Part shown: one piece after another, positions 1 to 64,000 of the stretch
How positions within the stretch are numbered: position 1 is the first letter of the stretch
Layout: every line of letters begins with the position of its first letter
Assembly (NCBI GenBank): GCA_008632985.1
Contig: QPGO01000088.1
Coordinates: forward strand, 62,001 to 126,000
Source of the DNA: Psammoneis japonica
Taxonomy: Eukaryota
Direction of reading: 5' to 3'
DNA: 64,000 nucleotides
Translations under genes and position numbers: made by a program
Notes under the pieces: generated by a model
What the model saw: the letters and a program-made list of their open reading frames with translations, nothing else
Database searches by the model: none
What the model was told of the DNA's origin: nothing

Positions 1-100
1 GATTCATTCACGATTTCCAGATTTCGCGATATTCGCCAATCGCCATAAGCAGCAGCACACAAACCACAAACAGCATTCGACATTCGACCACAGTTCGACC

Positions 101-1189
101 ATGACGATAAACGTGTATCCATCCATTGTCCATGAGGCTGACCTGGCCCCACCAGCCTTTGGTCCCGACATTGAAGACTCCGCGAACAAGATTGAAGAAG
201 CCTGCAAAGGGTGGGGCGCTGATTACAAGAAGGTGATCTCGGAGCTCGCAACGAAAGACCCGACCGAGCGGTACAAACTGGCGTGGCGATACAAGGAGCT
301 TCACGGCAAGCCTCTCTCGGAGCTCATGAAAAAGGAGTTCTCGGGAGACTTTGGTACCGCGATGGAGTTCTTAGCGCTTCCATCAGACGAGGCCGAGTGT
401 GCCATGATTATGAAAGCTACGAAAGGGATTGGTTGCAACATACACGTCGTGTATTCTATTTGCTGCGGACGAACCAACGATGAAATGGAACGTCTCAAGA
501 AGACGTTCTTTAAGATGTACACCAAAGATCTGGGGAAGCTCATGGCAAAGGAGTTGCATGGAAACATGGAACGTCTCGTGTTCAATTGTCTTCAGGCTGG
601 CGAGGAGCCCTACGACCCCCAGTACCACACCAAAGAGCTTGCTGAAGAAGAGGCAAAACAAATCTATGAGAAAGGTCAGGGTCGCTGGTTTACGGATGAA
701 AAGGGGATCTTTAAACTTTTGTGCAAGGCGCCCCCGCAGCACATCGAGAACGTGAATCAGGCATATGCGGAGAAGTACGGCTACACGCTCAGCAAGGCAT
801 TTGAGAAGGAATTGAGCGGAAACCTCGCGGACGCCGCAGTTTTCACCGTGGGCATGAAGCTCAAGCCGTTTGAGACCGTTGCTCACATGATCAAGAAGGC
901 ATGTGCAGGTCTCGGTACCGATGAGCTGCTCCTCACGTGTTGTTGCATTCGTTACCAATTCATCATGCGTGATGTTATGGCTTCTCACGTAGAAAATTTT
1001 TCCAAGGTGAGACGAACATCAACAATCCATACGAATGATTGATAGAGAACGTACAAGCTCATTGATATTGTTGCTTGCACCTTTTATATTTTGCCGCAGA
1101 CTATACACGATCGTGTGAGAGAGGAGTGTTCTGGAAAATACATGGAAGTACTCTTGGAGGTCTTAAACACAGCTTGGCCTGAAAGCTAG
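101..1189 (+). CDS. Annexin (copy 1), 2 exons: 101-1006, 1100-1189; ~331 aa
   Basis: Four annexin repeats (KEFSGDF, KELHGNM, KELSGNL, GLGTDE). A GT..AG intron at 1007-1099 restores the C-terminus TIHDRVREECSGKYMEVLL. Confidence 0.92.
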
Positions 1190-1392
1190 GCTAAGCTCGC
1201 TGGGTTCGGTATGTACCGGTACTGTAGGATAATTTGATTGGTACTGCATAGTTTCTCTGTGTGGTTGTAATTTAGTTTTACGTTGTTCTTGGATAGTTCA
1301 TGCCCGCCGCGTAGTCTATGCGTAGGATCGTACTGTATACACCACGACTACGCGTAGTCTGTGATCAAAGACCGAACCATTCTATTCCATTA

Positions 1393-4026
1393 CTAATTCT
1401 CACGTGTGTCAATATCCACAAGACTTGCTTCACTTGTTCTCGTCGAACTGAGTTGCATATTCCACATGTCGGCATACTGCCCTCCCAGAGCTAGCAAATC
1501 GTCATGGGTACCTTCTTCGGCAACCTTGCCATCGTCCAATACAATGATATTGTCAGCATTTCTAATCGTTCCCAAACGGTGAGCAATCACTAGCACAGTC
1601 CGATGGTCCCCCAACTTGTCAAGAGCCGCTTGGACCGACTTTTCCGTGATTGTATCCAATGCTGACGTTGCCTCATCTAATATGACAATTGGTGGGTTCT
1701 TAAGCAAACATCGGGCAATGGCAGTGCGTTGCTTCTCGCCGCCACTGAGCTTCAGTCCTCTATCCCCGACCATCGTGTCCCACCCATCCGGGAGAGACTT
1801 GATGAAGTTTGTCAGTTGGGCCGCTTCGGCAACTTCATCCAACTCCTCTTGTGTGGCATCTCGCCTTCCGTAGCGGATGTTTTCCCCGATAGTATCATTG
1901 AACAATGTAGTTGTCTGTGGCACGACGCCAATCATGTCTCTGACAGACTTCTGTTTCGCCATTCTTACGTCCACGCCATTAACTTTAACGGCACCACCAA
2001 GCACATCATAGAAGCGAAAAAGAAGCCGCGAGGTAGTAGTCTTGCCAGCCCCCGTAGACCCGACCACTGCTGTAATTGTACCCTTCTTCATTTTGAATGA
2101 GACACCCTTCAGACCACTCGACTCGCTTTGCGAAGGATAGTGAAAGATCACGTTGTCGAATTCTACCACCGTGTCAGGGTCTTGCTCGTTCACTGCCGGG
2201 ACATCAATGGCGTCTTTGACATCTGCAACATCCGGATTCTCTGCAAGTAGCTCGCTGAGATTCGTCAAGTCTACCATGGCCATGACAATCGCGTTGTACA
2301 CTGAGCCCAGGAAGTTCAGAGGAATGAAAAGGTTAATCGTATACGTCAACACCGCTACGAAGTCTCCAACCTCCATGCCGTCGCAGATGCCGGATAAGTT
2401 GCTACAGCAACTCGAGTTTGAAGATTCACAACCATTAGCCAAACAACAGTCCATACGATCCCGAATTGATACGGTGGCGAGGCTCAAGGACGTGGCCAAA
2501 CAAGCTTGAAGAATGAACTGCTGTGAAATGTTAAGCATCGATAGCGAAGCCGCTACATTCACACTTCCAGCCTGATACGTCTTTACACTCTCTCCAAACC
2601 TTTGCATCTCGTAATCCTCGCTGGTGAAAAACTTCACCGTCTCGTAATTGACTAGTGAATCGGTACATCGATCATGCCAATCGTTGTCGGACTTGGCAAC
2701 TTGCTTTCGAAACTTCTTACGCCACAGCGTCGTGATAATTGTCCAAACCATGTAGACAAAGACAAAGAAGAAAATTGTCACTGCCAAGGCGAAGTTGTCA
2801 AAGACAGTAGCAAAAATGATGCAGACGGCAATAGATTCTCCAACAGCAGGAAATAGCCAAAGAAAGAGGTACTTCATGAGAACATCACAAGCCGCAATAC
2901 CGCGGTCCATGGAGCGGATTACTTCGCCCAGTTTCTTTTTCAAATGCCAATCCAGAGATAATGAATGCAAATGGCGAAAAGCTACTTCGGAAAGCTGTAC
3001 AAACGCCGCTTGCGCAACCTTGAGGTAAACCAAGGACTGGCTTTCTTTGAAGAAAGAACTTCCAAAGTTACAAAGCGTGTAGAGGACAACGTACTTGATT
3101 GTTTCGCTGTAATCCATTCGAGTTAGGGCGGTAGAAGCCCGACCCAAAAAGAGGGGCGCAAACAAAGATAATGTCTTGCTCGCAGCGACACAAATCCACG
3201 TCGTTAATGCACGGATGCGATTTAACGTTGCCGATGTTGCCGTGGCGTCAGGCCAGAAGTAAGGCTTCAACACAACCAGGATCGCCTTGCCACTGAGCCG
3301 CGCCTTCTTTTCCTTGCTTTGAACCACTGGATATGGCATTACTCTGGTCTCGACAATTGCAATGACGCTGAATACGGCGAGTAGCACCAAAGAGGCGATA
3401 TCAATGTTGGAGGGAGTCCTATTCTCGAGGGCCAAAAGAAAAATGATTCCCAGCAAAAGTATAAGAGCCGACATTGTGTGAAGAGATCTTTGAACCAGGG
3501 AGAATCTTGTTTTCTTAAAATCCCGTACGTCGAGTAAAAGGGCAAAAAAGAAAGCAGTTGCGGTGCATCCTAATGGAACAGCGTCGTAGACAGTGTCATT
3601 GATATTTCCCTTCGCATCGAGAATGCACGTTGTCAAAAAGTACGCGAAAAACAGTAAATTGGATAGAGCCGACAAGTATACGATTTTCGACTCCATGGGT
3701 GTCAGAACGTGGCTGTCTTCGCCGTCGTCTATGCCATTGTCCGCCTCTTCGTCTGACACATTGGAAACCGATGGCGAAGCAGGGCTGTTGTTCTTGGTGA
3801 ATGATTCGCTTCTCTTCTTGAGAGAAAACCGACCGTTGAAGTATACCGTCGAGCGTTTCCTACTTAACGAAGCCCGCAGATCGGATGAAGTTGCCTTTTC
3901 CAACTTTTCGTCAGCAGCGCTACTCTTCTGTGAAGCTGTAGCAATCAAATCAGCCGCTAGACGAAAGAGTTGAAGAGTTGCACCAATACCAGCCACTACA
4001 ATGGCTGACTGAGGCGTTTGTGACAT
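1393..4026 (-). CDS. ABCB half transporter, HMT1/ABCB6/ATM-like, with extra N-terminal membrane domain
   Basis: 877-aa ORF with HLHSLSLDWHL and DSLVNYETVKFF (ATM1/HMT1-type motifs), Walker A GSTGAGKT, signature LSGGEKQR and Walker [11 protein letters not shown]. Confidence 0.9.
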   Translation of the reverse strand: MSQTPQSAIVVAGIGATLQLFRLAADLIATASQKSSAADEKLEKATSSDLRASLSRKRSTVYFNGRFSLKKRSESFTKNNSPASPSVSNVSDEEADNGIDDGEDSHVLTPMESKIVYLSALSNLLFFAYFLTTCILDAKGNINDTVYDAVPLGCTATAFFFALLLDVRDFKKTRFSLVQRSLHTMSALILLLGIIFLLALENRTPSNIDIASLVLLAVFSVIAIVETRVMPYPVVQSKEKKARLSGKAILVVLKPYFWPDATATSATLNRIRALTTWICVAASKTLSLFAPLFLGRASTALTRMDYSETIKYVVLYTLCNFGSSFFKESQSLVYLKVAQAAFVQLSEVAFRHLHSLSLDWHLKKKLGEVIRSMDRGIAACDVLMKYLFLWLFPAVGESIAVCIIFATVFDNFALAVTIFFFVFVYMVWTIITTLWRKKFRKQVAKSDNDWHDRCTDSLVNYETVKFFTSEDYEMQRFGESVKTYQAGSVNVAASLSMLNISQQFILQACLATSLSLATVSIRDRMDCCLANGCESSNSSCCSNLSGICDGMEVGDFVAVLTYTINLFIPLNFLGSVYNAIVMAMVDLTNLSELLAENPDVADVKDAIDVPAVNEQDPDTVVEFDNVIFHYPSQSESSGLKGVSFKMKKGTITAVVGSTGAGKTTTSRLLFRFYDVLGGAVKVNGVDVRMAKQKSVRDMIGVVPQTTTLFNDTIGENIRYGRRDATQEELDEVAEAAQLTNFIKSLPDGWDTMVGDRGLKLSGGEKQRTAIARCLLKNPPIVILDEATSALDTITEKSVQAALDKLGDHRTVLVIAHRLGTIRNADNIIVLDDGKVAEEGTHDDLLALGGQYADMWNMQLSSTRTSEASLVDIDTREN

Positions 4027-4460
4027 GGTGAAAACTGATAACTTTCGAAACCTTTGAAACTCTTTATGTCGGTTGTTCTATAGCGGAAGAAAGGACACGA
4101 ACAGCACAACCTGCCGGTAGACCTTATCATACTTCTTGCTGAGAAGTGTGAAGAAAGAAGAAGAGAGAAGAGGCATTGACTTTCCAAAATTGGCAGAGAC
4201 AGCAGAGATGAGGTGGTCGTACGTGCGCGCTGGCTTGACCTACCGCGCGCGCGAGTGACGCGACGACGACGACATTCGAAAAACTGACGTCACAACATTC
4301 TTCAGAGTTAGTTAGTCGTACTTTCGTCGTAGAGCTGGTAGTATCTTTTCGTATGTAAGACTTACGTACCGGCATGATTGGTACGACGTTTCTGCGATTG
4401 CTGCGAGCGGCAACCAACCCGAAAGATTTTCGCTCATTTTTTATCAGACTTCATTCAACC

Positions 4461-5697
4461 ATGAACCTCTATCCGAGCTCCGTCCTTCAAGGAGACCTCT
4501 CCCCTGATGTAGTTGGAGCAGATATCGAAGCCGCCTGCAACGAGATCGACGAAGCTTGTAAGGGCTTTGGAACTGACGAGAAAAGGCTGGTATGTTTAAC
4601 ACTCAGGAAAGGTGCTTATGGCCAATCCCGGATTGGATCGGCTTTATTCGTTTCGTTCGACGCTGAATTTCCAGGGTGGTTGTTTGTTTTCAGCTGGTAT
4701 CTAAAACGCTCTTTTCTTCCTACCTGCCTGCTTCTCTGCATCAGATCACAGCTTTGGCAAAGCAGAACGCTGAGAACCGTGGCAAGATTGCGATCAAGTA
4801 CAAGCAAATGTTCGGCAAGGATCTTGCTGATGTGATTGATAGCGAGATCAAAGGCGACCTCGGCACAGCTTTGGAATTCCTCGCCGCACCAGCGGATGTA
4901 GCAGAATGCGCCATGATTCGCAAGGCATGCAAAGGCATTGGCACCAAGGAGAAAGTCCTTTACTCCATCATTTGCGGAAGGAGCAACGCTGAAATCGACT
5001 TGCTCAAGAAGACGTACTACAATAAGTACACAAAGGATCTCGGTCAAGCCCTCGATTTTGAGCTTGGTGGTAGCTTTCAAACACTTATCTTTACGTGTCT
5101 TCAGGGTACAGAACAGGATTTTGACGCTGCCTACCACACCGAAGCAAAGGTTGAGGACGACGTAAAAGCCATCTATGAGGCAAGCCAAGGACGCGTTGGC
5201 ACGGACGAAGCGGCTCTCTTCAAGATTATTTGCGCATCTCCCTCGGCCCATCTCAAAACTGTTAACCTTGCCTATGCGGAAAAGCATGGTTTTACGCTCT
5301 TCAAGGGTGAGTGCAGCAAATCTGTCGTCGTTCTTACTGTGCTTCCTTTTTCAGCATGGTCATTTATTTTTGTTTCATTCTGTTTCTTGTTTCTTGTGTT
5401 ACAGCATTGGAGAAAGAGACTCGTGGAGACATTGAAGACGCTTCGCTCTTTTTGCTGGGCATGAAACTCAAGCCGGCCGAGACTGTCGCGAAGCTCATTC
5501 AGGACGCTTGTGCTGGATTTGGTACCAACGAATTGTTGCTTACGACAGCCTTAATCAGATACCAACCAATGATGAAGGATGTCGATTCCGCATTCACCGA
5601 GCTGTACGGGAAGAATCTCCACGATAAGCTCAAAAGCGAAGCTCGTGGAAAATACGAATCGTTGCTTCTTGAGGTGCTTCAAACTGGACTCTCGTAA
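4461..5697 (+). CDS. Annexin (copy 2), exons 4461-4589, 4745-5306, 5405-5697
   Basis: GFGTDE, GIGTKE, GTDE and GFGTNE repeats. Two GT..AG introns join the frames correctly. Confidence 0.92.
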
Positions 5698-6073
5698 GAG
5701 GACCGGAGCTCATACAAGTTGCTGCACGCTTCCAATGTCAGTTTCATTTTTCAAAGATTAGATACCATGATTAATGCTTACCTTGGATAAACTAGAGCAA
5801 GATATACTTTTGTTTAGGGCTAGTTGACGGATAATGCTCATCTATCATCTTCTGTGATAGCTATGGGTAGTAAGATTCAAATCGAATGGATCAATTTTCA
5901 TTGGAGTCGGCGAGGCAGCCCGATGATTCCACGTCAGCGCTGGTAGAATCTTCTTGTAAGTAGAAAATGTATAGTGAGCTACGGTGAATGATCATCGCCA
6001 AGATCCAGATCGCTGCGACAATGTGATGTTCTTTCGTCACCTTTCAACTTCGACAGCCTCAAGCCATTCCACC

Positions 6074-7305
6074 ATGAACATTTATCCGGCCATCGTTCTC
6101 GAGGGTGACCTCTCTCCCGACGCTGTTGGAGCTGAGATTGACGCAGCATGCAACGAGATCCATGAGGCATGCAAAGGTTTTGGAACTGACGAGAAGCGGT
6201 TGGTAAGAATGACCCGACGTATTCATAACATGGTGCTGTCTGCGGCTTTCCCGGCTTTCCTTCAACGATGCGGAGGGCGTTGTGTTGATTGTTTGATTGT
6301 TTTGCAACATCTTGCACTGATCTCACTTACTGTACGACGTTGCGTCTGCTGCACCCTGACAGATCAACGCTCTCGCCACCAAGAACGCAGAAGAGCGTTA
6401 CAAGATCTCTATCAAATACAAAGAGATCTATGGCAAGGAGTTGAAGGACGTTCTCCATCGCGAGGTCGGAGGCGATCTCGGAGTTGCGCTGCAGTTTCTG
6501 TCTGTCCCGCTCAATGTCGCCGAGTGTGACATGATCCAAAAGGCTTGCAAGGGTCTCGGAACAGACGAACTCGTATTGTACCCGATTATTCTTGGTAGGT
6601 CCAATGTCGAAATGGAACTACTCAAAAAGACTTATTACAACGAGCACACGGCGGATCTTGGTAGAAAGATGAGTTCAGAATTGAGCGGCGACCTTGAAAA
6701 AATCATTATCAATTGTCTCCAAGCGTCCGAGCAGGACTATGATCAGGAGTTTCATAACGAGGCGAAGGTTGAGGAAGACGCGAAAACTCTTTACGAAGCA
6801 GGTCAAGGAAAGACAGGCACAAATGAGAAAGAAATGTTCAAAATTCTCTGTGCTTCCCCTCCTGAGCATTTGAAGAAGGTGAACCTCGCGTACGCCGAGA
6901 AATACGGGTACACGCTTTCCAAGGGTACGTTGCTTGTGCGATTTCTGCATCCGTACCCGCATAATCAATACACTCACTTGTGATGATTCCTTCGACGTGC
7001 GCTCTCTAGCTTTTGAAAAAGAGCTCGCTGGGAAGGTTGAGGACGCTGTGCTGTTCGAGATTGGAATGAAAACCAAGCCATACGAAACTGTGGCGGGCCT
7101 CATCAAGAAGGCGTGTGCTGGATTCGGTACCAACGAGTTGCTTCTCACCTGTTGCCTCGTCCGCTATCAAAGCCTGCTAAAAGAGGTGGACATGGCGCAC
7201 GTTGAGTTATATGGGAAGCGGATTGTTGATCGTGTCAAGGATGAAACGAAGGGCAAGTATGAGGATTTGTTGTGCGCTGTCGTGGAGACTGGAATTGCTG
7301 GTTGA
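6074..7305 (+). CDS. Annexin (copy 3), exons 6074-6202, 6363-6924, 7010-7305
   Basis: GFGTDE, GLGTDE, GTNE and GFGTNE repeats. Same intron positions and same exon 1 and exon 2 lengths as copy 2. Confidence 0.92.
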
Positions 7306-7594
7306 TTTCTCCATGGTGACTTTGTAGGAATGAGTAGATGCAGAGGCTTTAGATGCCTAAAAGTTTTCTTCTGTGTAGTTCAATATCCTGTTCATTTTTT
7401 TAAAAAACAAAATATATGTTATGCTCATCGTTTCGTCCCGGGGTTATTCTTTAGAGCTCCGTACCACTTACTTTGTTGCTTGACAATGAGATATGAATCG
7501 AGAAAGTATTCATGCCAGTGTACCCGGTACGAGTTTATACAACAGACCAATGGTTTAGATTACATGTATCATCGAGAGCAGCTACTAGTACGAC

Positions 7595-10500
7595 CTACTC
7601 CTCTTCCTCCTCCTCCTCCATGTCTTCTTCTTGAACTCGCCTCTTCTTTGCCGACGAGCTGCCTTTCCTAGGAATCGTGTCGTTGTTGATCGCAGAGGAG
7701 TCGTTTTCGTCCGCCTCATCGTCTTCTTCCTCATCATCTTCCACGGCTGCAGCCACGCGCTTCCTCGTCTCGATAAATTTCTTCACATTCCAGTCACGGG
7801 GGTGCTTGAAATTGTAAGGGCCATTGAAAATACCGAGAATCGTCATGTTCTCATTTTCCATATCATGCATATTGGGTAGAAGCTTTGGTGTAATCAGGAA
7901 GTACTGGCCAGAGTGACAGTTGTCATCAGTGCCTGGTTTGGGTTGCGCTGTCGAATTTGTAACTTCCAGAGGCGACAACCGGAATGATTAGGGTATACAG
8001 AATCACACACTACACGACAACCGAAAGAGAGCAATGCCTAGGCCCTACTTACCAATTCTCTTGAATACCAGTCGTTCGTTGCGTTCATCAAGCCCTTGGT
8101 TAATCTCGTCGACGCAGCGGAACGGGCTAACCATGAGTTCTTGCAGAGCCATCAAATACATGATCGTACTGACGGAACGCTCTCCTCCAGATTGGACTTG
8201 AGCCGAAAGAACTTGAAGAGACGACTTCTCTCGAAACTTCACCTTGATCTCAATACCCCAGTTCTTGAAGTGCTTGGGCTCTTCGGCCTGATCACGTGCA
8301 GCGTGGCCACGCCTCGCCTCCTCTTCGCCCTTGTAAAGAGAGACTTCGCCTAAGACCGAAAAAAAGGAAGGTTGAGTTCAAAATCTAGAAACGCTACGCA
8401 ACACAAGGACGCATTATCTTTTGATACTCACCTGCACAACCGAGCTCTCTCATGTACTTAGAGAAGAGCACGTTCACCTTACCAACAGAGTTTTCTAGTG
8501 CAGACTCCCAAGGCTGCCGCTTGGTCTGGAGTGCCTCCAACCTGGAGTTGTTGTGCTCGTCCACATCCGCCAGCTTCTTGCGTATATCTTCAATCTCGAT
8601 CTTTCGCTCTTCGTACTGCCTAATTACATCAGGATTCGCATCGATGGAGTTGGCCTTGGTACTCGCTTCTTCATAAGCGGCCTCTGCCTCCTCCAACGTC
8701 CTGACATCCAACTTTTCCAGCTCCTCCATGAGTGGCAAACTACCATTGGCGTCTCTGATAGGGGCCTCGGTCTCGGCATGTTCCTTGATAGACTTAAGCT
8801 CATCCTTGCAACGACGAAAATCCATTGAGATCTCCTGAAATTTCTGTTCAATGCCATTACATTGAAACTCCTTTTCCCCAAGAACGTTGCTGTTGTAGAA
8901 AGAAAGCAAAACGACCTAGCGAGTGAGCAAGAAAAGTTTTCACAAATGACGAAACATGACGAATACCGGCGTAGTCCTTACGCTGCTTCTCGGAAAGACG
9001 AGGCGATTCTTTCCTTGTCAATCTTGACACCGGCCAATACGAAGGTCGACTTCATCATTTCTTCGTGAGACGAAGCATGAGCCTCGAGTGCCACCACGTT
9101 GCCCTTGACCCGAGCCATAAGGTTACGAACGCACTCCTTCTTTTCGTCCGTGTTGTCGCGCGTCGCTTCCTTCTGGGCGTCCTTGAGCTTGCGTTTGGCG
9201 GACGCCAGCTTTTGCTGCAGTTTGGTCAATTTGCCTCGGTTTTCCTTTGCCTTCTTGACCCGCGCCTGAATCTGCTGAAGTACACCCTGAGCTTGTTCAA
9301 ACCTAGCTTGGACATCGGTATGCTCACTCTTCATTTCTTGTAGCTCTTTTTCAAGATCCGCCACCTTCTTTTCGAGCATCGCCTTTTCTGCCGGGTCGAC
9401 ACCTGGGGCTAACCACTTCGCTGGGTTGATGTCGTCCACTCGTGTAGCCGGCTTCCCTGAATACCGAGAAATCGTTGTAGTGTACTTGTATGAGCGATCC
9501 TTCTGATTCGTAAAGACGCAGGATTTTCGAAGTCCCTGTCCACCGTCCTCTCGTTCGCTCAAATAATCCAAAAGTCCATGTCGATCAATGCTTTCCTGTG
9601 TTTTTTCAGTTCCAATCAACACATTCTCGATACTGGCAGCACCACGAAGAGCTTCAATAATTGCGTCTGGTGCAGAGAAGGACTCGTCCATGAACCCTTG
9701 GATACCGTGCTCTTTCTTGAGTGTCCGGATTTTACTTTCTGAGTACCAGCGCTCAAGGGTGCCGAGCTTTCCTTGGGGCACCTCGACAACATTCACAGGT
9801 ATTTTGCGTCGTTCTCGTATTTCTCGATACAAAAGATTCGCATCGTCTCGGCACTCTACAACAAAGGATTTGAGAGTCGTGTTGGGAACGTGCTGCTCCA
9901 AAAAGGCGGCAGCGCTCTTGCTCTTGGGGCTGACTTCGCACAAGATGGGGCCCCAGACCGGACGGCGAAACTTTTGCCTATTTTGGTCCACCCAATCGAA
10001 CGCTTGCTTGAGTTTTGGCTCTTGGCGAAACACTCGATCGCGACGTCGGGCGCGCTCGTCGTTACTCTTGATCAGTTTGCGCTGCGCCTCCTTGTGATGC
10101 TCCTCCTTCTCCTTGTATTGCTCCTGAAAATGAGACACTTCGCGGCGCGCGTGTATTAGCTGAGGCTGATTGGAGCGCAACTCCTTTTGAACCTCTGCCA
10201 GTGCATCGTCCAAACTTTCCTTGGGTGGAAAATCGGCCAGGTCCGCTTCAACTTCGTCGACCTTTTCTTGGTGTTGCTCAATGGCTCGCTCGTGGTTACG
10301 CTGCTGTGAGTCGATAGCGGTCAGATCTGCCGTGATTTCATCAATCTTGTCCAGGTGGGTTTCTGCCTTTTCCTTGTGCTTCGTCATTTCTCGATCCGCC
10401 TTCTTGACGACTTTGTCTAATGCATGAAACTTGGCCTTGACACGTTCCTCCTCCATCTTGAGTGTGTCGTGGTGCTCCTGTAGAGGCTCGAGTTCTCTTT

Positions 10501-11421
10501 GAGCCTCGTCTAGATCTTTCTTTGCGTCCGCCTTTTTATTCTTCAGCTCAATGCACCGGTCGCGTGTTTTCTCGAAACGGAGCCAAAGGATTTTTTTCTT
10601 GAAAAGCTCCATCTTCGCCAGTGCCGCTTCTCGCTCCTCCATTCTCTCCTTTTCTCGTTCCAAACGCGCATTCTCTGCCTCGAGTGATTCGAGCTTTGCT
10701 TGAATAGATTTCTTCTCGTTACCATCCTTGCGTAGACTCTCCTCTGCTTCAATCAATTCCTGATGCGTCTCGTAGAGGTGCTGGTTACCCGACATAGACT
10801 TTTCCGTCTCGATGAGGAGCTGCTGAGCATCAAAGGCGGAAAAACTGCCCACCAGGTCTTGTGGAAGAAAGGTACAGAGATTGTCTACAGCAATGTGATA
10901 GACTTCTGATACCACCCGCCGAACTTCCATTGCGGGGCACTGCGAGTCGTTGATGTAGTAAGTAGAGGCGCCTCTGCCGTTGCCTCTCTCTGAGCCCTTG
11001 TTCCTGTCAATAATGCGCTTAAAGACGTGAACTTCTGCAGCACGACCATTGACGGGAGCTTGTGGAGCGAGCTCAATCTCAATCATGGCTGAAGTCTTCT
11101 CGTGATTTATAAAGGTTCGAGCGTCGTCCGCACGGCCAAGCAGCTTCGGCTCTCCGCCCAGTCCCAGACAAATGGCGCACAGAATTGTAGATTTGCCCGT
11201 ACCATTGGGGCCTATCACCATATTGAGTCTAAAGAGAGTCATGATGACATAAGACAGTGAGTTGACAGGCAGCGAGAGCGGTTTACAAAGAGAAGGTAGA
11301 AAACATACCGAGGGCCGGGGCAGAACTCCACTTCTTCATAAGTCAAGAAGTTCTTCAGCTTTACTCTCCTGATTGACCCAGGCTTGTAGTGGGAAACGCA
11401 TTCCTCTTGCGTAAGGGACAT
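7595..11421 (-). CDS. SMC5: Structural maintenance of chromosomes protein 5; 5 exons (introns 11229-11308, 8890-8981, 8350-8431, 7963-8052)
   Basis: N-terminal GSIRRVKLKNFLTY, Walker A GPNGTGKST, NLCTFLPQD, coiled coils with hinge, and C-terminal QSGGERSVST / PFRCVDEINQGLD / QYFLITPKLL typical of SMC5. Confidence 0.93.
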
Positions 11422-11815
11422 GGTAAAGCCGATGTAGAAGAAAGCAGTAGAGAACTCGCTTCAAAAGACAACGCCATGGAACGCTTCTCGGTTGGTGCTT
11501 TTGTGTGTCGCGCCACAACGTTGGGAAAAGTACGGCTTTCGATCCACGAGAATACATACGAGATTTTGTGTATGTACAATCTAACCTAACTTCCTGGTAC
11601 AATGAAAATGGCGCGGCTGGCTGTCTGTGCTGTGACAGATGACAGACGGTCGCTCCGCCCATCCGTGCTTAAGCGCTTCAGTGTGTCGTGGACGTGGTAA
11701 CCAAACAAGTACAAAAAGCATTGGAGCCGTTTTGCACGTTGTAAATGGTGAAAGAAATATTGAAAGATAGATGGTAGTCATTTGTATTTTAGTAGGGGTG
11801 ATTCATGTCTAAGTT

Positions 11816-12400
11816 CTAATTGGTTACTGCTGAATTTACAGAATGGATGGAATCGGAATCGGGCGAAGTTGACGGTGTACTACTTGCACCATGGGCCTTA
11901 TGAGCTTTCGCTCGTTTCCGACTAATGTATTCCTTCGCTTTGTTCTCATATATATCAACTACTTCATCCCACGTTGGAACCACATCTGCCTCGTATCCGT
12001 AGGTCTTGCCGATTGCAATGTCATCCATAATTCTCATGGCCTGTCACCATCAAAGTAAGAAGATCCACGCATGAGGAAACCAACAATCGATAAACAATCA
12101 AATAACGCACTGCAAGTCACATTTTCTTCTTAGTTTTAAATGATCCCTGCGATGAATGTATCGAAGCATCGACCGACGATCTTCCCAAATACTCAATGTG
12201 TGGTGAACTCCATTCAATTGACGGTTTTCGGCAGAAATGTTTCCGGGTGCGGATCTGGCTTGGATCATTGCTGGTATGGCATAATACCAAAACTTGGGAA
12301 CATGATAGACAGCCTATCATGTAGAAATTCAGGTACGGACTTGTGTGAGTTGCAAGCCATCAGACCATTGCGCGCGCTCTCGAATCATCAATCATCAACG
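11816..12400 (-). pseudogene. Possible small gene or gene remnant of unknown function
   Basis: Protein-like terminal ORF at 11816-12037 preceded by an AG acceptor-like site. The upstream frame is interrupted by several TGA codons. No family recognised. Confidence 0.2.
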
Positions 12401-13229
12401 CCAGGGAGAAGAAATTTACCTTTATTTCAAGACCCGTGATCGAAATGTAACCATCGTCAGATCAAGAAACCTTTACTGAAAGAAAAGCAAGTGAGCAATA
12501 TATGAGGTCTTTGTTGCTGTCGACTGTCGGCTTACGACCTAAAACCACATGATGTCGAGGAACGACGCAGAAGCAACCAAAAAGTGAGAACACGTGAGAA
12601 GCAAAAAATGTGGTCGGTGGAGTGCACATATAGGTAGCAGTATACACGTCAGCGAAACACGAGTGAATCGATTGCAGAAAAAAAACTCGTGACTGTAATG
12701 TTTCGTATTTAGCTGGTCGTGCTATGACAGTTCATTCTCCTCATCCATCGGCTGCATGTTAGAGACCAAGCTGCATATCTTTGACAAGCAAGTTTAGTCT
12801 ACTGGCTAGATAGACCTACTAGAGAGAAGAAAGATGTTCTATCAATGAGAAGCCAGTGAAATCAAGATGAATTGGGCCAAATGCGACCATGGGTGCCTTA
12901 CCTGTTCGTTTGTCTGTTGCTCTGACTGTGTCAACGCACCTCCGGGTTCACGCCCACCGATGATCTGGATCTGGATAGATCTGACGATGAGAGAACGACG
13001 CTCTGTAGTCAATATGAGGCTACCGGTACCGCATAGGCCCTTAGATGTGAAGGGATAGAGTGCGGGTCTAAACCATCATCGTTTCGCATACCATTGCAAC
13101 CGCAGCGCTCTGCAAGTCCTTTGTTGATAAACGCTCGCGACTGTCTTGAGCTTGGCACCCAACAATCGTTTGCAGAAATAAGACAATCTTTCTGATCTCC
13201 TGCTCGTGTAAATATACCAACTCGATACA

Positions 13230-15420
13230 ATGAAGCTTTGGATAAGTGCGTTGCTCGTCACCACAACGACAGCACTTCTGTCTCCTGGGTTAAATCTTGG
13301 AGCACCCAACGGTGTTGCATATTCTTCAGTCCTGTGGCGCAGAGGGGGGAGCAATTTTCCGCTTCCTGTTGGGAAGCAGCAGCCTGCGAGGAGATCGTGC
13401 GTGTCGTTGAAGCTAGCAGATGAAGTGAAAGAACCAGAAGAGCAAGGGATCGAATGGGACAAAGTTATCAAGCAAGCTAAACTTTTTTGGGAAATGTCTA
13501 TTCCATACTACAAAGAGAGCAACTCTGGCCGGTGGTTGTTTGCGGGAATGGTTGGCCTGACACTTCTAAACAGCGGGGTGAGCGTAGCTTTTTCTTACGT
13601 CGGCAAGGATTTTTGGAATGCACTATCCTCCAAAGATGCTACCCAGTTCTACACCATGTTGACCAGGTTTGGAGGCGCTTTGGTGGTGGGTGCGCCTGTG
13701 GCAGTCATGTACAGATTTCAACGAGAGAGGCTGGCTGTTTCGTGGCGGGAGTGGATGACAGATAGGACGCTTCAGTTATACAGCAGTGATCGGGTCTATT
13801 ACTCCCTAGAAAGGGGTCGCGAGATAGACAACCCGGACCAACGTATTGCGGATGACGTGCGAACATTCACAGCGTTCAGTTTGGAACTCTTTCTTACTAT
13901 TGTCACTTCCTTGATTGACCTGGTGTCATTTTCATTTATCCTCTACTCTATCCAGCCTCAGCTGTTTGGAGCTATTGTCGCCTATTCTGCCTTTGGGACC
14001 GTGGTCACATCGCTACTCGGGCGACCCCTGGTTCGTCTAAACTTCATGAAATTGCAACGTGAAGCTGACTTTAGGTACGCACTTGTGCGTCTGCGGGAGA
14101 ACGCAGAGAGCATTGCGTTTTACGCGGGAGAAGACATTGAGGGGAAATCGATTTCACAGCGATTAACTAAAGTGATGACCAACAAACGGGAGATCATTGG
14201 ACTTCAACGAAACTTGGAGTTCTTCACGACTGCATACCGCTACCTAATTCAGATTCTACCCGTCGCGGTAGTGGCACCGCAGTTCTTCGCGGGTTCAATT
14301 CAGTTGGGGGTTGTCTCGCAATCGGCCGGGGCCTTTAACCACATTCTTAGTGACCTGTCCATACTCGTCAACCAGTTTGAACAGCTTGCCGCTTTTTCGG
14401 CCGGTATTGATCGTCTGAGCCAGTTTTTCCGTGCTATTCGTGAGGCTGACGCCAAACGACCTCTTGATTCCCCTCTCTTACAGTTGCCTTCCAATGAAAC
14501 AGAGTCTGCCGGAACTCTCGACAGGTTCATGGAAGATGGCAAACATGCGGTCGCAGTAGAGCCTGATTTGAGCACGATCACACTCAATCGTTTGGAACCC
14601 ATGGTGCAGGAAAATGCTGCGTCCGGGAGTCCCATTTTGGAAATGAGTCACTTGACATTATATACTCCAGATAGAAAGAGAACGCTTATCCGGGATTTAT
14701 CGTTGGCTGTTTATGAAGGAGATAACTTGTTGATTGTCGGCAACTCGGGGACAGGCAAGTCAAGTTTACTCCGAGGTATTGCTGGCTTATGGACCGCAGG
14801 AAGTGGCTCACTGACACGCCCAGCTGATGAAGATGTCTACTTTCTACCGCAACGACCCTACTGCACGTTAGGATCGCTGAAGGATCAGCTCTTGTACCCA
14901 AGCCTTGAATCCTTCAAGGCCGAAAACTATCCAGAGGGGCACGTTTTAGCCGTTCACACTTACTGCGACAGTCACTCACTGACGAAGACCTCCTCGGCGT
15001 CTTGGAAGCGGTTGATCTGTCGGAACTGGCGCTCCGAGTGGGAGACGGTGATCCTTATCGTGGATTACAAGCAGAAGCTGATTGGAGTAACATGCTCTCC
15101 CTGGGCGAACAACAGCGTTTGGCTTTTGGTCGAGTGTTAGTGAATCGTCCGAGACTCGTCATTCTCGACGAGGCGACTTCTGCACTTGACATGGTAACCG
15201 AGGCGAAGATGTACCAGCTGCTTCAAAACTCTGCAAGGAAGAGCTTGTTGAAGGCGGAAAGCTCTCGGCTCCGGGTCTGACGTATGTTAGTGTCGGGCAT
15301 CGGCCTAGTCTCCTCGCGTACCATGACAAACGTTTACGATTAGGTGGAGAACACGAGCATGACTTGAGTGAAATCGAAAAGGTCCCATCTGATCTAAGTT
15401 CAGCAGTATCAAATCTTTAA
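13230..15420 (+). CDS. ABCD-family half transporter, probably plastid-targeted; two 1-bp frameshifts (~14945, ~15253)
   Basis: Signal peptide, [13 protein letters not shown] motif [21 protein letters not shown], Walker [27 protein letters not shown] and [10 protein letters not shown] occur in shifted frames. Confidence 0.88.
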
Positions 15421-15522
15421 AAACAACGTAGAAGGAATTGATTGAATTTCGCTTCTCGCCTTGTAGAAGGAATGAGTTCTGTGATTGCTCTTGCCTAGTC
15501 TGTTTGTTACCTTAGCTTTGAA

Positions 15523-17516
15523 TCATTGAATGAGGCTCTTCCTTTGCAGGCTATTGCGACTTTTCATGAACTCTGCACCAATGCCGACAGAAATGCCATC
15601 ACAACACAGATTCGGAAAGCCATCGGACTCTATACCCCGATACATACACTCGAGTGGAATCTGAATACTACCGGCGACAAGGACTCTAACTGATTGGAGA
15701 TCATCCTTGTGGACCGGTGTCAGAATGAAGAAGAGCTGGCGCACCCGATCGATACTACGAATCATTCCGAGTCCAACACAAGGCAAACGATATGATCCCT
15801 TCCCACCTGCCATATTGTCCGTACTGGATGTACACAACCCAACGATGGAACCATTGAGAGCATCCAACGCCGTTTCATTGTCGCCATTTAAATAACGATC
15901 CATGTCGTATCCATGGACAGAATCGTACGTGACAGACGACATGGGTACCGCGTATGGTTTCATGGCGGCAATCCTTGATGCAATCCGACAGTTGAAGTCA
16001 CAGATGCCTTGGCTACCAAAGTAGACGTCATCGAATTCATCAAAGATATCTGTTCCGTCAAGAAAATACGTACACAGACGTAAAGACCGTAGCGCAAGGG
16101 CGGGGATGGACGTTGCGTTTGCAATTTGTGGTTGCACCACATCCGCATTCACGTCCACGGAAGCAAAAGATGCTATTGACGACACTCGAGATGCAGCTGT
16201 AACGGGACTATTCTGGGGAATCTTGCTGTTAGTAGTGTCGCTGTTGCCATTGCTGTTGTTGTATGCGGCAACCACATGCAAACGTGTGGTAACCAACGCT
16301 GATGATGACGACAAGGTGTCGTAAAGATCAAAGATCTTTGATTTGACTTCACCCATGAGTTGGACGATATGAAGCGGCTGTACCAAATCAACAAGCGCCG
16401 ATAAAAGCTGAAAGCCCATTCCCTTGACCCAACCATCGGTATTCACCAACAAAGGAAGGCGATTCTCATCGCCTTTGCAATCTTCGTTCACAAGGCGCTT
16501 GTACCGTTCGACTAGCTTATTAATACATTCCATATAGAACGCAGGGTCTGCCTTGGACGATGCATGTCCATAAAAATAGGCCGCCACATGGCGTTCAGCG
16601 ACTACAAAGGACGTTGCTTCACCAGCATTACCGACACGAGCAGAAACTGACCGAGATCCTCTCACCATGTGAACATGGGGCGGATGTAATAACGGGGATG
16701 CAATGACTGTCAAAGTGAGCATACCGGGTGGTGACATTTCAGGCTGTCCTACATCGCAATCCAACACAGCTACCTGTGTTGGACGAGATGATAACAAACG
16801 GTTTGCTGCGTAACGTAGGAATGTGCTTTTCCCCACACCCTTGGCCCCGCAAATGACAACTCTGCCCCTGAAACCTTCGTCTTGGTCGCAACAAGATTTT
16901 TCGTGACCCTTGAACGTTCGAAAAAGTCAGCGACGATGTCATTCATGGCAAGCTCCCACGTAGGAGGAATTATCGTTGGGCGAATAGATCCAGCTCCAGC
17001 AGTAAGAGGCGTACAGCAATCGAAGGTTGCCGGGGCTTCTTTGTTTTCTGTATCCTTGTTCGCCATTGTAGCAACAGACGACACCTTAACAATTGAATCG
17101 TCTTGCATGGATACAATGGTAATGGCACTTTTCCACGTGGGGCTATCCACGAGGGCTGTGTTTCGCAGAGGAGGTGCACCAAGAAGTAGTCCCAGAACTT
17201 CCACTTGACCCTGAATGATCTCCAATCTCGCTCGTCCTATCAAGCACATGTGCAATGACGCTCTGGGAAACGTTAGTGTAGCTTGTTTGTTTCCGGTCCA
17301 AGTCTGTGTCACTGCAACTGGGAAAGTATCACTTGCCGTCCCTCCCTCGTTCCCTGAAAGCACTGGATGGTCGTCCCCGACCGTTGCCGATGTTGTTTCA
17401 CTCATTCTGGTAAAGGGTCGAGGCCTTTTCTTCCCTGCTTTTGCATTTGGTGATGGTCTCTCACGACTTTCTGATGGAGGGACCTGCTCCTTGGCTGTTA
17501 CGGGGGAGAACGCCAT
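15523..17516 (-). CDS. NOL9: Polynucleotide 5'-hydroxyl kinase NOL9/Grc3 (Clp1 family); one frameshift near 16870-16930; start uncertain
   Basis: VICGAKGVGKST P-loop, LDCDVGQPE, LVNTDGWVKGMG, CVGLGMIRSID and FILTP motifs. Confidence 0.8.
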
Positions 17517-17982
17517 CCAATCGAAGCGGCGTGCGATGACGGAGCAAAGGGGCCCATTTTTGGCTTTCTGATCCGTCCCGTCTTTCTTCTTTCTGTGGAC
17601 TTTTGCCAGCAGAAACAAAACCCACCTCTGAAGTCATGGTGTGAATAAGTTAGCACCCACTCTCCACTAACCGGTATCTCAATCTGGATAAATGAAGCGT
17701 TGTGCGTTGTCGTCATGTTTGATCGAATGCGGTATGAGGTATGAACGAAAGTTGAATGGTCGCCGTCTGTCTGACTGTGCGGAGAGAAAAGGCCGTCCCA
17801 GTCACGTTCCTTTGGTCGCGGATTTGGCTGACTTTTGACGTGGCGGGTCGCGGAGGGAACTCGCAACACGCAACACAACAAGCGAAGAGAGAGGGCGGAG
17901 GCACACTGAATAAGTCGTACTGGTAACGCAACGGATTGTTGCGTCGCTACCTCATCACACAACACCTAGTATCTCGATTTCG

Positions 17983-19486
17983 ATGCCCGTTATGGGATCC
18001 GGAGTTGCAGCTAGTGTAATTTTCTGTCTGGTTACGGTTGGTCGTTCATCAGCTTTGTCGTCGAAAAGGCACCAGAACATGGGATCCAGTCGTCATACCG
18101 TCCTCAAACAGATAACTTCCATAGCGATAACATCGCTTGCATTGAGTATCAGTCCTTCGATGGCATTGTCCTTTTCCTCGCCAAGCGGCAGCAGTCCACT
18201 GCGTCGCGTCAAAGCTTCGCCCGCGTCCGGCACAAGCGAGGTAAATGGAGTGAATGGATCCGCTTCGTCAACAACGCAGCACAAGGTCGCTTATCGATCG
18301 CTTTCTCTTGATGTGGACTTTGGAGTGAAAGTACCAGTTGCCATGTGGTACCCTGCAAAGGCTGACAGTTCTGGAGGACGATCGAGCACATCACCCATTA
18401 TGGATATTCCTTTGTCGGATTCGGCTTCTCCAGACTCTGTCACGTACTACAGTCATCGCATTTCTGTAAAAAGAATAGGGGAACTCCTTGCTGGTTGGGA
18501 ATTCATTCCTGATTTTGCATCCAAAAACTTTCAACTTGAACCAACACTACCGGCCAACACTGTTCTGGATGGTAGCAACCTTCCTTTGCCAGAGAAAGGC
18601 CCCGTCGTCTTGCTGGCACATGGATACCTGGGAAGCAGATTTGATCTGTCGCATCTCGCTGAAGAATTAGCTCAACAAGGTAAGAGATTGACAATGTAGT
18701 CGGATAACATTCACATTCCGGTGGTGTGCATGCCTCACCTATTCTTTCTGAATTGGGGGAAGGTTTCATTTGCTTGAGTCCAGAGTACCCTGAATCCTTG
18801 GCGGCGTCTTATCCCCGAATCGAAGGATTGGATCGTGACGCCATCACTTCCAGAATGCTGAGCGTGTTGAAGTCCGAATTGAAGGTTGGCGCAACTTCAT
18901 TTGGTATTGTAGGTCACAGTTTGGGATGTGGAACTGCCATGTCAACGGGTGACGATGATTGGACTCGCGTTTTGATAGCGGGATTTCCAAGAGGTACTTC
19001 TCGTAGTCGGGTGTTGTGGCTTTCGTCAACGAATGATGGAGCAGTATCTCTCAGTCGCATGGGAGGTAGAGCAGCGATCCCCCTGAGTATGTGCAATTGG
19101 ATGAGTCGGCTGCTCTGCAGCAAAGCAACAAGTTGCCCCCTCGGGCCGCCCTCGTTTTTGACAGACCTGATGCACCCAATCATATTTCATTCTTGGCGGA
19201 TGGGGTAAATGACTGCATGATCGACCTTCTTTCTCCTCTTCTTCCCGTGGCGCAAGCATTGGAGATCCCAGTGCTTGACTTTGATAAATACCAACAGAGT
19301 CGTGACTCTCGGGAAACAGGTAAGTTTCGGACGAACGAAAGTCTTTCTTTGCGTTCTCGAGTTGAACTCTATTCCTAACGTGCTCTGCTGCGCTTCTTCT
19401 ATCTTGATCTATCTAAACTTGTGCTCGCAACAGCGCAAGTTGTTTTGCCTCTTATCAGTTCCTACTTAAAGCAGTACATGCTGTGA
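17983..19486 (+). CDS. Alpha/beta-fold serine hydrolase (dienelactone hydrolase/PAF-AH-like); introns 18680-18762 and 19320-19433; frameshift at ~19080
   Basis: VAMWYP, PVVLLAHGYLGS...LAEELAQQGF, nucleophile elbow GHSLG, and NHISF histidine. Confidence 0.75.
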
Positions 19487-19859
19487 TTGAAATGTTAGTG
19501 CTTTTTAAAGTGAAAGGCAATTGCAGTAGACGTAGAAGTACTGTAGCTCACCTTACCTGAAAATGCTACCGGTCATAGCTTCCTCGCGCAGCAGGTGCTT
19601 TTAGGTGCAGGAGTTGTCTACAGTGAAACCTATATCGGGTGCGATAGATTTAAAAGGAAGTTTGATAGTACACTAAGGTCTTTCCGCCTTCTGGCCTATT
19701 TCATAGTACGTACCTACGAGCATTGCGTTTGGCGACACCAAGCTTTGGTTTCGGATGGATTTTGGATTTCGTGTCCATACATGATGCATGATGTTTTGTG
19801 ACCGTTGCTTGTTTGTCGTTGGGCACTATGTGGTTGTTCGGGTGCATCTAATTGGGCGT

Positions 19860-22800
19860 CTCACGGAGTGATGTCATTCAGAGCATGATGAAAAGAACCA
19901 GGTTGTGCTGCAAACTTCTCTCAAGTGGATCAGCAGGCACTGCTTCTTGAAAATGCACTGAGGTCAATGAGAAGTTGCCATTGCACCACTTTCACTGCAA
20001 ACAAGAAACAAGACAGCACATATGTGCACTCATTTTTCAAAGACAAGGTCTTTTCAACCCACATTTGTCCTTTTGTGATTGTGCCCTTTTCTTTTTTTGA
20101 CAGAGAACACCAACGCACAACAAGGCAAATTTGCACATGCTCTGTGTTTGGGCTGCATCTCCTCCTTCAACAATGATCTTTTTGTGAATGCTGCATGCAT
20201 CATTCCAACACACAGGCAAAACCCCACTCTGTGTGTTGGAAAGCACTTGGTTTTGTGCATTTGTTTGGTTGTTCCAAAAGGAGGAGGAGCTTCAGCCCCG
20301 CCAACACAAAAAGAGTTGTTGATTTTGAGAGCAAAATTCAATTTGTTCCCATGAGTGAATGATGCCTGCAGACATGTGGGAGGAGCATTGTGAACTGTGC
20401 TGCATGATGGGGAGCTCTGTGCACAGAGCAAAATGCTTTTTGTCGAAATGTCAAGTTGATGTGTGTGCTTGTTTTATTTTGAGAACTTCTTTCAACCACA
20501 CAACTGCAGAAGGGGCACTGGCTGACAATGTGAAGTGGATGTGAAGTGTGTCATGAAGACAATTGCTGGACACTGGGCAAGTGTTGCTGAACTCACAGAG
20601 TTCCGTTGCACAAAGTCTCTGCCCATGAGGTGGTGGCATCAAAACACATCTGTGCAATGCAGAAACAACCATGTGCAGACCAATTTAGATGTGTGTGGCA
20701 GAATCAATGGCACCAGCTGTGTGTTGATTGAGCCCAGAGCAGGGTGTTGAAATGGCCTGAGGTGATGGTGCAAGAACTCCAAACTTGAAAGTTGCCACAA
20801 AATCCTTCCACAAGAATGTCTTTTTTCTTTTTTCGTGTGAACAGAAAGAGAAACAGCACCCACAGACAAAGCAAAATGTGGTGTGTCATGTGCTGTGGGG
20901 CATGACATCATGGACAACAGTGACACACAGGATGTGAGTGTTGTGCAAAAAAAAAAACATGAGGCAAAGTTCAAACATTGTCAATTTGATGAGTGTGTGA
21001 TGAGCAAACACTCTGGAAAAATTGTTGGCACATGTTTCCCCTGGTGCTGGAACAAGTCAATTGCCCACACCAGGTGGCAACTCCTTTGCTCCACTGCCAT
21101 TGGCACATTCAATCTGGCAGCAGAGCCAGCCAGCATTTCCTGCTGTGTGGCATGATTCTTGTGTTTTGATGCCACCAACACCCAGTCTGGCACAAAACCA
21201 GTCAAAATCTTTTTTGCTGGCTGGTCTGCAGCACTTCTGATCTCCAGCAAAAAGGATGACTCCGACTCTGGTGCACACCAGCACAGTGTGCCGTTGGGAA
21301 AGAAGCAGTCTTTTTGCCTTGGCTTTCTTTGTTGTGGCCAGGTGCAAGCACATGAGATCCATTGCAAACTGAGCTGCTGACATTCAAGGCAGTGTCAACA
21401 CATCATGGGAGGGGAAGCTGGGGTCAAGGGCATGACCATGTGCAAAGATTTTGCTCCTTGCACTGCTCTGGAGCCCCTCCTGTGCAGACCCATTTTTGCA
21501 GCACACCGTGACTGTGTGGCACACTGGTTTCCTTGGCTTGCCCAAAGCAGAACAAAAGAGGCTGTGCGTTGTTCTCATCAAAATGCCACTTCTCTGCTGT
21601 TCACAAAAAATTGAAAAAAAGCCAAAAAATTCCATCATCAATGCCCCACGTTTGAGTTGAGCGGGGGTTTTGCATCCATGTCATCAGGTCAACAAAAGTG
21701 CAAGGCAAGCCATGCTGGTGGTGTGGCATCTTTTGCCTCCCTGCCGGACACTCATGAAGTCACAGCTTTTGATCAAACCTTGCTTGGAGCCACAGCCCTT
21801 CATTGAGCTTTGTTCCAGTCCAAAAAGTCACACAGCAACAGCTGTTGGCACAAGTTTTGCAGCAGCTGGGACAAACAGGTTGTTTGAGACAAGTTGCTCA
21901 GCACGCACTTTTTCTAAAATGATGCAGGCAGAAGTGATGGCAGGCTCCACACACAAGATGCATGACAGGACACAGGACATCTTGCAACCATTTCCAGCCA
22001 TGTCTTTCCAGCCATTTTTTCAAATGCTGCAACTTTGGTCTGCTCTGCAGGACTGCTGCCAAGCACATTTGTGAGAAAGCAAGCAGCACATTTTTTCAGG
22101 CACAGGCATCATGTGCTGGACCAACAATGAGCTGGCCTTGCCAAGCAAGTGACATGCATTGTCAAGGTGTTCAGCAGGGTGAACAAAAGAACAAAAAGGG
22201 TCAAAAATTCTGCAAGCTTCTGGGGCCAATCTGGCCTTGGACTTGCTTGTGCCCAGTTGGGCAGCCCTGGCTTCAGATCATGTGTGCCCAATTGTTGCTC
22301 CAGCTTTGGGATTGGTGCTGGTTGCTGTTGCCAAGACTGACTTAATTTTCAGCAAATTTCAAGAAAGAGTGATTGGCTGCTGAGCTTTCAGCAGGAGATT
22401 CTATGGGGAGTTGCTTGTGGAGCAGTCTGCACATGCATGTGGTGGTGCAAGAGAAGAGTCCATGACCACAGTGTGCTGAAGGTGTGCAAGAGTGGTTCTG
22501 TGAAGGTGCGCGGTGACACCAAGAACATCATTCTCTCTTTTGTCTTGGCCTGTGACCAACATGGCCTGCAAGATCATTCAAAAGATTTTGACAAAACCCC
22601 GCAACAAATCAAATTGTGAGAGGATCCAGAGGAGGCACTTGCTGACCAGCAATGTCAATGCTGCTTGCCATCAATCAGCTGGAAGCTGCTCTAAAATGGC
22701 AGCACTTGTCTGTTGTGTGCACCACACACAAAACAATTACACGCAAACAAGCACTGGGCTTGCTCTGACCCTTGGTTTGGCTCTTTTTCAATTGGGATCT

Positions 22801-23150
22801 TTGTCATTGGAAGCACATTGCAAATGCATGCTGCCAACCAAGAACCAGTGCAGAGAAACTCTCCATCTTGGGCCATTTGGCATCTTCCACCAAAGTTGTT
22901 GCTAGATTCAATGTGACAAAATGGCAACATCAGACATTTTTTCATCCATGACCATTCGAGATGACAAAGGCATTTGCACCCTCCATCTTAGTTTGCCTGC
23001 ACAGAAACAAATCAATTGGTGACAGCATTTGTCCACCCCAGATCTTTTTTGCTGGCAACAGCCTTTGTCCACCCCAGATCTTTTTTAGTCATCAATTCTC
23101 CCTCCTCACCAACAACCTGCTGCATCTGCAGCAGACAACTCTGAACGACC
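19860..23150. mobile_element. Heavily mutated repeat or transposon relic of unknown class (TpA- and CpG-depleted island)
   Basis: About 10 TA dinucleotides in ~3.3 kb, few CG, strong TG/CA excess, no intact ORF. Element class not recognisable. Confidence 0.55.
23022..23086. repeat. Tandem duplication, 36-bp period, ~2 copies
   Basis: ACAGC(A/C)TTTGTCCACCCCAGATCTTTTTT occurs at 23022 and 23058. Confidence 0.85.
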
Positions 23151-23152
23151 CC

Positions 23153-23407
23153 ATGGATGAAGCCGATGTGGATGTCATCCACTCTCCTGTCAATGAACTT
23201 GAAAGGCAACAACTCATTTGCTCATGGGATGAAAGAGGAGAGAATTGTCGTGGTTGCGACTCTGACAATCTGCGCCTGGCTCTAATGTTCCTCCCGATTT
23301 TTGCCGGGCTCATTTTTGCTCTGCTGCGGTCATGTCGAGGGAACGGGACAGCCTTTGCGTCCACAACAAGGATGCCCGCAGCAATTGCTACAGCGTACGC
23401 TACTTAG
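23153..23407 (+). CDS. Possible small single-pass membrane protein (84 aa) or remnant
   Basis: CCATGG start and one hydrophobic segment LALMFLPIFAGLIFALL. Lies at the edge of the mutated island. Confidence 0.25.
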   Translation: MDEADVDVIHSPVNELERQQLICSWDERGENCRGCDSDNLRLALMFLPIFAGLIFALLRSCRGNGTAFASTTRMPAAIATAYAT

Positions 23408-23568
23408 TGTGTGGATTTGCTCAATGTCATAGAAATGGAGGCGGGATAAAGTAGGACTTTAGCATCGATCCTGCTACCATGGAGTTTAACGAGCCGCTGA
23501 GGCAAGACATGCTTGGACGATGAATAAATAATAGTCTATTTTAGATCCCGTCTGCCGAACTAAGAATG

Positions 23569-25925
23569 TCATCTGGTGTAGTCCTCATCTAATGCATCCG
23601 CCTCCGCATCAGTTCTTGACTGCAGCAGAGCTACACGAGCAAGCCATGCACAGACTCGAAAAACTTGGTACGAAAGGAAAACTCCCCATACTGAAGCAAG
23701 GTTTGTACCTGGCTTACCAGCGAGCGCAGCCTTCTTGACCCGAAGTAGGAGCCACGGAACAGCTGCAAAATACCCGGCATACGCTTTTCCGAGAAATCCC
23801 AAATCCTTGCGCCCAAGCAGCACGCCTTCAGTCGCACAAACCGTTCCGTGCAATGCGAAGACTCCCATGAGCAACGGTATGACAGAATTCACAAGATGAA
23901 CGACCATTGGATCAGACGTGAAGAACCTGGAAAGAAGCGGTATGCATCCGACTGCTGCAACCATGAATGAGCTAAAGACAGCTCCGGCTTTCACAAAGTT
24001 CATACTCGTCTTTCGCAGTGCCTTTGCTCGAGCGCTGCTAACCTTTTTTTCGGCAATGACTGGAACGAAACTCTGGGCCGTCAGACTGAGGGAGTCCGCG
24101 ATAGGACACAGGCAATAAAATAGCGAGACAATAACCTGCTGTGCTGCCATGCTAACAGTGCCCAAAGAACTTGATACAACGTGGGACATGGCAACGTATG
24201 AGGAAACCCGGCCAACTTGAGTTGTGGTGACTGGAACGACATATGGCGAGAACTCTGACACAGCCTCTTTTGAGGGAAACTTGAGCAAGTCGCGGCCTCT
24301 GAAGCGACCCTCCAGGAAACCTCTCACCGAAAAACTTTCATCTTGCTGCTTCCCGTCGAGGTGTTGATGCGGCTTTTCTCCTTCAGGGCGAAACCTTGCG
24401 GCAACCGAGCGGATTTTCTGCGAGAACCATTTCCGCTTCGCACCCTTCTCTGCACCTCCTGGGGATGGTACTTGTAGGGAGGAGAGAGCATCCGCAAATC
24501 TTCTCCTCCGTCTGGCGCCCTTTTCGTTGGGTTTCCCTGTTAGTTCAATAATCGCACTGCTTATGTTAATCACTTCCGGTCCCCGGCGTGGCTTGTGACA
24601 GAGCCAACGGATGAACATCGCCAAAGCTGCGTACTGAGAGAAAACAGTCGCCCACGCAGCACCTGCTGCACCACCAAAGAGAGGGTGGTTCATGCCAACA
24701 AAGGTCATGTCTCCTAGGAAGTTCACCACAGCCGCAGCAGCCAAAACGTACAGAGGAGATCGAATGTCCTGCATGCCTAGGCACGCAGCCTGGGCCGACC
24801 CCAAAACAGCCGCGGCAGGCATGCCAAGAGCACGAATGCGAACGTATTTCATTGCAGCAGCAAAAACATTCGGACAAAGTCCATCGTTTCCAATAATGGC
24901 ACTTAAGAGTGGTCTTGCGAATACCATCAAAATAGAGCCAAGACCAAGTCCAACATATCCAGATGCCTGAAGGGACGAAATTAGCGTTTTCGTGGTGCGT
25001 GGCTTCCCTTCCACGCCTCGATCGGTCTCCTGAGCTGCAGCGACCAAATTTGTTGTGGCTGTGTACATGAATGCCTTTTCAGCGAGTAAAGCAAGAGCAA
25101 GTCGTTCCGTGAGATCCGGAAGAACGTACACATGGGGAACACCAATCACACCGAATCACTTACAATGAGGAGGGCCGCATAATCCGTAACCGCAACAGCA
25201 GGATTCAATGCAGCTTGCTGCGAGGTCCCCGATAGCAAACCGACCGCACTTGTATCAATCAACGACAACAAAGGACTACAAAGCCAAACCCCTATCGCGG
25301 GTACAGCAAAGGTCAGAATCTTCTTGACACTTGGTGCCGTAACGCTCACTGCTGAATCCCCAACTACGGACGGCGCAGACACAATTTGCGGCATTTCCTT
25401 TGGGGCTTCCAGTGTACTGTTGGAAGGAGGACTGGAGATGAGCGGAATACCGTCGACAACCTCACTATGAAGTGAAGCCTCGGCAGCTGCTGCTGCTGCG
25501 AGGACAGCGCCCACATTTTCCGCCGACTCTTTCGCCTCTCTCTCCAGCTCTGTCTCCGCAGTAGTCTCTGCAGCGCCTAGAAGAAATTCAGTGGCATTTG
25601 AAGAACCTTCCACTGTATGTTCGGCGCCAAAGAGGAATTCTGCAACGTCGACCGGCTCAGTAGCAATGGGCTGTAGTTCATCTCCAAGCGTCAATGAATT
25701 CGATATACCCTGATTTGATTCATCTTCTTCAGCTGGGTCTGAATTTTCAATTGAGCGGTCATATATTCGGGAATTGTGGCCCAACTTTAAGCGGTACCTG
25801 CTTCTCGTTCCTACCAAAACAGATCCGTGGCTTCTAAAGGATTGGGATGCCTGCGGAGAAAATGACTGGGCCCTCGGCACCGCCAAAATCAGGCAGCTTA
25901 CCAACAACACACACTGTCTACGCAT
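23569..25925 (-). CDS. MATE efflux transporter (DTX46/47-EDS5-like), probably plastid-targeted; intron 25075-25163
   Basis: Signal peptide ending AQS-F, ILTFAVPAIGVWLCSPLLSLIDTSAVG, YVRIRALGMPA, GAAWATVFSQY. Confidence 0.88.
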
Positions 25926-26495
25926 TTTGCGCTTTTCGAACAAGGTACTGTATTGAAGTAATGTTCCCTGTGGATCGGTGAGTAAAGAATGTGAGCGACA
26001 GGTGACCTTGAGAAGAGCAGAAGATTCATGCATCGAATGCGATGGTGAAAGCACGGTTGCGGCAGAAATTGGAAATGCAGCTGAGCTGGATGACGTGTCC
26101 AACCCGAATCTTCGCCTGTGAGTCTGTCCCATCAGGCGGTCGATGTCTTTCGCGCGCGATAGCATAACAAACGACGCGACCAGTTTTTGCGTCAATTTTC
26201 TGCACACGATGACCCGTAATCTTTTGATCTTCATCAAGGCAAAGTCGTCGACATTGATACAGAAAAGGAACACAGCGACACAAAAATACAGGCAACAAAT
26301 CAATGCAGTGTTCGTTGTTTCATACGCACTCCTGCCTTCCTGCGAAAATGGCAAGCAATTTCGAACCGTGTGTTTTCTCGAGGCTGCTGCGTCTGCGTGG
26401 GTTCTAGTGTGTTGGTTACACTCACGTCCAGTCTACTCTACTACCGGTAGTCGTTATTACTTGCGTAGAAATGTACATAGATTTTTGTATGAGTC

Positions 26496-26939
26496 GGATT
26501 CGATGGTGTGCGATGCCGATCTCACCCAGGACTAGCCCAAGGACTGCCTTGCCAAGAACCACCAAGAAGTGACTCGACATTGGAGCACTTAGAAGTCTCG
26601 TGGAGTAGAGTTTTCGGTAACACCCTACTCCGTACTAGGGGGGTTGGGTAAACCCATGCCCTCCGCAGGGTCTCGAGTGAAACTCGAGGGCTCGATGATT
26701 GGTTCATCGGACCATGCTCCGGGCGCTTCCGAGCGAACGCAGTGGGGGGTGCCTTCGGCATTGCGCGACGTCGGCACCCCGAACTGGCAGGATCTCAAAC
26801 TCGGAATGGAAGAGAACGCCAGACGCCATTTGTTTGATTACGTAGTTGGGCGTCGTCGAGAATGTGGAACCGAAAGGAACCGATCTAGACTCCAGCGACA
26901 GACTCCCGCGGTCTTGTCGACACAGGTGAGCACAAATCC
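26496..26939. repeat. Split direct repeat B2 (444 bp)
   Basis: Colinear direct copy of 27194-27637 with ~25 differing sites. Confidence 0.95.
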
Positions 26940-26958
26940 AGGGAGTGGTGGGTGGGTG

Positions 26959-27194
26959 GCAAAAAATGGCTTTTCCAATGCTTTGGCATGGTCCAGTCAC
27001 GTTGATCAGAGTTCCTGTCTCAACAAAGATGGAAAAGTGGGGAAACAGGATGCCGACAAGTTTGACCGGTCACAGAAACCGGTCATCTTGGCCCAGAGGT
27101 GCCCTCCTCTGGAAGAGGCACATGTCGGTGGACTAGCCAGATGAGAGGTCTTGCCTCGCACGGTTCGTCTCCATCTAAACTTGGGTGCGAAGAG
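26959..27194. repeat. Split direct repeat A2 (236 bp)
   Basis: Colinear direct copy of 35375-35610 with 9 differing sites. Confidence 0.95.
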
Positions 27195-27637
27195 GATTCG
27201 ACAGTGTGCGATGCCGATCTCACCCAGGACTAGCCCAAGGACTGCCTTGCCAAGAACCACTGAGAAGCAACTCGACATTAGAGTGCTTGGAAGTCTCACA
27301 GAGTGGAGTTTTTGGTGACACCCCACTCCGCACTGGGGGGGTTGGGTAAACCCATGCCCTCCGCAGGGTCTCGAGTGAAACTCGAGGGCTCGATGATTGG
27401 TTCATTGGACCATGCTCCGGGCGCTTCCGAGGGAACGTAGTGGGGGGTGCCTTCGGCATTGCGCGACGTCGGCACCCCGAACTGGTGGGATCTCAAACTC
27501 GGAATGGAAGAGAACGCCAGACGCCATTTGTTCGATTGCGCAGTTGGGCGTCGTCGAGAATGTGGAGCCGAAAGGAACCGATCTAGACTTCAGCGATAGA
27601 CTCCCGCGGTCTTGTCGACAAAGGTGAGCACAAATCC
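27194..27637. repeat. Split direct repeat B1 (444 bp)
   Basis: Direct copy of 26496-26939, abutting A2. Confidence 0.95.
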
Positions 27638-27720
27638 CCCCCGATGAGAACTCCCAGGCAGTGGCCACCACAGAGATCAGCTTGTGACAAACGCACCCTG
27701 AAGGCGCACCCGAGCCAGTT

Positions 27721-29343
27721 TCACATTTCATGAGTGTGTCTTAAGAAGCAAGGGAGGAGGAGAGAGATGTCAGCGCAGTGTTGCCTCATCTTGTGAGTCG
27801 GCCTCATCCCTCCAGCTCGATCCTTCTTTTTCCAACGATTCACCAGGTCAATGTCGTCCTCCGACACATTTCGAGCGATGGCTCTCGAATCCGACCCACG
27901 TCAGAAGGACCTGCTCACATCGCACTTGTCCTCAATGTCCGAATGGGAGGTGATGTCTGCCCCAAAGAGGGACGGGTGGTCGTCAAAAAGCTCCGACAGG
28001 GCGAGGTGAAGAAGTGCATTTGGGTCATGGGTGGACAAGACCTTCCCAGCATCATCCGACATGGCTGGGCCTCGAGCTCATCCTCTTGATGCCTGAAAGG
28101 TCACAACTGCCTGGACCCACTGCCGGAGGCGAATGCCTGATCCCGTGACATTTGCACTCGGAAGCAGGTGTTGGCGCTCCCCATGTTCTCCCTTGACTCG
28201 ACCGAGAAGCGGAATCACCATGCAGGATTGATGGAGAGGCAGGTGTTCTTGCATGGCGCCCAAATCCATGAGTGAGCCTTCGGGGCCTCGGAGGGACAAC
28301 GTGAAACCAGCCGCGAAGCAGAGGCCACCAGTCAAGCACCTGAGGCGATCCTCAGCTGCGGTGGCCCGGTTGAACTTCTCTTCGATCCGGGGCAAAAGAT
28401 GTTGCATGATCTGCACCGAGATGGCCCTGTCTGGTCTCCAATCTTGGCCCGTGCGCCTTTTGCAACCTGTCACAAACCTTTGGAACCAGAGGGAAGCGCA
28501 AGGGTCCTCGCAAATGCGGAGACATTGTTTGCCCTCAAGGTCCGCAAGCGCTGAGGCTCGCCTGTTTGCAGAAGCCGAGGACCTCACCTGATTCGAGTGC
28601 GCAGTCCGCAGCTTCCCAATGGTGTCGAATTGAGTGTAGAAGTCAGAGTGCCGACCCGGGGACGTCAAAGCCAAGACCACCTGCATCGCGACCTCATGTC
28701 CACAATGATCAAAGGACGGCAGAGGTCCTGGCTCCAAGTGAGGACCTCGGAGCCCCAAACGCTCTGAGAGAGCCAAACCCCGGGCGACCTTGGACGCATT
28801 GTTCTCTACCGTGGAGGTCTCCCTGCTCCAGAAAGCGTCCAGGTTAACCCGCCTGATACAAGCCAAAGCCACCTGGTCACGTGGTGAGGTAGAGAAGGGG
28901 TCTCTCTGGCACAACTTGTGGAAGATGCACCCGTCGCACTCAAACGCCACCATCAAATGGTCCCCGGTTCGCGCCCGTGTAAACTTGTCCTTGTCCTGTG
29001 GTTTCCGGAACCAGGTGTCATCCTCGATCCGAGCGGCGTCCTCACCGGGAAGTTCCTCGCTGTCGTTTTCTTGGTCGGGCTGGAGGATCCCCCCCAGGTG
29101 GAACGTCATGTTTTTGCTTGAAGTGTGGCACCCGGGACACCACGCTTTTCGACACGCGGGCCAGCCCCCGACACTGTGAACAAAATTGGCGAAGAAGATG
29201 CCCCTCGTCCACTTCAGCATCCTCCCACACTCTGCGCAGCGCCCGGTCCATTGAGCACATTTTTGGGGTGCCTTGGAGCTGCCACGGACTGTGCAGGACG
29301 AAAGGAAAAGCAAGGCCTGTGAGCAGAGGTTCGAACATCTCAC
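27721..29343 (-). pseudogene. Tyrosine recombinase of the retrotransposon; in-frame TGA at 28078-28080 and 27901-27903
   Basis: LSLRGPEG (catalytic Arg box) and LLGRVKGE. Reading through the stops gives SRSF*RGS (SFRRG box), VNRW and MRQHCAD, where the catalytic Tyr is expected. Confidence 0.85.
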
Positions 29344-32300
29344 CGGGCCAGAAAGGCCCGGCCCCAGCCGGAACTCGAAACACCAAGTCGGAAGCCTTGT
29401 GCAATTGTTTTTGCCACTCAGGGGTCATCAGGCGGGGACACACAAAGATGTGGAAAGAAGTCTGTCGCTTGAGTCGGGCAATCCGCAGTTCTTTGAGTGC
29501 ATTCCTTGCTGCTGCCGGGGGCGGAGCCCAGACCCAGGTGCCAGAGCGAAAAGCAGGCACTTCAACAGCTTCGTAGGGTGGGCAGCACCACCCAGACATG
29601 TCATGCCCTTTCTGACACCAATCAAGCGGGGAGAGCAGATCGGCTGTGGGAGATCCAGCCCAAGACTGAATCCACCCCAGGAGTGGAGGTGCTCGCTCAG
29701 TTGCCGGCAGGTGCAAGGGGACAAACGAGAGCATCTTGGCTCCATTCATCACCCCTTCCAAAAGGACCCCTCGAGAAACTCCGTCCGTGCCCTGGGCTGT
29801 CATGCGACTCCCTGAAACATGAATCAAGTGGAGTGTAAACCCATGCTCAGCCTCCAGGACTCTGAGCCGCACTGCTTGTTCCAGGAGTTTCGGGTTGGAA
29901 GAAGTTCCCTTGTAGACGGCGACTTCCGAAACCGAATTGTCCGTGAAGAAATGCAACACAGCACGGTCGAGTTCCCCCGCCTCGGCCAGTTCCTGGATGG
30001 AGTCCACTGTGTTGGTTAGTTCCTTCCAGTTTGACGAGTTCGACTGGTCGTCATCGCCCCAGACACCAATCCTGAAGACCATCGCCCCGTCCTTCGTTTC
30101 CACTGAGGATCCAAGTCCCTTCCCCGACGCGTCAGCAAACCCATGCAAGACCACCACGACCTTGGAGGACCTGATTACCCTGGTGGTTGGTTTTTCAGGT
30201 TCCAAGATCCGCTGCAGAGCCTTCAGATCCAACAACAGACGCGGCACCGCGCGAACGGACTCGGGGTGTCCCGCATCCTGGAGGGCCTCCCTGACTTCGT
30301 ACGGTTCCATGCCGAGCTTGTCCGCTTCGTGCTGAATCCACACTGCACATTCCTTGTCTGACACAGCCCATCCATCGGGCTTGCGGTTAGGTCGCCACCC
30401 ATCCAGGGTCAAGTGGATTCCTTTAAGGAACGGGGTGACAAACGGGCAGGTCATGGCCGTGTGGACTAAATGTCCTCGTTTCCTCTCCAAATCCTTGAAA
30501 TTGAACAGTGGGAGGGAGGAGGCGGCCGATGCGTCGTAGGGGCTCAACAGGTCTGTGATCATCGTCTTGCTCTTGTCCCACTTCGCTTGCGACAGGGATT
30601 GGGTGACGTCCCCATCTATCACTCGAAAGATCGCTCCGGCCCAGGCCCTGGTTTCGCGCTGGGATGGCGGGCGCACCTTCCGGGCCGCGTTTTGGAGACC
30701 AAGACACTGGAGTCTCGAAGCCATTTGATGACCCACTTGCCAAGCCTCTTCTTTGCTCGATCCCATGCCCCGCAGATCATCGACGAAGGTCTTTATGTCG
30801 CCTGCGACGACCGCTTGACGGGAGTTCCACTCAACCACCAGGGGCTTCTTCACATCGTAATTGGGATCGCCCGGCAGATTGAATGGGATCTTGTCAAAGC
30901 CCATCGGGTTCCCCGGCCGTCCCGGGTCCCCCCGGGCCACCTCATCAGCCCAACAACAAGCGCGCACGGCCAGGCAAGGACTGGGTTTCACACCCATAAA
31001 TGAGCGGTTCCACCTCTCCAACCCCACAGGAGCCTGACCAGCCAAAGGTTTCGGCAAGTGGTCGCGAAGCGGGGTCAGGTCGATCCCGGCGTAAGGCCGA
31101 ATGCGGGGGTCCACAAAGAAGTTGAGAAACATGTCCCCCAGGTTCAAGTCAACAGAGAAGGTGGTTGGTGTCACACAGCCGAGGACTGAGGATGCAGTCG
31201 GGAGGTAAAATGAAGGTGCCCACAGCGCGTCGTTTAGCCCCGACGAGGCACCGTTGTAAACCATGCGAATGTCTTCCACGACCTCTTCCATTCTTCCATC
31301 GCTTCTCGGCAACAGAGACACCGCCTTGGGGACCCAAAAACAGTCGGTGAGGCTGGACACTGGGCCCGCCTCAATGTAACCGTGATCCCGGACCTTCTGA
31401 AGTTTTGTCGCCATCTGCTGGATCTCATTGGATGTGCCGCGGATGCGTTGCCGCCGGCGATTTCGAGGGAGGGTGGTCTGGACGAAGATCGGAGTGCCGT
31501 CACGGGCCCCATCCCGCTGCTCGGGAGAGGGCCAGCGCCAGAAGAAAAGCGAGGACCCCCGGTCCCAACTCCACCAAGAACTCCCCAGAGCCTGAATCAA
31601 GACGTCAGCCCCCAAGTTGGCGTCCAACAAAAGGGAGGGGAGAGGTGGGTCCCGGTGCAAACCCCCCTGTAGACTCCCAACAGAGTCCCCAAACCATCGA
31701 TGAAGGTGTGCCAGGCGGGTCATCCACCCTGGGCCACAACACCGACGCAGGAAACCCAATGGCGACCGGGTCAAGCGTCGCCGCCACCATCGGTGGGCCA
31801 GCCCGCGAAGGGCCGGAAGCACCGGTTCAAACATGGGAAACAAGAGTGTGATGCGCTTGTCCCAAAGGCGACAAGGGGGGGCAACCGAATCCCCTTTTGC
31901 CGCCTTGGCGGCAATCAGGGACAAATCGATCCAGTCGTGCGACAAGCACCGACCCAGGCGCGGCAACCATGTAGCCCGAGGACCAGATGCCGGAAGCTCA
32001 GGAGACCGCGTGGGTTGGGCTGGCTGGACCTCTGGCGGCAACTCTGGGCTGGAGTGTTGTAAAATGAAACCGTCCGTCACCACATGGAGGAGATTTAACG
32101 GAACCATCTGAGTGAGGCCTTCACCCCCCAATCGGTCCCGAATGGCTGGAGACTGAAACCGAGTGGGAAAATCCCACCCTGCAAGGAGTTCATCTCCAGT
32201 GAAAGCACGAAGAGTCCACCCCGTGGGTGACCGGTGGGACTGGCAAAGAACCTTCCGCCCCAAATGGTGGGGGTGCAGCAAATCGCACTCACGGTGCACT

Positions 32301-32860
32301 GTTTCACCCGGCTCTGATGGGCCAACCTGCCCCTTGCATTTGCAATCGATGATGTGGCCGATGGTCCGCCGCAACCCGTGATCGAGTTGTGGCAACGCGC
32401 CCCCGACACAGTAGAATGTTGTTCGGAAGGAGGTCACGCCTCCAACCGCCGAATGAGCAATGGCTGAATGAGGGAGATGCTGGAGCCCCTTCAACGCTCG
32501 TCTCGACATCCCCCCGACCGGGACCATGTGCATCGGGCACGAGGTCCCCACTCGCGAAACTCTCTCCAAAACACAGGGAGGGCCCGAAACTGGTGCCAAA
32601 TCTGCGCTCTCCAACGCATGAGGCACCCCAGAGAAAGGGATGCGCTGAAGAGAAGCTCCGTCTTGCGACTCAAAAAGCGCAACAAGGACCGACTCCAAGG
32701 GAGACGGGTCAGAATCAATCGAGCAAAGAACAACTCGAGGCCACTCAGCACAGCGGAGGGCCAAGAGCCAAATGGGGGGACCCCCAGAGATGACCAAGCA
32801 TGTCCCACGAAAAGCAAAGGATTTGCGGCCGCGGATGACGTGCCCCACATTTTCGTTCAC
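29042..32860 (-). CDS. Pol-like ORF: N-terminal extension, reverse transcriptase, RNase H, C-terminal DIRS MT-like domain (degenerate)
   Basis: WVPK...IRMVYN, DLNLGDMFLNF, MGVKPSP, FVDD; RNase H FADASG, SSNWKEL, FTDN, HVSG and DGVSRG; WVWAPPP...IFVCPRL...W. Confidence 0.88.
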   Translation of the reverse strand: MNENVGHVIRGRKSFAFRGTCLVISGGPPIWLLALRCAEWPRVVLCSIDSDPSPLESVLVALFESQDGASLQRIPFSGVPHALESADLAPVSGPPCVLERVSRVGTSCPMHMVPVGGMSRRALKGLQHLPHSAIAHSAVGGVTSFRTTFYCVGGALPQLDHGLRRTIGHIIDCKCKGQVGPSEPGETVHRECDLLHPHHLGRKVLCQSHRSPTGWTLRAFTGDELLAGWDFPTRFQSPAIRDRLGGEGLTQMVPLNLLHVVTDGFILQHSSPELPPEVQPAQPTRSPELPASGPRATWLPRLGRCLSHDWIDLSLIAAKAAKGDSVAPPCRLWDKRITLLFPMFEPVLPALRGLAHRWWRRRLTRSPLGFLRRCCGPGWMTRLAHLHRWFGDSVGSLQGGLHRDPPLPSLLLDANLGADVLIQALGSSWWSWDRGSSLFFWRWPSPEQRDGARDGTPIFVQTTLPRNRRRQRIRGTSNEIQQMATKLQKVRDHGYIEAGPVSSLTDCFWVPKAVSLLPRSDGRMEEVVEDIRMVYNGASSGLNDALWAPSFYLPTASSVLGCVTPTTFSVDLNLGDMFLNFFVDPRIRPYAGIDLTPLRDHLPKPLAGQAPVGLERWNRSFMGVKPSPCLAVRACCWADEVARGDPGRPGNPMGFDKIPFNLPGDPNYDVKKPLVVEWNSRQAVVAGDIKTFVDDLRGMGSSKEEAWQVGHQMASRLQCLGLQNAARKVRPPSQRETRAWAGAIFRVIDGDVTQSLSQAKWDKSKTMITDLLSPYDASAASSLPLFNFKDLERKRGHLVHTAMTCPFVTPFLKGIHLTLDGWRPNRKPDGWAVSDKECAVWIQHEADKLGMEPYEVREALQDAGHPESVRAVPRLLLDLKALQRILEPEKPTTRVIRSSKVVVVLHGFADASGKGLGSSVETKDGAMVFRIGVWGDDDQSNSSNWKELTNTVDSIQELAEAGELDRAVLHFFTDNSVSEVAVYKGTSSNPKLLEQAVRLRVLEAEHGFTLHLIHVSGSRMTAQGTDGVSRGVLLEGVMNGAKMLSFVPLHLPATERAPPLLGWIQSWAGSPTADLLSPLDWCQKGHDMSGWCCPPYEAVEVPAFRSGTWVWAPPPAAARNALKELRIARLKRQTSFHIFVCPRLMTPEWQKQLHKASDLVFRVPAGAGPFWPGEMFEPLLTGLAFPFVLHSPWQLQGTPKMCSMDRALRRVWEDAEVDEGHLLRQFCSQCRGLARVSKSVVSRVPHFKQKHDVPPGGDPPARPRKRQRGTSR

Positions 32861-32884
32861 CTGTGGTGCGCCCCCCCCCTGGCC

Positions 32885-35356
32885 TCATTTCTTTGTCTCC
32901 AGAGCCTTCAGACGACGGTTCACCTCTTTCAGCTCCGCTTTTAACTTGTTCACCTCTTGGTGTGCCGTGTCGGCTCGCGCCTGCGCCGACTTTGCTTCCG
33001 TCCCCGCATTCTTGGCCTTGTCGGTGAGGGTCACAACCGTGGCCTGCAAAGCTGTCACCACTTCAAAACCCGAATTGGTCGCGAGGAACTTGACACACTC
33101 AGATGCCATCGAGGGGTGGTCCTTAAAGTTGTGCGCCGTGCATTCGGCCATTACGTCCTGGGACCTGAACACCGCCCAAAGAATTTGACTGCACACCGCA
33201 TCGGGATCCGTCCCAGCGATCGAAGTGAAAACCCCTGACCGAACCTGGTTGAGGTCATCGAAGATCCAGTGTACGAGTTTCGACGTCAAAGACCAAGCCT
33301 GTTTCTGAGAAAACTTGCTCAACTGCACAAGATTTTTGCAGGTCTCGTCCATGAACTGCATCAGGGCCCGTGCGAACGCCACGGACTTGGACAGAGCGTC
33401 TCGAACAACCTGGCTCTCAAAAGAACCGCTCGGGATCCTCTGGGAGATGTCATTTGGTGCATTGCGTTCGATCGTGACGATCTTTTCCATGACAAAGTGT
33501 TTGGCACCAGTGGACCCAGTCGTCCAATGGTCATGGGATGACACCTTGTCTGGGAAAGAGGGGTGCAGCCCGGGTGACTGAGCTCCTTTCGCTGACCCCG
33601 AGTCAAGGATCCTCGGCATGCTGCATTGGAAACTGGCAAGAGTTCGCGCATCCTCCTCCGCACTGATCTTCAAGTCCATCCGTTTGGACAACCCAGCAAG
33701 GAAGTGATGCAACGCGGCGAGCTCGGTGCCCGCAATTCGGCCCAACAACAAATTGGCATCCGTAAGACAGCCATGCACTCTGGAAGAAAAATGCTGGACC
33801 ATCCAGGCCTTGCACTCTGAAAATGACGAAACGCCTGCACCCGAGAATTTGATGGCTGAAGATTCCGATTTGGACTTCAGCTCATTGACCGCTTGGCTGA
33901 GGTCTCGGATTTGACGATCGAGTGTCCCAGAGGGCGAGACACCCGCTCCACTCACCCCACTGCCGAAGCCAGCAACTCCTCCACCCAACGTAGCGGCGTT
34001 CTCCAACCTCTGCACTTTTGCCACTAGTTGGTTGCAGACTCTCAGGGTCCCCGCCCTCAGAGAGTCCAGGTCGCGTTTAGGAGCGAGGCTGGAGAGCTGG
34101 GCCTGGACCCTTTGAAGAGCTGCAGTAAAACTTGACGCCAACCTGTTGGACCCGGCCCGAGCGCTGCTTTCCAAGCGGGCCATTTCAGTAGAAAAATCCC
34201 GAGGTTGAGCCGAACTCAGTGTCGACAGGTTAGCGAGCGTCCCCCAGATAGTTGGGGCTTCCACTCGCTGGTCGAGCTCCGCCGGAGGGGCACCAAGAGT
34301 GGCATCGAGCTGTTCCAACTTCCGACTCAGCACATCAAGTGCCAAGTCCGAGTCTTTGAACCTGGAGCAGGCTTTGTTTCCCAAGTCGACCAGAACTTGT
34401 CCCGTCTCCGACAAGTTTCGTTCGACCGACTGCACCACACGAGCCAGGGCCGCCGGGCTCTTGTTTGCTGCAAGAAATTGGGACGGGGCAGTGGCAATCG
34501 CCCGTTGGCAAGGGGAGAAGTGGCCAAACTGTGACCCCGGAAACAAATCGCTCCCAGGATCCTTGGTTTTCGCTGGGGTTTTGTAGGCCGCAGCCTCCTT
34601 GCACTGCTTGAGAGACTCGCCAAACTGATCCTCCGTCGGGAAGCGCGACTCACTGTTTCCTAGAGCTGGGAACTTTTGACGCCACCCCGCCAAGGTGTCC
34701 GATGCTGACTCCCACTTGACCAACACATCAGCAGAGACAAATGAGCCGTCGAGAGTGGGTTGGCAGAAAGCTGCACCCAGCGTCTTCAGGATCGACACCA
34801 TGCCGTTCGGAGGCACTTGTTTCTTGGATCCCTTGTGTTTCACTTTGCACTCCGAGGCTTTCTTGAAACAAAATGTCGCACCACTCCCAATTGCGCCAAG
34901 GCACCGGGTGGTGTCGGTGCCCTCCATCCAGACGACACAAAAACGAGGAGCATCAGACGAAGGAGACGCACCTTCCTCCTTCGACGTGAACGCCCCTCGA
35001 GTTGCTCCCTCATCCCCCGGAGCAAAAAAGTCCACGCGTGGTGCGTGGGCCTGCGCTCCGTCGGCTCGCGAAAGAAGGACATCGAAAGCCGAATCTGGGT
35101 TGGGGGAGTTGACCTCCCCCAATTCCGCGAGCTCAATGTCCGAGTGCCCAGCGTCGGTCATTCCAAGGTTCAAGCCCCCAAGGGAGGGGTTTGGGCCCTC
35201 AGTGCCCCCCTGATGACCCGCCCCAGAGGGTGGGGCCCGAGAAGCGGAGGACGAAGGAGAACGCGACGAGAACGGAGAGATGACATCTGACTCGAGAGTG
35301 CGGGCAATGTTGACGAAGGCCTCGTCATTGACGCCGGAAGCAAAGAAGTCAGACAT
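32885..35356 (-). CDS. Gag-like ORF1 of the retrotransposon
   Basis: First ORF after repeat A1, with a Cys/His cluster CLGAIG..FC....C...H and coiled-coil segments. Assignment is mainly positional. Confidence 0.7.
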   Translation of the reverse strand: MSDFFASGVNDEAFVNIARTLESDVISPFSSRSPSSSASRAPPSGAGHQGGTEGPNPSLGGLNLGMTDAGHSDIELAELGEVNSPNPDSAFDVLLSRADGAQAHAPRVDFFAPGDEGATRGAFTSKEEGASPSSDAPRFCVVWMEGTDTTRCLGAIGSGATFCFKKASECKVKHKGSKKQVPPNGMVSILKTLGAAFCQPTLDGSFVSADVLVKWESASDTLAGWRQKFPALGNSESRFPTEDQFGESLKQCKEAAAYKTPAKTKDPGSDLFPGSQFGHFSPCQRAIATAPSQFLAANKSPAALARVVQSVERNLSETGQVLVDLGNKACSRFKDSDLALDVLSRKLEQLDATLGAPPAELDQRVEAPTIWGTLANLSTLSSAQPRDFSTEMARLESSARAGSNRLASSFTAALQRVQAQLSSLAPKRDLDSLRAGTLRVCNQLVAKVQRLENAATLGGGVAGFGSGVSGAGVSPSGTLDRQIRDLSQAVNELKSKSESSAIKFSGAGVSSFSECKAWMVQHFSSRVHGCLTDANLLLGRIAGTELAALHHFLAGLSKRMDLKISAEEDARTLASFQCSMPRILDSGSAKGAQSPGLHPSFPDKVSSHDHWTTGSTGAKHFVMEKIVTIERNAPNDISQRIPSGSFESQVVRDALSKSVAFARALMQFMDETCKNLVQLSKFSQKQAWSLTSKLVHWIFDDLNQVRSGVFTSIAGTDPDAVCSQILWAVFRSQDVMAECTAHNFKDHPSMASECVKFLATNSGFEVVTALQATVVTLTDKAKNAGTEAKSAQARADTAHQEVNKLKAELKEVNRRLKALETKK

Positions 35357-35374
35357 GTTCGAGCGAGAGAGGGA

Positions 35375-35610
35375 GCAAAAAACAGCTTTTCCAATGCTTT
35401 GGTGTGGTCCAGTCACGTTGATCAGAGTTCCTGTCTCAACAAAGATGGAAAAGTGGGGAAATGGGATGCCGACAAGTTTGACCAGTCACAGAAACCGGTC
35501 ATCTTGGCCCAGAGGTACCCTCCTCTGGAAGAGGCATGTGTCAGTGGACTGGCCAGATGAGAGGTCTTGCCTCGCACGGTTTGTCTCCATCTAAACTTGG
35601 GTGCGAAGAG
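35375..35610. repeat. Split direct repeat A1 (236 bp), 5' end of the element
   Basis: Direct copy of 26959-27194. Confidence 0.95.
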
Positions 35611-35682
35611 TCCTCAACTCACTTGCGACTCCTCCGACGCGACGCAACCGACCCACCAAGCAAACGGGCAGAAGTTGACGTA

Positions 35683-37718
35683 ATCATGACGTTTCGCGTC
35701 GCGCGGGACTGGGACAAGACACACCGCACTGCACCCGCCAGGCACAGCTGGCTCCTCCACATGCTCCAGCTGCACTGCGACACAGCGCACAGGCGTGGTG
35801 GGAAGAGTGGAGAGCAGGCACATGCAACATCCAGCCAGCACAGAGCTGCCAGAAGCAGAGCAGTGAGCAGCCCAGCCAGCTGGAAACAGACAGATGGGAG
35901 CAACAGCTTTGGCAGCCATTGTCGATGCCAGCCAGCGGCAATTTGCAGCAGCCCATCACAAAAAGAAAGAGGGCAGCTCTCAGGAAGAACTTGTTGTTCT
36001 TGCCATGCCTTGCACACAATCTGAAGCTGCTTTCTGATGGAAAACATGGCAGCTTCAGTCTTGCTGCTGCACACATCTAAAGTCACATCCTTCGCATCAT
36101 CATGTCTCTCAAGCAGTGCACAGCTCCCCACAGGCTGCTGGGCTCTCTGCACAAGGAGAAGAAGGTGCACGCTCTCACTGTCTCTTTGGTGTTCATCAAG
36201 TGGCCTTTTCATTGCTGGTGCCCTTTGGGCATGCAACTTTTCTTGGGTGCTTGTTGCGGCCACTGTGGCAAGAAGGAATCTGGCGCACACTCCAGCTCTG
36301 CCTTGCACTGTGCCGCACTGTGGCATGAAAGTCTTTTTGACCATGCCACATGTTGTGCACATGCATTTCTGTGTGTGATCCACTGTGAAATTGTTCTGCA
36401 CTTCCTGTTTTGTGAAGCCAAAGGTTCTCCATTTTCTTCATTTGTGAAAGCAAAAAAAGTGCTGGGCGTGCTCTTCAACGTGTGAAGAGTGTGCCTGGGC
36501 AAGCTGGGAATCATGTGCTTCAAGCGAGGACTTTTTCTGTTGGCGGCCATTTGCATGATGTTCATTGCTGGACAATTTTGCTGTGGAGCTTGCATGAAGA
36601 ATTCTGTGGGCCTGGTGTTGCGCGCAGCCCCGCCTGGGTCCAGGGTGCATTGTCTGTTGTTGTGTCAATGTGCTTGCCTGCACCCATCATGTGTGTTGTG
36701 CTTTTCTGGCAAAGCTCAGCCAGCAGAGCCATCAGCACTTGTCGTTTCATTGTCATTGCAGAAAGTGCCCCACAATGCAATTTGCACCTTTGGCAGAAAG
36801 CTGAGTCCTTGACAAACCATGTTCTTCAAGACTGGGGTGAGTTCCGCAAGATCTTGTGATTTTCCATGACAGAGGAGAAGTCCACCCTTGGCATCTGCAG
36901 CTGCCTGCTGCAAACTGCACTGCATGCCCAGTTTCTCACCCAAGTTTCTGCCACTCCAATGCCGACAGCCGCCCAGTTCATTGTCATCTTCTCTCTTCCC
37001 CTTGTTCCTCATGCAAAGTGCAGACAAGGTTTTTGTGGTGCAGCAGCGTGCAGTTGTTTCCATTTTTGAATTGCTCATTGTGGCCAGTGCTTGCTTTCCT
37101 CTTGTCTTTCTGTTGAACAGTTTTCAACAACTTCTCATTCATTGTGATGTGCTGGTGGGCCGCTTGCTCCCAGAGGCAGCAGGTGCGCAAATTGTCTGTT
37201 GTCATTCTCATGTGCACATTTGCACACCACACAGCAAACACAGGAATGACAAAACAACTCTGTGCATCAGGTGACAACAAATGATTTGTGCGCCTCTCTG
37301 GTCATTCACTCCAGTTTTGAGCAAGTTTCTGGACAGACGCTGGCTGTCCAAAGAAACTCTGTCCTCTCCAGTGCATTTTTGGGTTTTGCCAGCAATTGCG
37401 AGCACCTTCATTTTTGCACAAGAAAACAGTTGAGCTCATCTTCTGTGTCTGCCCCTTGCCCCCTGCCTGACCTGACCCCCAGGACTGGAGAAAGATGGGT
37501 GAGACATCTGGGTTTGGGGCTGACCACTTCCAAAATGACCAAACATTTGCAAGAAGTTTTTGGACATGAAACAGCGCTCAATGATCTTTGAAGGCTTCAG
37601 GACCTCACATGCATTGCTCTGCAAACAATGCAAAACACACCAAATTTTGCCACTGCCTGTGACCGACGACCGACGCGTGGTGCATCGCATTCGGCAGGTC
37701 GCGACACTCGACAGATGT
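35683..37718 (-). mobile_element. Decayed transposon, possibly MULE/MuDR-like
   Basis: One TA in ~2 kb. Minus-strand fragments TTDNAPWTQAGL..P...CKLH and FTVD...CMCTTC....MPQC resemble the MULE D...CxxH motif and a SWIM finger. No terminal inverted repeats seen. Confidence 0.45.
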
Positions 37719-38287
37719 TAGCTGTCCAAAGCAATTCTCTGTCCTTTGTCGTGGAGCGAGGTCAGAATACAGCAGAGTCTGTCCACCGGTGCAGTGCTGG
37801 CAGAGAGCGATGAAAGGGAACCACAGCAAACGCCCTGATTGACAGACTGTACCAGTACAAATTCTACACCAGATTTTCTTTGGACATAAGCTGTCCAGAG
37901 TCATCCCACAGCTTGAGAGGTCTGCACCACTATCCCCCGTTGATCATGAACACATACACCGTTGCATCGACAGACTCTCTCTGCCACTAGCTAGCTAGCT
38001 AGAGAGAGAGAGAGAGGCGTCGTTATTGTAGGTAAACACGTGCTGTGATTGGGGTCAGCTCTTTGTGGAAACACATTGATAGTAACATACTCGTTCCTTC
38101 AGTTTATCGAAAGGCTGATTGTAAGCAAGTCTCTACTGTACAGATACGGGACAGCTAAGAACGGTTGAACCCAGTACCGTGAGGTGGTAGCAGGTTTGCT
38201 GGTTAATTGTTGGCGGTCCCGCCTGTGTGATCTGTTTGTTTCCAAGTTGATAATTCAGCGGACACCTTGCAGCTACTTTCATAGACT

Positions 38288-39951
38288 ATGGAGGTAAATC
38301 CCGATACGTGCGATTGGTCTCACGCTGCTTCGGAATCGGCGGCTCAGGCGAAAGAAGCTCTCAAGGCGTCTTTGGGTATGAACGGCGCTAGTGACCCTGT
38401 CCCTACTGACGACGAAAAGAAACCGCCTCCCGTGGAACCGAACAGATCGACGCCACACCAAAACGATTCTAATGATATGGCTAAGAAGTATACACGCAGG
38501 GAACCGAGTGGCACAAACAACCATCACGAAAACGTGTCTATCCGCCGTGCGCATTCCGACATCAACACATCGAGGCGTACTGTCGACACCAAGGTAGTAC
38601 GTGCATCGCAGTCTCTAGATCAGGCATTTTGTGAGAGGAAACTAGACAAGTATGGGTTCATCATCAACATGGATGATCAGGGAAATCTGTTTGACGACAT
38701 GGAATCGGAACGGATTCCCACGTTTGCCGAGGCGCAGAGAACCGAGCGCCGGGAACAAAAATGGAATGACTTGCTCTCGTCTTGGAATAAGAAGACAATA
38801 AAAAGGAAAAAACTGCTGAAGCGTCTTCGTAAGGGAGTGCCAGACAGCTTGAGGGGAACGGTGTGGTGTCATCTGGCTAACGTTCCAAACAAGATCAACG
38901 TAGAGAAGAAGGGATATTATGACAAGTTGGTGCTCGAGGCAACGAGACACTCGTTTGGCGAAGATGAAGATTATGGAAACGAGCAAATGAATGAGCTGGA
39001 GGATGCCAATGCAACTATCCAAAAGAGCTTTAGGGCCACGCAAGATACTATTGAACGGGATATACACCGGACATTCCCACGCCATCACCTATTTCAACAA
39101 GATTCAGATGCCGAGGACTCTGACGATGATGTTCTTTCGGGCTTGTGCGATGCTGAAGTATCTTCTTGGATTGCCAAACTCGAAAAGCATGACTCTGTAG
39201 AAGAGCTAAGGAATTACGAAAACTCCGATGTTACGCCGATCAACGCCGCTCTAGCACGAGGCGGACAAGCACAGCTGCGACGAGTTCTACGAGCCTACAG
39301 CTTACACGACACCGAGGTGGGGTATTGTCAAGGAATGAATTTCATTGCTGCCACTTTTCTCACCTTTATGTCCGAAGAAGAAGCATTTTGGTTATTGGTT
39401 GGTATGTCAGTGTTCATTACTTTGTTCAGAGCGTTTGCTCTGTTTCCGATGCGTTGTTTCTCACTGTGTTTGTTCCTTCTCAAACCGCAGCCACTATGAA
39501 CGATCCACCTGGTCAGATGCGAGGAATGTTCGGCAGGGATATGCAAGCAGCGCACCAGGTATTGTATGTGGCTGACAAACTTGTTCAGCAGTTTCTACCT
39601 CGTCTTGCCCGGCATTTGGAGAAGGAGAACATCCACATCACCATGTATGCAACGCAATGGTTTTTGACATTGTACACGAGCTCTTTTCACTTTGATTTAG
39701 TGACTCGCGTATGGGATTGTTTCCTTGCCGAGGGATGGAAGATCGTCTACCGCGTCATGCTAGCACTCATGACGTTTTCACAACAAACCCTGGAGACGCT
39801 TAGCTTTGAAGACATTTTGGCTTATTTTCGCGATCTTCCCGATGTGGTTTCCGGCGACAAAATCATGGACATGGCCCTGAAGATAAACCTTAAGCGCAAA
39901 CACATTGCCAGGTATGAGAAGGAGTGGGTGGCGAATAACCAACGACGATAA
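38288..39951 (+). CDS. TBC-domain Rab GTPase-activating protein; intron 39402-39490
   Basis: KGVPDSLRGTVW, IERDIHRTFP (Arg finger), GYCQGMNF (Gln finger), EEEAFW, YATQWFLTLY, RVWDCF. Confidence 0.92.
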
Positions 39952-40092
39952 CCTCTTCACGCGTTTCCGTTTCGGTCGTGCTCACGTCTCCTGACATACT
40001 TTATGAGTAGATTTTCCTCGAGGGCAGCTACTAGATTATTTATGTTTGAACTCTACTGTAGGTAACAAGTTCTAACTCTACTATTATTTGTA

Positions 40093-43000
40093 TTATACAG
40101 TAACAGGGAGATCACGGCAGTCATCCCTTGCGTTCTTATGAATTGTTCCCATCAGTGGTTCATTCCTTCTCTGTCCGTTGTCATCGGCGTTCTCAAGCGG
40201 CTCGAAAAGTTCCCGTGCTTCCCTTTCAATGCATTCCAACATGTCCAAACAAGTTTCCTTGTATCCCTCAACTCCATGGTCAGTCATCAGGAGAGCTCGT
40301 TGAAGCGCCTCGGCACTTGCATGAAGCAAGCTCAATGCACGAATCCTCCCCCTCTCGTTTGGGCTAGTCTCGACAACCATCACTGCCATCGCCCATAGAC
40401 TTAGCGCCGAGGCCCGCTCCAGGCCAACACAAACTCTAGCATTCATGGCGGATCCTCTACCAGATGGATTAAACTGAACCATTGGCAGACTCATGGAGGC
40501 GGGCGCAGCCTCTTCCTTGCAGGCGTTCCTTGCCGTGAGAAGAGTTGACAGGAGATTAAGAGCCTTTTCGTTCTTTCCGAGCTCGTTGAGGCACCTTGCA
40601 ACTGCACACGCAGTTGGCAGAACGTTGGGATGGTCGATAGTCCGAGATTGCGTCCAGCCCCTGAGAGCACGCTGGTAGTGCTCGTATGCGGAAGTCCACA
40701 TGTACCTACTCTTTCGCTCATTCTTGATCGTCGGTCCAGATGATTCATGAGAGCTTCCTTCCATGAGAGCGAGGCAGTTGGCCAGAACAGATATCGAATC
40801 GCCCACAAGGCAATGATTGAGCAGCGTAATCTCGTGATTCCTCCCCACAAGATCTAGAAATTCTCGCTTCAGCAGGCGACGAAGGACCGAGACGAATGCT
40901 CGCAATGAAGATAAGTTCTTTAAACCAGTTTGATCCCGAAACGTGACGGCGTCAACGAGGGAGCCTGACATGAATCGATGTCGAGCAGACAGAAATAGTC
41001 TTTCTTGCCGAGAGAGAAAAGTCGCCACCCGTTCACAAGCTCTGCTCGCAATCCTGGTTGCTTCTGAGTGTCCTGAAATACTCGTCAGAGCTGCTGAAAG
41101 GTCAAGCATCGCCGAAAGAGTCATGGGATGACAAAGTGGCAAGTGATGCTCACATCGTGCGACTAAAGCACGAAGAATATCAACGGACTTAAAACCATCA
41201 CCACGCTCCATGTGTAGACAAGCAATTCGAGACATAATGTCGTACGGGCGTTCCGTAGTTCGATCAAGCATGCTACTTGACCCGTACTCCAGCCAACCCA
41301 TCATTCCCACTGAAATTGCTTGATTCGCAATGTCAAGACATCGTGCAAGCGCCATCTCACACCTATTCAAGTCCAACTCGGCTCCTTGACAAGACTTGTT
41401 CCCTTTGTTTCTAGACGCACGAAACTTCGAAAGAAAGTATATACCATAGAAAGTAGCTAGGTCGCGAGGATTGTGGTGAGCGTCTTTTGAAGCAAACGTT
41501 GTGATGGCGTTCACTACGTCATCTAGTGAGAAATCTTCCTTTTCTCTGGATCTTGCCAAGGCTATAGCAGCAGTGTTGGCGACAACGCCCGTTGAAGGAA
41601 CCAACGATGGACGTTGCTTTACCTTCTGCGTTTCTGTCGACGCAATATGCATCATGCCAGCATCTCCTGTTGTAGAATCATCACTAGGCTTATAACTGGT
41701 TCTGGAAGATGCTGCAACAGCAGCGGCGGCGATGCCACCAATCGGGGGGTCGGTGCGACGGTGGAAGTTATTGGAACCGAGAGCTTCCTCCGACGGAACA
41801 CCGTTTTCCTTCAGTCTCTTATGACGAGATGCCGCTGCTGCGGCAGCTGCAGCAATACCCCCGCCAGCGAGAAAGGGAGGTGCGGCAGAACCAAGATCTT
41901 CCTGTTGCTTCTTAATCATCTTTTCTGTAGATGCTTCAGTGATTTCAACTCGCGATTTCGCGTCGTCGGGCTTTCGTGAAGCCTCCTCATCCTCCTTCTC
42001 CTTGGGAGGTGAAGTCAAAGCGGCAGTAGCAACACCCGAAGGAGCACACGGTGATGATTGCTTTCCCCTTGGTACTTTCGATGCAGAATTTACGTCATCA
42101 GCACTTTCATGATCGAGAGGTTTCTTCTTAACTTTCAAACGTAAAGCTGCTGCCGCTGCAGCAGCCGCCGCTATACCCCCCGCCTGCGGGTTTGGATGAC
42201 GGTTGACATCAACAGCAGTGTTGGCGCCTGTCGGTGACACATGCTCCGACACAATTTCCTTGACACCACTGGTGTCGTCATCACAAGGCTTCTTCTTGGC
42301 TTTCAAACGTGCCGCTGCTGCAGCGGCAGCCGCTATACCGCCAACCGCGGGTTCTGGGCTACGACGAAAGTCATCGGAAGCTTCCTCAGACGGACCAACA
42401 CTTTCCTTCTGTCTATTCATGCGCGATGCCGCCGCTGCTGCGGCAGCAGCCGCAATGCCCCCGCCAGAGATTACGGGGGGAAGGGCAGAAAGTAGGTCAC
42501 CCTGTCGCTCGCCAACAGTCACTTCTTCTGAGATTCCAGTACGTGACATCGCATCGTCGGGCTCTAGTGCTGCTTCACCCTTCGCTGTGGAAGGTGGGGC
42601 GATAGCGGCAGCAACAGCATCGGTGCCTGAAGGATCACGCGTTAACGCATGCGTTGGTTTTGACGCAACACCCTCGACACCATTGTTTTTGTCATCATGA
42701 GGCTTCTTCTCAGCTTTCAAACGAGCCGCTGCTGCAGCGGCTGCCGCTATGCCACCAACCGGGGGATGTGGGCGATGTCGAATGCCATCGGAATCTGAAG
42801 CTCCTTCAGAAGAATTAATATGATGCGTCTTTGCTCTCAAACGTGCATTTGCTGCCACCGCTGCAGCAGCCGCTATACCCCCAAGCGGTGGGTTTGGATG
42901 ATGATTGACATCATCGGAACCCGAAGCATCTTCAAACGGATTCAAAGCCTCCCGCTCTACGGCGGGTGGCGAGATAACGGCAGTAGTGATAGCGGTCGCC

Positions 43001-46000
43001 GAAGGACCCATCGGTGACTCATGCGTTGCTTTCGGTGGTTTCCACGCAACATCCTCGACACTAATGTGTTCATCATCACGAGTCTTCTTCTTGGCTTTCA
43101 AACGTGCCGCTGCCGCCGCTGCTGCAGCCGCCGCTATACCCCCAACTGGCGGGTTTGCAAGATGGTTGTCATCGACAGCATTGGTAACGGTTGCTGAAGG
43201 ATACATCGGTGACGCATGCGTTGCTTTCTGTAGTTCCGACGCAACATCCTCGGCACCATTGTTTTCATCATCGCGAGGATTCTTCGTGTACTTCAAGCGC
43301 GCAGCCGCCGCAACGGCAGCCGCTATACCACCTACCGGGGGCTCTGGGCTACTACGAAAGCCATCGGAATCGGAGGCTTCTTCAGACAGATTTACCCTTT
43401 CCTTTTGTCTGTTTATACGCGAAGCCGCCGCTGCTGCGGCAGCTGCAGCAATGCCCCCGCCAGAGATAAACGGAGGCGGGGCAGAACATAGATCTTCCTG
43501 TCGCTCTTCCGCAGAAGCTTCTTCTGCTACCTTCGAGAATCCAGTACCTGACATAGCATCGTTGGGCTTTAGTGACGCCTCGTCCTTCACTTTGGAAGGT
43601 GACGCGAAAGCGGCAGCAACGGCACCTGAAGAAAAACGCGGCGACTCATGCGACGCACAATCCTCGTTTTCTGCATTGTGTTCGGTTTCAAGAGGACTCG
43701 TCATGGCGTTCAAGCCCGACGCTGCTAAAGCAGGCGCTATACCCCCAACCGGTGCGTGTGGACGTCTGTGGACATCATTGAAACCCGAAGCAACTTCAGA
43801 CGTATTACCAGTTTCCGTCTCTATATTCAGACATGATTCCGAATCTGCTACAGATACCGAAGCAATATCCGCTCTTTCAGCGGAACTTCGATCTTCAAGT
43901 CGCTCTTTATCCATCGGTCTGGTTACCGGTTCAGAGACTCCGAAAGTTGGTTTCGCATCGTTAACTAGTTGCAAAACCTCCTCCTGAGACCGCGCAGCGG
44001 TAGTATCAGCGATGACACCCACTGAAGTAGCCAGCTGTGGCGATTCCGTTTCGTTCGGCGCTTCGGTTGAAACGGTATCTTCGTCAAGATAGTTTCCGTG
44101 ATAAGAACCGTTGCCGTCATCAGCGCATGACGCATCATCAGGCGCCTCAGCAATGTCGCCAACAGAGGAAATAGGAAGGGGACTTGTAATTCGAATGTCC
44201 TGTCGCTCTCCGGAAGCTTCCGCTCGAGATTCAGACTTAAGCAGATGTTCTTGATTCGAAACGCTTTTATCACAGTCCTCTTTCTCGGCGACCGGATCCA
44301 TTTGATCGTGCTCGTCGTTTCCCTCCGCCGTCAATTCACCGGCACAATCTTTGTTACCGACAGTTGACAATTGCGCAGTTAGGTCGAATTCTTCAACTTT
44401 GTCGTTCGTAAGCGAAGGCATAGCCACGGTGGGTTTGTCTATATACGCCTCGTGCTCCGATATAGCGGCTGCCACATTCTGGCTCTCTTCCAAAGTAGTA
44501 TTGAAATTATTCTCCTTCATACGATCCGCCAAAACAGCAGTAACGGGTGACATCTCGGCAATATCATTGCTCGAGAAATCGCGGTCACCGGACTGCAGGG
44601 GAGTTTTGTCTTCAGAGGATTGTTCAAAAGACTTTTCAGCCGCCTCCCGCGAAGCACTGGTCCCCTGTTCTTTAGCAGCGCCAGGCGTTCCAAGAAGTGC
44701 CCGCCTCACCTCAGAAGAGGAAGTGAAAAGATCTGTACTGGCCACATCGGCAGAGGTCCTTGATTCTTCTGAATTTTCCTCTTGAATGTCACCTCGCTTC
44801 TGACGTTGGCAAGACGCTTCGGACGTATTCATCGCTCCGCTTTCTTCTTTTCCTCCAGCGTCGGGTTCGAAAACAGTGCTTGTCTCCGCAGAGGATTTGC
44901 TTTGTATCATCCCAGCATCTGTGACAAAGTCGAATGCATCATAGTTTCCATCAAATCGTGACGCCAAGTCAGTCGAATCTCCGCTAATATCTTTGTCCAC
45001 ACATTCAAAGGACGAGGAAGAAGTTTTTGAATCCTCGTCGTCCGTTTTTGGCTGTACCGCTGTTTCATCTATGGCATAAAGTTCTTGCTCTTCTAGTTTG
45101 CTTTCTTCTAACTTTTGCACCCCCTCGTCGGAATCAGTCTCGTCGTGCTTTTCGTAAGCATCATAAAACGAATCGTCTGATTCGAACGTTGCCTCAGCTT
45201 CTTTACTGACACTTTCACCCCCGCCTCTGATTCGAGCTATTTCATCTTCACTGACTTTATCATCTGACATAAGTGATTCGTCAAGAGCGCCGGAGGTAGG
45301 AGTCTCACGGATATGGCTCGACGAAGCGACAGCGGCTGCCGCCACACCGATACCTTTGAGGGACGGAGTCGTTGCATCCTGATTTTCGTTGCGCTTTCGA
45401 GCCGCGGCCGCCGCCGCAGCAGCGATTCCTCCGCCAAGAGACAGGGTCGGTACTGAATCCATATTTTGCTGATCTTCTTGGCGCTTTCGAGACGACGACG
45501 CCGCAGCAGTGGCGGCGGCGGCAATACCTCCACTGAGAGGCAGAGTCGGTGCTGAATCCGTGTTCTGCTGATCTTCTTTCCGCCTTCGAGACGACGTTGC
45601 CTTCGCCGCCGCTGCAGCAGCGATGCCTCCACCAAGGGACGAGGCCGGTGCTGAATCCGTTTTCTTCTTATCTTCTTTGAGCTTTCGAGACGCCGCCGCC
45701 GCAGCAGCAGCAATCCCTCCACCGAGAAGAGTCGGTGCGTTCTGGTTTTCGTCGCGCGTTCGAGACGCCGCTGCCGCAGCAGCTGCGATGCCTCCACCAA
45801 GAGACGGGGTCGGTTCTGAATCCGTGTTCTGATCTTCGTCGCGCTTTTGAGACGCCGCTGCAGCAGGAGCAATACCTCCACAGAGAGACGGAGTCGCTGC
45901 GTTCTGATTTTCGTCGCACTTTCGAGACGCCGCCGCCGCGGCAGCAGCGACACCCCCACCAAGAGACGGGGTACGCATTGAATCCGTGTTCTGATCTTCT

Positions 46001-49000
46001 TTGCGCTTTCGGGACGCTGTCGTCGCAGCAGCAATACCTCCATCGAGAGGCGGAGCCGGTGCGTTCTGACTTTCGTCACGCTTTCGAGACGCCGCCGCTG
46101 CAGCGGCAGCAGCAGCGATACCTCCACCAAGAGACGGGGTCGGTGCTGAATCCGTGTTCTGCTGATCTTCTTTGCGCTTTCGAGACGCCGCCGCTGCCGC
46201 CGCAGCAGCAATACCTCCACCGAGAGGCGGAGTCGGTGCGTTCTGACTTTCGTCGCGCTTTCGAGACGCCGCCGCTGCAGCGGCAGCAGCAGCGATACCT
46301 CCACCAACAGACAGGGTCGGTTCTGAATCCGTGTTCCGCTGATCTTCTTTGAGCTTTCGAGACGCCGCCGCTGCTGCAACAATACCTCCACCGAGAGGCG
46401 GAGTCGGTGCGTTCTGACTTTTGTCGCGCTTTCGAGACGCCGCCGCTGCAGCGGCAGCAGCAGCGATACCTCCAACAAGAGACGGGGTCGGTGCTGAATC
46501 CGTGTTCCGCTGATCTTCTTTGCGCTTTCGAGACGCCGCCGCTGCTGCCGCAGCAATACCCCCACCGAGAGGCAGAGTCGGTGCTGAATCCGTTTTCTGC
46601 TGATCTTCTTTCCGCCTTCGGGACGACGCTGCCTTCGCCGCCGCTGCCGCAGCAGCAGCGATGCCTCCACCAAGGGACGAGGTCGGTGCTGAATCCGTGT
46701 TTTGCTGATCTTCTTTGAGCTTTTGAGACGCCGCCGACGCCGCAGCAGCAGCAATCCCTCCGCCGAGAAGAGTCGGTGCGTTCTGGTTTTCGTCGCGCTT
46801 TCGAGACGCCGCTGCCGCTGCCGCAGCAGCTGCGATGCCTCCAACATGAGACGGGGTCGGTTCTGAATGCGTGTTCTGATCTTCGTCGCGCTTTTGAGAC
46901 GCCGCTGCAGCAGTAGCAACACCTCCGCCGAGAGACGGAGTAGCTGCGTTCTGATTTAAGTCGCACTTTCGAGACGCCGCTGCCGCGGCAGCAGCAGCGA
47001 TACCCCCACCAAGAGACGGGGTACTCACTGAATCCGTGTTCTGATCTTCTTTGCGCTTTCGGGACGCTGCCGCAGCAGCAGCAGCAGCAATACCTCCACC
47101 GAGAGACGGAGTCGGTGCGTTCCGACTGTCGTCGCGCTTTCGAGACGCCGCTGCTGCGGCAGTAGCAGCAGCGATACCTCCACCAAGAGACGGGGTCGGT
47201 GCTGAATTCGAGGTCTGATCTTCTCCACGCTGTCGAGATGCCGCCGCCGCCGCAGCGGCTGCAGCGATACCTCCACTGACAGAGGGAATCGGCGGCCGTA
47301 GCGAACCCTTCTCCGTTCCGTGTGTTTCCTTTGGGTGAGCGGGGCGTGCTATTGAACAAGCTGCCGCTCGATCGTCATCACGGGAGGCAGTGCTGCTAGG
47401 CTGTTTCATCTGAGCATCACGATGCTCGTGGTATGCAGCAGCGGGCGCTTGCTCAACGTCGGAAGAAAACTGAACCGAGGAGTCACGTGGCTCTTCATTT
47501 TCTTTCACGCAAAGATCTGTGGCAGGAAGGTCTTTGTTATTTGCCCTGCCACCACGCGACTTCTGAGACGTCGATGAGGCGGTATGGTCCGAATCTTGCC
47601 GTGCCTGCTCTTTGCTGGCATCTTGGTACATCATTACAACATTTTCAATCAAGCGTTCTACGCCATGACAACTGTTTTCTTTGTTTCGATCGTCTGATAT
47701 GGCAACGGAGCTGCTCTTCAAGGTAGGATGCAGCCTGCCGCAAAACGAGTCAGCTTCTACAATGTCGCGATGCAGCTCGTACCCTTCATGTCCAAGGACA
47801 CCGAAAAACTGAGCCAATTGCAGTTGGATCTCTACACCGGGATTTAAAATTATACGTAATGAGCGGGCCCACTATGAAGCTATGAAACCATATCGAGAAG
47901 AATCACTTACCAGCTAACATCCCATCCTTGAGACGCAAGTTCACTAACAAATGCCTATACCCTGTCGGAAGATTAGAAGGCAATATCGTCCCAACCGGCG
48001 ACAACCCAAAGAGGTTTCTTATTCGTACAACACGAAGGTGACGCCTGTCTTCTTTCAATTCGCCGCCTTTGATATCGTTCTCACTTTCAATGCAGATTTC
48101 ATTCAGCATGGACAAGGCACAAACCAGCGAACCTTCTTCGGGAAATACAAACTGGGCGCGGAGAACGTCCTTTACTTGGGAAGCATCTCCGTTGTATTTT
48201 CTATTTGCTTTTGTTTCGATAGCCGAAACGGTCTTTATTCCAACGGTGAATGATACGCTTAGCATCGTTGAGCTACCGGACTCGTCTATTGAATTCAGAG
48301 CATCAACGTTATGTCTCGCAAAAGACGCCATCTTCTCGATCAAGCTTAAAAAATGAGGTTTGTTTACCTCTGCCAGCTTTACGAGTTCGCAGGGAGTAAT
48401 GGAACTTCCTTGTGGCGTCTCATGTCTGAGAGATTGAAAGTTGTCGGTATCCGGTTCTGCAACTTCCGCATTACTCAGAATACCCCCATTGCTCTCCGTA
48501 CATGTATTGTGAAAGGAACCGATGCCTGTAAGATACGTCGAAATTGAGGGGAGCTCCCTTGCGCTTGATCGCGGCATAAACCCACTCAAGCTGTAAGGCC
48601 CAACGGATGCCTCAGGTTCAGGGGATTCAATAGAAAGCAAATGCCCTCTTTCCAGACTGTGACTGCGGATACTCCCGTACATGCTTCTGGTCGAAGACGA
48701 CCTAGTCGAGCTAACCTTGTAATCATCCAAGAACTCATTGACCCTGACTTGGTGGGTGCCTGGGCGTAACGTCATGTCATTCATAATCTCTGAATGCTTC
48801 CAAAATGCGACAATCTGACGCCATCGTAAAGATCCGTGAAAGCTTAGAGACGCCGAAAGATCCGGTGTAGAAATGTCCGAAAGGAAATCAAGCTCTGCCA
48901 ATGAGGAGAAACTGTAAAGAGCCACTTCAAAAGACTTCGAATCGCGTTCCTGAAGCATCTCCCCGAACGAGACTGGTTCGACCGGTGTCTGTATCGTAGA

Positions 49001-51127
49001 CGAATCGGGAGTGTTTGGCGAGGTGGCATTCGGCGACAACAATCTACGTGACATTCTCCTGGATGGAGTTGATGGGCCTTTCACCGATGACGATGCAGTA
49101 TTTCGACCTGATCGTGGAGATAACAAACTCCGTCGGCTATACTTTGTGCGGCTCGTAGCTGCTGGTGTTTTCCCCGGCTCTGACGTGATAGATGTTTGGT
49201 CATCACCAATCGTTTTTCGTTTTCGAGCCCGCTCTGATGACCACGGTTTCGATCTTCCTGACGATGATTGAGATGTTGTGGACTTGAAATCATGATGAGA
49301 TTGCACTTTCCTTATCGGACTCTCCAGAAAGAAGCCCGGACCGGGCTCTAAAAGTACCTCATCGACTTTTTCTGGACTAGGACTGGGAGGCTGATCGGGA
49401 AGCATATCCCACAAGGCGACAGATCCAGTTGGTGTCGGCGGAGGGGGTACAGTTTCCAATGCTGGCGATGTCGGATCTCGTGATGACTGAGGCGAATCTG
49501 GCGACGAAAGGGAAGGGGGGGACTCAGTTTTCCGCTGTGATGAAAAGACACTGTCTTGAAACAAAAACGAGGGTTCCGTAGGGGTGCCAATCCACCGCTT
49601 AACACTGCGACTGCCACCTGTTACCGGTGGCGATGTCAGTTTCTTGGAAACCATATCAACAAACAACTTCGGAGTTGTCAACAACTTCTCTTGTTTATCT
49701 CGTAACACATGCTGGCGAACGGACCAAGGAGTTTGTGACGTAGATATCGATGTATTGGATGCTGACTCAACGCTATCACGAATGCTTTTTTGAATGGCCT
49801 TAGCATGTCCCGAGGGGTGTGATGCGGACACGACACCCGGGGATTCAACGCCTTCGATGGGCCTTTCCCTCCCACCTTCATGACCAACGCTCTTCTCTGC
49901 ATAAGCTGATCTGAAATCACCGACAAAATCCGCCGACGGAGTCCCTGTCAAAGACGGGGGCGCTTTTCGGCTACCAGCATCGTGACCGACGTTCTTTTCA
50001 GCATATTCTGACTTAAAATCACCAGCAAAAGCCGCCGACGGAGTCCCTGTCAAAGGTGCGGGTCTGTGTTTTCGGAAAACAGGCGAAGCAAAGGAAGCCT
50101 GTGAATGTTGCAACGAAGCATCCTCTTGCGGTGCGGCGTTGTCCCAAGATTGTCCCGCCCCTGATGGTATAGAATCCTCCACCGTTAAGCTTTCTGATGG
50201 AGTTTTGAGGTCAGAATCTATGCTGGACGAGATTCCAACGTCTGATTCGCTTGCGAGAGCATCGCTTTTGCTCCTAGCTGTTTCTGCCACTTCCCTGATC
50301 ATTGGAGCTGCGGCGTGAGCGACCGTTGATGCAGTCGAAGCTGCTGTTTTTGCCAATCTTCTCAACGATAACGACCATTCGCTGGTATCACTTGAAGTCC
50401 AGACTGGGTTTCTTCGAGGCTTCTTAACTAATCCTTTCCACAGCGGCGTTTGTTGATTTCTTTCAGCTTCCTCTTGTGCCCTCTTTGCAGCCGCACCGGC
50501 TTCTGCGGCCGCTAATACAGGGTCCATAAATGCTACATCTTCTTCAATGTGTGGAACACGGGTGTCAACGCGTTTTCGACCAGCTAAGTCCACATCGGAA
50601 ATCGCCTGACGGTCCCTCTTGCCTCGCCTACCAAAACTCTTAACATTGCTTTGGTGTTCTGTCACATCGAGTCCATGCTTTTCGACACTTATAACATCTT
50701 CTCCACCATTATTTTGCGAACCGATTCCATTCGTGGGCGTTTCGAGAGACAATACACGGGAGACAGATTCTTCTGTTGGAGTTCCGGTACTCGTCTTCAG
50801 CCGAGATTGTGCCGCTGCAGCTACGGCAGCTGCTATTCCTCCAACTGCTTCAGAGGGCGCGCTTGCTGGATTCCCCTTTCGACCGACATCTCGGTTTCGC
50901 GCTGCAGCAGCAGCCGCCGCTGCGATTCCACCCAATGGAGCACCGCTTTCTCCTCTAGAAAGGGCAGCAGCCGCAGCAGCCTCGGCTATTCCTCCGCGAT
51001 TTATCCCTCTTCTTTCTCTTAAACCAGAGGAAGTTTCATCTGTGAGGTCCGGCTCTGCCTCCGCATCCTTCTCGTGAAGAGCACCGCGAGATTTCTCATT
51101 TTCCGACTCGCTACTCGAGTCATCCAT
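40093..51127 (-). CDS. Giant (~3650 aa) low-complexity repeat protein with a RelA/SpoT-like nucleotidyltransferase domain and a C-terminal TPR-like region; intron 47832-47910
   Basis: A GT..AG intron joins the 1074-aa and 2574-aa ORFs in frame and creates GYRHLLVNLRLKDGMLAEIQLQL. Upstream motifs are KANRKY.GD...KDVLRA and VVRIRNLF. The C-terminus has HPMTL/HPNVL helical repeats. Confidence 0.75.
41700..43750 (-). repeat. Dispersed coding repeats (PPVGGIAAAAAAAA-basic), ~10 units within three larger duplicated blocks
   Basis: The block EDL.SA.PP...GGGIAAAAAAAA.SR...KE....SEEA occurs three times in translation. Confidence 0.85.
45330..47290 (-). repeat. Coding tandem array of ~22 units (~85-100 bp each) encoding PTPSLGGGIAAAAAAAASRKR
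   Basis: Recurrent TTTCGAGACGCCGCC...GCGATACCTCCACCAAGAGACGGGGTCGG on the + strand. Confidence 0.95.
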
Positions 51128-51617
51128 GATTTTTGTGCTGCTTGCGTCGCGAAGAGAGTATACAAAAACTGCTACAGGAACTGGGAATAGGTTTTAATCA
51201 TGGGAATACCTTTATCAATTCGTCAGTGTTGAGACCCAATCGAGTGCGAATCGTCGCTCGCGTTTTCGTTGTTGTCGTTTGAGTGCCATATAATAGGAAG
51301 ACGGGCGCTCTCCTTCTTCATGCCGTCATCTTTGGGCAGGCGATGCCGCGATGCCTTCCGCGCATCGTCTCCTCTGCTCTTTTTTCACTGCAGAAAACAT
51401 TTATTTATATTTTCATGTATTTTGGTAATTTATTAGATATAAATATTTGTATTCATCATTGAACATGTGATTTCCTTTTTCCCGCCATTTTTGGTTCTTG
51501 TCGCAATTCCGTGATTTGTACCATGAAAACCACGACGCCAATTGGACCATGACGGCGTTTGCTTCCCTTCCTTGACGAAGTTGATACCAAAGCGCCAGAG
51601 CGGGTACTGTAATAACG

Positions 51618-52835
51618 ATGACATTGGTGGTCCTTAGGTGGGGAAGAGAAAGCCCATTAGCTGCATTTCTCTTTCATCAGAAACGATGTTACAGCGAGTT
51701 GTCGTTTGCTTTGCCAGGCGATCCTTCCAACGTTCTGAAATACCATTCCTTACCCCTACAGAATGACATGGATCCCCCGGCTTCTGATTCTGAAACACTT
51801 CTCCGAGTCAAGATGTTGAGTGCCCCTGTCAATCCCGCCGATATCAATTCTGTTCAAGGTCGATACCCAACGCCAGACCGTCAAAGCGAGCAGCTCCTTG
51901 AATCTCTGAGACAAAGCCGTCATGTGAAAGGCCATACTGTTGCAGGTTCAGAGGGTCTGGGAATCGTGACGGATGCTTGGGGCAAGAGCAGTGACATAAA
52001 GGTCGGCGAAATTGTAACCATGGGACGAGCAGGTTTGGGTACCTTTCGCTCTTCATTTTGGGCTCCTCCTTCTCTTTTGATTCCAGTCGAACGTGGCCAC
52101 GATCTGTATGCAAAGGGAGACCAAGTGTCCACTCTTGCACAACTGGGTGGTACAGCGATTCGTTTATTGCGAGACTTTTGCGAGGTGCAGTCAGGAGAAG
52201 TGATAATTCAAAATGCGGGAAATTCAGGTGTCGGTTTCATGCTCAGTCAACTGGCACATCTCGACGCAAAGAAGATTGGGGTTGTGAGTATTGTACGTCG
52301 TGGTAGAAGAACACAGAGTCAATGGGGTGAACTCGTCAAACATTTGACTAGCAACGGAAAATGCAGAAAAGTTGTGGCAGAAGAAGATTTGTTGGCAGGA
52401 AAGGAGGCTGTCCGAGATTTTCAATCAATGTTGCGATCCATATCACGTACTAACCAGCTACCTCTTTTAGGGCTTAACGCTGTGGGAGGAGATAGCGCGT
52501 CATTAATACAAAAATGCCTCGGTCCGGGTGCGACCATGGTAACCTACGGAGGCATGTCGATGCGCCCTGTCATGGCTTCCACATCCAGTTTGATATTTCA
52601 GGACTTGAGATTAAGGGGGTACTGGCACTCACGGTGGATGGCGCAGAGTAGTCTTTCGGCAAGAAAGAAAATGATAGACGAATTGGTTGACGCAGTGTTG
52701 GACGACGGTGTGTTGTGCCCCCCGGTGAAACAATTTGCCTTGTCGGATTTTCAAGATGCTATCCGATTCGACGCCGGACAATCAGACAACGCCATTCGTG
52801 AGAAGGTTGTCTTTCAATGCGCCGACGAATCATAG
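51618..52835 (+). CDS. MECR: Mitochondrial trans-2-enoyl-ACP/CoA reductase (MDR family)
   Basis: APVNPADINSVQGRYP, GSEGLG, IIQNAGNSGVG, LGLNAVGG, MVTYGGMS, LIFQDLRLRGYW. Confidence 0.88.
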   Translation: MTLVVLRWGRESPLAAFLFHQKRCYSELSFALPGDPSNVLKYHSLPLQNDMDPPASDSETLLRVKMLSAPVNPADINSVQGRYPTPDRQSEQLLESLRQSRHVKGHTVAGSEGLGIVTDAWGKSSDIKVGEIVTMGRAGLGTFRSSFWAPPSLLIPVERGHDLYAKGDQVSTLAQLGGTAIRLLRDFCEVQSGEVIIQNAGNSGVGFMLSQLAHLDAKKIGVVSIVRRGRRTQSQWGELVKHLTSNGKCRKVVAEEDLLAGKEAVRDFQSMLRSISRTNQLPLLGLNAVGGDSASLIQKCLGPGATMVTYGGMSMRPVMASTSSLIFQDLRLRGYWHSRWMAQSSLSARKKMIDELVDAVLDDGVLCPPVKQFALSDFQDAIRFDAGQSDNAIREKVVFQCADES

Positions 52836-52955
52836 TTAAGTTTGCCTTAAACCGCACATGCATTCTATTTTTCGTGTTATGTAATCTGTATACAATCTCT
52901 ACGATGCCCGCCAAAATTGCGCTACTCGTTCCAGGACAACCATGACTGAAACCAT

Positions 52956-55286
52956 TTAGCACTCGCATCGTCCTGCGCCAATGGACAAGGCTCCCTCGAT
53001 ATCCGCCCCGTCCTTGTGCGCACTGACGATCCATTCGTGAGTTTCTTCGACCTTGTTTAGTCTGTAAATCAAGAGAGCTCTTGTAATATAGGAGTCCGCA
53101 AGGTTGAATAGCCTTTGTTCAAACGCTATCCTACCAAGTTTGTGCAGCATTCGCGCCACTTCGATCGTATGCTTTCCGTATGCCTTCATCTTAATTTTGA
53201 GTGCCTCTTCACCAAGCTCCATTGCTTTGTCAAGATCTCCAAGTTTCTGGTGAACATCGCCCATGCAGGATGCCGTCGCTGCAACTGAGACGTGATCATC
53301 TCCCAACAGTTTCCTTTGAAGCGCGAGAACCTTTTCATAAATGGTGAGAGCTTCGTCGTAGTTGCCCCTCGCCGCTTCGATGGTACCAATGTTGTGGAGT
53401 GTAATAGCAACCTCAGGATGCGATAACCCAAGACGACCGCTTTCAAGCTTGAGTACCTGCTGATACTTTTCATAGGCAGAATCCATATCCCCCTTCTCTT
53501 TATGGAGATTTCCAATATTGCCGAGAATTGCCGCAACATTGGGATGCTGTGGTCCAAGCGCCTGTTTCATTCCTCGCAGCGCAGCACCATAAGCATCTAA
53601 TGCAAAGCTATACTGACCTTGCTTCCGGTATAATTGTCCAATCTGGTGGAGCGTCAACGCGACATCAACATCGGCAAAGGTATCTCGTTCTTCCGCCGTA
53701 GCAAAATATTTCCCGCCTGAAGTCTTCTTGCCACTACTAGGACTGTTCGTTCTACCACCGGCGGGAAAATAAGAGTTGTACAATCGTGTCATTGAATTGT
53801 CTCCAGCGGGTCCTTCGCTTCTAGTCCGCGTGGTGAGAAACACTTCCATCTCTCCGTTTTCAGAGTTTTTTGATTTGCTTTCGTTTTCGACGAATGCTTG
53901 GGATGCCTTGGCCACCTCTACAGATGCAACAGTTTTTCTATTTTCCCCGCCACTCGGTGCAGAGTCATCCTCCGGTGTGTTTCTCATTCCCGATGTCCTC
54001 GCCGATCGCCACTCCGCGGCGCATTCTAGGCTTTTCTGATACATCTCAAGTGCGTTGTCTTCTTCTCCCCATCTTTCATAGATGGTTCCCATGTCCCTGT
54101 ATGAGACACTACGCGCCAAAGGATTTCCAGAAGGATTGTTTGACGTCTCTTCGTCATCTTCATCATCAAACGCCGGTGCATCCTGGAGGGCAAGCTCATA
54201 AATCTGCATTGCTTCCTTCATTTCTCCTCGCTTCATTTGGATGCTACCAAGCATATTCAAAAGAACAACCAAACTTGGGTGCGATCGACTCAGGTTGTCA
54301 CGTCTGATTCTGTAGGCAATCGTGTACATTTTGAGTGCTTTGACGAGGTCACCGGATTCTTCGTGACGAAGCCCCATTTTTACAATATTTGCCGAGTTCT
54401 TGAACGACGTCTCAGCATGATGAGCGTGGTTAAGCAACTCCAGGGTTGAACTAACAGTAGGATGGTCATCAGGATATTTCGCTTCCTTCAACTGGTCCAG
54501 AGCTTTCACATAGTACTTGATCGCATAGGAGTAGTTGAAATGCTTCTCTTGAGCACGACGGGCTTTCGACAAGAGTCGTGTCACTTCAGCTCTCGTCTTT
54601 TTGTTTTCCACGAAGGACATCGTAAGGTTCTCCGATCCTGACGTTTTGGATGAAGCTTGGGTGTGAATGATTTCAGGGGTATCGCCTGTTTCTGCACTCT
54701 CCCAAACCATAGTTGGTTTGGTTAACGCTGGTGATTCTGAAGATTTATGAATGCGGCTTTTTGACTTATCGCCCGAAGACTGTTTTGTGACCGCTTTCGT
54801 GCTCCCAGAAAAGATGGATCTCCGCATAAAAGCCTTAATGTTGAAAGTCCCCGAACCAGATCCATATGAAGTATCCGATGTTTTGTGCCCTTTCTTGTCG
54901 ATTTCGTCGTCCCCGTCTTCTATACTCCAGCGGACCCGATTTGTGTTTCTCGTTTCGAACAAGGCCATGACTGGGTCGGCCTCCCTGATACCTGCTTCCC
55001 CATCTAACCTATCTTTTTCTTTTACAAATACCGTGTCACTCGTTCTCCGTACAGCTTTAGGTCGCTTCGGAGCGGATTTCACAGATCGAAACCGCACTTG
55101 CTTTGTTTGCCCCTTTGCCTTGGACTTTTGTGAGTTTCCTTTCCTCTGGGGAGTGTCCTCTCCTCCAATCAAGATTCCGTCGACATTCATTAGTTTCGAG
55201 CTCCGCAAATGTTGAGGGGAGGACGACATGCTTCCTCTCTGCTTTCTTGCCGGGGCCGCTGAGCTACTATTTGCTATTTGTGACAT
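52956..55286 (-). CDS. TPR-repeat protein (kinesin light chain/nephrocystin-3-like 42-aa repeats)
   Basis: Repeats LGPQHPNVAAILGNIG, LGLSHPEVAITLHNIG and LGDDHVSVAAT. Confidence 0.85.
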   Translation of the reverse strand: MSQIANSSSAAPARKQRGSMSSSPQHLRSSKLMNVDGILIGGEDTPQRKGNSQKSKAKGQTKQVRFRSVKSAPKRPKAVRRTSDTVFVKEKDRLDGEAGIREADPVMALFETRNTNRVRWSIEDGDDEIDKKGHKTSDTSYGSGSGTFNIKAFMRRSIFSGSTKAVTKQSSGDKSKSRIHKSSESPALTKPTMVWESAETGDTPEIIHTQASSKTSGSENLTMSFVENKKTRAEVTRLLSKARRAQEKHFNYSYAIKYYVKALDQLKEAKYPDDHPTVSSTLELLNHAHHAETSFKNSANIVKMGLRHEESGDLVKALKMYTIAYRIRRDNLSRSHPSLVVLLNMLGSIQMKRGEMKEAMQIYELALQDAPAFDDEDDEETSNNPSGNPLARSVSYRDMGTIYERWGEEDNALEMYQKSLECAAEWRSARTSGMRNTPEDDSAPSGGENRKTVASVEVAKASQAFVENESKSKNSENGEMEVFLTTRTRSEGPAGDNSMTRLYNSYFPAGGRTNSPSSGKKTSGGKYFATAEERDTFADVDVALTLHQIGQLYRKQGQYSFALDAYGAALRGMKQALGPQHPNVAAILGNIGNLHKEKGDMDSAYEKYQQVLKLESGRLGLSHPEVAITLHNIGTIEAARGNYDEALTIYEKVLALQRKLLGDDHVSVAATASCMGDVHQKLGDLDKAMELGEEALKIKMKAYGKHTIEVARMLHKLGRIAFEQRLFNLADSYITRALLIYRLNKVEETHEWIVSAHKDGADIEGALSIGAGRCEC

Positions 55287-55708
55287 GATTCTCCTGTGTA
55301 ACTCACTGTAGTATTCGAACTACAGTATGTTCACGCCTTCCTACAGCGACGATGAACGATGAACGATGCAATGGAATGACAGAGACCAGACGATTTCTGG
55401 AACTTCCAGTGTTTTAGTTTCGCGTCAACGGAAAATGAAATTTCTTCAGTCGTGTCAATAACACACAATATTGGATACTTACATATATAATATACATATT
55501 CAATATCTAATAAGTGTTATATCATACTGTATTGTTCAAATATCGATATTATTAATTCAGACCCATCAATGTTACTGTACAGTACAGCATAGACTACTAC
55601 TACCGTAGCTAGCTAGCTCTCTAGCAGCTAGAAGTAACTACTCTCTCTAGCTAGAGCTAGAAGTAGAGAGGTACGCTGTAATCCATAAGGTACGATAGAT
55701 TCTTCTAT

Positions 55709-57441
55709 CTATTCTAGTTTATGATGGACTCCTTTTTCTTCTCCCCTACTAGGGAGCCATAGATGCCAACATGACACTAGCCAAGCCAAGCAGAACATGC
55801 CACAGCCTAAAATGCTCCAAAAGACCGCAAACAAATCAGGAAGCTGAGGCGGCAGGTCGACCACAATTTCCAAGAAGTGCATCACCAACATTGTTGCATA
55901 AGATAAAGGAACGACCAACCATGCCAAAGGAATTTGTCTAAAGCAGGATCTTTGATCCAAAAGTGCAGTCTGGCCACCTGTTTCCGCGTCTTCCCAGAAC
56001 AGCAAGGCCAAAACTATGTACATTATGGTGATGCACACATATCCAACCTCGACACGGTCCACTCGCATCAAAGGCCAAAGACTCCAAGTACTCACGAGAG
56101 ATAACCAGTTTACAAACCGAAAGTCTTCCCATATTAGAAGCGAGGCAGGCGCAATTGCCATCAAAATGCTCTTTTCGTGAACTTGAAAGCTCGCAAGAAA
56201 GAATGCAAGACCGGTACTTGTAGTGCCCCACAAGAGAGCTCGCCAGTCGCTTTCGGCAATAGCCCTGCCTGGCTTACTAGATGATCTTACACGTCCGACT
56301 TGAAAGAGCTTTATGCATGTAGGTAAAACCAAAATCAGCGTCGTGGCAAGAGCAATAATAGGTAGAGCGGATTCTGGAATGCGTTCACGAATTGAAAACG
56401 GCTTGGTCGACAAGGCGCACCACAAATTCGATACCTTCCCCTCAAAAAGTCCTCGTTGGAACGGAAAAATACGCCGCAGAACATGAATCAAGCGTTCTAG
56501 CGCTGTCGTATCATCAATCTGACTGGGTGCGAACCACACAAATGGCCACCATTGGACCGCAAAAGTTATCACGACAGTGACGGCGAGTGCGACAAATCTG
56601 GTGGCGAACTGTAGAGCATCTCCGCCACAACATCGGCCGAGAAGATAGCAAAAGACTGCCGGAGCATAGTATAAGGTCATTTGTTTGAAGTTCAGCGCCA
56701 AACAAAACCAAAACGCCCCGATAACGCAGCTAGCAAACGGACGCCTCTCGTCGAAGGCAGTCATGTAATGAAACGACCACAATGCAAACCCAAGAGACAC
56801 TGAATTGTACTGAAAATGAGCATGGTCAATCAACAGTAGTGCTGGCTACAACAGCGATAATAGGGGGAACAGCCAAGTTAACGGGCTTGCGCCAACTGCA
56901 AAAAGATCATTCAGTCCGCTTGAATTACCTGAGACATTGCCATTGCGAAAGTCCACATTGAATGCATATCGCGCGATTCTCTTCCTCTTCTCGATACTAT
57001 CCAGACGGCAGATCCATAGACTAGCAAGTCAAGTACAATGACAGTCCCTCTCATGAATCCCTTGTGCGTCTCATCTTCAAAACCCCGAGATTCGTACAGC
57101 GCAACAGATTCTGGCCCCACCAAGTAGGACGAAAGAACTCCGCAAACATAGGAAACGTAGGCAGTCAGAGGAGGGTAATCAAGTCCCCAGTATTCCAAAT
57201 CATACCAATACCAATCGCCTATGGGAAGGTGAAGCGTCAATTCCATCCAGTGCCTCTGCGCTTCGTAGTCTCCACCGTATGCCGCGACATTCCCATGATA
57301 ATTGTCTTGGCCGGAATGAGGCTCGTAACCGAGACTGCTACGAACAATCACCAGCATGCACCACACACAAACTACAAAACTGGTTGACAAATCATTGCCT
57401 GCACTCGATGACGAGCCGTTGGATGCCACGTGCTTTCCCAT
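55709..57441 (-). CDS. ALG6: Dolichyl-PP-Man9GlcNAc2 alpha-1,3-glucosyltransferase; intron 56846-56928
   Basis: GDYEAQRHWMELT, YWGLDYPPLTAY, LIDHAHFQYN, NFKQMTLYYAP, RIFPFQRGLFEGKVSNLWC, FQVHEKSIL. Confidence 0.93.
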
Positions 57442-58228
57442 CGTGTGGCATCTGATTGATGAATAAACAGTATCATCAATCATCATGCCTCCAGCCACAT
57501 TGCGAGCAAGCAAGATGATGTACCGGTATGTTACGCGGTGTCGTGTGTGTGCGGTGCCCGTGCCCGCCGTGCGTCGACAAGGGGTCGAATCATCATCAAT
57601 CTCCAATCATCATCATCCATCTCTACCGGTAGAGGGTAGGAGAAGTATGGCTGATATGTGTCTATCTCTCACAGTACCGCGCAGTCCGACTTTTGCAACA
57701 GAAGAACAAGATGCATCACTTTGAAGGAGTGACGGTACTCTCGGAGTCTTTGCAGTGGATTTCTTCCTCTTAATCTTGGCAACTGCTGCAGTTTCAACAT
57801 CACGAGAAATGACCCTTTTTTCAAGTTAGTCAAACTTCTAGTCAAACTAGGCCTCAGTTCGATATCTCTTGTCTCTACTGTAGGCCTCTAGGCCTAGAGC
57901 GTATCTTGAGAACGAAAGCAGAAGCGTTGGCGCAGTCACGAATCTCAAGAAAATCCCGACTTGCCCAATACCTGCCTTTTGAATTTTTTTGGTTTCAGAC
58001 GTTGATCGATAATTTTTATTCTCATGTCTGTATAAAAAATTGTATTACAAGATTCGTGACTCATTGATCCAATCAGGTGCCATGAAACAGATTTCGATCG
58101 AAAGATGTCAGCCCGCTTCAACATTCCAATCATTGTTGAGTTCTCGCATCGATTTTCTTGATTCATTCTTGAGAGCCAAACATACATTGAACATTGCTTT
58201 CTCTATTACAACGTTTTCTCTTCAGACA

Positions 58229-58474
58229 ATGACACCACGAAGTAACCCCTGCGAACGGGACCGACGAAATGCTCGTTTAGCGAAGCAAGCTGCTGCTGAC
58301 GAGCAGTTTCAGGATCTTCGTGAAATATCCAAACGACTTCGCCAGATCAAGCGACGCTTGTTCCTTGAGCACATGGAGAGAACCATGCAAAGCCAAGAGC
58401 AAGCCATACCCGATGCAGAGTCCATCCAGTGCATTCAGCGGGCTGCTGCACCAAACAAGGTCATCCTTCTTTGA
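58229..58474 (+). CDS. Hypothetical small basic helical protein (81 aa)
   Basis: ACAATG start context and protein-like composition. No family recognised. Confidence 0.35.
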   Translation: MTPRSNPCERDRRNARLAKQAAADEQFQDLREISKRLRQIKRRLFLEHMERTMQSQEQAIPDAESIQCIQRAAAPNKVILL

Positions 58475-58806
58475 ATCGTTGTCTGTGGTCTTCAATACAC
58501 ACCGATGTCGATTGTCCGGAAAAGTAACTTGTCGATGATATCCGAAGAGGTGACGTCTATGTTGGAGAGCACTTTGACGGATTTTTTTCGAATCTTTCGT
58601 CCCACGGAATATGTATTAGAATGTTTGTGGTTCTCAAGATCTGTGTTGGTTGGTATCGATAGAAAGTGTCGATTTTGTTTTCAGCTTTGGATTCTTTGCT
58701 CAGGTGCAGCAAGAGATGCTAGTTTGAGCTGCTAGCCCTTTTTGATAAGTAAACTAGATACTCGTTGACATTCTGTGGATTGCCCGCGTTTCGGCTTCTT
58801 TCGTCC

Positions 58807-58916
58807 TTATTGAATATTTTACAGCGACTTGTCCAAGCCAATTTAATCACGAGTAAGTGGGTTATTGAATATTTTACAGCGACTTGTCTAAGCCAATTTA
58901 ATCACGAGTAAGTGGG
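58807..58916. repeat. Tandem duplication, 55 bp x 2, one mismatch
   Basis: TTATTGAATATTTTACAGCGACTTGTC(C/T)AAGCCAATTTAATCACGAGTAAGTGGG at 58807 and 58862. Confidence 0.95.
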
Positions 58917-59299
58917 TATGGGGCCAATTCAGATGCTGGAACGACAGGGTCTCTTGGCAGAACCATCTTTGAGGCGAAAAGTTCCTAACAGGGTGACTTA
59001 TTTTGTGGGTAGGCACATAACTAAGACATATCGTGGGGAAGATGCAAGTTTTCGAGGTCCATGCGGTTTAATTGAGACGCCGTCGTACCAAAAGTGGCAC
59101 AAGCAATCATTGGATTGATAGAACGATGAAGAATATTGGCGCCAGAGGTCTCACAGTGGAGAAGCATGATAATTGCCGAGAGTATCGACTAATCATCTGG
59201 CATCTTTGCAACAAATAATATGAAATTGGTTCTACGGTAGCTTACCAAACAAACGAGGCTTGAAAATGAATATACAGTGCTCCCCTTACGGTGATGCCT

Positions 59300-61189
59300 C
59301 TAAGCTAATTGGACCTCCGTTTCCTTCTTACTTTCATCAGTTTCAAAAACGGCGGCCGAGATTTCATCCTCTATCAACGCCTTGTCCTCGTCTGCTACTT
59401 GGGAGAATGCAGGATCTGAAGAATCCTCAATCACCTGTATGTGTTCTTCAATAAGCTGTGGCACTGCATCTTTCTTGGGCTTCTCCTCTTGATAAGAACC
59501 AGTAACGGCTTCCTCTGGAAGCCTGCCCAGGAGTCGTCTCTTTACAAAGCCTCCTACGCGTCCCACGGTATTTCCTAACAGAGATCCTGCCACCTTATCA
59601 GCAACTAGAACGGTTTTCTTCGTCTTGGATACCTTGATGGGCGTACCATCAGGGTTGAATCCTGGCATTTCACGCATACGCTTCATTTCCTCACGGGCAA
59701 TCATGCCCTTGGAAATAGCTCCAACAACCTTGAGAGTTGGGCAAGGTGATTTTACCTGGTTTGCCACAGGCCATTCAGCACCCGTGATTTCTGTCGAGTA
59801 TTTGAACAATTTCGAAGCAAGCTCCACATCAAGAACCTTATCTGACTGATCATTCTCGAAGATACTATCCCATCTTTAGGTCAAGAGAGAGTGCATTGGT
59901 GAGTATAATAGTTCGCTTCGCATTCTGTGCCATAATGGTTATGCAATACTTGTCTTACCCGCCTCCAGCGCCGTTGCCTCCCGAGATTTGGCCGCCTTTC
60001 TCGAGTGCCTCCAATCCTCGACCTTCCCGCGGTCCGCCATTCCATGACCAGTAAACGCCCGATTTGGAGCATCTTGGGTCATGTGCCACCTGGAAGAGAC
60101 GTTGTCCGGCTTCCTCTTCTCCAACAAATCCGCCGGTGATGTACTTCATGAACACAGGAAAGTACTGTCGGAACCATGCTCTCTTTTCGCGGAAAAGAGG
60201 AGACTCAGCGATGCATCCGGGATAAATGCTCGAGAAGGAAATGCCTGTCTTCTTGTTGTACTTGGCATGCAACAAGTTTGAAAGCATCATCAGGCATAGC
60301 TTGGAATCCTTGTACGCCTTTGCGCCAATAAAAGCGTATCCATCGGCCATTGCAATCGGGTTCTCAAATCCCGCCTTAAATCCTGCAAGATCATGGAGAT
60401 CTGCAATTGGGTAAACACCGCCTCCACCAACCTGAGAACAGCGAAAAGAAAAAATAGAGAAGCTCGCATGAGGTGAAATGGCAGGAAGCAAAACTGAGGA
60501 AAAAGGTGAAGGCTTACCGTGTTGTCGTTCCCTGTGACGCTGCCTACAAGGATCACGCGCGGATCATCAGCGTATTTCATGTCCTCCAAGAGCTCGCTAA
60601 TCATGAGGAAGTGGCTAAGATAGTTGATCTGCATCGTTTGCTCGTGGCCGTCCATACTCCACTTGGCATGAGGGAGAGAAGGTTGATAAACACCAGCGTT
60701 GCAGATAAGTCGATCAATAGGTTTCTGAATCTTGAACTCTTTCAGTTCGTCGCAGAACTTTCGAACTGAGTCGAAAGAGTTAAGCTCGCAGTGCATCGGC
60801 GTGAAGTTCTCCATGTCGAATCCGTCAATCTCCGCGACAGCCTCCATTTTGTCAAGGTCACGCACTGCTCCCACAACGTGATACTTTCCAGTCCGAAGAA
60901 GAGCGATTGCTGTTTTACGGCCGAGACCTGAAGAAGTACCAGTGATGACAACGAGTTCTGAAAAGACAAGAGAGATTCGCAAAATTGGTGAGCTTCTTCT
61001 CTGAAAAAGTTGGTGCGTCACAGAAAAAAGTTACGAGCTTCACTTCTTCTTACTCTTGTTGCCAAACTTCTGTTTGGTTTCACTGGCGGCCGCCATATCA
61101 TTCAGCGACGGCATCTTCAAGTTCGACATGAACTTGAATGCATTGCATCCTGCCAAAAGGAGGGAAAGGATGAACACTTTCTTCATCAT
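59300..61189 (-). CDS. POR: Light-dependent NADPH:protochlorophyllide oxidoreductase, POR2-type with C-terminal extension; introns 60958-61053, 60432-60517, 59874-59958; ~540 aa
   Basis: Bipartite leader (CNA-FKF), VITGTSSGLG, LICNAGVY, catalytic YKDSK, YPGCIAESPLFRE, SGVYWSWN. Confidence 0.92.
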
Positions 61190-61479
61190 GGTGGTTCACT
61201 CCGCCATCAAACTGGAAAATGCGAAGCAAAAGATTGGCGTCGCACAACTTCGCGGCGTTTGCTTTCCCATCTACCTACAGAGATTTCTACGCAAGATAAT
61301 ACTAATTCCTAATTTCAACTTCAAGGATTTGGGATCGGCATCTGGCAATGGTCTCATGACCTCTTTCAACCACGGCCGATTCTCGTGAAAACGCTTCACA
61401 ACACAGACATGCCAGAGGGAAAGAGTTATTCGAGACTGTATAAAGTCAGATGACGTAGAACGACGCAAGAGTTTTGATT

Positions 61480-62520
61480 GGCTCTCGTCCCCTTGTTTTG
61501 TTCCTCGTCATTCTGTTCTTTTGATCGTTTTTTTTCTTCAAAGGGATCCAGAAGGAACACAAGGAACAAAGTCAGCAAATCATCCTGCACTCAACTGTGG
61601 CCCACAGCTGCTCTCCTGAATCCACACCCTCAACTTTTTCTCAGTCTTTCAATGACAATGGCGGGCAGGCTGTTTTGTGAAGAAGAAGAAAAAGACCTCT
61701 CTAAGCAGGGCGCCCTGTGCCACACACCACTTGGGGAGCAGCACACCCAGCTGCTGCTGCCGCTCGCACTTGCAGTTGCCAAAGCAACAAAAGTTTTGTT
61801 CTTCCTTTGCTTCCTCTAGGTGGCTTTTTTTGCTGGCACCGCGCTCTGCTGCCCCTCCCAAATGCACATGAACACACCTCACTTCTGTGAGCAGTGCCCA
61901 CATCATGCCATGACAAAGTCTCTTGGGGTGGGCAGAAGAGCAGCCTCATGATGTGTGGCAAAGTCTCTCCCAGAGCACAAGAAGTTGCTTTGCTGCAAGA
62001 AAAGAGTGAGCCTTGGGGTTGCAGCCGCATCTCCAAGCTCAAAAGCAAAAGATGTCCCTGTTTTTGAGTTGAAAGTGCACAAAAATGGATGCCCATCTCA
62101 TGGGACACAAAGTGAGCAAGAAGCTTGCCAGATGATGACAAGCACACTGTGCATCATCAAGGAGGAGTCATTGAGAAGGAGTGAGAAGCACTGAAAAGCC
62201 CTGCCTGGCTCCCCATGATGGGGCGGGCAACTTGCCACCTCACACCCATCTGAGCAGCGAGCAGAAGTTGTTGTGGGCAAGATGACACTTCTTGTTGTCA
62301 GCTCCAATGTGCAATCTCTTTGCCAAATGCTGAGAACAACAACACATGCTGCCTTAAAGTGCTTGGGTTTAAGAAGAGAAAGAAGACACACAGCTCAGAA
62401 AATGTCATGAAGCATCTCTTCAATGCCAGCTGTAAAAAGAAAATGTGTTGTTGCTTCTTCTCATGACTTCACAAAGAAGGGAGCTGTGTTTCATTTGAAG
62501 TGGCACCAATGCAGGTGGAT
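61480..62520. mobile_element. Third TpA/CpG-depleted island; degenerate repeat of unknown class
   Basis: About 5 TA in ~1 kb, TG/CA-rich, no intact ORF. Confidence 0.5.
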
Positions 62521-62738
62521 CCTTGTGTTACAAAATTGACCATTGACAGCAATGTTGACAATCTGACATTTGGTGTTCTGCATTGGACCAAATGGCACAG
62601 ACAGCATGGGTGACTAAAACGACAGAAGAAGCCATGATGCAATATGAAGTTGTTGTAGCAAAGCCAACACCACTACAGTAGCTAGAGAGGAGGGTGCAGG
62701 GTAAAGTGTTATTTGCATGTACCAAAATAAAGGATAGT

Positions 62739-64000
62739 TTAATCAGCATTAGGATAGTTGTTGTATAGCACCGTGGAGGCGCTAATCAAACCACACAGGC
62801 AGTGGAAGCCTTCATGCATCTTTTTGCCCCGGTACTTTTTATGCAAGTCGATCCCGGTGTTGTTGCTGAAGACAAGCACGTCACAGCAGCTCTGAAACAA
62901 AGAGATGACAAAAATGAGAGGGCCAACCATTCCCGCATAAGCCGCTGAAAGAGTGACATACACTAAGCGACGTACCTTCAAAACAGCCAAGAAAAGCACA
63001 AACTGTTTTTCTCCAACCTTCTTTACCTTATGACGACATTTTTCAAGGTAATCCTCTCCGGACTCTTCTGAAGCCACTCGAGCCAACTCTTCGTGAGCCG
63101 ACTTCACCTCGTTTCGTCGATAATTCCAGTACGTTTTTGCGTTGACAACGAGTCCAGAGAGGGCGCCCAAGAAGTAACTTCTAAAGGCCAAGACCACCGC
63201 TTTGCTTTGGATGCGTTTACGTCGAGACAACCTATCAGACTCTACCAAAGAATAGTCATCTAGAAACCCCGTGGATGCAAGAAACGACACGTTGTCACCA
63301 GCCCAAAACCCCAAGAGCCCAAGGAGTTTGAGGGACATTCCGATAAGTTTCCAAGCTGGAGCGTTATCGGGTTGTGATGAAGGCGCAAGCGAAGAAAGCC
63401 GAGAAATCATGGGACGATACACCCGAGACCCAAAGCTAGAGAGCGAACGGTAGAGGACACTTCTCGAGCGAGGCTCTGGGATAGTCGATGGACCCCATCC
63501 AATGTTGGACGAGGCTTTTCGTGGTAGGTGAGGTCGCCTCGGTGCCTCGTTTTCGGAAGCAGCATCACCATGCTTCAGAGCGAGGCGAAGATGCCATAAC
63601 ACAACACTGACAAGACCCATCTGTCGAAGCTTCTCCAATTCCGTAAAACTGCGACCGAGACGGAAAGCTTTACGGCTCCTGGCTACTTGCGTGTACAAAT
63701 CTTTAAATCGTTGCGCTTGGCCGGCAGTTAGTTGACTTCTGCTCAACCACCACGCCAAAAAACGAGCTGCGTACTGGACAACCTTTGTGATCTTGTCTCT
63801 TCCATCCAGTGTCAGTGACAGTGCTACCCAGGAATTCATTGCCAGTGGCGTAGCCTTGCGTTCAAGCCCATGCGACAAGGAGACAACAGGTAACGGCGAT
63901 CGGGGCAGATGATTGGAGTTGGAGTGCTCGGCATTTTCGACTGGCTCTCTGAAACTCACGGACTTTGAAATCCCAGGCTTCTTTGAAGATTGCTCAGCAG
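62739..64000 (-). CDS. PEX11: Peroxisomal biogenesis factor 11; probable intron 62892-62975; frame open to the window edge
   Basis: DGRDKITKVVQYAARFL, RSRKAFRLGRS, KSCCD, and C-terminal GLISAS. Confidence 0.85.
   Translation of the reverse strand, partial: AEQSSKKPGISKSVSFREPVENAEHSNSNHLPRSPLPVVSLSHGLERKATPLAMNSWVALSLTLDGRDKITKVVQYAARFLAWWLSRSQLTAGQAQRFKDLYTQVARSRKAFRLGRSFTELEKLRQMGLVSVVLWHLRLALKHGDAASENEAPRRPHLPRKASSNIGWGPSTIPEPRSRSVLYRSLSSFGSRVYRPMISRLSSLAPSSQPDNAPAWKLIGMSLKLLGLLGFWAGDNVSFLASTGFLDDYSLVESDRLSRRKRIQSKAVVLAFRSYFLGALSGLVVNAKTYWNYRRNEVKSAHEELARVASEESGEDYLEKCRHKVKKVGEKQFVLFLAVLKVRRLVYVTLSAAYAGMVGPLIFVISLFQSCCDVLVFSNNTGIDLHKKYRGKKMHEGFHCLCGLISASTVLYNNYPNAD

Follow-up and report, generated by a model that had tools for sequence, protein, structure and literature searches.

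TpA-poor islands in the genome of the diatom Psammoneis japonica point to local, TpA-specific hypermutation of mobile-element DNA

TpA-specific hypermutation of integrated viral DNA has been described in the chlorarachniophyte (rhizarian) Bigelowiella natans (Mettrop et al., bioRxiv 10.64898/2026.01.13.699255, 2026). According to the available text of that study, 230 of 231 mutations found in two viral inserts during mutation accumulation were A to G or T to C changes, all of them at TpA; new mutations appeared under clonal growth in some lines but not others, 124 clusters poor in TpA and rich in CpA+TpG were reported, TpA-poor genes were enriched for reverse-transcriptase and transposase domains, and deamination of adenine to hypoxanthine was proposed as the chemistry, ADAR being noted to prefer a U 5′ of the edited A (bioRxiv 10.64898/2026.01.13.699255). 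In fungi, RIP converts CpA to TpA (C:G to T:A) and raises TA and AT content (RIPCAL, available text), while decay of 5-methylcytosine (5mC) turns CG into TG or CA; among diatoms, approximately 6% of the Phaeodactylum genome is given as methylated (PMC6604790, available text). The APOBEC3 and ADAR enzymes of animals, which act strand-asymmetrically on single-stranded cDNA or RNA before integration, kill retroelement copies and leave deaminase-type marks in which the 5′ neighbour is constant.

We scanned a window of 64,000 nucleotides from the diatom (stramenopile) Psammoneis japonica (GCA_008632985.1, QPGO01000088.1:62001-126000; positions are counted from the first letter of this stretch) for clusters poor in TpA and rich in CpA+TpG. 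The original prediction, made from the sequence alone, had named four TA-depleted islands, and all four were recovered, with observed/expected (o/e) ratios for TA of 0.01 to 0.16 against 0.57 in the host. TA is below expectation throughout this genome, 0.57 being its overall ratio. Island 1 (19860-23150) has o/e values of 0.05 for TA (n = 11), 0.11 for CG (n = 20), 1.87 for TG and 1.89 for CA; island 2 (26496-35610) of 0.16 for TA (n = 66) and 0.78 for CG, with a GC content of 58%; island 3 (35683-37718) of 0.01 for TA and 0.35 for CG, its single TA lying at 36078 exactly as predicted; and island 4 (61480-62520) of 0.07 for TA and 0.19 for CG. Host stretches in the window gave 0.54-0.59 for TA, 0.91-1.04 for CG and 1.06-1.28 for TG and CA. 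In the islands TpA is thus nearly absent and CpA/TpG doubled, and CG is low in three of them (islands 1, 3 and 4; o/e 0.11-0.35). Measured against the host density of 0.0369 TA per base, the deficits correspond to Poisson log10 P values of -37, -72, -31 and -11 for islands 1 to 4, and the longest runs devoid of TA span 1641 nt (36078-37719) and 1229 nt (20686-21915), compared with a mean TA spacing of 34 nt in the window. The island sequence is complex, which excludes low complexity, and in sliding-window profiles the islands are sharply bounded and the neighbouring host genes TA-normal.

Relative to host densities, the missing TA+CG is offset nearly one for one by additional TG+CA in islands 1, 3 and 4 (deficits of 293, 153 and 85; excesses of 313, 177 and 66, respectively). 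TG and CA are about equally frequent in every island (380:390, 636:697, 231:229 and 101:109 for islands 1 to 4), indicating that both strands are affected. Among the surviving TA, those in an ATA/TAT context fall furthest below expectation, and CTAG is over-represented, not removed.

Islands 1, 3 and 4 (no strand assigned) are relics. Island 1 has lost nearly all TA and CG and contains no recognisable gene; in island 3 the leftover CG is grouped at the two ends; and the core of island 4 (61457-62354) holds two TA in 898 nt, with o/e values of 0.25 for CG and 1.61 for TG/CA. On the right side of island 4 the TA deficit ends at approximately 62355-62530 and low CG runs on to approximately 62770, so that of the predicted limits this one needs adjusting, as does the left limit of island 1 (see below). 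None of the three relics matched a Pfam family (island 1 was searched in six frames), a tblastn comparison of island 1 with the proteins of island 2 and with 120 relatives found nothing, terminal repeats were looked for in island 1 and not found, and retroelement features were not found in the relic islands by the Pfam and tblastn searches. A transposon or foreign origin of islands 1, 3 and 4 is not demonstrable.

Island 2 (minus strand, as are all its features) is a 9.1-kb element with split direct repeats. Unit A occupies 26496-26939 and 27194-27637 (93% identical), and unit B occupies 26959-27194 and 35375-35610 (94.5% identical), the latter copy forming the 5′ end in sense orientation, in which the order reads B-genes-A-B-A. 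The genes are a gag-like open reading frame of 866 aa with a coiled-coil C-terminus, a single Tyr and no assignable family (32885-35485), a pol frame of 1280 aa with a reverse transcriptase and RNase H fold (29042-32884), and a broken tyrosine-recombinase gene (27721-29424; natural stop at 27721-27723). Pfam RVT_1 matched weakly (4 of 26 family members, E = 0.002 or weaker), and a PDB sequence search with the proteins of the island-2 family gave no hits. A structural model of pol residues 480-1060 (pLDDT 86) retrieved the CaMV, MMLV, HIV-1 and Ty3 reverse transcriptases as top Foldseek matches (E = 2e-14 to 4e-12), and a model of the relative P0242 (pLDDT 89), which is 44% identical to the recombinase frame in the window, retrieved Cre, XerH and lambda integrase (E = 1.8e-4). 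With a modelled reverse transcriptase/RNase H, a predicted tyrosine recombinase rather than a DDE integrase, and split direct repeats, island 2 belongs to the DIRS order of retrotransposons. Within this order we take it to resemble the Ngaro/PAT-like members, with which it shares reverse transcriptase and RNase H, the tyrosine recombinase, repeats of the type designated A1-genes-B1-A2-B2 in the nomenclature of split direct repeats, and a one-letter empty-site joint; it differs in that its proteins are too diverged for Pfam and PDB sequence searches and in that the copy is inactivated.

The empty site is bridged by a contig of the public run X1, in which 26495 and 35611 are separated by one letter, at a depth of 28 versus approximately 60 in the flanks. 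One haplotype therefore lacks the insertion, the borders of the element are exact, and a target duplication of several bases would not fit into the joint. Over island 2, contig depths add up to 147 to 1005 versus approximately 60, and the element is a member of a multi-copy family. The recombinase gene carries in-frame TGA codons at 28078-28080 and 27901-27903, the latter in a conserved Arg column, and the conserved C-terminal 'HY' of the family has become 'HC' (TGC at 27775-27777); pol has the lowest Tyr content (0.78%) among the window copy and 120 relatives. Judged by these reading frames, this copy is inactivated and dead. Very long open frames nevertheless persist in it, as expected given that a change from TA to TG or CA never creates an in-frame stop and that TAA and TAG vanish.

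The split repeats would record the changes since insertion. In 680 aligned nt the repeat pairs show 44 differences, 40 of which fall at TA, CG or TG/CA steps; one of the other four is an A/G change outside TA. Sites derived from TA read TA in both copies in 4 cases, TA against TG or CA in 13 (eight TG, five CA), and CA against TG, with both bases different, in 10. CG was retained in both copies at 38 sites and faced TG or CA at 7, with 4 other differences. We fitted a one-parameter model in which the two copies lose their ancestral TA independently of one another, with TG and CA as equally likely products; the repeats are assumed to have been identical at insertion, based on the near-identical repeats of relatives and on the DIRS-type replication model, which implies such identity. 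The maximum likelihood estimate was p = 0.71 per copy (95% interval 0.58-0.82), for which 3.1, 14.9 and 9.1 sites are expected in the three TA classes (observed: 4, 13 and 10), while CpG decay alone would yield only approximately 0.16 CA/TG double differences. The changes are thus concentrated at TA rather than spread over A:T pairs. Losses per copy amount to approximately 71% of TA, 8% of CG and 0.3% of other sites, or 1.23, 0.088 and 0.0029 per site, a ratio of approximately 420:30:1 that is a comparative estimate with four background events. In island 2, TA loss per site is approximately 14 times CpG decay and 400 times other substitutions. The prediction that TA loss was superimposed on CpG decay has to be turned around: in the youngest element it is TA that has largely gone and CG that remains.

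Related loci from metagenomes lack this signature. TA o/e was 0.40-0.77 in 80 of 80 of them, none of their 2053 windows of 500 nt fell below 0.2, and the TA-loss signature was seen in 0 of 80. As a control, 15 direct-repeat pairs (at least 120 nt) in 11 of the 80 relatives, taken from metagenome assemblies in which repeats can be collapsed or duplicated, were 98.5-100% identical, with 460 TA/TA sites, two of TA against CA and none of CA against TG (Fisher p = 3e-33 versus the window); their TA density was approximately 6%, close to the 5.3% inferred as ancestral for the window repeats. At 15 columns with a Tyr majority (11 in pol, from 63 relatives; 4 in the recombinase, from 46), the window copy has Tyr in 4, Cys in 7, His in 2 and Phe in 2, whereas the mean for the relatives is 0.03-0.09 Cys per sequence. 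The proportion of Tyr kept (27%) matches that of TA kept by the non-coding repeats (29%), indicating that selection did not filter the losses and that they occurred in a dead copy. The youngest copy is thus TA-poor and dead within a TA-normal family, and TA-normal relatives together with conserved Tyr replaced by Cys or His argue for mutational loss rather than family composition, selection or assembly error.

Together, these data make it very probable that a TpA-specific local mutation process is real, and they uphold the core of the original prediction, a second process separate from CpG decay that changes A:T to G:C at TpA on both strands of mobile-element DNA. None of the three observations named in advance as refuting that prediction was made: the TA-poor young copy is a dead one, the changes centre on TA, and contigs assembled from reads carry the same bases. 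Both strands of silenced mobile-element DNA would undergo local hypermutation of TpA to TpG or CpA (A:T to G:C transitions), the target being the copy already in residence or else double-stranded DNA as it integrates. That the process acts in place after insertion we regard as quite likely, and that an in-place, TpA-specific process at the DNA level, whatever its enzyme, explains the islands seems likely to us. By analogy with B. natans, an enzyme might deaminate adenine to hypoxanthine at TpA, and the following round of replication would treat the product as G; this assignment of the chemistry is tentative. What marks a target may be the state of silenced DNA, in its chromatin or its 5mC, rather than whether the sequence is repeated. 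Ordinary CG to TG/CA decay would proceed more slowly in the same islands, so that young islands would be TA-poor and CG-normal and old islands would be devoid of both.

Contigs assembled from reads bear on how far the process reaches. X1 contigs carry island-1 sequence over 21217-22708 with 4 other letters and over 19589-20379 with 9, an agreement read with the caveat that X1 may be the sample of the window's own assembly and thus not independent of it. In the left flank of island 1 (19540-19849, no strand assigned), 6 of the 25 TA within 19500-19860 read TG or CA in X1/X2 contigs (19540, 19544, 19555, 19568, 19828 and 19849), compared with one listed change (19588, CG to CA) at the other 311 positions (Fisher p = 6e-7; 5 of the 7 differences of the X2 contig are among those listed). 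In another haplotype, the TA-poor state thus goes slightly beyond the predicted left limit of island 1. At the right end, just inside the island, contigs likewise have TG in place of the TA at 23086. For island 2, 8 of the 16 listed sites at which the window differs from all other contigs are CG to TG/CA changes, the window having TG or CA where the other contigs all have CG, and among the 40 differences listed (2290 more exist) only one, at 34988, is a TA to TG change polarised by other copies. TA loss extends slightly past the element borders.

Such spread would also fit targeting by repetition, as RIP is known to spread slightly into flanks. A RIP-like process confined to duplicated sequence, possibly active during the sexual cycle, with a polarity opposite to that of fungal RIP, could further draw on the multi-copy depth of island 2 and on that of parts of island 3 (approximately 750 at 36159-36775 and 690 at 37393-38000). 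We nevertheless consider it unlikely. Island 1 has a summed contig depth of 51-80 versus 58-65 in flanking genes, which is not a copy number and does not speak to past repetition, but gives no sign of close paralogues. In B. natans, according to the available text, the hypermutated giant-virus insert is single-copy and was mutated in asexual propagation (bioRxiv 10.64898/2026.01.13.699255). Given the depth of island 1 and the TA to TG/CA changes just outside the islands, the predicted restriction to repeats is not supported. Fungal RIP itself has in common with the diatom process local transitions at one dinucleotide and the inactivation of mobile DNA, but it raises TA, whereas the diatom islands have lost TA and gained GC.

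A second way to the same products would be oxidation of the thymine at TpA by a TET/JBP-type enzyme to 5-hydroxymethyl- or 5-formyluracil, giving T to C on either strand by mispairing with G. TpA is palindromic, and a thymine-directed process would yield the same symmetric TG/CA products; 5-formyluracil does mispair with G, and the hydroxymethyluracil of dinoflagellates prefers TpA. The window lends this route no support, and the B. natans authors, in the available text, favour adenine deamination (bioRxiv 10.64898/2026.01.13.699255); we hold it to be quite unlikely.

Biased repair is very unlikely. Here a T:G mismatch glycosylase in methylated chromatin would over-correct replication mismatches at TpA to C:G, in analogy to very-short-patch repair, which is linked to CTAG depletion in E. 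coli. The co-occurrence with CpG decay, implying 5mC and T:G repair in the same islands, speaks for it. However, to produce the approximately 400-fold excess, T:G mismatches would have to arise at TA implausibly often, the CTAG that is left exceeds expectation instead of being removed, and the continuing decay of CpG shows that T:G repair at those sites is not hyper-efficient.

Editing of retroelement RNA or cDNA by an ADAR/ADAT- or APOBEC-like enzyme, followed by insertion of the mutated copy, would account for heavy mutation in a recent insertion, and island 2 is a retroelement whose bridged empty site fits recent insertion. Such editing would be strand-asymmetric and limited to retro-copied sequence; the strands are instead about equal (TG:CA 636:697 in island 2, eight versus five in the repeat pairs), TA to TG/CA differences occur in flanking host DNA outside any element, islands 1, 3 and 4 are TA-free without sign of being retroelements, and their CG decay requires residence in the genome. 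We therefore judge it highly improbable. An intrinsic TA poverty of the families, brought about by codon usage, by a need to escape nucleases or by RNA-level selection against UpA and without any mutation process, could cite the low genome-wide TA (0.57) and the very long open frames of island 2, but it is extremely improbable given normal TA in all 80 relatives, the replacement of Tyr by Cys or His in 9 of the 15 conserved columns (the recombinase 'HY' included) and duplicated repeats that differ mainly at TA, the long frames being expected regardless as TAA and TAG vanish without new stops. Systematic miscalling of modified bases is scarcely credible either: some long-read base-callers do miscall methylated motifs and the islands are likely methylated, but X1 contigs, possibly from the assembly sample, carry the island sequence with few differences, and the in-frame stops, the changes in the proteins and the mass balance agree with one another.

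The in-place, TpA-specific process has its closest counterpart in B. natans, where, contrary to the prediction of a candidate undescribed system, the same TpA hypermutation has been shown (bioRxiv 10.64898/2026.01.13.699255). In both organisms TpA is changed to TpG/CpA on both strands in islands of foreign or mobile DNA; here too the A:T to G:C changes are confined to TpA and their rate lies orders above background, and within the 64-kb window the islands are TpA-poor and CpA+TpG-rich. The rate given for B. natans is hundreds to a thousand times background, and the diatom ratio above is comparative. Besides the host, the dated target differs (a tyrosine-recombinase retrotransposon versus a giant virus or virophage), as do the degree of depletion (complete here, with one TA in 2 kb, versus a TA o/e of 0.45 in a B. 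natans virus insert) and the kind of evidence (comparative versus a mutation-accumulation experiment). CpG decay runs alongside here, whereas 'CpG' was not found in the available text of the B. natans paper. The CG deficit and TG/CA excess of 5mC decay are present, with CG to TG/CA changes in all islands, but that decay cannot remove TA and is the slower process in island 2.

Our literature search returned no report of TpA-erasing hypermutation in a diatom. For Phaeodactylum, the available text of a mutation-accumulation paper describes a GC-to-AT bias with CG, CC and TG as mutagenic contexts, CG being the most mutable, and its passages on mutagenic contexts do not mention TpA. Given this and the normal TA of the 80 metagenome relatives, it may be that only certain diatoms, or certain conditions, show the process. 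Such TpA hypermutation has so far been reported only in one unrelated alga, B. natans, and in P. japonica it would mean that a retrotransposon copy can be heavily mutated while keeping long open frames.

Composition was measured by sliding windows and whole-island counts within the 64-kb window. Host DNA in the window showed an observed/expected ratio (o/e) of 0.54-0.59 for TA and 0.91-1.04 for CG, against which four islands stood out as depleted of TA: island 1 (19860-23150; TA o/e 0.05, CG 0.11, TG 1.87, CA 1.89), island 2 (26496-35610; TA 0.16, CG 0.78, GC 58%), island 3 (35683-37718; TA 0.01, CG 0.35) and island 4 (61480-62520; TA 0.07, CG 0.19). Relative to host TA density, the shortage had a Poisson log10 P of -37, -72, -31 and -11 for islands 1 to 4, respectively. 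The longest TA-free stretches measured 1641 and 1229 nt, and the island sequence was complex, which excludes simple repeats. The island bases were present with few differences in contigs assembled from a public sequencing run (X1), possibly the source sample of the window assembly. The o/e ratios, the Poisson deficits and the X1 contigs thus confirm the TA loss described in the original prediction, and counting bore out its statement that island 3 retains a single TA, at 36078. In islands 1, 3 and 4, the TA and CG missing relative to host density were returned as a surplus of TG and CA (293 missing versus 313 surplus, 153 versus 177, and 85 versus 66, respectively), as expected for transitions at TA and CG.

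TG and CA counts were balanced throughout (380:390, 636:697, 231:229 and 101:109 for islands 1 to 4). Processive editing of one strand, which would leave TG and CA in strand-coordinated runs, was rejected given that a runs test gave no consistent signal (z = -3.6 for island 1; 0.49, 0.65 and -0.12 for the other islands; -2.2 and -0.9 for host DNA). The clustering of TG and CA steps by strand beyond chance in island 1, with nothing comparable in the other islands, may reflect either bursts along one strand or the coding strand that the relic originally had. Only 6 of the 66 TA surviving in island 2 lay in an ATA or TAT context, versus 801 of 1697 host TA (p = 8e-11); these contexts seem to have been lost first, which accounts for the reduced ApT and raised GpC of the islands. 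The segment 45200-47400 (GC 62%, TA o/e ~0.27) was considered as a further island and discarded, as its CG o/e was 1.2-1.3, its TG/CA ~1.0, and it lies within a 2592-aa minus-strand host ORF. Its composition is distinct from the remainder of that ORF and unrelated to the islands.

Island 2 carries three long minus-strand frames of 866, 1280 and 448 aa. None of these gave a Pfam match at default thresholds or a match in a PDB sequence search, and RVT_1 (Pfam) was matched weakly by 4 of 26 relatives, i.e. homologues of the island-2 element. The class of the element was settled by fold searches, where sequence searches fell short. Relatives of the pol frame numbered over 200, with identities of 38-51%; many lay on contigs of 8-10 kb, and Fragilaria crotonensis and Cylindrotheca fusiformis proteins were among them. 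The modelled structure of residues 480-1060 of pol (pLDDT 86) matched the folds of the CaMV, MMLV, HIV-1 and Ty3 reverse transcriptases with RNase H (E 2e-14 to 4e-12). For the third (448-aa) frame 2114 relatives were found; one of these, when modelled (pLDDT 89), matched the folds of Cre, XerH and lambda integrase (E 1.8e-4). Two split direct repeats, pair A (26496-26939 with 27194-27637, 93% identity) and pair B (26959-27194 with 35375-35610, 94.5% identity), give the layout B-genes-A-B-A in sense orientation. Together, the modelled reverse transcriptase/RNase H and recombinase folds and the split repeats identify island 2 as a tyrosine-recombinase retrotransposon of the DIRS order, of Ngaro/PAT-like type. 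An X1 contig linked 26495 to 35611 with one letter between (depth 28 versus ~60 in the flanks), so that an insertion-free haplotype exists and the borders of island 2 are exact; the insertion is likely to be recent. Contig depth summed over island 2 ranged from 147 to 1005, indicating related copies elsewhere. Two related metagenome loci bear long direct repeats, of 3.1 kb in L024 (357-3491 and 8469-11604, 99.97% identical) and of 1.5 kb in L057 (352-1883 and 9810-11342, 99.9% identical), which could be tandem or nested copies, or an assembly duplication.

Four lines of evidence establish the TA loss of island 2 as a mutation of this copy as opposed to a family-wide property. All 80 related metagenome loci had a TA o/e of 0.40-0.77, and each of the 2053 500-nt windows taken from them stayed at 0.2 or above. 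Tyrosine codons require TA, and its loss converts tyrosine to cysteine (TAY to TGY) or histidine (TAY to CAY). Tyrosine made up 0.78% of the window pol, the minimum among 121 sequences (relatives at least 1.35%, median 2.4%), with cysteine and histidine elevated, and fell to 0.12% in the gag-like frame and 0.22% in the recombinase frame (median of recombinase relatives, 2.5%). At 11 pol columns with a tyrosine majority among 63 relatives, the window had C at 4, H at 1, Y at 4 and F at 2 (mean Cys of relatives, 0.03); at 4 such recombinase columns it had C at 3, H at 1 and Y at none. The C-terminal 'HY' conserved in the recombinase family, presumably containing the nucleophile by its position, reads 'HC' in the window (TGC, 27775-27777). 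The recombinase gene further contains in-frame TGA at 28078-28080 and 27901-27903, the latter at a column of conserved Arg, where it could derive from CGA; judged from its sequence, the island-2 copy is dead. Its long frames persist for the sole reason that TA to TG/CA changes are unable to make an in-frame stop. Tyrosine retention at 4 of the 15 conserved codons equals the 29% TA retention of the non-coding repeats, which indicates that the losses were unfiltered by selection. Dividing the TA o/e of 0.16 by the retained fraction yields ~0.5 at insertion, as in host DNA and relatives.

The repeat pairs of island 2 record the substitution spectrum directly. Over 680 aligned nt they differed at 44 positions, 40 of them at pyrimidine-purine steps: TA faced TG or CA at 13 sites, CA faced TG at 10, and CG faced TG or CA at 7, with 4 other differences in all; TA was kept in both copies at 4 sites and CG at 38. 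The products of singly lost TA were TG in 8 cases and CA in 5, which, with the near-equality of TG and CA in all islands, shows both strands to be hit; the flanking bases of these 13 TA are too small a sample for defining a motif. The ten CA versus TG sites, apparent double substitutions, are simply explained by one ancestral TA lost in each copy with different products. A one-parameter model of independent loss per copy with equiprobable TG and CA products fitted a TA loss of p = 0.71 (95% interval 0.58-0.82), with 3.1 TA/TA, 14.9 single-loss and 9.1 CA/TG sites expected versus 4, 13 and 10 observed, and implied an ancestral TA density of 5.3%. CpG decay would account for ~0.16 CA/TG double sites at most. 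In control, 15 internal direct-repeat pairs from 11 of the 80 relatives (98.5-100% identical, TA density ~6%) had TA in both copies at 460 sites and TA facing CA at 2, and lacked sites where CA faced TG (Fisher p = 3e-33).

Loss per site in the island-2 repeats was 1.23 for TA, 0.088 for CG and 0.0029 for the rest (ratio ~420:30:1), i.e. TA was lost ~14 times faster than CG. A mutation accumulation study of Phaeodactylum reports a base mutation rate of 4.8e-10, a GC-to-AT bias, and CG, CC and TG as mutagenic contexts with CG the most mutable (PMC6604790). If this rate is assumed for the background divergence of 0.0029 (four events), a rough clock would place the age of island 2 at ~6 million generations, with ~2e-7 losses per TA per generation, both to an order of magnitude. 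Given the 14-fold difference, island 2 is the youngest, followed by islands 3 (CG o/e 0.35), 4 (0.19) and 1 (0.11); in the latter three, TA would have been exhausted long ago, their CG o/e suggesting progressively greater age. CpG decay therefore comes after TA loss: TA loss had been predicted to lie on top of CpG decay, and the order is reversed, ~71% of TA and ~8% of CG being gone from island 2.

Pfam scans of islands 1, 3 and 4 in all six frames, with X in place of stop codons, yielded nothing below E 0.07. A tblastn search of the window, from which island 2 had been masked out, gave zero matches at E up to 0.01 with the three proteins of island 2 plus 120 relatives as queries. Searches between islands found no nucleotide similarity, and those within islands 1, 3 and 4 neither inverted repeats at the termini nor long direct ones. 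We infer an origin as mobile DNA for these three islands from their condition, to which island 3 adds a high contig depth. Residual CG in island 3 is grouped at both ends, with TA missing throughout. On the right side of island 4, low CG persists for ~250-400 nt beyond the return of TA, so that the borders of TA loss and CG loss differ. The adjoining stretch 62520-62800 is high in TG/CA, with one CG between 62258 and 62772, and its part 62615-62783 is TA-rich despite scarce CG (17 TA in ~170 nt); it may have undergone CpG decay while keeping its TA, or may be of another origin.

Host genes of the window have long exons and encode ABC transporters, an SMC-like ATPase, CLP1/NOL9, MatE, RabGAP-TBC and TPR proteins, and ALG8; the best named relatives of the ABCD-type transporter, at 61-67% identity, were without exception from diatoms (Odontella, Seminavis, Cylindrotheca, Nitzschia, Pseudo-nitzschia and Amphora; top match 74% identical), which places the host among them. 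A second public run, X2, covers genic parts of the window only and thus behaves like RNA though not recorded as such; its cover was absent over islands 1-3, which speaks neither for nor against their expression. Within the MatE-family gene, an X2 contig omits 89 nt (25074-25162) with CT..AC ends (minus-strand GT..AG), which look like a spliced intron. Opposite the element genes, 26400-37800 holds about ten stop-free frames of 158-197 aa, and island 3 one of 272 aa. As TA-free DNA is without TAA and TAG, long spurious frames arise on both strands, and false gene predictions are likely in 26400-37800.

The window was compared with the read contigs at 40 listed of 2330 differences, to which the site counts from this comparison refer. 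Left of island 1 (19500-19860), X1 and X2 contigs read TG or CA at 6 of 25 window TA, with one other difference among those listed (Fisher p = 6e-7; for one contig the list includes five of its seven differences). TA 23086, a little inward of the right border of island 1, was TG in X1. Four of the 20 residual CG of island 1 were polymorphic (20114, 21263 and 21293 being TG or CA in X1, and 21507 A), and its other listed differences were of mixed kinds. The positions 19958 and 20573 carry an identical change (window CACTG, X1 CATTG). The 16 best-supported window-specific sites listed for island 2 comprised 8 CG to TG/CA, 2 CA/TG doubles and 1 TA to TG. Two-strand hits, flank differences and contig polymorphisms together argue that the process works at the DNA level, on sequence already resident, and reaches host flanks.

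The islands thus show a local A:T-to-G:C process that is specific to TpA, acts on both strands and far outpaces the CpG decay that accompanies it. The mutational reading originally proposed is supported by the repeat pairs, the tyrosine columns, the relatives and the TG:CA balance. It is not undescribed: a process of the same kind is reported in a 2026 preprint by Mettrop et al. for an unrelated alga, Bigelowiella natans. In mutation accumulation lines of that alga, an integrated giant virus and a virophage together gained 231 mutations, of which 230 were A-to-G or T-to-C, all 230 on TpA, at a rate of ~6e-7, 1000x background, and in some lines only (bioRxiv 10.64898/2026.01.13.699255). The same text describes 124 genomic clusters of TpA-poor, CpA+TpG-rich windows, TpA-poor genes enriched for reverse-transcriptase and transposase domains, and a single-copy hypermutated virus insert; its authors propose an ADAT2-like adenosine deaminase (bioRxiv 10.64898/2026.01.13.699255). 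The diatom islands share every sequence-level feature of the process as that text describes it, the evidence here being purely comparative. New here are the diatom host, the retrotransposon target, saturation and the accompanying CpG decay. The full-text literature searched, with subscription journals outside it, held no report of TpA hypermutation in diatoms and, as sole matching paper, this preprint.

The process may consist in the deamination of adenine at TpA steps within silenced chromatin that probably carries 5mC, with thymine oxidation at TpA or biased T:G repair as alternative chemistries. For targeting, the alternative is repeat induction. The predicted restriction to repeats found no support, since contig depth of island 1 was similar to that of flanking genes and host flanks were also touched. 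Fungal RIP has the opposite polarity, and editing of RNA or cDNA before integration is countered by the two-strand hits and the TA changes in host flanks, APOBEC/ADAR-type editing being strand-asymmetric and pre-integration, unlike the diatom islands. Returning to chromatin-targeted editing at TpA, we tentatively suggest, giving it less than even weight, that it is an old genome defence directed by chromatin state and common to diatoms and chlorarachniophytes (possibly across stramenopiles, alveolates and rhizarians), with a natural dsDNA adenine-or-thymine editor at TpA, and that its speed allows a retrotransposon copy to be destroyed at a time when one haplotype is still without the insertion.

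Dating by terminal-repeat divergence fails here, the repeats differing by 6.5% (44/680) in an insertion absent from one haplotype. Hypermutated elements stripped of all sequence similarity and of tyrosines would leave relics that are missed in transposon annotation, and spurious open frames are to be expected from gene prediction in TA-free DNA. The relative rates (TA far above CG, and CG far above the rest) and the ATA/TAT preference provide concrete predictions for a testable model. A natural A:T-to-G:C editor of resident double-stranded DNA would be of interest to genome-defence biology and base-editing technology. The same signature, carried to completion in a diatom, would extend TpA-only hypermutation beyond one eukaryotic supergroup, and retrotransposons would become its targets alongside viral inserts.

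What the first reader, a model, noticed from the sequence alone, without database searches (positions are those of the whole stretch)
26496..27637. The two B repeats give a direct mutation spectrum: ~21 of ~25 differing sites are TA/TG/CA/CG interchanges
Manual alignment of B2 (26496-26939) with B1 (27194-27637): 11 sites TA versus TG or CA, 6 sites TG versus CA (both copies hit at one ancestral TA or CG on opposite strands), 4 sites CG versus TG/CA, and 4 others. These repeats should be identical at insertion, so the changes arose in the chromosome. TA sites outnumber unambiguous CG sites.
Basis: seen in the sequence. Interest (0 to 1): 0.8.

Follow-up and report, generated by a model that had tools for sequence, protein, structure and literature searches.

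The report
Transposon repeats reveal TA-erasing hypermutation
Two repeat copies inside a dead retrotransposon of a probable diatom differ almost only at TA, CG, TG and CA dinucleotides, and the evidence suggests that TA (quickly) and CG (slowly) are being converted to TG or CA, roughly the reverse of fungal repeat-induced point mutation.

Summary
B2 (26496-26939) and B1 (27194-27637) align without gaps and differ at 31 bases (29 transitions) in 25 sites: 11 TA vs TG/CA, 6 TG vs CA, 4 CG vs TG/CA, 4 other. 27 of 29 transitions lie in pyrimidine-purine steps (P=6e-8).

The B and A repeats are the split direct repeats (A1-ORFs-B1-A2-B2, minus strand) of a tyrosine-recombinase retrotransposon at 26496-35609/10. 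Read contigs also show an empty-site allele.

Polarity was inferred without a family consensus:
- At 13 Tyr columns conserved in relatives, this copy keeps Tyr at 2 and has His or Cys at 10. The reverse change occurs at 1 of 18 His/Cys columns.
- Both premature stops are TGA at conserved Arg. No TAA or TAG occurs in 2605 codons.
- TA observed/expected is 0.13, against 0.40-0.78 in 80 related elements.
- Three nearby tracts have lost TA and CG while keeping total pyrimidine-purine steps.
- Two-copy likelihood favours TA-ancestral models over a C-to-T cascade by 16.5 log units.

Classical RIP or double deamination is therefore not supported. The best reading is strand-symmetric, element-confined TA-to-TG/CA hypermutation (about 67% of sites per copy) plus slower CG-to-TG/CA decay (about 6%). 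The enzyme is unknown. Pre-integration editing and assembly artefact are not excluded.

The parts
26496..26939 (-). B2, the outer (terminal) copy of split direct repeat B, at the 3' end of the element on its sense (minus) strand
   Evidence: 444-bp ungapped match to 27194-27637 at 93.0% identity. A read contig joins 26495 to 35611, so the element starts at 26496.
26940..26958 (-). 19-bp spacer between B2 and the internal copy of A
   Evidence: Not part of either repeat in the alignments.
26959..27193 (-). A2, the internal copy of split direct repeat A
   Evidence: 236-bp match to 35375-35610 at 94.5% identity. All 13 differences are YpR transitions.
27194..27637 (-). B1, the internal copy of repeat B
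27721..29238 (-). Tyrosine-recombinase ORF, degenerate. Premature TGA at 28078-28080 and 27901-27903. All 8 conserved Tyr columns read His or Cys.
   Evidence: Translation. 289 relatives with E<=1e-5, the named ones from Fragilaria crotonensis. The model of relative P0237 (49% identical) matches XerH, Cre and phage integrases, E 1.5e-4, probability 1.00. Column analysis.
29042..32884 (-). Pol ORF (reverse transcriptase, probably with RNase H), 1280 codons without a stop
   Evidence: 317 relatives, best 48% identity. The model of the window's own 852 residues matches CaMV, HIV-1, MoMLV and Ty3 reverse transcriptases, E 3e-8, probability 1.00. Pfam gives no hit on the window protein.
32885..35356 (-). 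ORF1 (gag-like, coiled-coil C-terminus). ATG at 35356-35354, TGA at 32887-32885.
   Evidence: only weak coiled-coil-type Pfam hits.
35375..35609 (-). A1, the terminal copy of repeat A, at the 5' end of the element
   Evidence: Empty-site joint at 35610/35611.
19865..23145 (.). TG/CA-only tract 1, where CG and TA are almost absent
   Evidence: Per kb: 243/5/3, 234/8/1 and 229/5/6 (TG+CA/CG/TA), against about 146/65/28 in host DNA. Borders. TG 376 vs CA 385.
35800..37660 (.). TG/CA-only tract 2, starting about 190 bp from the element's end. TA is gone and CG is about two-thirds gone.
   Evidence: Window 35701-37700 has TG+CA 455, CG 39, TA 1. Borders. TG 229 vs CA 226.
61530..62615 (.). TG/CA-only tract 3
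   Evidence: Window 61501-62700 has TG+CA 249, CG 12, TA 12. Borders.

Best explanation
The B repeats and the A repeats are the split direct repeats of one tyrosine-recombinase (DIRS-order, Ngaro/PAT-type) retrotransposon on the minus strand. It is inserted at 26496-35609/10 in what is probably a diatom genome.

Since the two copies of each repeat last shared a template, the element's DNA has undergone a strand-symmetric, dinucleotide-specific hypermutation in which TG and CA are the end products. TpA goes to TpG or CpA, an A:T-to-G:C transition on either strand. About 67% of TpA sites are converted per B copy and about 77-88% in the coding part, roughly two orders of magnitude above the background rate. 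CpG goes to TpG or CpA more slowly, about 6% per copy, as expected from deamination of methylated cytosine.

A TG-vs-CA site is then one where both copies converted the same ancestral TA, or rarely CG, on opposite strands. Because TA-to-TG/CA cannot create a stop codon, the long ORFs stay open although the proteins are ruined. The same process carried to completion would give the three TG/CA-only tracts in the window.

Shown: the spectrum, its strand symmetry, its confinement to the element, and the TA-to-TG/CA polarity in the coding part.

Inferred: that the same polarity holds at the B sites; that it happened in the chromosome after insertion; and that the chemistry is enzymatic deamination of adenine, or oxidation of thymine, at TpA in silenced transposon DNA.
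For: (1) Spectrum and context.

(2) Structure. The repeat order on the minus strand is A1-ORFs-B1-A2-B2. Reverse-transcriptase fold. Tyrosine-recombinase fold. An empty-site contig joins 26495 to 35611 at depth 28.

(3) Polarity from outgroups.
- In RT/RNase H there are 288 columns conserved in at least 70% of 60 relatives. Of the 5 Tyr columns, the window has Tyr at 2, Cys (TGT) at 1, His (CAT) at 1 and Phe at 1.
- In the recombinase there are 201 conserved columns against 70 relatives. Of the 8 Tyr columns, none keeps Tyr; 4 are His (CAT/CAC) and 4 are Cys (TGT/TGC). These include the nearly invariant C-terminal Tyr residues.
- Together, Tyr to His/Cys occurs at 10 of 13 columns and His/Cys to Tyr at 1 of 18 (Fisher P=6e-5).
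- Both premature stops are TGA at conserved Arg columns.

(4) No TA gain. There are 0 TAA/TAG in 2605 codons, although 162 CAA/CAG/TGG codons are present. 17.3 new stops would be expected at the rate the C-to-T model needs in B (P=1e-8).

(5) Composition.
- TA observed/expected is 0.13 inside the element, 0.5-0.6 in host DNA and 0.40-0.78 in 80 related elements.
- No 1-kb window in 508 kb of relatives has fewer than 15 TA, against 3-11 per kb here.
- TA loss is about equal in all three codon phases: 4.6/6.1/6.5 per 1000 codons against 25.4/48.4/52.5 in 52 relatives (chi-square P=0.55). It therefore looks unselected.

(6) Likelihood on 147 aligned YpR sites of A and B, with equal parameter numbers. 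TG/CA-sink model -262.1, A-to-G-only -262.5, C-to-T cascade -278.6. The sink model predicts 5.8 TG/CA sites in B against 6 observed (my arithmetic from the estimates).

(7) The tracts keep total YpR per kb while CG and TA vanish, and TG is about equal to CA.

(8) Where no read contig carries the window's letter, the window has TG/CA against CG at 15 places, against TA at 3 places, and the reverse at 4 (3 CG and 1 TA in the window). This is from the 40 rows shown of 2228.
Against: - No other copy of this family could be aligned to B, so the ancestral base at the 25 B sites is inferred, not observed.
- The sink model implies about 25 ancestral TA in the 444 bp of B, a TA-rich segment in an element whose coding part probably had fewer.
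- At 26618 all 4 contigs read C where both B2 and B1 have T. This shows three states at one site and no read support for B2's letter.
- One conserved His column reads Tyr (TAC) in the window.
- Strong rate differences among individual CpGs could rescue a C-to-T model for the TG/CA sites. Differences between regions do not: in 26496-26640 I count by hand 5 CG/CG, 2 CG/x and 5 TG/CA sites.
- The library type of run X1 is not on record, so its independence from the assembly is unproven.
- The process was seen only in this window. 80 relatives from other diatoms show CpG loss but no TA loss.
- No enzyme with this activity on DNA is known to me.
Confidence: 0.6

Rival explanations
1. Editing before integration, or repeats inherited unequal. 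The TA-to-TG/CA changes were made on extrachromosomal element DNA by a host restriction factor. Alternatively they accumulated over replication cycles because B1/B2 and A1/A2 are not fully regenerated each cycle, or the copy is a recombinant of two parents. The spectrum would be real but not a record of chromosomal mutation at this locus.
For: - The border with the flank is sharp: TA content is normal up to 26495.
- The insertion still has an empty allele in the read data, so it is not ancient. Yet about 67-88% of TA sites are converted while non-YpR divergence between B1 and B2 is only 2 of 244 positions.
- A burst at transposition would explain both points.
Against: - The changes are strand-symmetric: Tyr to His 5 and Tyr to Cys 5, and TA to TG 6 against TA to CA 5 in B. 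Editing of a single-stranded cDNA or of the RNA would mark one strand only.
- The adjacent tracts show graded states, with TA gone first and CG later, which suggests a continuing process.
- Split direct repeats are described as identical copies (PMC4157794, passages).
Confidence: 0.15
2. Classical C-to-T hypermutation: RIP-like at CpA, or deamination of methylated cytosine on both strands. CG would be ancestral at the TG/CA sites, TG/CA ancestral at the TA sites, and TA the derived end product.
For: - All changes are transitions in YpR steps, as in RIP.
- B is a 444-bp tandem duplication, about the size I recall as sufficient for RIP of linked repeats in Neurospora.
- B2 and B1 have more TA (observed/expected 0.53 and 0.30) than the rest of the element (0.13).
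Against: - lnL is -278.6 against -262.1. It predicts fewer than 1 TG/CA site in B against 6 seen (my arithmetic from the fit), while 32 CG/CG sites stay untouched.
- There are 0 TAA/TAG stops where 17.3 are expected.
- Tyr is lost rather than gained: 10 of 13 against 1 of 18.
- The element is 58% G+C and TA-poor, the opposite of RIPed DNA.
- The tracts lack TA altogether.
- All named relatives are diatoms, where I know of no RIP.
Confidence: 0.07
3. Assembly or base-calling artefact. Symmetrically modified bases at CG and TA in silenced DNA are misread differently on the two strands by a long-read platform. The consensus then picks TG or CA at random, and the true B1 and B2 are identical.
For: - It would explain TG-vs-CA sites, the conservation of total YpR and the open ORFs.
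- Only 0.54 of the stretch's sampled 31-mers are in run X1.
- At 40 listed places no contig carries the window's letter, including two in unique flank, 26408-9 and 35774.
Against: - X1's contigs have word depths of 25-67 and reach 315 kb, which suggests accurate reads. They show only one substitution (35774) and one 3-bp insertion across 35611-36000, which includes the first 200-300 bp of tract 2. About 28 differences would be expected there if the tract were an artefact (only the best 40 rows are shown, so this is not proof).
- 165 of 699 laid contigs are at least 99% alike.
- At three places the contigs read CA where the window reads TG, not CG or TA.
- From my own knowledge, methylated CpG does not cause near-complete miscalls in long-read consensus.
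Confidence: 0.08
4. Selection on nucleic-acid structure. The B1/B2 differences are compensatory changes that keep hairpins needed by the element.
For: The RNAalifold consensus of the two copies has 4 pairs changed on both sides and none broken. Examples are 26570/71 with 26586/87 and 26607 with 26626.
Against: - Over all 4096 phase assignments of the 13 variable sites in 26550-26649, the observed pair of sequences is not unusually stable. A fraction of 0.21 on the sense strand and 0.41 on the plus strand are at least as stable.
- Palindromic dinucleotides in the two arms of a stem give such patterns with probability about 1/8 by my reckoning.
- A shows no compensatory pair.
Confidence: 0.03

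Closest known systems
Repeat-induced point mutation (RIP) of ascomycete fungi (recalled knowledge; RIPCAL paper PMC2621366 seen as abstract in a search listing only)
   Same: Transitions only, tied to a dinucleotide context, on both strands, confined to the repeated or mobile sequence with a sharp border, and heavy enough to kill the element.
   Different: RIP turns CpA into TpA. That raises TA, lowers G+C and creates stop codons. Here TA is destroyed, G+C rises, no TAA/TAG appears and the ORFs stay open. The base change is A:T to G:C. The host is probably a diatom, not a fungus.
Decay of methylated CpG by 5-methylcytosine deamination in silenced transposons
   Same: Explains the minority class: 4 CG-vs-TG/CA sites in B, 3 in A, both TGA stops at Arg codons, and the CG loss in the tracts. 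Related diatom elements also show it, with CG observed/expected down to 0.35 and TG/CA raised.
   Different: It cannot remove TA or produce the 11+2 TA-vs-TG/CA sites. At the observed 6% per copy it yields almost no TG-vs-CA sites.
A-to-I editing by ADAR or ADAT/TadA-type deaminases with a 5' U preference, and hyperedited retroelements (recalled knowledge)
   Same: The same base change (A read as G) and the same 5' neighbour (T/U).
   Different: These act on RNA and mark only the transcribed strand of a retro-copy. Here both strands are hit equally, and non-coding tracts are saturated.
Thymine hydroxylation at TpA: base J in kinetoplastids and 5-hydroxymethyluracil in dinoflagellates, where it silences transposons (PMC11572971, abstract seen in a search listing; TpA preference recalled)
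   Same: A transposon-linked DNA modification aimed at the T of TpA on both strands. Mispairing of an oxidised T with G would give TA to CA/TG.
   Different: It is known as an epigenetic mark, not as a mutator. It has not been reported in diatoms as far as my searches show.
Ngaro/PAT-type DIRS-order retrotransposons (PMC4157794, passages read)
   Same: [quoted passage not shown]
   Different: Sequence is too diverged for Pfam models. A 19-bp spacer lies between A2 and B2. Presence of the methyltransferase-like domain that separates PAT from Ngaro was not resolved.

Membership tests
DIRS-order tyrosine-recombinase retrotransposon with split direct repeats (Ngaro/PAT type) | Reverse transcriptase of the LTR-retroelement type | tested here: met
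   The model of the window's own 852 residues (mean pLDDT 62) matches CaMV, HIV-1, MoMLV and Ty3 RT, E 3e-8 and below, probability 1.00. An FVDD motif is seen. Pfam RVT_1 matches 0 times on the window protein and only 2 of 16 aligned relatives. A profile of the alignment found no PDB sequence match.
DIRS-order tyrosine-recombinase retrotransposon with split direct repeats (Ngaro/PAT type) | RNase H domain after the RT | tested here: inconclusive
   DAS and TDNS motifs were seen by eye. The fold matches include RT chains that carry RNase H, but the domain was not tested on its own.
DIRS-order tyrosine-recombinase retrotransposon with split direct repeats (Ngaro/PAT type) | Tyrosine recombinase instead of a DDE integrase | tested here: met
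   The model of relative P0237 (49% identical to the window ORF, mean pLDDT 81) matches XerH, Cre, lambda and Tn1549 integrases, best E 1.5e-4, probability 1.00. In the window copy the ORF is broken by 2 TGA, and a nearly invariant C-terminal Tyr, presumed catalytic, reads Cys. Pfam and PDB sequence searches were negative.
DIRS-order tyrosine-recombinase retrotransposon with split direct repeats (Ngaro/PAT type) | Split direct repeats in the order A1 - ORFs - B1 - A2 - B2 | tested here: met
   Minus strand: A 35609-35375, ORFs, B 27637-27194, A 27193-26959, B 26939-26496.
DIRS-order tyrosine-recombinase retrotransposon with split direct repeats (Ngaro/PAT type) | Insertion without target-site duplication | tested here: inconclusive
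   The empty-site contig joins 26495 to 35611 with a single A between. No duplicated flank is evident, but one base at the joint is ambiguous.
DIRS-order tyrosine-recombinase retrotransposon with split direct repeats (Ngaro/PAT type) | Methyltransferase-like domain (present in DIRS/PAT, absent in Ngaro) | tested here: inconclusive
   No Pfam hit in the pol C-terminal 400 residues. No dedicated comparison was made.
Fungal RIP | C:G-to-T:A transitions with TpA as the product, lowering G+C and creating stops | tested here: not met
   Polarity is reversed: Tyr to His/Cys at 10 of 13 columns against 1 of 18 for the reverse. There are 0 TAA/TAG against 17.3 expected. TA observed/expected is 0.13 and G+C is 58%.
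Fungal RIP | Confined to duplicated sequence with sharp borders, both strands | tested here: met
   Normal TA content up to 26495 and depleted from 26496. Strand symmetry. The family is multi-copy in the read data, with 699 contigs laid.
Fungal RIP | Fungal host with RID/DIM-2 machinery, acting before meiosis | not testable with these tools
   No genome is held for this window. All named relatives of the element are diatoms.
Methyl-CpG deamination decay | CG to TG/CA with CG depleted and TG/CA raised | tested here: met
   Met for the minority class: 7 CG-vs-TG/CA sites in A and B, CGA-to-TGA stops, and the tracts. Methylation itself is not testable here.
RNA-level A-to-I hyperediting of a retroelement (ADAR/ADAT type) | A-to-G on the transcribed strand only | tested here: not met
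   On the sense strand TA to TG and TA to CA are equal: Tyr to Cys 5, Tyr to His 5. TG is about equal to CA in the tracts.

The most novel reading that the evidence does not exclude
This diatom has a DNA-level, transposon-targeted hypermutation system that works as a mirror image of RIP. A TpA-specific activity acts on both strands of silenced element DNA and converts essentially every TA to TG or CA. It could be a TadA/ADAT-like adenine deaminase or a TET/JBP-like thymine oxidase. It destroys Tyr codons, including the recombinase's presumed catalytic Tyr, without ever making a stop codon. Together with methyl-CpG decay it leaves 'TG/CA-only' fossils in the genome.
Probability: 0.4. Interest if true: 0.9.

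Novelty: new variant of a known kind. Interest (0 to 1): 0.75.

Why it matters
All repeat- or transposon-directed hypermutation systems known to me (RIP, APOBEC editing) deaminate cytosine, and A-to-I editing is known on RNA. A strand-symmetric A:T-to-G:C process aimed at TpA in transposon DNA would be a new kind of genome defence or mutator. It would also be a natural DNA activity comparable to engineered adenine base editors.

It would matter for transposon annotation. Hypermutated copies keep long open reading frames and look intact while every Tyr is gone, so ORF length stops being a sign of activity. The TG/CA-only tracts would escape homology searches.

The split direct repeats give a built-in two-copy clock, so the rates can be measured: TA about 67% per copy, CG about 6% per copy, other sites about 0.4% per copy. 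The claim is directly testable on the rest of this genome.

Tried and rejected
- Whole genome: not held, so no family consensus could be built.
- Exact or degenerate DNA pattern from the conserved core of B in metagenome contigs: 0 matches.
- Protein searches for near-identical copies: best 48% identity among proteins of similar length and 55% among short ones, so the species is not in that collection.
Only 40 of 2228 difference rows are shown, so B could not be polarised from it. Runs X2 and X3 laid nothing.
- Purine/pyrimidine recoding of the window to find hidden hypermutated repeats: only the known A and B pairs and the coding arrays appeared. There was no similarity among the three tracts or between them and the element.
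- Pfam on 23 ORFs of tracts 1 and 2: nothing above noise. No terminal repeats were found for tract 2, so the origin of the tracts is unknown.
- Repeats inside 80 related metagenome loci: most are exact 100-130-bp end overlaps that look like assembly artefacts. The two diverged pairs (L011, L009) show mixed transitions and transversions, not the YpR pattern. L066 has a 388-bp pair with 0 mismatches and one gap.
- Compensatory hairpin changes: not significant.
- Flanking-base preference of surviving TA: numbers are too small, apart from 0 TAT against 12 TAC codons.
- Literature: five full-text searches and a term search inside PMC2806351. None gave a report of TA-plus-CG-free tracts or TpA-directed hypermutation in diatoms.
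- Earlier findings of this scan: nothing relevant.
Full report
**1. The observation**

B2 (26496-26939) and B1 (27194-27637) are a direct repeat of 444 bp with no gap, and similarity ends abruptly on both sides. They differ at 31 bases: 29 transitions and 2 transversions.

In either copy 45% of positions lie in a pyrimidine-purine (YpR) step, but 27 of 29 transitions fall there (P=5.8e-8). A second repeat pair, A (26959-27194 and 35375-35610), differs at 13 bases. All are transitions in YpR steps (P=1.1e-5), forming 4 TG-vs-CA, 3 CG-vs-TG/CA and 2 TA-vs-TG sites. In purine/pyrimidine coding A is 100% identical and B is 98.7% identical.

**2. What the repeats are**

On the minus strand the order is A (35609-35375), three ORFs, B (27637-27194), A (27193-26959), a 19-bp spacer, then B (26939-26496). 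This is the A1-B1-A2-B2 split-direct-repeat layout of Ngaro/PAT-type tyrosine-recombinase retrotransposons. PMC4157794 (passages read) describes A2 as an identical repeat of A1, and B2 as an identical repeat of B1.

Pfam finds nothing in the ORFs, so I tested the folds.
- The window's own pol segment models as a reverse transcriptase. It matches CaMV, HIV-1, MoMLV and Ty3 RT at E 3e-8 and below.
- A relative that is 49% identical to the third ORF models as a tyrosine recombinase. It matches XerH, Cre and phage integrases, with best E 1.5e-4.

All relatives that carry a name come from diatoms: Cylindrotheca, Fragilaria, Skeletonema and Conticribra. None is more than 55% identical.

The host genes in the window are ordinary eukaryotic genes such as annexins, ABC transporters, ALG8-type and PEX11.

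Contigs of a public run that holds 54% of the stretch's sampled words show two things. The family is multi-copy, with 699 contigs laid at all degrees of likeness. One contig joins 26495 directly to 35611 with one A between, which is an empty-site allele. The ends of the element are therefore 26496 and 35609/10, and the insertion is polymorphic.

**3. Polarity**

Two copies alone cannot give direction, and I could not obtain other copies of B. Five independent lines bear on it.

(a) Outgroup comparison in the coding part.
- In RT/RNase H, 288 columns are conserved in at least 70% of 60 relatives. At the 5 Tyr columns the window has Tyr 2, Cys 1, His 1 and Phe 1.
- In the recombinase, 201 columns are conserved against 70 relatives. 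At the 8 Tyr columns it has Tyr 0, His 4 and Cys 4. These include the nearly invariant C-terminal Tyr residues.
- Together, Tyr to His/Cys (TA to CA/TG) occurs at 10 of 13 columns. His/Cys to Tyr occurs at 1 of 18 (P=6e-5).
- Further differences at conserved columns are V to A (GCA), I to T (ACA), L to P (CCA) and L to S (TCA). Each would follow from one TA-to-CA change if the ancestral codon ended in TA.
- Both premature stops are TGA at conserved Arg columns, that is CG to TG.

(b) No TA gain. The three ORFs (2605 codons) contain no TAA or TAG although 162 CAA/CAG/TGG codons are present. At the TG/CA-to-TA rate that a C-to-T model needs in B (10.7% per site), 17.3 stops are expected (P=1e-8).

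(c) Composition.
- TA observed/expected is 0.13 in the internal part. It is 0.5-0.6 in host DNA and 0.40-0.78 in 80 related elements from metagenome contigs.
- In 508 kb of those relatives no 1-kb window has fewer than 15 TA. The element has 3-11 per kb.
- TA density is 5 to 8 times lower than in relatives in all three codon phases (chi-square P=0.55). Tyr codons were not spared, which points to unselected decay of a dead copy.

(d) Likelihood. On the 147 aligned YpR sites of A and B, I compared models with equal numbers of parameters.
- TG/CA as sink: lnL -262.1.
- A-to-G only: lnL -262.5.
- C-to-T cascade (CG to TG/CA to TA): lnL -278.6.
- TG/CA as source: impossible.

The TA-ancestral fit gives 67% TA loss and 6% CG loss per B copy. 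It predicts 5.8 TG-vs-CA sites against 6 seen, whereas the cascade predicts fewer than 1; both predictions are my arithmetic from the estimates. B keeps 32 untouched CG/CG pairs and only 3 TA/TA pairs.

(e) Three tracts in the same window have almost no CG and no TA: about 19865-23145, 35800-37660 and 61530-62615. Total YpR per kb is unchanged, for example 243+5+3 against about 146+65+28 in host DNA, and TG is about equal to CA. That is what complete conversion of CG and TA into TG/CA would leave. Tract 2 has lost TA (1 left) but only about two-thirds of its CG. This fits TA being the faster class.

Among the 40 listed places where no read contig carries the window's letter, the window has TG/CA against CG at 15 and against TA at 3. 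It has CG against TG/CA at 3 and TA against CA at 1.

**4. Reading**

TA to TG/CA is fast. It runs at about 0.55 per base per copy, against 2 differences in 244 non-YpR positions between the copies. CG to TG/CA is slow and is ordinary methyl-CpG decay, which related diatom elements also show.

Both act on both strands. In B, TA to TG occurs at 6 sites and TA to CA at 5. In the proteins, Tyr to Cys occurs 5 times and Tyr to His 5 times.

The effect stops at the element's border. B2, the outermost copy, keeps the presumed ancestral state at 11 of the 15 one-sided sites (my count), which is not significant.

Because TA to TG/CA cannot make a stop, the 1280- and 866-codon frames remain open in a copy whose recombinase has lost all 8 conserved tyrosines.

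The mechanism is inferred only. The candidates are adenine deamination at TpA by a TadA/ADAT-like enzyme, or oxidation of the T of TpA as in base J and 5-hydroxymethyluracil, followed by mispairing. Both rest on recalled knowledge.

**5. Rivals**

- Pre-integration editing, or unequal inheritance of the repeats, fits the sharp border and the polymorphic insertion. It does not fit the strand symmetry or the graded tracts.
- Classical RIP or double deamination fails tests (a) to (d).
- An artefact from misread modified bases would mimic much of the pattern. However, the run's contigs have word depths of 25-67 and so appear to come from accurate reads. They show one substitution across the first 200-300 bp of tract 2, where about 28 would be expected. 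The table is truncated and the library type is not on record, so I keep about 8% on this rival.
- Apparent compensatory changes in hairpins are not significant over all 4096 phase assignments of the 13 variable sites (0.21 and 0.41).

**6. Limits**

- There is no outgroup for B itself.
- Only one window of one genome was examined.
- The tracts have no identifiable origin.
- The literature check was five full-text searches and one in-paper term search, with no report found. Supplements were not consulted.

**7. Verdict**

This is a new variant of repeat-directed hypermutation with the opposite chemistry to RIP. Interest 0.75.

Noticed in passing
window 19865-23145, 35800-37660, 61530-62615: Three complex, non-repetitive tracts in which CG and TA dinucleotides are almost absent while TG+CA rise by the same amount. 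TG is about equal to CA. No coding remnant, no mutual similarity and no terminal repeats were found.
   Followed up: partly
window 26495/35611 (run X1): A read contig joins the two flanks of the element with a single A between them. It is an empty-site allele at about haploid depth (28), so the insertion is polymorphic or hemizygous in the sequenced sample.
   Followed up: partly
window 26408-26409 (also 32143-4 and 34912-3): The window reads TG where every read contig reads CA. One of these double differences lies in unique flanking DNA inside an ORF, not in the element.
   Followed up: no
window 27721-35356, minus strand: All 12 surviving Tyr codons are TAC and none is TAT, while His and Cys codons are about 40% T-ending. 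TA followed by T (or preceded by A) may be the preferred target.
   Followed up: partly
window 35626-35704 and 37664-37709: Dense CpG clusters (15 CG in 80 bp and 10 CG in 45 bp) sit at both edges of TG/CA-only tract 2.
   Followed up: no
window 40096-47871, minus strand: One 2592-codon open frame with a TPR match and long G+C-rich tandem arrays (periods of about 99, 165 and 171-177 bp between 45.3 and 47.3 kb). CpG observed/expected is about 1.2.
   Followed up: no
window 2-1039, 4667-5461, 6360-6980, plus strand: Three annexin-repeat ORFs in tandem next to an ABC transporter gene.
   Followed up: no
L045:501-1200 (also L041, L080, L037): Some related elements from metagenomes have lost nearly all CpG (0-2 per 500 bp) but keep normal TA. 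This is CpG-only decay in other diatoms.
   Followed up: partly

What the first reader, a model, noticed from the sequence alone, without database searches (positions are those of the whole stretch)
27721..35356. Tyrosine codons are erased, including the recombinase's putative catalytic Tyr, which polarises the mutation
ORF1 has one Tyr in >800 aa and the YR frame has one in ~540 aa. Cys/His occur where Tyr would be expected (PSPCLA, RLQCLG, VLHGFAD, ECVKFL, HCGHEV). The codon at 27775-27777 is TGC in MRQHCAD, downstream of SF*RG and NRW, where the nucleophile normally lies. TAY->TGY/CAY is what TpA loss predicts. The two internal stops are TGA, consistent with CGA deamination. TpA loss cannot create stops, so ORFs stay long while the proteins are ruined.
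Basis: partly seen in the sequence, partly recalled or inferred. Interest (0 to 1): 0.7.

Follow-up and report, generated by a model that had tools for sequence, protein, structure and literature searches.

The report
TpA-erasing hypermutation of a diatom retrotransposon
A jumping gene in a diatom genome has had nearly all of its T-A letter pairs rewritten to T-G or C-A, which wiped out its tyrosine codons and killed its recombinase, and this looks like the same DNA-editing defence just reported in an unrelated alga.

Summary
A 9.1-kb tyrosine-recombinase retroelement lies on the minus strand at 26496-35610. It has gag-like ORF1, RT/RNase H ORF2, recombinase ORF3 and split direct repeats A1...B1-A2-B2. 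Its TpA observed/expected is 0.13, against 0.51 in the flanks and 0.45-0.78 in 80 related loci. ORF1 has 1 Tyr in 843 aa and ORF3 has 1 in 540.

At conserved Tyr columns this copy keeps 4 of 15. Nine of the 11 lost are Cys or His. The nucleophile position (codon 27775-27777, TGC) is Tyr in 50 of 51 relatives. Both internal stops are TGA and sit where relatives have Arg.

The A and B repeat copies differ at 34 sites, and 30 are TA/CG/TG/CA interchanges on both strands. An empty-site allele at half depth shows the insertion is still heterozygous. TpA loss therefore ran about 100-300 times faster than background change.

Best reading: DNA-level, element-restricted TpA to TpG/CpA hypermutation. 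A 2026 preprint observed this signature directly in integrated viruses of Bigelowiella natans. Here it appears in a diatom retrotransposon. ATA/TAT contexts are hit hardest, and older neighbouring tracts have lost both TpA and CpG. The enzyme is unknown; an adenine deaminase is inferred.

The parts
26496..35610 (-). Whole tyrosine-recombinase retroelement (9115 bp). It is a heterozygous insertion.
   Evidence: Self-BLAST repeats. A contig in run X1 joins 26495 to 35611, skipping 9115 bases with one letter between, at depth 28.3 against about 58 single-copy depth. No target-site duplication.
35375..35610 (-). Split direct repeat A1 (5' end of the element)
   Evidence: 94.5% identical to A2 over 236 bp.
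32885..35416 (-). ORF1, gag-like, 843 aa, 1 Tyr (TAC at residue 278)
   Evidence: Relatives in 31 loci are 21-28% identical and carry 1.2-2.5% Tyr. No Pfam hit.
29042..32860 (-). ORF2, 1272 aa, reverse transcriptase plus RNase H. It has 10 Tyr, all TAC.
   Evidence: 56 homologues; the named ones are diatoms. The model of residues 470-1080 matches CaMV, MoMLV, Ty3 and HIV RT, Foldseek E 1e-13 to 1e-9. No Pfam or PDB sequence hit.
27724..29343 (-). ORF3, tyrosine recombinase, 540 codons with 2 in-frame TGA stops and 1 Tyr
   Evidence: Fold matches Cre, Xer and lambda Int: Z 14-15, and Foldseek top hits are all tyrosine recombinases. Relatives found in 73 loci.
27775..27777 (-). TGC (Cys) at the presumed nucleophile Tyr, ORF3 residue 523
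   Evidence: Tyr in 50 of 51 related loci and Cys in 1. It is the only near-invariant Tyr after the conserved NRW.
27901..27903 (-). TGA stop at ORF3 residue 481, in place of the near-invariant Arg of RSFRRGS
   Evidence: Arg in 4 of the 4 closest relatives.
28078..28080 (-). TGA stop at ORF3 residue 422
   Evidence: Arg in 4 of the 4 closest relatives.
27194..27637 (-). Split direct repeat B1 (internal copy). About 73% of ancestral TpA lost.
   Evidence: 93% identical to B2 over 444 bp. 6 TpA here against 11 in B2.
26959..27194 (-). Split direct repeat A2
26496..26939 (-). Split direct repeat B2 (3' end). It is the least mutated part, with about 50% of TpA lost.
   Evidence: The flank just outside (26405-26488) keeps 12 TpA.
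19750..23250 (.). Tract with both TpA and CpG almost absent and TG+CA in excess. Origin unidentified, single-copy depth.
   Evidence: Per 250 bp: 0-2 TpA, 0-5 CpG and 54-68 TG+CA, against about 9, 14 and 37 in normal DNA. X1 contigs cover 19589-22708 at depth 46-60. No Pfam or tblastn identity.
19527..19588 (.). Left edge of that tract, where one variant has 5 of 7 TpA changed to TG/CA plus one CpG changed to CpA
   Evidence: Variant depth 32 of 62 in X1, and also present in the spliced X2 contig.
35700..37750 (.). Second TpA- and CpG-free tract, next to the 5' end of the element. Multi-copy by depth.
   Evidence: Depth up to 360 in X1. No recognisable coding.
61801..62400 (.). Third short tract low in both TpA and CpG. 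The next 400 bp are low in CpG only.

Best explanation
The region is one copy of a diatom retrotransposon family that uses a tyrosine recombinase. On the minus strand it reads A1, ORF1 (gag-like), ORF2 (RT/RNase H), ORF3 (recombinase), then B1-A2-B2.

This copy was hit by a mutation process that acts almost only on the dinucleotide TpA, and it was probably hit after it entered the chromosome. The process turns TpA into TpG or CpA, that is A:T to G:C, on either strand. It is confined to the element and stops at the element's 3' edge. It ran roughly 100-300 times faster than ordinary substitution. It hits TpA flanked as ATA/TAT hardest.

The changes turn TAY (Tyr) into TGY (Cys) or CAY (His), and ATA (Ile) into ATG or ACA. 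They can never create a stop codon. The reading frames therefore stay open while the proteins are ruined. The recombinase has lost its nucleophile Tyr to Cys. Ordinary CpG to TpG decay added two TGA stops, one of them at a near-invariant conserved Arg.

Shown here: the polarity of the change, its context, its restriction to the element, and its timing.

Inferred: that it is a host defence of the kind just seen directly in Bigelowiella natans; that the chemistry is deamination of adenine to hypoxanthine by an ADAT/TadA-like enzyme; and that the older TpA- and CpG-free tracts nearby are end states of the same process combined with methyl-CpG decay.
For: Composition:
- TpA o/e is 0.13, against 0.51 in the flanks.
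- None of 80 related loci is below 0.45. None of their 830 1-kb windows is below 0.33.

Polarity:
- Tyr is kept at 4 of 15 conserved columns, against 456 of 553 for other residues. Nine of the 11 lost are Cys or His.
- The nucleophile site is Tyr in 50 of 51 relatives.
- Cys occurs at Tyr columns in 0 of 50 homologues, against 4 of 13 columns here.

Both strands:
- Cys and His outcomes number 5 and 4.
- The repeat pairs show TA/TG at 5 sites and TA/CA at 8.
- TG and CA both rise relative to the closest relatives.

Specificity and timing:
- A2/A1 and B2/B1 differ by 34 events in 680 bp. These are 13 TA versus TG/CA, 10 TG-CA doublets, 7 CG versus TG/CA, and only 4 others.
- In these elements A2 is described as an identical repeat of A1, and B2 of B1 (PMC4157794, passages).
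- An empty-site allele at half depth shows the insertion is still polymorphic.
- The derived rate ratio is about 120-290.

Context:
- ATA/TAT-type TpA survive at 0-7% of the family density. Other contexts survive at 14-30%.
- All 12 surviving Tyr codons are TAC. Relatives use TAC for 49% of Tyr codons.

Sharp edge:
- There are 12 TpA in the 90 bp just outside the 3' end.

Not an assembly error:
- Contigs of a separate run carry the TpA/CpG-free tract at single-copy depth.

Precedent:
- The B. natans mutation-accumulation lines gave 230 of 231 new mutations in integrated virus DNA as A>G or T>C, all on TpA, at about 1000 times the background rate (bioRxiv 10.64898/2026.01.13.699255, Results and Discussion read).
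Against: - No de novo mutation was observed here. The rate is inferred from one element and only 4 background differences.
- Run X1 may be the sample the window was assembled from, so it is not independent support.
- The exact coincidence of TpA loss with the element's 3' boundary would also fit mutation before integration.
- The model of independent loss in each repeat copy under-predicts the TG-CA doublets in repeat A: about 0.5 expected against 4 seen (counts; expectation my own arithmetic). That needs rate differences between contexts. The context difference between doublet sites and one-sided sites is only borderline (Fisher P 0.05).
- Doublets could also descend from CpG.
- The polarity of the clustered variants at 19527-19588 is assumed, not shown. 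They could belong to a paralogue and not to the other allele.
- No deaminase or any other enzyme was identified. The whole genome is not held.
- One relative, L013, also has Cys at the nucleophile site although its TpA level is normal.
Confidence: 0.7

Rival explanations
1. Editing happened before integration. The element's RNA, cDNA or extrachromosomal DNA intermediate was deaminated at TpA during a transposition cycle, as APOBEC3 does to retroviral cDNA or ADAR does to double-stranded RNA. The element then integrated already mutated.
For: TpA loss stops exactly at the element's 3' end, while the adjacent 90 bp keep 12 TpA. The family is multi-copy, and its copies differ mainly by transitions, 467 against 107 transversions. 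The insertion is young enough to be heterozygous.
Against: - Both strands are hit about equally. Editing of a single-stranded RNA or minus-strand cDNA would give only one of TG or CA.
- The A and B repeat copies differ from each other at TpA-derived sites, although they are described as identical repeats.
- A tract that carries no recognisable retroelement shows clustered TpA changes in one variant.
- In B. natans the same signature arises in place in integrated DNA.
Confidence: 0.17
2. This is a passive by-product of a silenced-chromatin or base-modification state, and not a dedicated defence enzyme. A modified thymine or adenine at TpA in silenced DNA miscodes, in the way 5-methylcytosine decays at CpG. 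The same state would then cause both TpA and CpG loss.
For: Three tracts have lost both CpG and TpA, and the TG+CA gain there (about +21 per 250 bp) equals the summed loss. In the element CpG o/e is 0.78, against 0.91-0.99 in the 4 closest relatives. Both stops are CpG to TpG changes.
Against: No modification data exist for this genome. TpA loss is far ahead of CpG loss in the young element: 50-80% against roughly 3-8% in repeat B (with my arithmetic from its counts). The two processes are therefore at least kinetically separate. In B. natans the hypermutation was on in only some lines, which fits a regulated activity better.
Confidence: 0.1
3. This is native composition or selection. The family simply avoids TpA and Tyr, for example because of codon usage or avoidance of UpA-cleaving RNases. 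Or the pattern is a base-calling or assembly artefact at modified bases.
For: The host genome as a whole is already TpA-poor, with o/e 0.51. Miscalls at modified bases in long-read assemblies tend to be A>G and C>T (recalled, not from a call).
Against: - 0 of 80 related loci and 0 of 830 windows approach this level of depletion.
- Near-invariant, functionally required Tyr residues are replaced.
- The two copies of each repeat differ at exactly these sites.
- Contigs of another run reproduce the TpA/CpG-free sequence at the expected depth.
Confidence: 0.03

Closest known systems
TpA-restricted hypermutation of integrated giant-virus and virophage DNA in Bigelowiella natans (Mettrop et al., bioRxiv 10.64898/2026.01.13.699255, 2026; abstract, Results and Discussion read)
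   Same: The signature is the same: almost only A>G/T>C, always at TpA, giving TpG or CpA on either strand. It is confined to integrated foreign DNA with normal flanks. It runs orders of magnitude above background. It leaves TpA-poor, CpA+TpG-rich clusters. The TpA-poor coding sequences there are enriched for reverse transcriptase and DDE domains.
   Different: - The host here is a diatom (stramenopile), not a chlorarachniophyte (rhizarian).
- The target is a tyrosine-recombinase retrotransposon plus unidentified relic tracts.
- The evidence here is comparative, not direct observation of new mutations.
- New points here: a preference for ATA/TAT, the timing from split repeats and an empty-site allele, and older tracts that have also lost CpG.
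- The preprint's text has no occurrence of CpG, trinucleotide, diatom or retrotransposon.
Repeat-induced point mutation (RIP) of Neurospora and other fungi
   Same: It is a genome-level, context-specific transition hypermutation that ruins mobile elements in place and can leak at the edges. Diatoms carry DNMT4 enzymes related to the RIP factor RID, and their function is unknown (PMC9998398, passages).
   Different: RIP changes C to T, mostly CpA to TpA, so it creates TpA and stop codons and lowers GC (recalled). Here TpA is destroyed, GC rises to 58% against 48-50% in the flanks, and no stops are made.
APOBEC3 G-to-A hypermutation of retroviruses and retroelements, and ADAR A-to-I hyper-editing
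   Same: Deaminase-type restriction that riddles a retroelement with one class of transition. ADAR and ADAT-type enzymes favour a U or T before the edited A (stated in the preprint's Discussion).
   Different: Those act on single-stranded cDNA or on RNA, and they leave a strand-asymmetric signature. Here both strands are affected about equally, and the repeat copies diverged from each other.
Ngaro and PAT-type tyrosine-recombinase retrotransposons (DIRS order)
   Same: Gag-like ORF, RT/RNase H, tyrosine recombinase, split direct repeats A1...B1-A2-B2 with the internal repeats downstream of the recombinase, no integrase and no target-site duplication (classification passages of PMC4157794).
   Different: The family is so divergent that Pfam and PDB sequence profiles see neither the RT nor the recombinase. 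There are 19 residues between the conserved Trp and the nucleophile Tyr, against 9 in Cre (recalled). Absence of a methyltransferase domain could not be established.

Membership tests
Tyrosine-recombinase retrotransposon (DIRS order; Ngaro/PAT-like) | Reverse transcriptase with RNase H | tested here: met
   The AlphaFold model of ORF2 residues 470-1080 (pLDDT 77.6) matches CaMV RT (E 1.2e-13), MoMLV, Ty3, FIV and HIV-1 RT chains over 540-690 columns. FVDD and DAS motifs were read in the sequence. Sequence profiles found nothing.
Tyrosine-recombinase retrotransposon (DIRS order; Ngaro/PAT-like) | Tyrosine-recombinase fold | tested here: met
   The ORF3 model (pLDDT 67.8) gives Z 14.9 (rmsd 3.0, 172 aligned) to a staphylococcal integrase and Z 14.8 (rmsd 4.9, 275-282 aligned) to Cre. 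Foldseek's top rows are all tyrosine recombinases, at weak E of 0.01-0.3.
Tyrosine-recombinase retrotransposon (DIRS order; Ngaro/PAT-like) | Catalytic residues (Arg, Lys, Arg, His/Trp, Tyr) present in this copy | tested here: not met
   The family keeps R352, K384, R478 and W504 invariant, with R481 and Tyr523 near-invariant. This copy has TGA at residue 481 and Cys at 523. It belongs to the family by descent but its recombinase is dead. Assigning residue 523 as the nucleophile is an inference from conservation; the model is poor at residues 511-524.
Tyrosine-recombinase retrotransposon (DIRS order; Ngaro/PAT-like) | Split direct repeats A1...B1-A2-B2 and no target-site duplication | tested here: met
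   A1 35375-35610 pairs with A2 26959-27194. B1 27194-27637 pairs with B2 26496-26939. The flanks GAGTC | TCCTC show no duplication. The same layout appears in L003 and L031.
Ngaro as opposed to DIRS/PAT | No methyltransferase domain | tested here: inconclusive
   No Pfam domain was found in any ORF, nor precomputed for any of 56 homologues. Pfam also misses the RT, so silence is weak evidence. The ORF2 parts 1-470 and 1080-1272 were not folded.
TpA-targeted hypermutation of integrated foreign DNA (B. natans type) | Changes almost only A>G/T>C at TpA, giving TpG/CpA on both strands | tested here: met
   In the repeat pairs 23 of 34 events are TA versus TG/CA or TG-CA doublets, 7 are at CpG and 4 are other. 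Lost Tyr became 5 Cys and 4 His. TpA falls from about 33 to 5.9 per kb while TG and CA rise.
TpA-targeted hypermutation of integrated foreign DNA (B. natans type) | Confined to integrated mobile or viral DNA, with normal flanks | tested here: met
   The target is a retrotransposon. The other tracts have no identifiable origin.
TpA-targeted hypermutation of integrated foreign DNA (B. natans type) | Rate orders of magnitude above background, seen as new mutations | not testable with these tools
   Only an indirect estimate is possible: about 120-290 times background, from repeat divergence. No lines or time series are available.
Fungal RIP | C to T at CpA, creating TpA and lowering GC | tested here: not met
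   The direction is the opposite. TpA is lost, and GC is 58% against 48-50% in the flanks.
Retro-copied RNA editing (ADAR type) | A>G on the sense strand only | tested here: not met
   TA to CA is as frequent as TA to TG.

The most novel reading that the evidence does not exclude
Diatoms run the same TpA-directed DNA-editing defence as the chlorarachniophyte Bigelowiella natans. That would make adenine deamination of integrated mobile DNA an old immunity shared across the SAR supergroup, or more widely. Here it acts in place within the lifetime of a still heterozygous insertion, prefers ATA/TAT, stops at the element border, and together with slower CpG decay ends in relic tracts written only with TG/CA steps. 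Because it cannot make stop codons, it would also fill diatom genomes with long, dead open reading frames that gene finders may call as genes.
Probability: 0.45. Interest if true: 0.85.

Novelty: new member of a known kind. Interest (0 to 1): 0.7.

Why it matters
- Before this, TpA-specific hypermutation of foreign DNA rested on one 2026 preprint and one organism. An instance in a diatom, a different supergroup branch and an ecologically dominant group of algae, suggests the mechanism is widespread and old.
- The target here is a retrotransposon, not a virus. That broadens what the system attacks.
- The element gives handles that the mutation-accumulation data did not:
  - a flanking-base preference (ATA/TAT) that any candidate enzyme must reproduce;
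  - an internal clock, from the split repeats and the empty-site allele;
  - a sharp border that bears on how targets are recognised.
- In practice the signature can be used to find silenced mobile DNA in algal genomes. The signature is TpA near zero, TG/CA excess, no TAA/TAG, long ORFs in all six frames, and Cys or His at Tyr sites. It can also flag false gene models.
- For diatom epigenetics, the tracts that lack both TpA and CpG raise a question: is this editing tied to cytosine methylation of transposons?

Tried and rejected
- **Whole genome.** None is held. No genome-wide scan, copy phylogeny or deaminase search was possible.
- **Sequence-based family searches.** Pfam found nothing for ORF1-3 at E up to 10. 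PDB sequence profiles of ORF2 (A3) and ORF3 (A4) found nothing meaningful. The folds were needed instead.
- **Identity of the TpA/CpG-free tracts.** Six-frame Pfam on 19750-23250 and 35650-37800 and six-frame tblastn of those two tracts plus 61500-63000 against the 80 loci and the rest of the window gave no identity. There is no ORF of 150 aa or more in 19600-23400.
- **Which base of ATA/TAT is hit.** A trinucleotide comparison could not tell, because the element is GC-richer than its relatives.
- **ORF1.**
- **Repeats in related loci.** They are mostly 100-130-bp contig-end overlaps. They are not independent proof that repeats are identical at insertion.
- **Expression.** No RNA holder was listed for the element. 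Run X2 looks spliced, and its two contigs laid here did not overlap the element.
- **Earlier findings of this scan.** Nothing on this genome. The word searches returned only phage cases.
- **Literature.** Six searches found no report of TpA-specific hypermutation or RIP in diatoms. Only the B. natans preprint turned up. Its supplementary tables could not be read, and they may hold flanking-context data.
- **Readings rejected.**
  - Family-wide composition.
  - Assembly artefact.
  - Sense-strand RNA editing.
  - RIP, which runs in the wrong direction.

Full report
**1. What is there**

The interval lies inside a 9115-bp element on the minus strand, at 26496-35610.

Self-comparison finds two pairs of direct repeats. 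26959-27194 matches 35375-35610 at 94.5% over 236 bp. 26496-26939 matches 27194-27637 at 93% over 444 bp. Read on the minus strand, the order is:
- A1;
- ORF1 (35416-32885, 843 aa);
- ORF2 (32860-29042, 1272 aa);
- ORF3 (29343-27724, 540 codons);
- B1-A2-B2.

This is the split-direct-repeat layout of Ngaro and PAT-type tyrosine-recombinase retrotransposons (PMC4157794, passages).

Neither Pfam nor PDB sequence profiles recognise any of the ORFs. Folding does:
- ORF2 residues 470-1080 (pLDDT 77.6) match CaMV, MoMLV, Ty3 and HIV reverse transcriptases, with Foldseek E from 1e-13 to 1e-9.
- ORF3 (pLDDT 67.8) matches Cre, Xer and lambda-type integrases at Z 14-15. Foldseek's top rows are all tyrosine recombinases, at weak E-values.

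ORF2 has 56 homologues at 32-50% identity. All the named ones are from diatoms: Cylindrotheca, Chaetoceros, Attheya and Thalassiosira. The flanking MATE-transporter gene also has its best named matches in raphid pennate diatoms. The host is therefore a diatom. No whole genome is held.

**2. The observation**

- TpA observed/expected is 0.13 in 27721-35416, against 0.51-0.52 in the flanks. CpG is only mildly low, at 0.78.
The flank rate predicts 170 (P 4e-30).
- ORF1 has 1 Tyr in 843 aa, ORF3 has 1 in 540, and ORF2 has 10 in 1272. Homologues carry 1.35-3.27% Tyr in ORF2 and 1.2-2.5% in ORF1.
- The codon at 27775-27777 is TGC, and both internal stops are TGA.

**3. It is a loss in this copy, not a family habit**

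I fetched 80 related loci from metagenome contigs. These were the best 80 of 247 confirmed matches.
- Their TpA o/e is 0.45-0.78, with median 0.63.
- None of their 830 1-kb windows falls below 0.33.

I aligned ORF2 to 50 of the 56 homologues (P0001-P0050). Tyr is the majority residue (60% or more) in 11 columns. This copy keeps 4 and has Cys x3, His x2 and Phe x2 at the others.

For ORF3 I used the 25 loci that gave one stop-free match over 90% or more of the query, out of 73 loci with matches. All 4 conserved Tyr columns are lost, to His, Cys, Cys and His.

Together, Tyr is kept at 4 of 15 columns. Other residues are kept at 456 of 553 (Fisher P 5e-6). Ile is kept at 3 of 10, with Met and Thr among the replacements.

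No homologue has Cys at any of 13 Tyr columns. This copy has 4 Cys and 2 His there.

At the presumed nucleophile, ORF3 residue 523, 50 of 51 loci have Tyr and one (L013) has Cys. At residue 73, 72 of 72 loci have Tyr and this copy has His.

Residue 523 is the only near-invariant Tyr after the conserved NRW motif. Calling it the nucleophile is an inference, because the model is unreliable at residues 511-524.

Both TGA stops align to Arg in the 4 closest relatives. One of them replaces the near-invariant Arg of RSFRRGS. This fits CGA to TGA at CpG.

TAA plus TAG trinucleotides drop from 31 to 8 per kb. That is why one search lists long ORFs in all six frames.

**4. How and when it happened**

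The two copies of each repeat give an internal control.

Over 680 aligned bases there are 34 differences:
- 13 have TA in one copy and TG or CA in the other.
- 10 are TG-against-CA doublets. These are expected if both copies lost the same ancestral TA in different ways.
- 7 have CG against TG or CA.
- 4 are anything else.

The process is thus nearly restricted to TpA, with ordinary CpG decay beside it. It hits both strands. From the shared and private TpA counts, B2 has lost about 50% of its TpA and B1 about 73%. The interior has lost about 82% relative to its closest relatives.

Against a background of about 0.3% per copy, TpA bases changed about 120-290 times faster. This estimate is rough, because it rests on 4 background differences.

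Context matters. TpA in ATA/TAT survive at 0-7% of the family density, and other contexts at 14-30%. All 12 surviving Tyr codons are TAC, while relatives use TAC for 49% of Tyr codons.

The loss stops at the element's 3' end. The 90 bp just outside hold 12 TpA.

**5. Evidence from reads**

One public sample holds the region. It may be the sample the window was assembled from, so it is not independent.

- **No assembly error.** Its DNA-like run X1 has contigs at a depth of about 58 that reproduce the sequence, including the TpA/CpG-free tract described in section 6.
- **Multi-copy family.** Over the element the depth is 83-832. There are 600 laid pieces, and they differ from the window by 467 transitions and 107 transversions. 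The family is therefore multi-copy, and its copies differ mainly by transitions, TG/CA doublets among them.
- **Empty-site allele.** One contig joins 26495 directly to 35611 at depth 28.3, about half the single-copy depth. This empty-site allele confirms the borders, shows there is no target-site duplication, and shows the insertion is still heterozygous.
- **Clustered variant at 19527-19588.** A variant at depth 32 of 62 changes 5 of the 7 TpA present to TG or CA, plus one CpG to CpA. I read this as the other haplotype being mutated further at the edge of a tract. The polarity and the allelic status are assumed.

**6. Neighbouring tracts**

Tracts at 19750-23250, 35700-37750 and 61801-62400 have almost no TpA and almost no CpG. 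Their TG+CA excess is about +21 per 250 bp, which equals the summed loss.

Nothing recognisable is encoded there.

I take them to be old, fully converted relics. If TpA goes fast and methyl-CpG goes slowly, the young element (TpA gone, CpG mostly kept) and these tracts are two stages of one history. This is inference.

**7. Comparison with what is known**

Six literature searches found no such report for diatoms.

One 2026 preprint describes the same signature (bioRxiv 10.64898/2026.01.13.699255; abstract, Results and Discussion read).
- In mutation-accumulation lines of Bigelowiella natans, 230 of 231 new mutations in an integrated giant virus and a virophage were A>G or T>C.
- All were on TpA, and the rate was about 1000 times background.
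- The hypermutation appeared only in some lines.
- The genome also holds 124 TpA-poor, CpA+TpG-rich clusters.
- The authors propose an ADAT2-like adenine deaminase and compare the process with RIP.
- The main text does not mention diatoms, CpG, trinucleotide context or retrotransposons. Its supplements were not readable here.

The present case has the same signature in a different lineage and on a different kind of target.

It is not RIP, which runs in the opposite direction. Diatoms do have RID-related DNMT4 enzymes of unknown function (PMC9998398, passages).

It is not sense-strand RNA editing either, because both strands are affected.

**8. Verdict**

The best explanation, at confidence 0.7, is DNA-level, element-restricted TpA to TpG/CpA hypermutation of an integrated retrotransposon. 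Editing of a replication intermediate before integration is the main rival (0.17).

The enzyme is not identified. Adenine deamination is inferred from the signature and the precedent.

In novelty this is a new member of a very recently described kind. It adds a flanking-base preference, a timescale and a link to CpG-free relics.

Noticed in passing
window 19750-23250, 35700-37750, 61801-62400: Tracts with almost no TpA and almost no CpG, and a matching excess of TG/CA. The first is single-copy by read depth and the second is multi-copy. No recognisable coding. 62201-62800 is low in CpG only.
   Followed up: partly
window 26495/35611: A contig of run X1 joins these two positions at half depth with one extra letter. 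This is an empty-site allele, so the retroelement insertion is heterozygous and has no target-site duplication.
   Followed up: yes
window 19527-19588: A half-depth variant, also present in the spliced X2 contig, changes 5 of 7 TpA and 1 CpG within 62 bp at the edge of the first tract. It lies in the last exon or 3' end of an expressed plus-strand gene with an intron at 19315-19428.
   Followed up: partly
ORF2 and ORF3 families (P0001-P0056; L001-L080): This diatom retroelement family is invisible to Pfam and to PDB sequence profiles, although its folds are clearly RT/RNase H and tyrosine recombinase. ORF2 also has about 470 N-terminal and about 190 C-terminal conserved residues of unknown function.
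   Followed up: partly
L013:3771-5375: One related metagenome locus also has Cys at the nucleophile Tyr position, although its TpA level is normal (o/e 0.55).
   Followed up: no
ORF3 residues 34-139 (window about 28927-29242, minus strand): A Cys-rich N-terminal region is conserved across the family, with invariant C36, C39, C64, C69, C136 and C139. It looks like a zinc-binding module ahead of the recombinase domains.
   Followed up: no
window 45358-47292: A GC-rich array of 81-90-bp units (periods 84, 162, 171 and 174, about 10-15 copies). All periods are multiples of three, so it is probably a repetitive coding region.
   Followed up: no
window 23546-26354, minus strand: An expressed MATE-type transporter gene with an 89-bp intron (25074-25162) seen in the spliced X2 contig. 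It has a signal-peptide-like start with an AQSF/SP motif. It lies between the first TpA/CpG-free tract and the retroelement.
   Followed up: partly
window 41711-43807: Diverged internal direct repeats, 66-82% identical, seen in the self-BLAST. Not examined further.
   Followed up: no

Follow-up and report, generated by a model that had tools for sequence, protein, structure and literature searches.

The stretch of DNA analyzed here (the window) comprises 64,000 nucleotides of a contig from Psammoneis japonica (QPGO01000088.1, positions 62,001 to 126,000). On its minus strand, two long open frames (1096 and 2592 codons) are joined by a 79-nt intron, 51127-47911 being linked to 47831-40096, which generates a spliced coding sequence of 10956 nt that runs from an ATG at 51127 to a single, terminal stop (40095-40093). 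The features of the gene and its product are listed in Table 1. A first-pass annotation of this DNA had proposed a giant spliced protein of 3650 residues; such a protein is indeed encoded, with an exact length of 3651 amino acids. Exon 1 was taken to begin with the earliest ATG in its open frame, and a further upstream exon may exist.

Table 1. Features of the gene and its predicted product (window positions; residues of the spliced protein)
Feature	Positions	Strand	Basis or detail
Exon 1	47911..51127	-	residues 1-1072 and first base of codon 1073; open frame 47903-51193
Conserved N-terminal block 1, residues about 190-295	50243..50560	-	phmmer, up to 29 homologues
Conserved block 2, residues about 725-815, ...ALYSFSS...WRQIVAFWKHSE...	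48683..48955	-	phmmer, up to 44 homologues
Predicted RelA/SpoT-synthetase-fold domain, residues about 905-1112, intron-interrupted	47713..48415	-	family alignment and AlphaFold2 model of homologue P0006
Strand 1 and helix 2 motif GIKTVSAIETKANRKY (K965, K973, R976-K977-Y978)	48194..48241	-	family columns, hhalign
VKDVLRAQFVF: putative Mg-binding Asp987 before strand 2, then Arg990	48143..48175	-	family alignment
Strand 3 R-x-[KR]-N-x-F motif, loop, LPTGYRH	47933..48034	-	family alignment, hhalign
AEIQLQL strand (Glu1073, Gln1075) and helices after it, ...GHEGYELHRDIVE	47755..47914	-	spans the intron
Intron, phase-1, splitting the codon of putative catalytic Glu1073	47832..47910	-	sequence and family rows
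Exon 2	40093..47831	-	bases 2 and 3 of codon 1073 through residue 3651, and stop 40093-40095; open frame 40093-47871
Low-complexity linker: Ala-rich repeats P-x-GGIAAAAAAAA-SRKRKEDQ... and acidic stretch	41710..47274	-	regex
C-terminal all-helical TPR-like solenoid, residues about 3172-3651	40096..41535	-	Pfam, homologues, AlphaFold2

The intron begins with GTAAGT and ends with GTGTAG, and its length is not divisible by 3; its retention leads to stops in all three frames. Removal joins the G at 47911 to the AG at 47831-47830, which restores the split codon in the context ...GYRHLLVNLRLKDGMLA/E/IQLQL. Among the 126 aligned rows of the protein family described below, 21 are spliced and continue with E-[ILVFM]-Q, as the proposed splice predicts, and the remaining 105 (97 + 8) come from gene calls made without splicing, in which G(K/T/M).. 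continues into the intron at the same phase-1 site. The homologues also align without gaps over the exon junction. Because of this comparative evidence, with family rows at the same site and phase, the splicing suggested by the first reading was accepted, and both the removal of the intron and the conservation of its site in the family are supported by the aligned sequences.

Most of the protein lies outside the interrupted domain. The two conserved N-terminal blocks, the second of which is located upstream of the catalytic-like domain, have no Pfam match at E<=5. The Ala-rich repeat was matched 35 times in the protein by regular expression, including three matches near the N-terminus (about 50995-50810), and tandem repeat arrays occupy 45401-47292. 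Of the 19 homologues in which the interrupted domain and the C-terminal solenoid occur together in a single protein, 4 have similar GGIAA[AML]AA..KK repeats in the interval that separates the two. An interpretation of these repeats as WH2 or another known motif was dropped, as it has no Pfam support, and the only NCBIfam match, an LPXTG-anchor model on the Ala-rich repeats, is spurious. The TPR-like C-terminus noticed earlier is borne out by several lines of analysis. TPR_12 (35.6 bits against a cut-off of 30.1; spliced residues 3451-3507) is the sole Pfam match in the 3651 amino acids, and the solenoid is kept in the 19 homologues with E values of 2e-86 to 2e-34. Its AlphaFold2 model has 16 helices and a pLDDT of 79.9, and the top Foldseek matches are the TPR domains of Ctr9, LGN, OGT and KLC, with TM scores of only 0.13-0.28.

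By using the exon-1 part of the domain as a query, 140 proteins were retrieved at E<=1e-3, of which 128 were at <=1e-10. When 24 family members were looked up, all seven with an organism name proved to be diatoms, with both centric and pennate forms represented, and each named species was seen once. Four blocks are jointly conserved in the family, namely the N-terminal pair, the catalytic-like domain and the solenoid at the C-terminus. On these sequence data, and with copy number read from the 24 look-ups, the family looks like one orthologue per diatom species, set apart from the plastid RSH enzymes. A profile word search for distant relatives returned 10 proteins, each of which belongs to the family and lacks Pfam domains, and the 'longer' search returned four family members, with the protein of the window not among them.

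The first-pass annotation had also suggested a check of the domain against RelA_SpoT by HMMER or profile comparison, and neither recognized it. The Pfam model PF04607 (RelA_SpoT) has no match in the two exon pieces at E<=10 or in the whole frames at E<=1, and none of 26 full-domain homologues match it at E<=0.01; the controls, E. coli relA and spoT, scored 148.7 and 148.5 bits, respectively. NCBIfam, PHROGs and PADLOC contain no match for the domain. Against the PDB, phmmer found no RSH match for it, and a 40-sequence profile retrieved no RSH protein, only designed helical bundles at E>=1. Profile comparison by hhalign with E. coli RelA and with 81 RelA/SpoT domains (79 of 80 fetched loci were kept for this set, one being removed because of a stop or X) gave colinear, non-significant alignments with probabilities of 0.9% and 1.25%. 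As a lead only, PF04607 is present on 24% of the members of an ESM Atlas cluster (score 0.92).

The motif series that had drawn attention to this locus (K...KY.GD..KDVLRA / VVRIRNLF / GYR / EIQ) was located on the minus strand at the place indicated, with EIQ completed by splicing. It goes beyond chance resemblance, given the 140 homologues, the near-invariant columns of the putative active site and the gap-free junction. The columns of GIKTVSAIETKANRKY are almost entirely fixed (K 133/133, K 134/134, K 130/134, Y 133/134), and in the hhalign alignment this motif is colinear with the ATP-phosphate motif RxKxxxSxxxKxxRK of RSH enzymes, minus the first Arg. The Asp987 column is D in 134/134 rows and the Arg990 (D+3) column is R in 134/135. 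Further downstream, RVVRIRNLF (48034-48008) and LPTGYRHLLVNLR (47971-47933) contribute columns with R in 133/136, K in 134/136 (R in the window), N in 135/135, Y in 135/135 and H in 134/135 rows. LPTGYRH is paired by hhalign with RelA PKPNGYQSIH, which places Tyr1057, in a low-confidence alignment, opposite the base-stacking Tyr of the RSH 'G-loop'. AEIQLQL, encoded over 47914-47815 with the intron inside, is paired with RelA VEIQIRT; the E-x-Q pair (Glu1073, Gln1075) occurs in all 21 spliced rows, and the following GHEGYELHRDIVE region has an invariant G and H (22/22 each) in the spliced rows. According to the available portion of PMC7983052, the source of the roles of D264, E323 and Y308 in RSH enzymes, the catalytic Glu (E323/E174) lies in a strand and the Asp (D264/D107) in the loop before strand 2. 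At the hhalign probability of 0.9-1.25%, the catalytic-type Asp and Glu and the stacking Tyr of these enzymes are all present here, as D987, E1073 and Y1057.

The fold was computed on a spliced homologue, P0006 (residues 641-829), with 42% and 59% identity to the two pieces in the window. Its AlphaFold2 model, made with no templates, has a pLDDT of 85.8 and a pTM of 0.80, and RSH synthetases account for all of the top Foldseek matches listed, with a best E value of 7.6e-6. The best 21 rows of a VIA-align comparison are also all RSH proteins, including SAS1 (Z 13.0, rmsd 3.7, 145 residues), CapRel (Z 12.5, rmsd 2.4, 151 residues), SAS2 (Z 12.3) and Tas1 (Z 11.5). A search independent of Foldseek, covering 48,161 PDB representative chains, ranked RSH proteins in all of the best 10 positions (Z 12.3-8.5), followed by RsfS/iojap (8.2) and by poly(A) polymerase and TdT (about 7). 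In the model, residues 158-165 form the fifth strand, which contains the Glu, and the Asp is on the loop that leads into strand 2; this agrees with the known RSH layout, and the Lys/Lys/Arg-Lys, Asp, Tyr and Glu-x-Gln elements follow the RSH order on the same secondary-structure elements. The RelA/SpoT nucleotidyltransferase fold proposed at the outset is sustained by this structure prediction on the homologue, and, on the evidence of the models, the domain is a real, divergent and diatom-specific RSH-fold domain with putative activity. An unspliced intron and a different fold had been named beforehand as findings that would speak against the proposal; neither was seen.

These results also bear on whether the domain might be an artefact, that is, a chance resemblance of motifs spread over two frames that are separate genes or a pseudogene. 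Such an explanation would account for the negative outcome of every sequence-family search. However, both frames are very long and open, the homologues are colinear over the junction, 19 proteins unite the domain with the solenoid, and the fold matches are strong and specific, so this already disfavored explanation is regarded as very improbable.

The fold lists also contain other members of the wider superfamily (RsfS/iojap, cGAS, TdT, poly(A) polymerases and CD-NTases, Z 8.3-5.5). Together with the replacement of the donor-site arginines of RSH enzymes, this could point to an active Pol-beta-like nucleotidyltransferase with another chemistry, such as adenylylation, uridylylation or oligo-/cyclic-nucleotide synthesis, or to RsfS-like ribosome binding. 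We consider this distinctly unlikely. RSH proteins lead every other nucleotidyltransferase by about 4 Z units and align over the entire model (145-155 residues versus about 100-125), and the motifs follow the RSH order, K..K..RK / D / GY / E-x-Q. The Pol-beta superfamily is characterized by the signature hG[GS]...D-x-[DE], and no such signature was seen in the family alignment.

The divergent donor site raises the question of activity within the RSH fold itself. In Rel enzymes, two arginines (R241 and R269 of RelSeq) sandwich the adenine of ATP, as described in the available part of PMC7983052, and neither is conserved in the diatom family. In low-confidence alignments, the column equivalent to R241 (R46 of SAS1) contains G (63), D (34), S (11) and N (11) and Arg in 0/133 rows, and the D+5 column equivalent to R269 contains Gln in 77/136 and Arg in 21/136, with a near-invariant Arg (134/135) two residues before it. 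Loss of these residues would fit a pseudo-enzyme or ligand sensor, in which the RSH fold and a nucleotide/phosphate pocket were kept and catalysis was lost, so that the domain would serve as a module of a scaffold protein. The accessible text of PMC6881373 describes AtRSH1, which lacks the equivalent of R46, the first sandwich Arg, as inactive. The absence of significant profile similarity to active RSH enzymes, and a protein made up mostly of low-complexity linker and TPR-like solenoid, which is scaffold-like, point in the same direction. Against this, the Asp, the Tyr, the E-x-Q of every spliced row and the basic residues remain invariant, although the family sequences otherwise share only about 30-50% identity. 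Degenerate catalytic sites usually lose catalytic carboxylates and similar residues. The loss of catalysis is considered unlikely.

Among the known systems, SAS1/RelQ and SAS2/RelP (PDB 5DED, 5DEC, 6FGK and 6EWZ) are the best overall match in fold (Z 13.0-11.8 over 145-155 of 189 residues). They share with the diatom domain the order of secondary-structure elements, the Lys-rich helix, the Asp before strand 2, the Gly-Tyr loop and the Glu-x-Gln strand, although identity is only 12-16% and there is no HMM or profile match. The diatom domain conserves neither the GR of their G-R-x-K motif nor the second adenine-sandwich Arg; it also has a longer loop between strand 3 and GY and is embedded in a eukaryotic protein of 3651 residues, whereas SAS1 and SAS2 are oligomeric enzymes of roughly 200 amino acids. 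Tas1, a (p)ppApp synthetase (6OX6), has the highest identity to the model (20%), and FaRel (8PU1) reaches only Z 5.7. CapRel, a tRNA 3'-pyrophosphokinase (7ZTB/9ERV), matches with the smallest rmsd (2.4-2.7 A over 150-151 residues, Z 12.0-12.5), and in it a catalytic-type domain is likewise fused to a C-terminal non-catalytic domain. This partner is a small zinc-finger-like antitoxin domain in CapRel and a 480-aa TPR-like solenoid beyond a linker of about 2000 residues in the diatom protein.

The closeness to CapRel, a fused toxin-sensor, and to the toxic effector Tas1 may suggest an immune effector, in which detection of a viral or stress ligand by the TPR-like domain would unleash a toxic RSH-type activity and lead to abortive infection, instead of a housekeeping regulator. 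The combination of an effector-like domain with C-terminal repeats also recalls fungal NLR-like proteins, which, in the available portions of two preprints (10.1101/2022.03.16.484565 and 10.1101/2024.11.26.625400), have a Pfam-annotated RelA_SpoT N-terminal domain beside a NACHT/NB-ARC NTPase and share with the diatom protein a eukaryotic, non-plastid RSH-type domain. Unlike these proteins as described there, the diatom protein has no Pfam RelA_SpoT match and no P-loop: no NACHT or NB-ARC domain was matched by Pfam, and no Walker A motif ([AG]xxxxGK[ST]) occurs anywhere in it. An NLR/STAND identity was rejected on these grounds, and the analogy with fungal NLRs drawn in the first-pass annotation is only a loose one because of them. 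In addition, the single copy per named species (24 look-ups) and the four co-conserved blocks make the family look like a conserved orthologue and not an expanding, diversifying receptor family. Despite the structural likeness, an immune role is regarded as quite improbable.

The comparison with plastid enzymes also separates the protein from known RSH families. Diatom plastid RSH proteins (PtRSH1, PtRSH4a and PtRSH4b), which resemble the window protein in host lineage and general fold class, are canonical, sequence-recognized and plastid-targeted, with an intact or degraded HD domain and, in RSH1, TGS and ACT domains; the available part of the same source calls these three sufficient for (p)ppGpp homeostasis (PMC6881373). 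In contrast, Pfam identified no HD, TGS or ACT domain in the 3651-aa protein, PF04607 does not match it, and its N-terminus is acidic, with no hydrophobic core or leader, in agreement with the earlier statements that it has neither an HD domain nor a plastid leader. The hallmarks of long RSH enzymes (HD, TGS/ACT and plastid leader; RelA/SpoT/Rel and plant/algal RSH1-4) are accordingly missing. The protein is probably nucleo-cytoplasmic, and the RSH-type module (residues about 905-1112) is its only enzyme-like part.

The reading put forward here, to which we assign about even chances, is that of a giant diatom protein in which a divergent RSH-fold module is a putative active phosphotransfer enzyme accompanied by TPR-like and repeat regulatory parts. 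The domain would be an Mg-dependent enzyme whose reaction most likely resembles that of SAS, Tas1 and CapRel, with pyrophosphate passing from an NTP to a 3'-OH, either on a nucleotide or at an RNA end. With both adenine-sandwich arginines of Rel replaced, its donor site would be a modified one, and the TPR-like solenoid, with the Ala-rich repeats in some lineages, may act in partner binding or regulation. A more far-reaching and only tentative proposal is that the family represents a lineage-wide, nucleo-cytoplasmic RSH-type pyrophosphokinase of diatoms, separate from plastid RSH enzymes and controlled by the solenoid and multivalent repeats. If this were true, an alarmone-like nucleotide would be made, or RNA 3' ends would be pyrophosphorylated, outside the plastid, providing a eukaryotic cytosolic counterpart of bacterial SAS/toxSAS signaling with an altered donor-nucleotide site.

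To our knowledge, (p)ppGpp-type signaling in eukaryotes has so far been tied to plastid RSH enzymes. In the titles and abstracts of the diatom RSH literature, only work on canonical plastid RSH proteins was found and nothing on this diatom family; structure-based annotations of its named homologues may already be present in InterPro, AlphaFold DB or CATH. The findings show that family HMMs overlook a whole branch of the RSH fold and that prokaryote-style gene calling cuts the domain short at a conserved intron within the codon of the catalytic-type Glu. Even if inactive, the domain would clearly illustrate the recruitment of an RSH fold for use in binding. As an RSH-fold domain hidden from sequence searches within a giant non-plastid protein, it is a candidate for extra-plastid nucleotide or RNA-end signaling in diatoms, which are major marine primary producers.

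The region at 47700-48400, which a first-pass annotation made from the sequence alone had assigned to a RelA/SpoT-like nucleotidyltransferase, belongs to a gene composed of two very long open frames. The coordinates, motifs and intron given there were found to be correct, since both frames could be read and the computed splice product is a single CDS encoding a giant protein. On the minus strand, exon 1 reads ...IKTVSAIETKANRKYNGDASQVKDVLRAQFVF...RVVRIRNLF...LPTGYRHLLVNLRLKDGMLA, then GTAAGT, and EIQLQLAQFFGVLGHEGYELHRDIVE directly follows ...GTGTAG in the second frame; intron removal joins G (47911) to AG (47831-47830), forming a Glu codon.

Features of the giant-protein gene and its surroundings in the window
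Feature	Positions	Strand	Remarks
Open frame, exon 1	47903-51193	minus	
Open frame, exon 2	40093-47871	minus	
Intron	47910-47832	minus	79 nt; frame-changing; stops in all frames if retained
Spliced CDS	first ATG 51127, stop 40095-40093	minus	10,956 nt; 3651 residues
Conserved block, residues ~190-295	50243-50560	minus	in up to 29 homologues
Conserved block, residues ~725-815	48683-48955	minus	in up to 44 homologues
Ala-rich repeats, P-x-GGIAAAAAAAA-SRKRKEDQ	41710-47274 and ~50810-50995	minus	35 copies; period ~28-30 aa
DNA-level arrays of Ala-rich repeats	45401-47292		
Upstream TPR frame	52956-55319	minus	787 codons
ALG6/8 glucosyltransferase	55709-56845	minus	housekeeping neighbour
GC-rich island	~26000-36000		GC 0.54-0.60 vs 0.45-0.50 elsewhere in the window
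Long open frames in island	28078-29424, 29042-32884, 32885-35485	minus	

By searching 1.84 billion representatives with the exon-1 part (183 aa) of the RelA/SpoT homologue (RSH)-like domain, 140 proteins were detected at E<=1e-3 and 128 at <=1e-10. Domain matches aligned to the family HMM comprised 144 rows from 139 proteins, the window's spliced product included, and the 126 rows occupied at the final exon-1 column were used for the splice-junction counts. The E-[ILVFM]-Q continuation predicted by the proposed splice was present in 21 of the 126 rows, a G(K/T/M).. continuation with a stop within 60 residues in 97, and a G.. continuation with an in-frame insertion before homologous sequence resumes in 8. 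The second pattern is that of unspliced gene calls, because G plus the GT of the donor reads as a Gly codon. Moreover, fifteen continuous homologues cross the junction gap-free, one of them from Ditylum brightwellii, whose UniProt entries presumably derive from transcriptome assemblies. Judging from these junction patterns, the intron is spliced as first proposed and is an old one, fixed in position and phase (phase-1), that cuts the putative catalytic Glu codon; an artefact, with chance motif resemblance and the two frames being separate genes or a pseudogene, is considered very improbable. In automatic annotation the E-x-Q strand is lost together with all that follows it, because the 97 gene calls run into the intron and stop.

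The sequence-family comparison with RelA_SpoT that had been suggested at the same time gave a negative outcome. No Pfam RelA_SpoT match was obtained for the whole frames at E<=1 or for either exon piece of the domain at E<=10, and none of the 26 homologues carrying the whole domain matched at E<=0.01 (15 of them matched TPR-type Pfam families). NCBIfam, PHROGs and PADLOC contained nothing relevant to the domain, and no RSH came up among all PDB sequences with either phmmer or a 40-sequence profile. Alignment of the family with E. coli RelA residues 200-400 by hhalign produced a single alignment (0.9% probability, E 0.061) pairing LPTGYRH..A-EIQ with PKPNGYQSIH..VEIQIRT, and comparison of 16 spliced sequences with 81 RelA/SpoT domains gave a colinear alignment of 146 columns (1.25% probability, E 0.042) pairing K-K, D-D, GY-GY and EIQ-EVQ. 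By sequence alone, the resemblance is a lead and no proof.

Structure prediction was performed on residues 641-829 of P0006, a spliced homologue standing in for the window's own domain (42% identical to it in the exon-1 piece and 59% in the exon-2 piece), by AlphaFold2 without templates from a 40-row family alignment. The model (pLDDT 85.8, pTM 0.80) has the element order helix, strand 1, helix, strand 2, helix, strands 3-5 and two helices. Foldseek against the PDB gave 63 matches at E<=1e-3, and all among the matches listed were RSH synthetases (TM 0.35-0.58), with SAS1 (5DED, E 7.6e-6) the best, followed by SAS2, Rel, RelA, Tas1 and CapRel. When the Foldseek candidates were realigned by VIA-align, the first 21 rows were all RSH, including SAS1 (Z 13.0, rmsd 3.7 over 145 residues), CapRel (Z 12.5, rmsd 2.4 over 151 residues), SAS2 (Z 12.3) and Tas1 (Z 11.5). 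Next came RsfS/iojap (8.3), cGAS (7.8), and TdT and poly(A) polymerases (~7.3), and some other nucleotidyltransferase chemistry is regarded as quite unlikely. A Foldseek-independent alignment to 48,161 representative chains placed RSH synthetase domains in all of the best ten positions (Z 12.3-8.5), with RsfS/iojap next (Z 8.2). As modelled, the domain adopts the nucleotidyltransferase fold in its RSH-synthetase variant, as first proposed, because RSH proteins rank first in structure searches, ~4 Z units above other nucleotidyltransferases.

In the family alignment (aligned columns n=133-136, window numbering), the residues K965 (133/133), K973 (134/134), K977 (130/134), Y978 (133/134), D987 (134/134), R990 (134/135), R1034 (133/136), N1037 and Y1057 (each 135/135) and H1059 (134/135) are conserved, with R976 in 91/134; position 1036 is Lys in 134/136 and Arg in the window itself, and E1073-x-Q1075 occurs in 21/21 spliced rows. 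In the P0006 model, the Glu belongs to the fifth strand and the Asp to the loop that precedes strand 2, and the Lys residues lie where strand 1 ends and on the helix after it. This agrees with the description of RelP/RelSeq in passages of PMC7983052, where the catalytic D264/D107 lies in a mobile loop and E323/E174 in a rigid strand, guanine stacks on Y308, and ATP contacts come mostly from one helix. According to the same passages, the adenine of ATP is sandwiched between R241 and R269, a highly conserved arginine pair, and passages of PMC6881373 link inactive AtRSH1 to loss of the R241 equivalent (R46 of SAS1). Unlike RelSeq-type RSH, the family is without this arginine pair at the columns of a low-confidence alignment: Arg is absent from the R241 column (0/133; G 63, D 34, S 11, N 11), and Gln predominates in the R269 column (77/136; Arg 21/136), with an invariant Arg two positions before it. 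Since these columns are not Arg, while Asp, Glu, Lys and Tyr are kept, the chemistry-bearing residues appear to be retained and the donor-base pocket changed; alternatively, the low-confidence alignment may be off by a turn. A pseudo-enzyme or ligand-binding module is regarded as unlikely.

Over the remainder of the giant protein, Pfam recognized nothing but one TPR_12 unit (spliced residues 3451-3507). The last ~480 residues are shared with 19 homologues (E 2e-86 to 2e-34) and are predicted to form 16 helices (pLDDT 79.9), and the best Foldseek matches are the TPR solenoids Ctr9, LGN, OGT and KLC (E 5.5e-6 to 5e-4, TM just 0.13-0.28), which supports the TPR-like C-terminus noticed in the first-pass annotation. 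In P0019, another family member, residues 888-900, C-terminal to that protein's own TPR-like domain, match WH2 (actin-monomer-binding; 24.7 vs Pfam cut-off 23.1 bits). A linker of ~2000 residues, which carries Ala-rich repeats, separates the RSH-like domain from the solenoid. The two conserved blocks have no Pfam match, and neither do the Ala-rich repeats, on which an LPXTG-anchor match was rejected as spurious and caused by the repeats. In 4 of 19 two-domain homologues (Nitzschia, Pseudo-nitzschia type), related GGIAA[AML]AA..KK repeats fill the equivalent stretch between the domains; speculatively, such repeats might be multivalent peptide ligands, e.g., for the protein's own TPR-like domain. 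The reported absence of an HD domain and a plastid leader also held: Pfam found no HD, TGS, ACT, NACHT or NB-ARC, no Walker A motif was present, and the N-terminus, acidic in composition, has no hydrophobic core. The NTPase module of fungal NLR-like proteins with RelA_SpoT domains is absent, and a biological role as a CapRel- or NLR-like immune effector is given a rather small chance.

Seven of the 24 family members looked up were organism-named, all of them diatoms, with pennate and centric forms both represented: Seminavis, two Nitzschia, a 'Psemu1' entry (taken here to denote Pseudo-nitzschia multiseries), a Bacillariaceae MAG, Mayamaea and Ditylum. The gene's neighbours are of an ordinary eukaryotic kind. 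Because all named relatives of the ALG6/8 neighbour are diatoms and its best identity in the protein collection is 63%, the source of the window is, by this measure, a diatom without a close relative there. Close upstream of the gene, one frame matches TPR_12 and TPR_10 very strongly (168 bits) and is of kinesin-light-chain or NPHP3 type. The GC-rich island, whose two largest open frames have no Pfam match, may be a mobile element or foreign insertion.

We class the domain as a new and divergent form of the RSH fold outside PF04607 (Pfam RelA_SpoT), because it failed the sequence-model test and lacks one defining residue pair. SAS, toxSAS and Tas1-type synthetases have the same kind of fold in the model, and working like them is putative. 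The giant protein is none of the diatom plastid RSH1/RSH4 enzymes in the passages of PMC6881373, and a literature search for a diatom protein of this kind turned up, at the level of titles and abstracts, canonical RSH work alone. As to activity, substrates, localisation and regulation, we infer, with about an even chance of being right, an active Mg-dependent RSH-type transferase in a conserved non-plastid diatom protein, which would transfer pyrophosphate from an NTP onto the 3'-OH of a nucleotide or RNA end through a donor pocket remodelled relative to RSH, and whose TPR-like end would bind partners or regulate the RSH-like domain.
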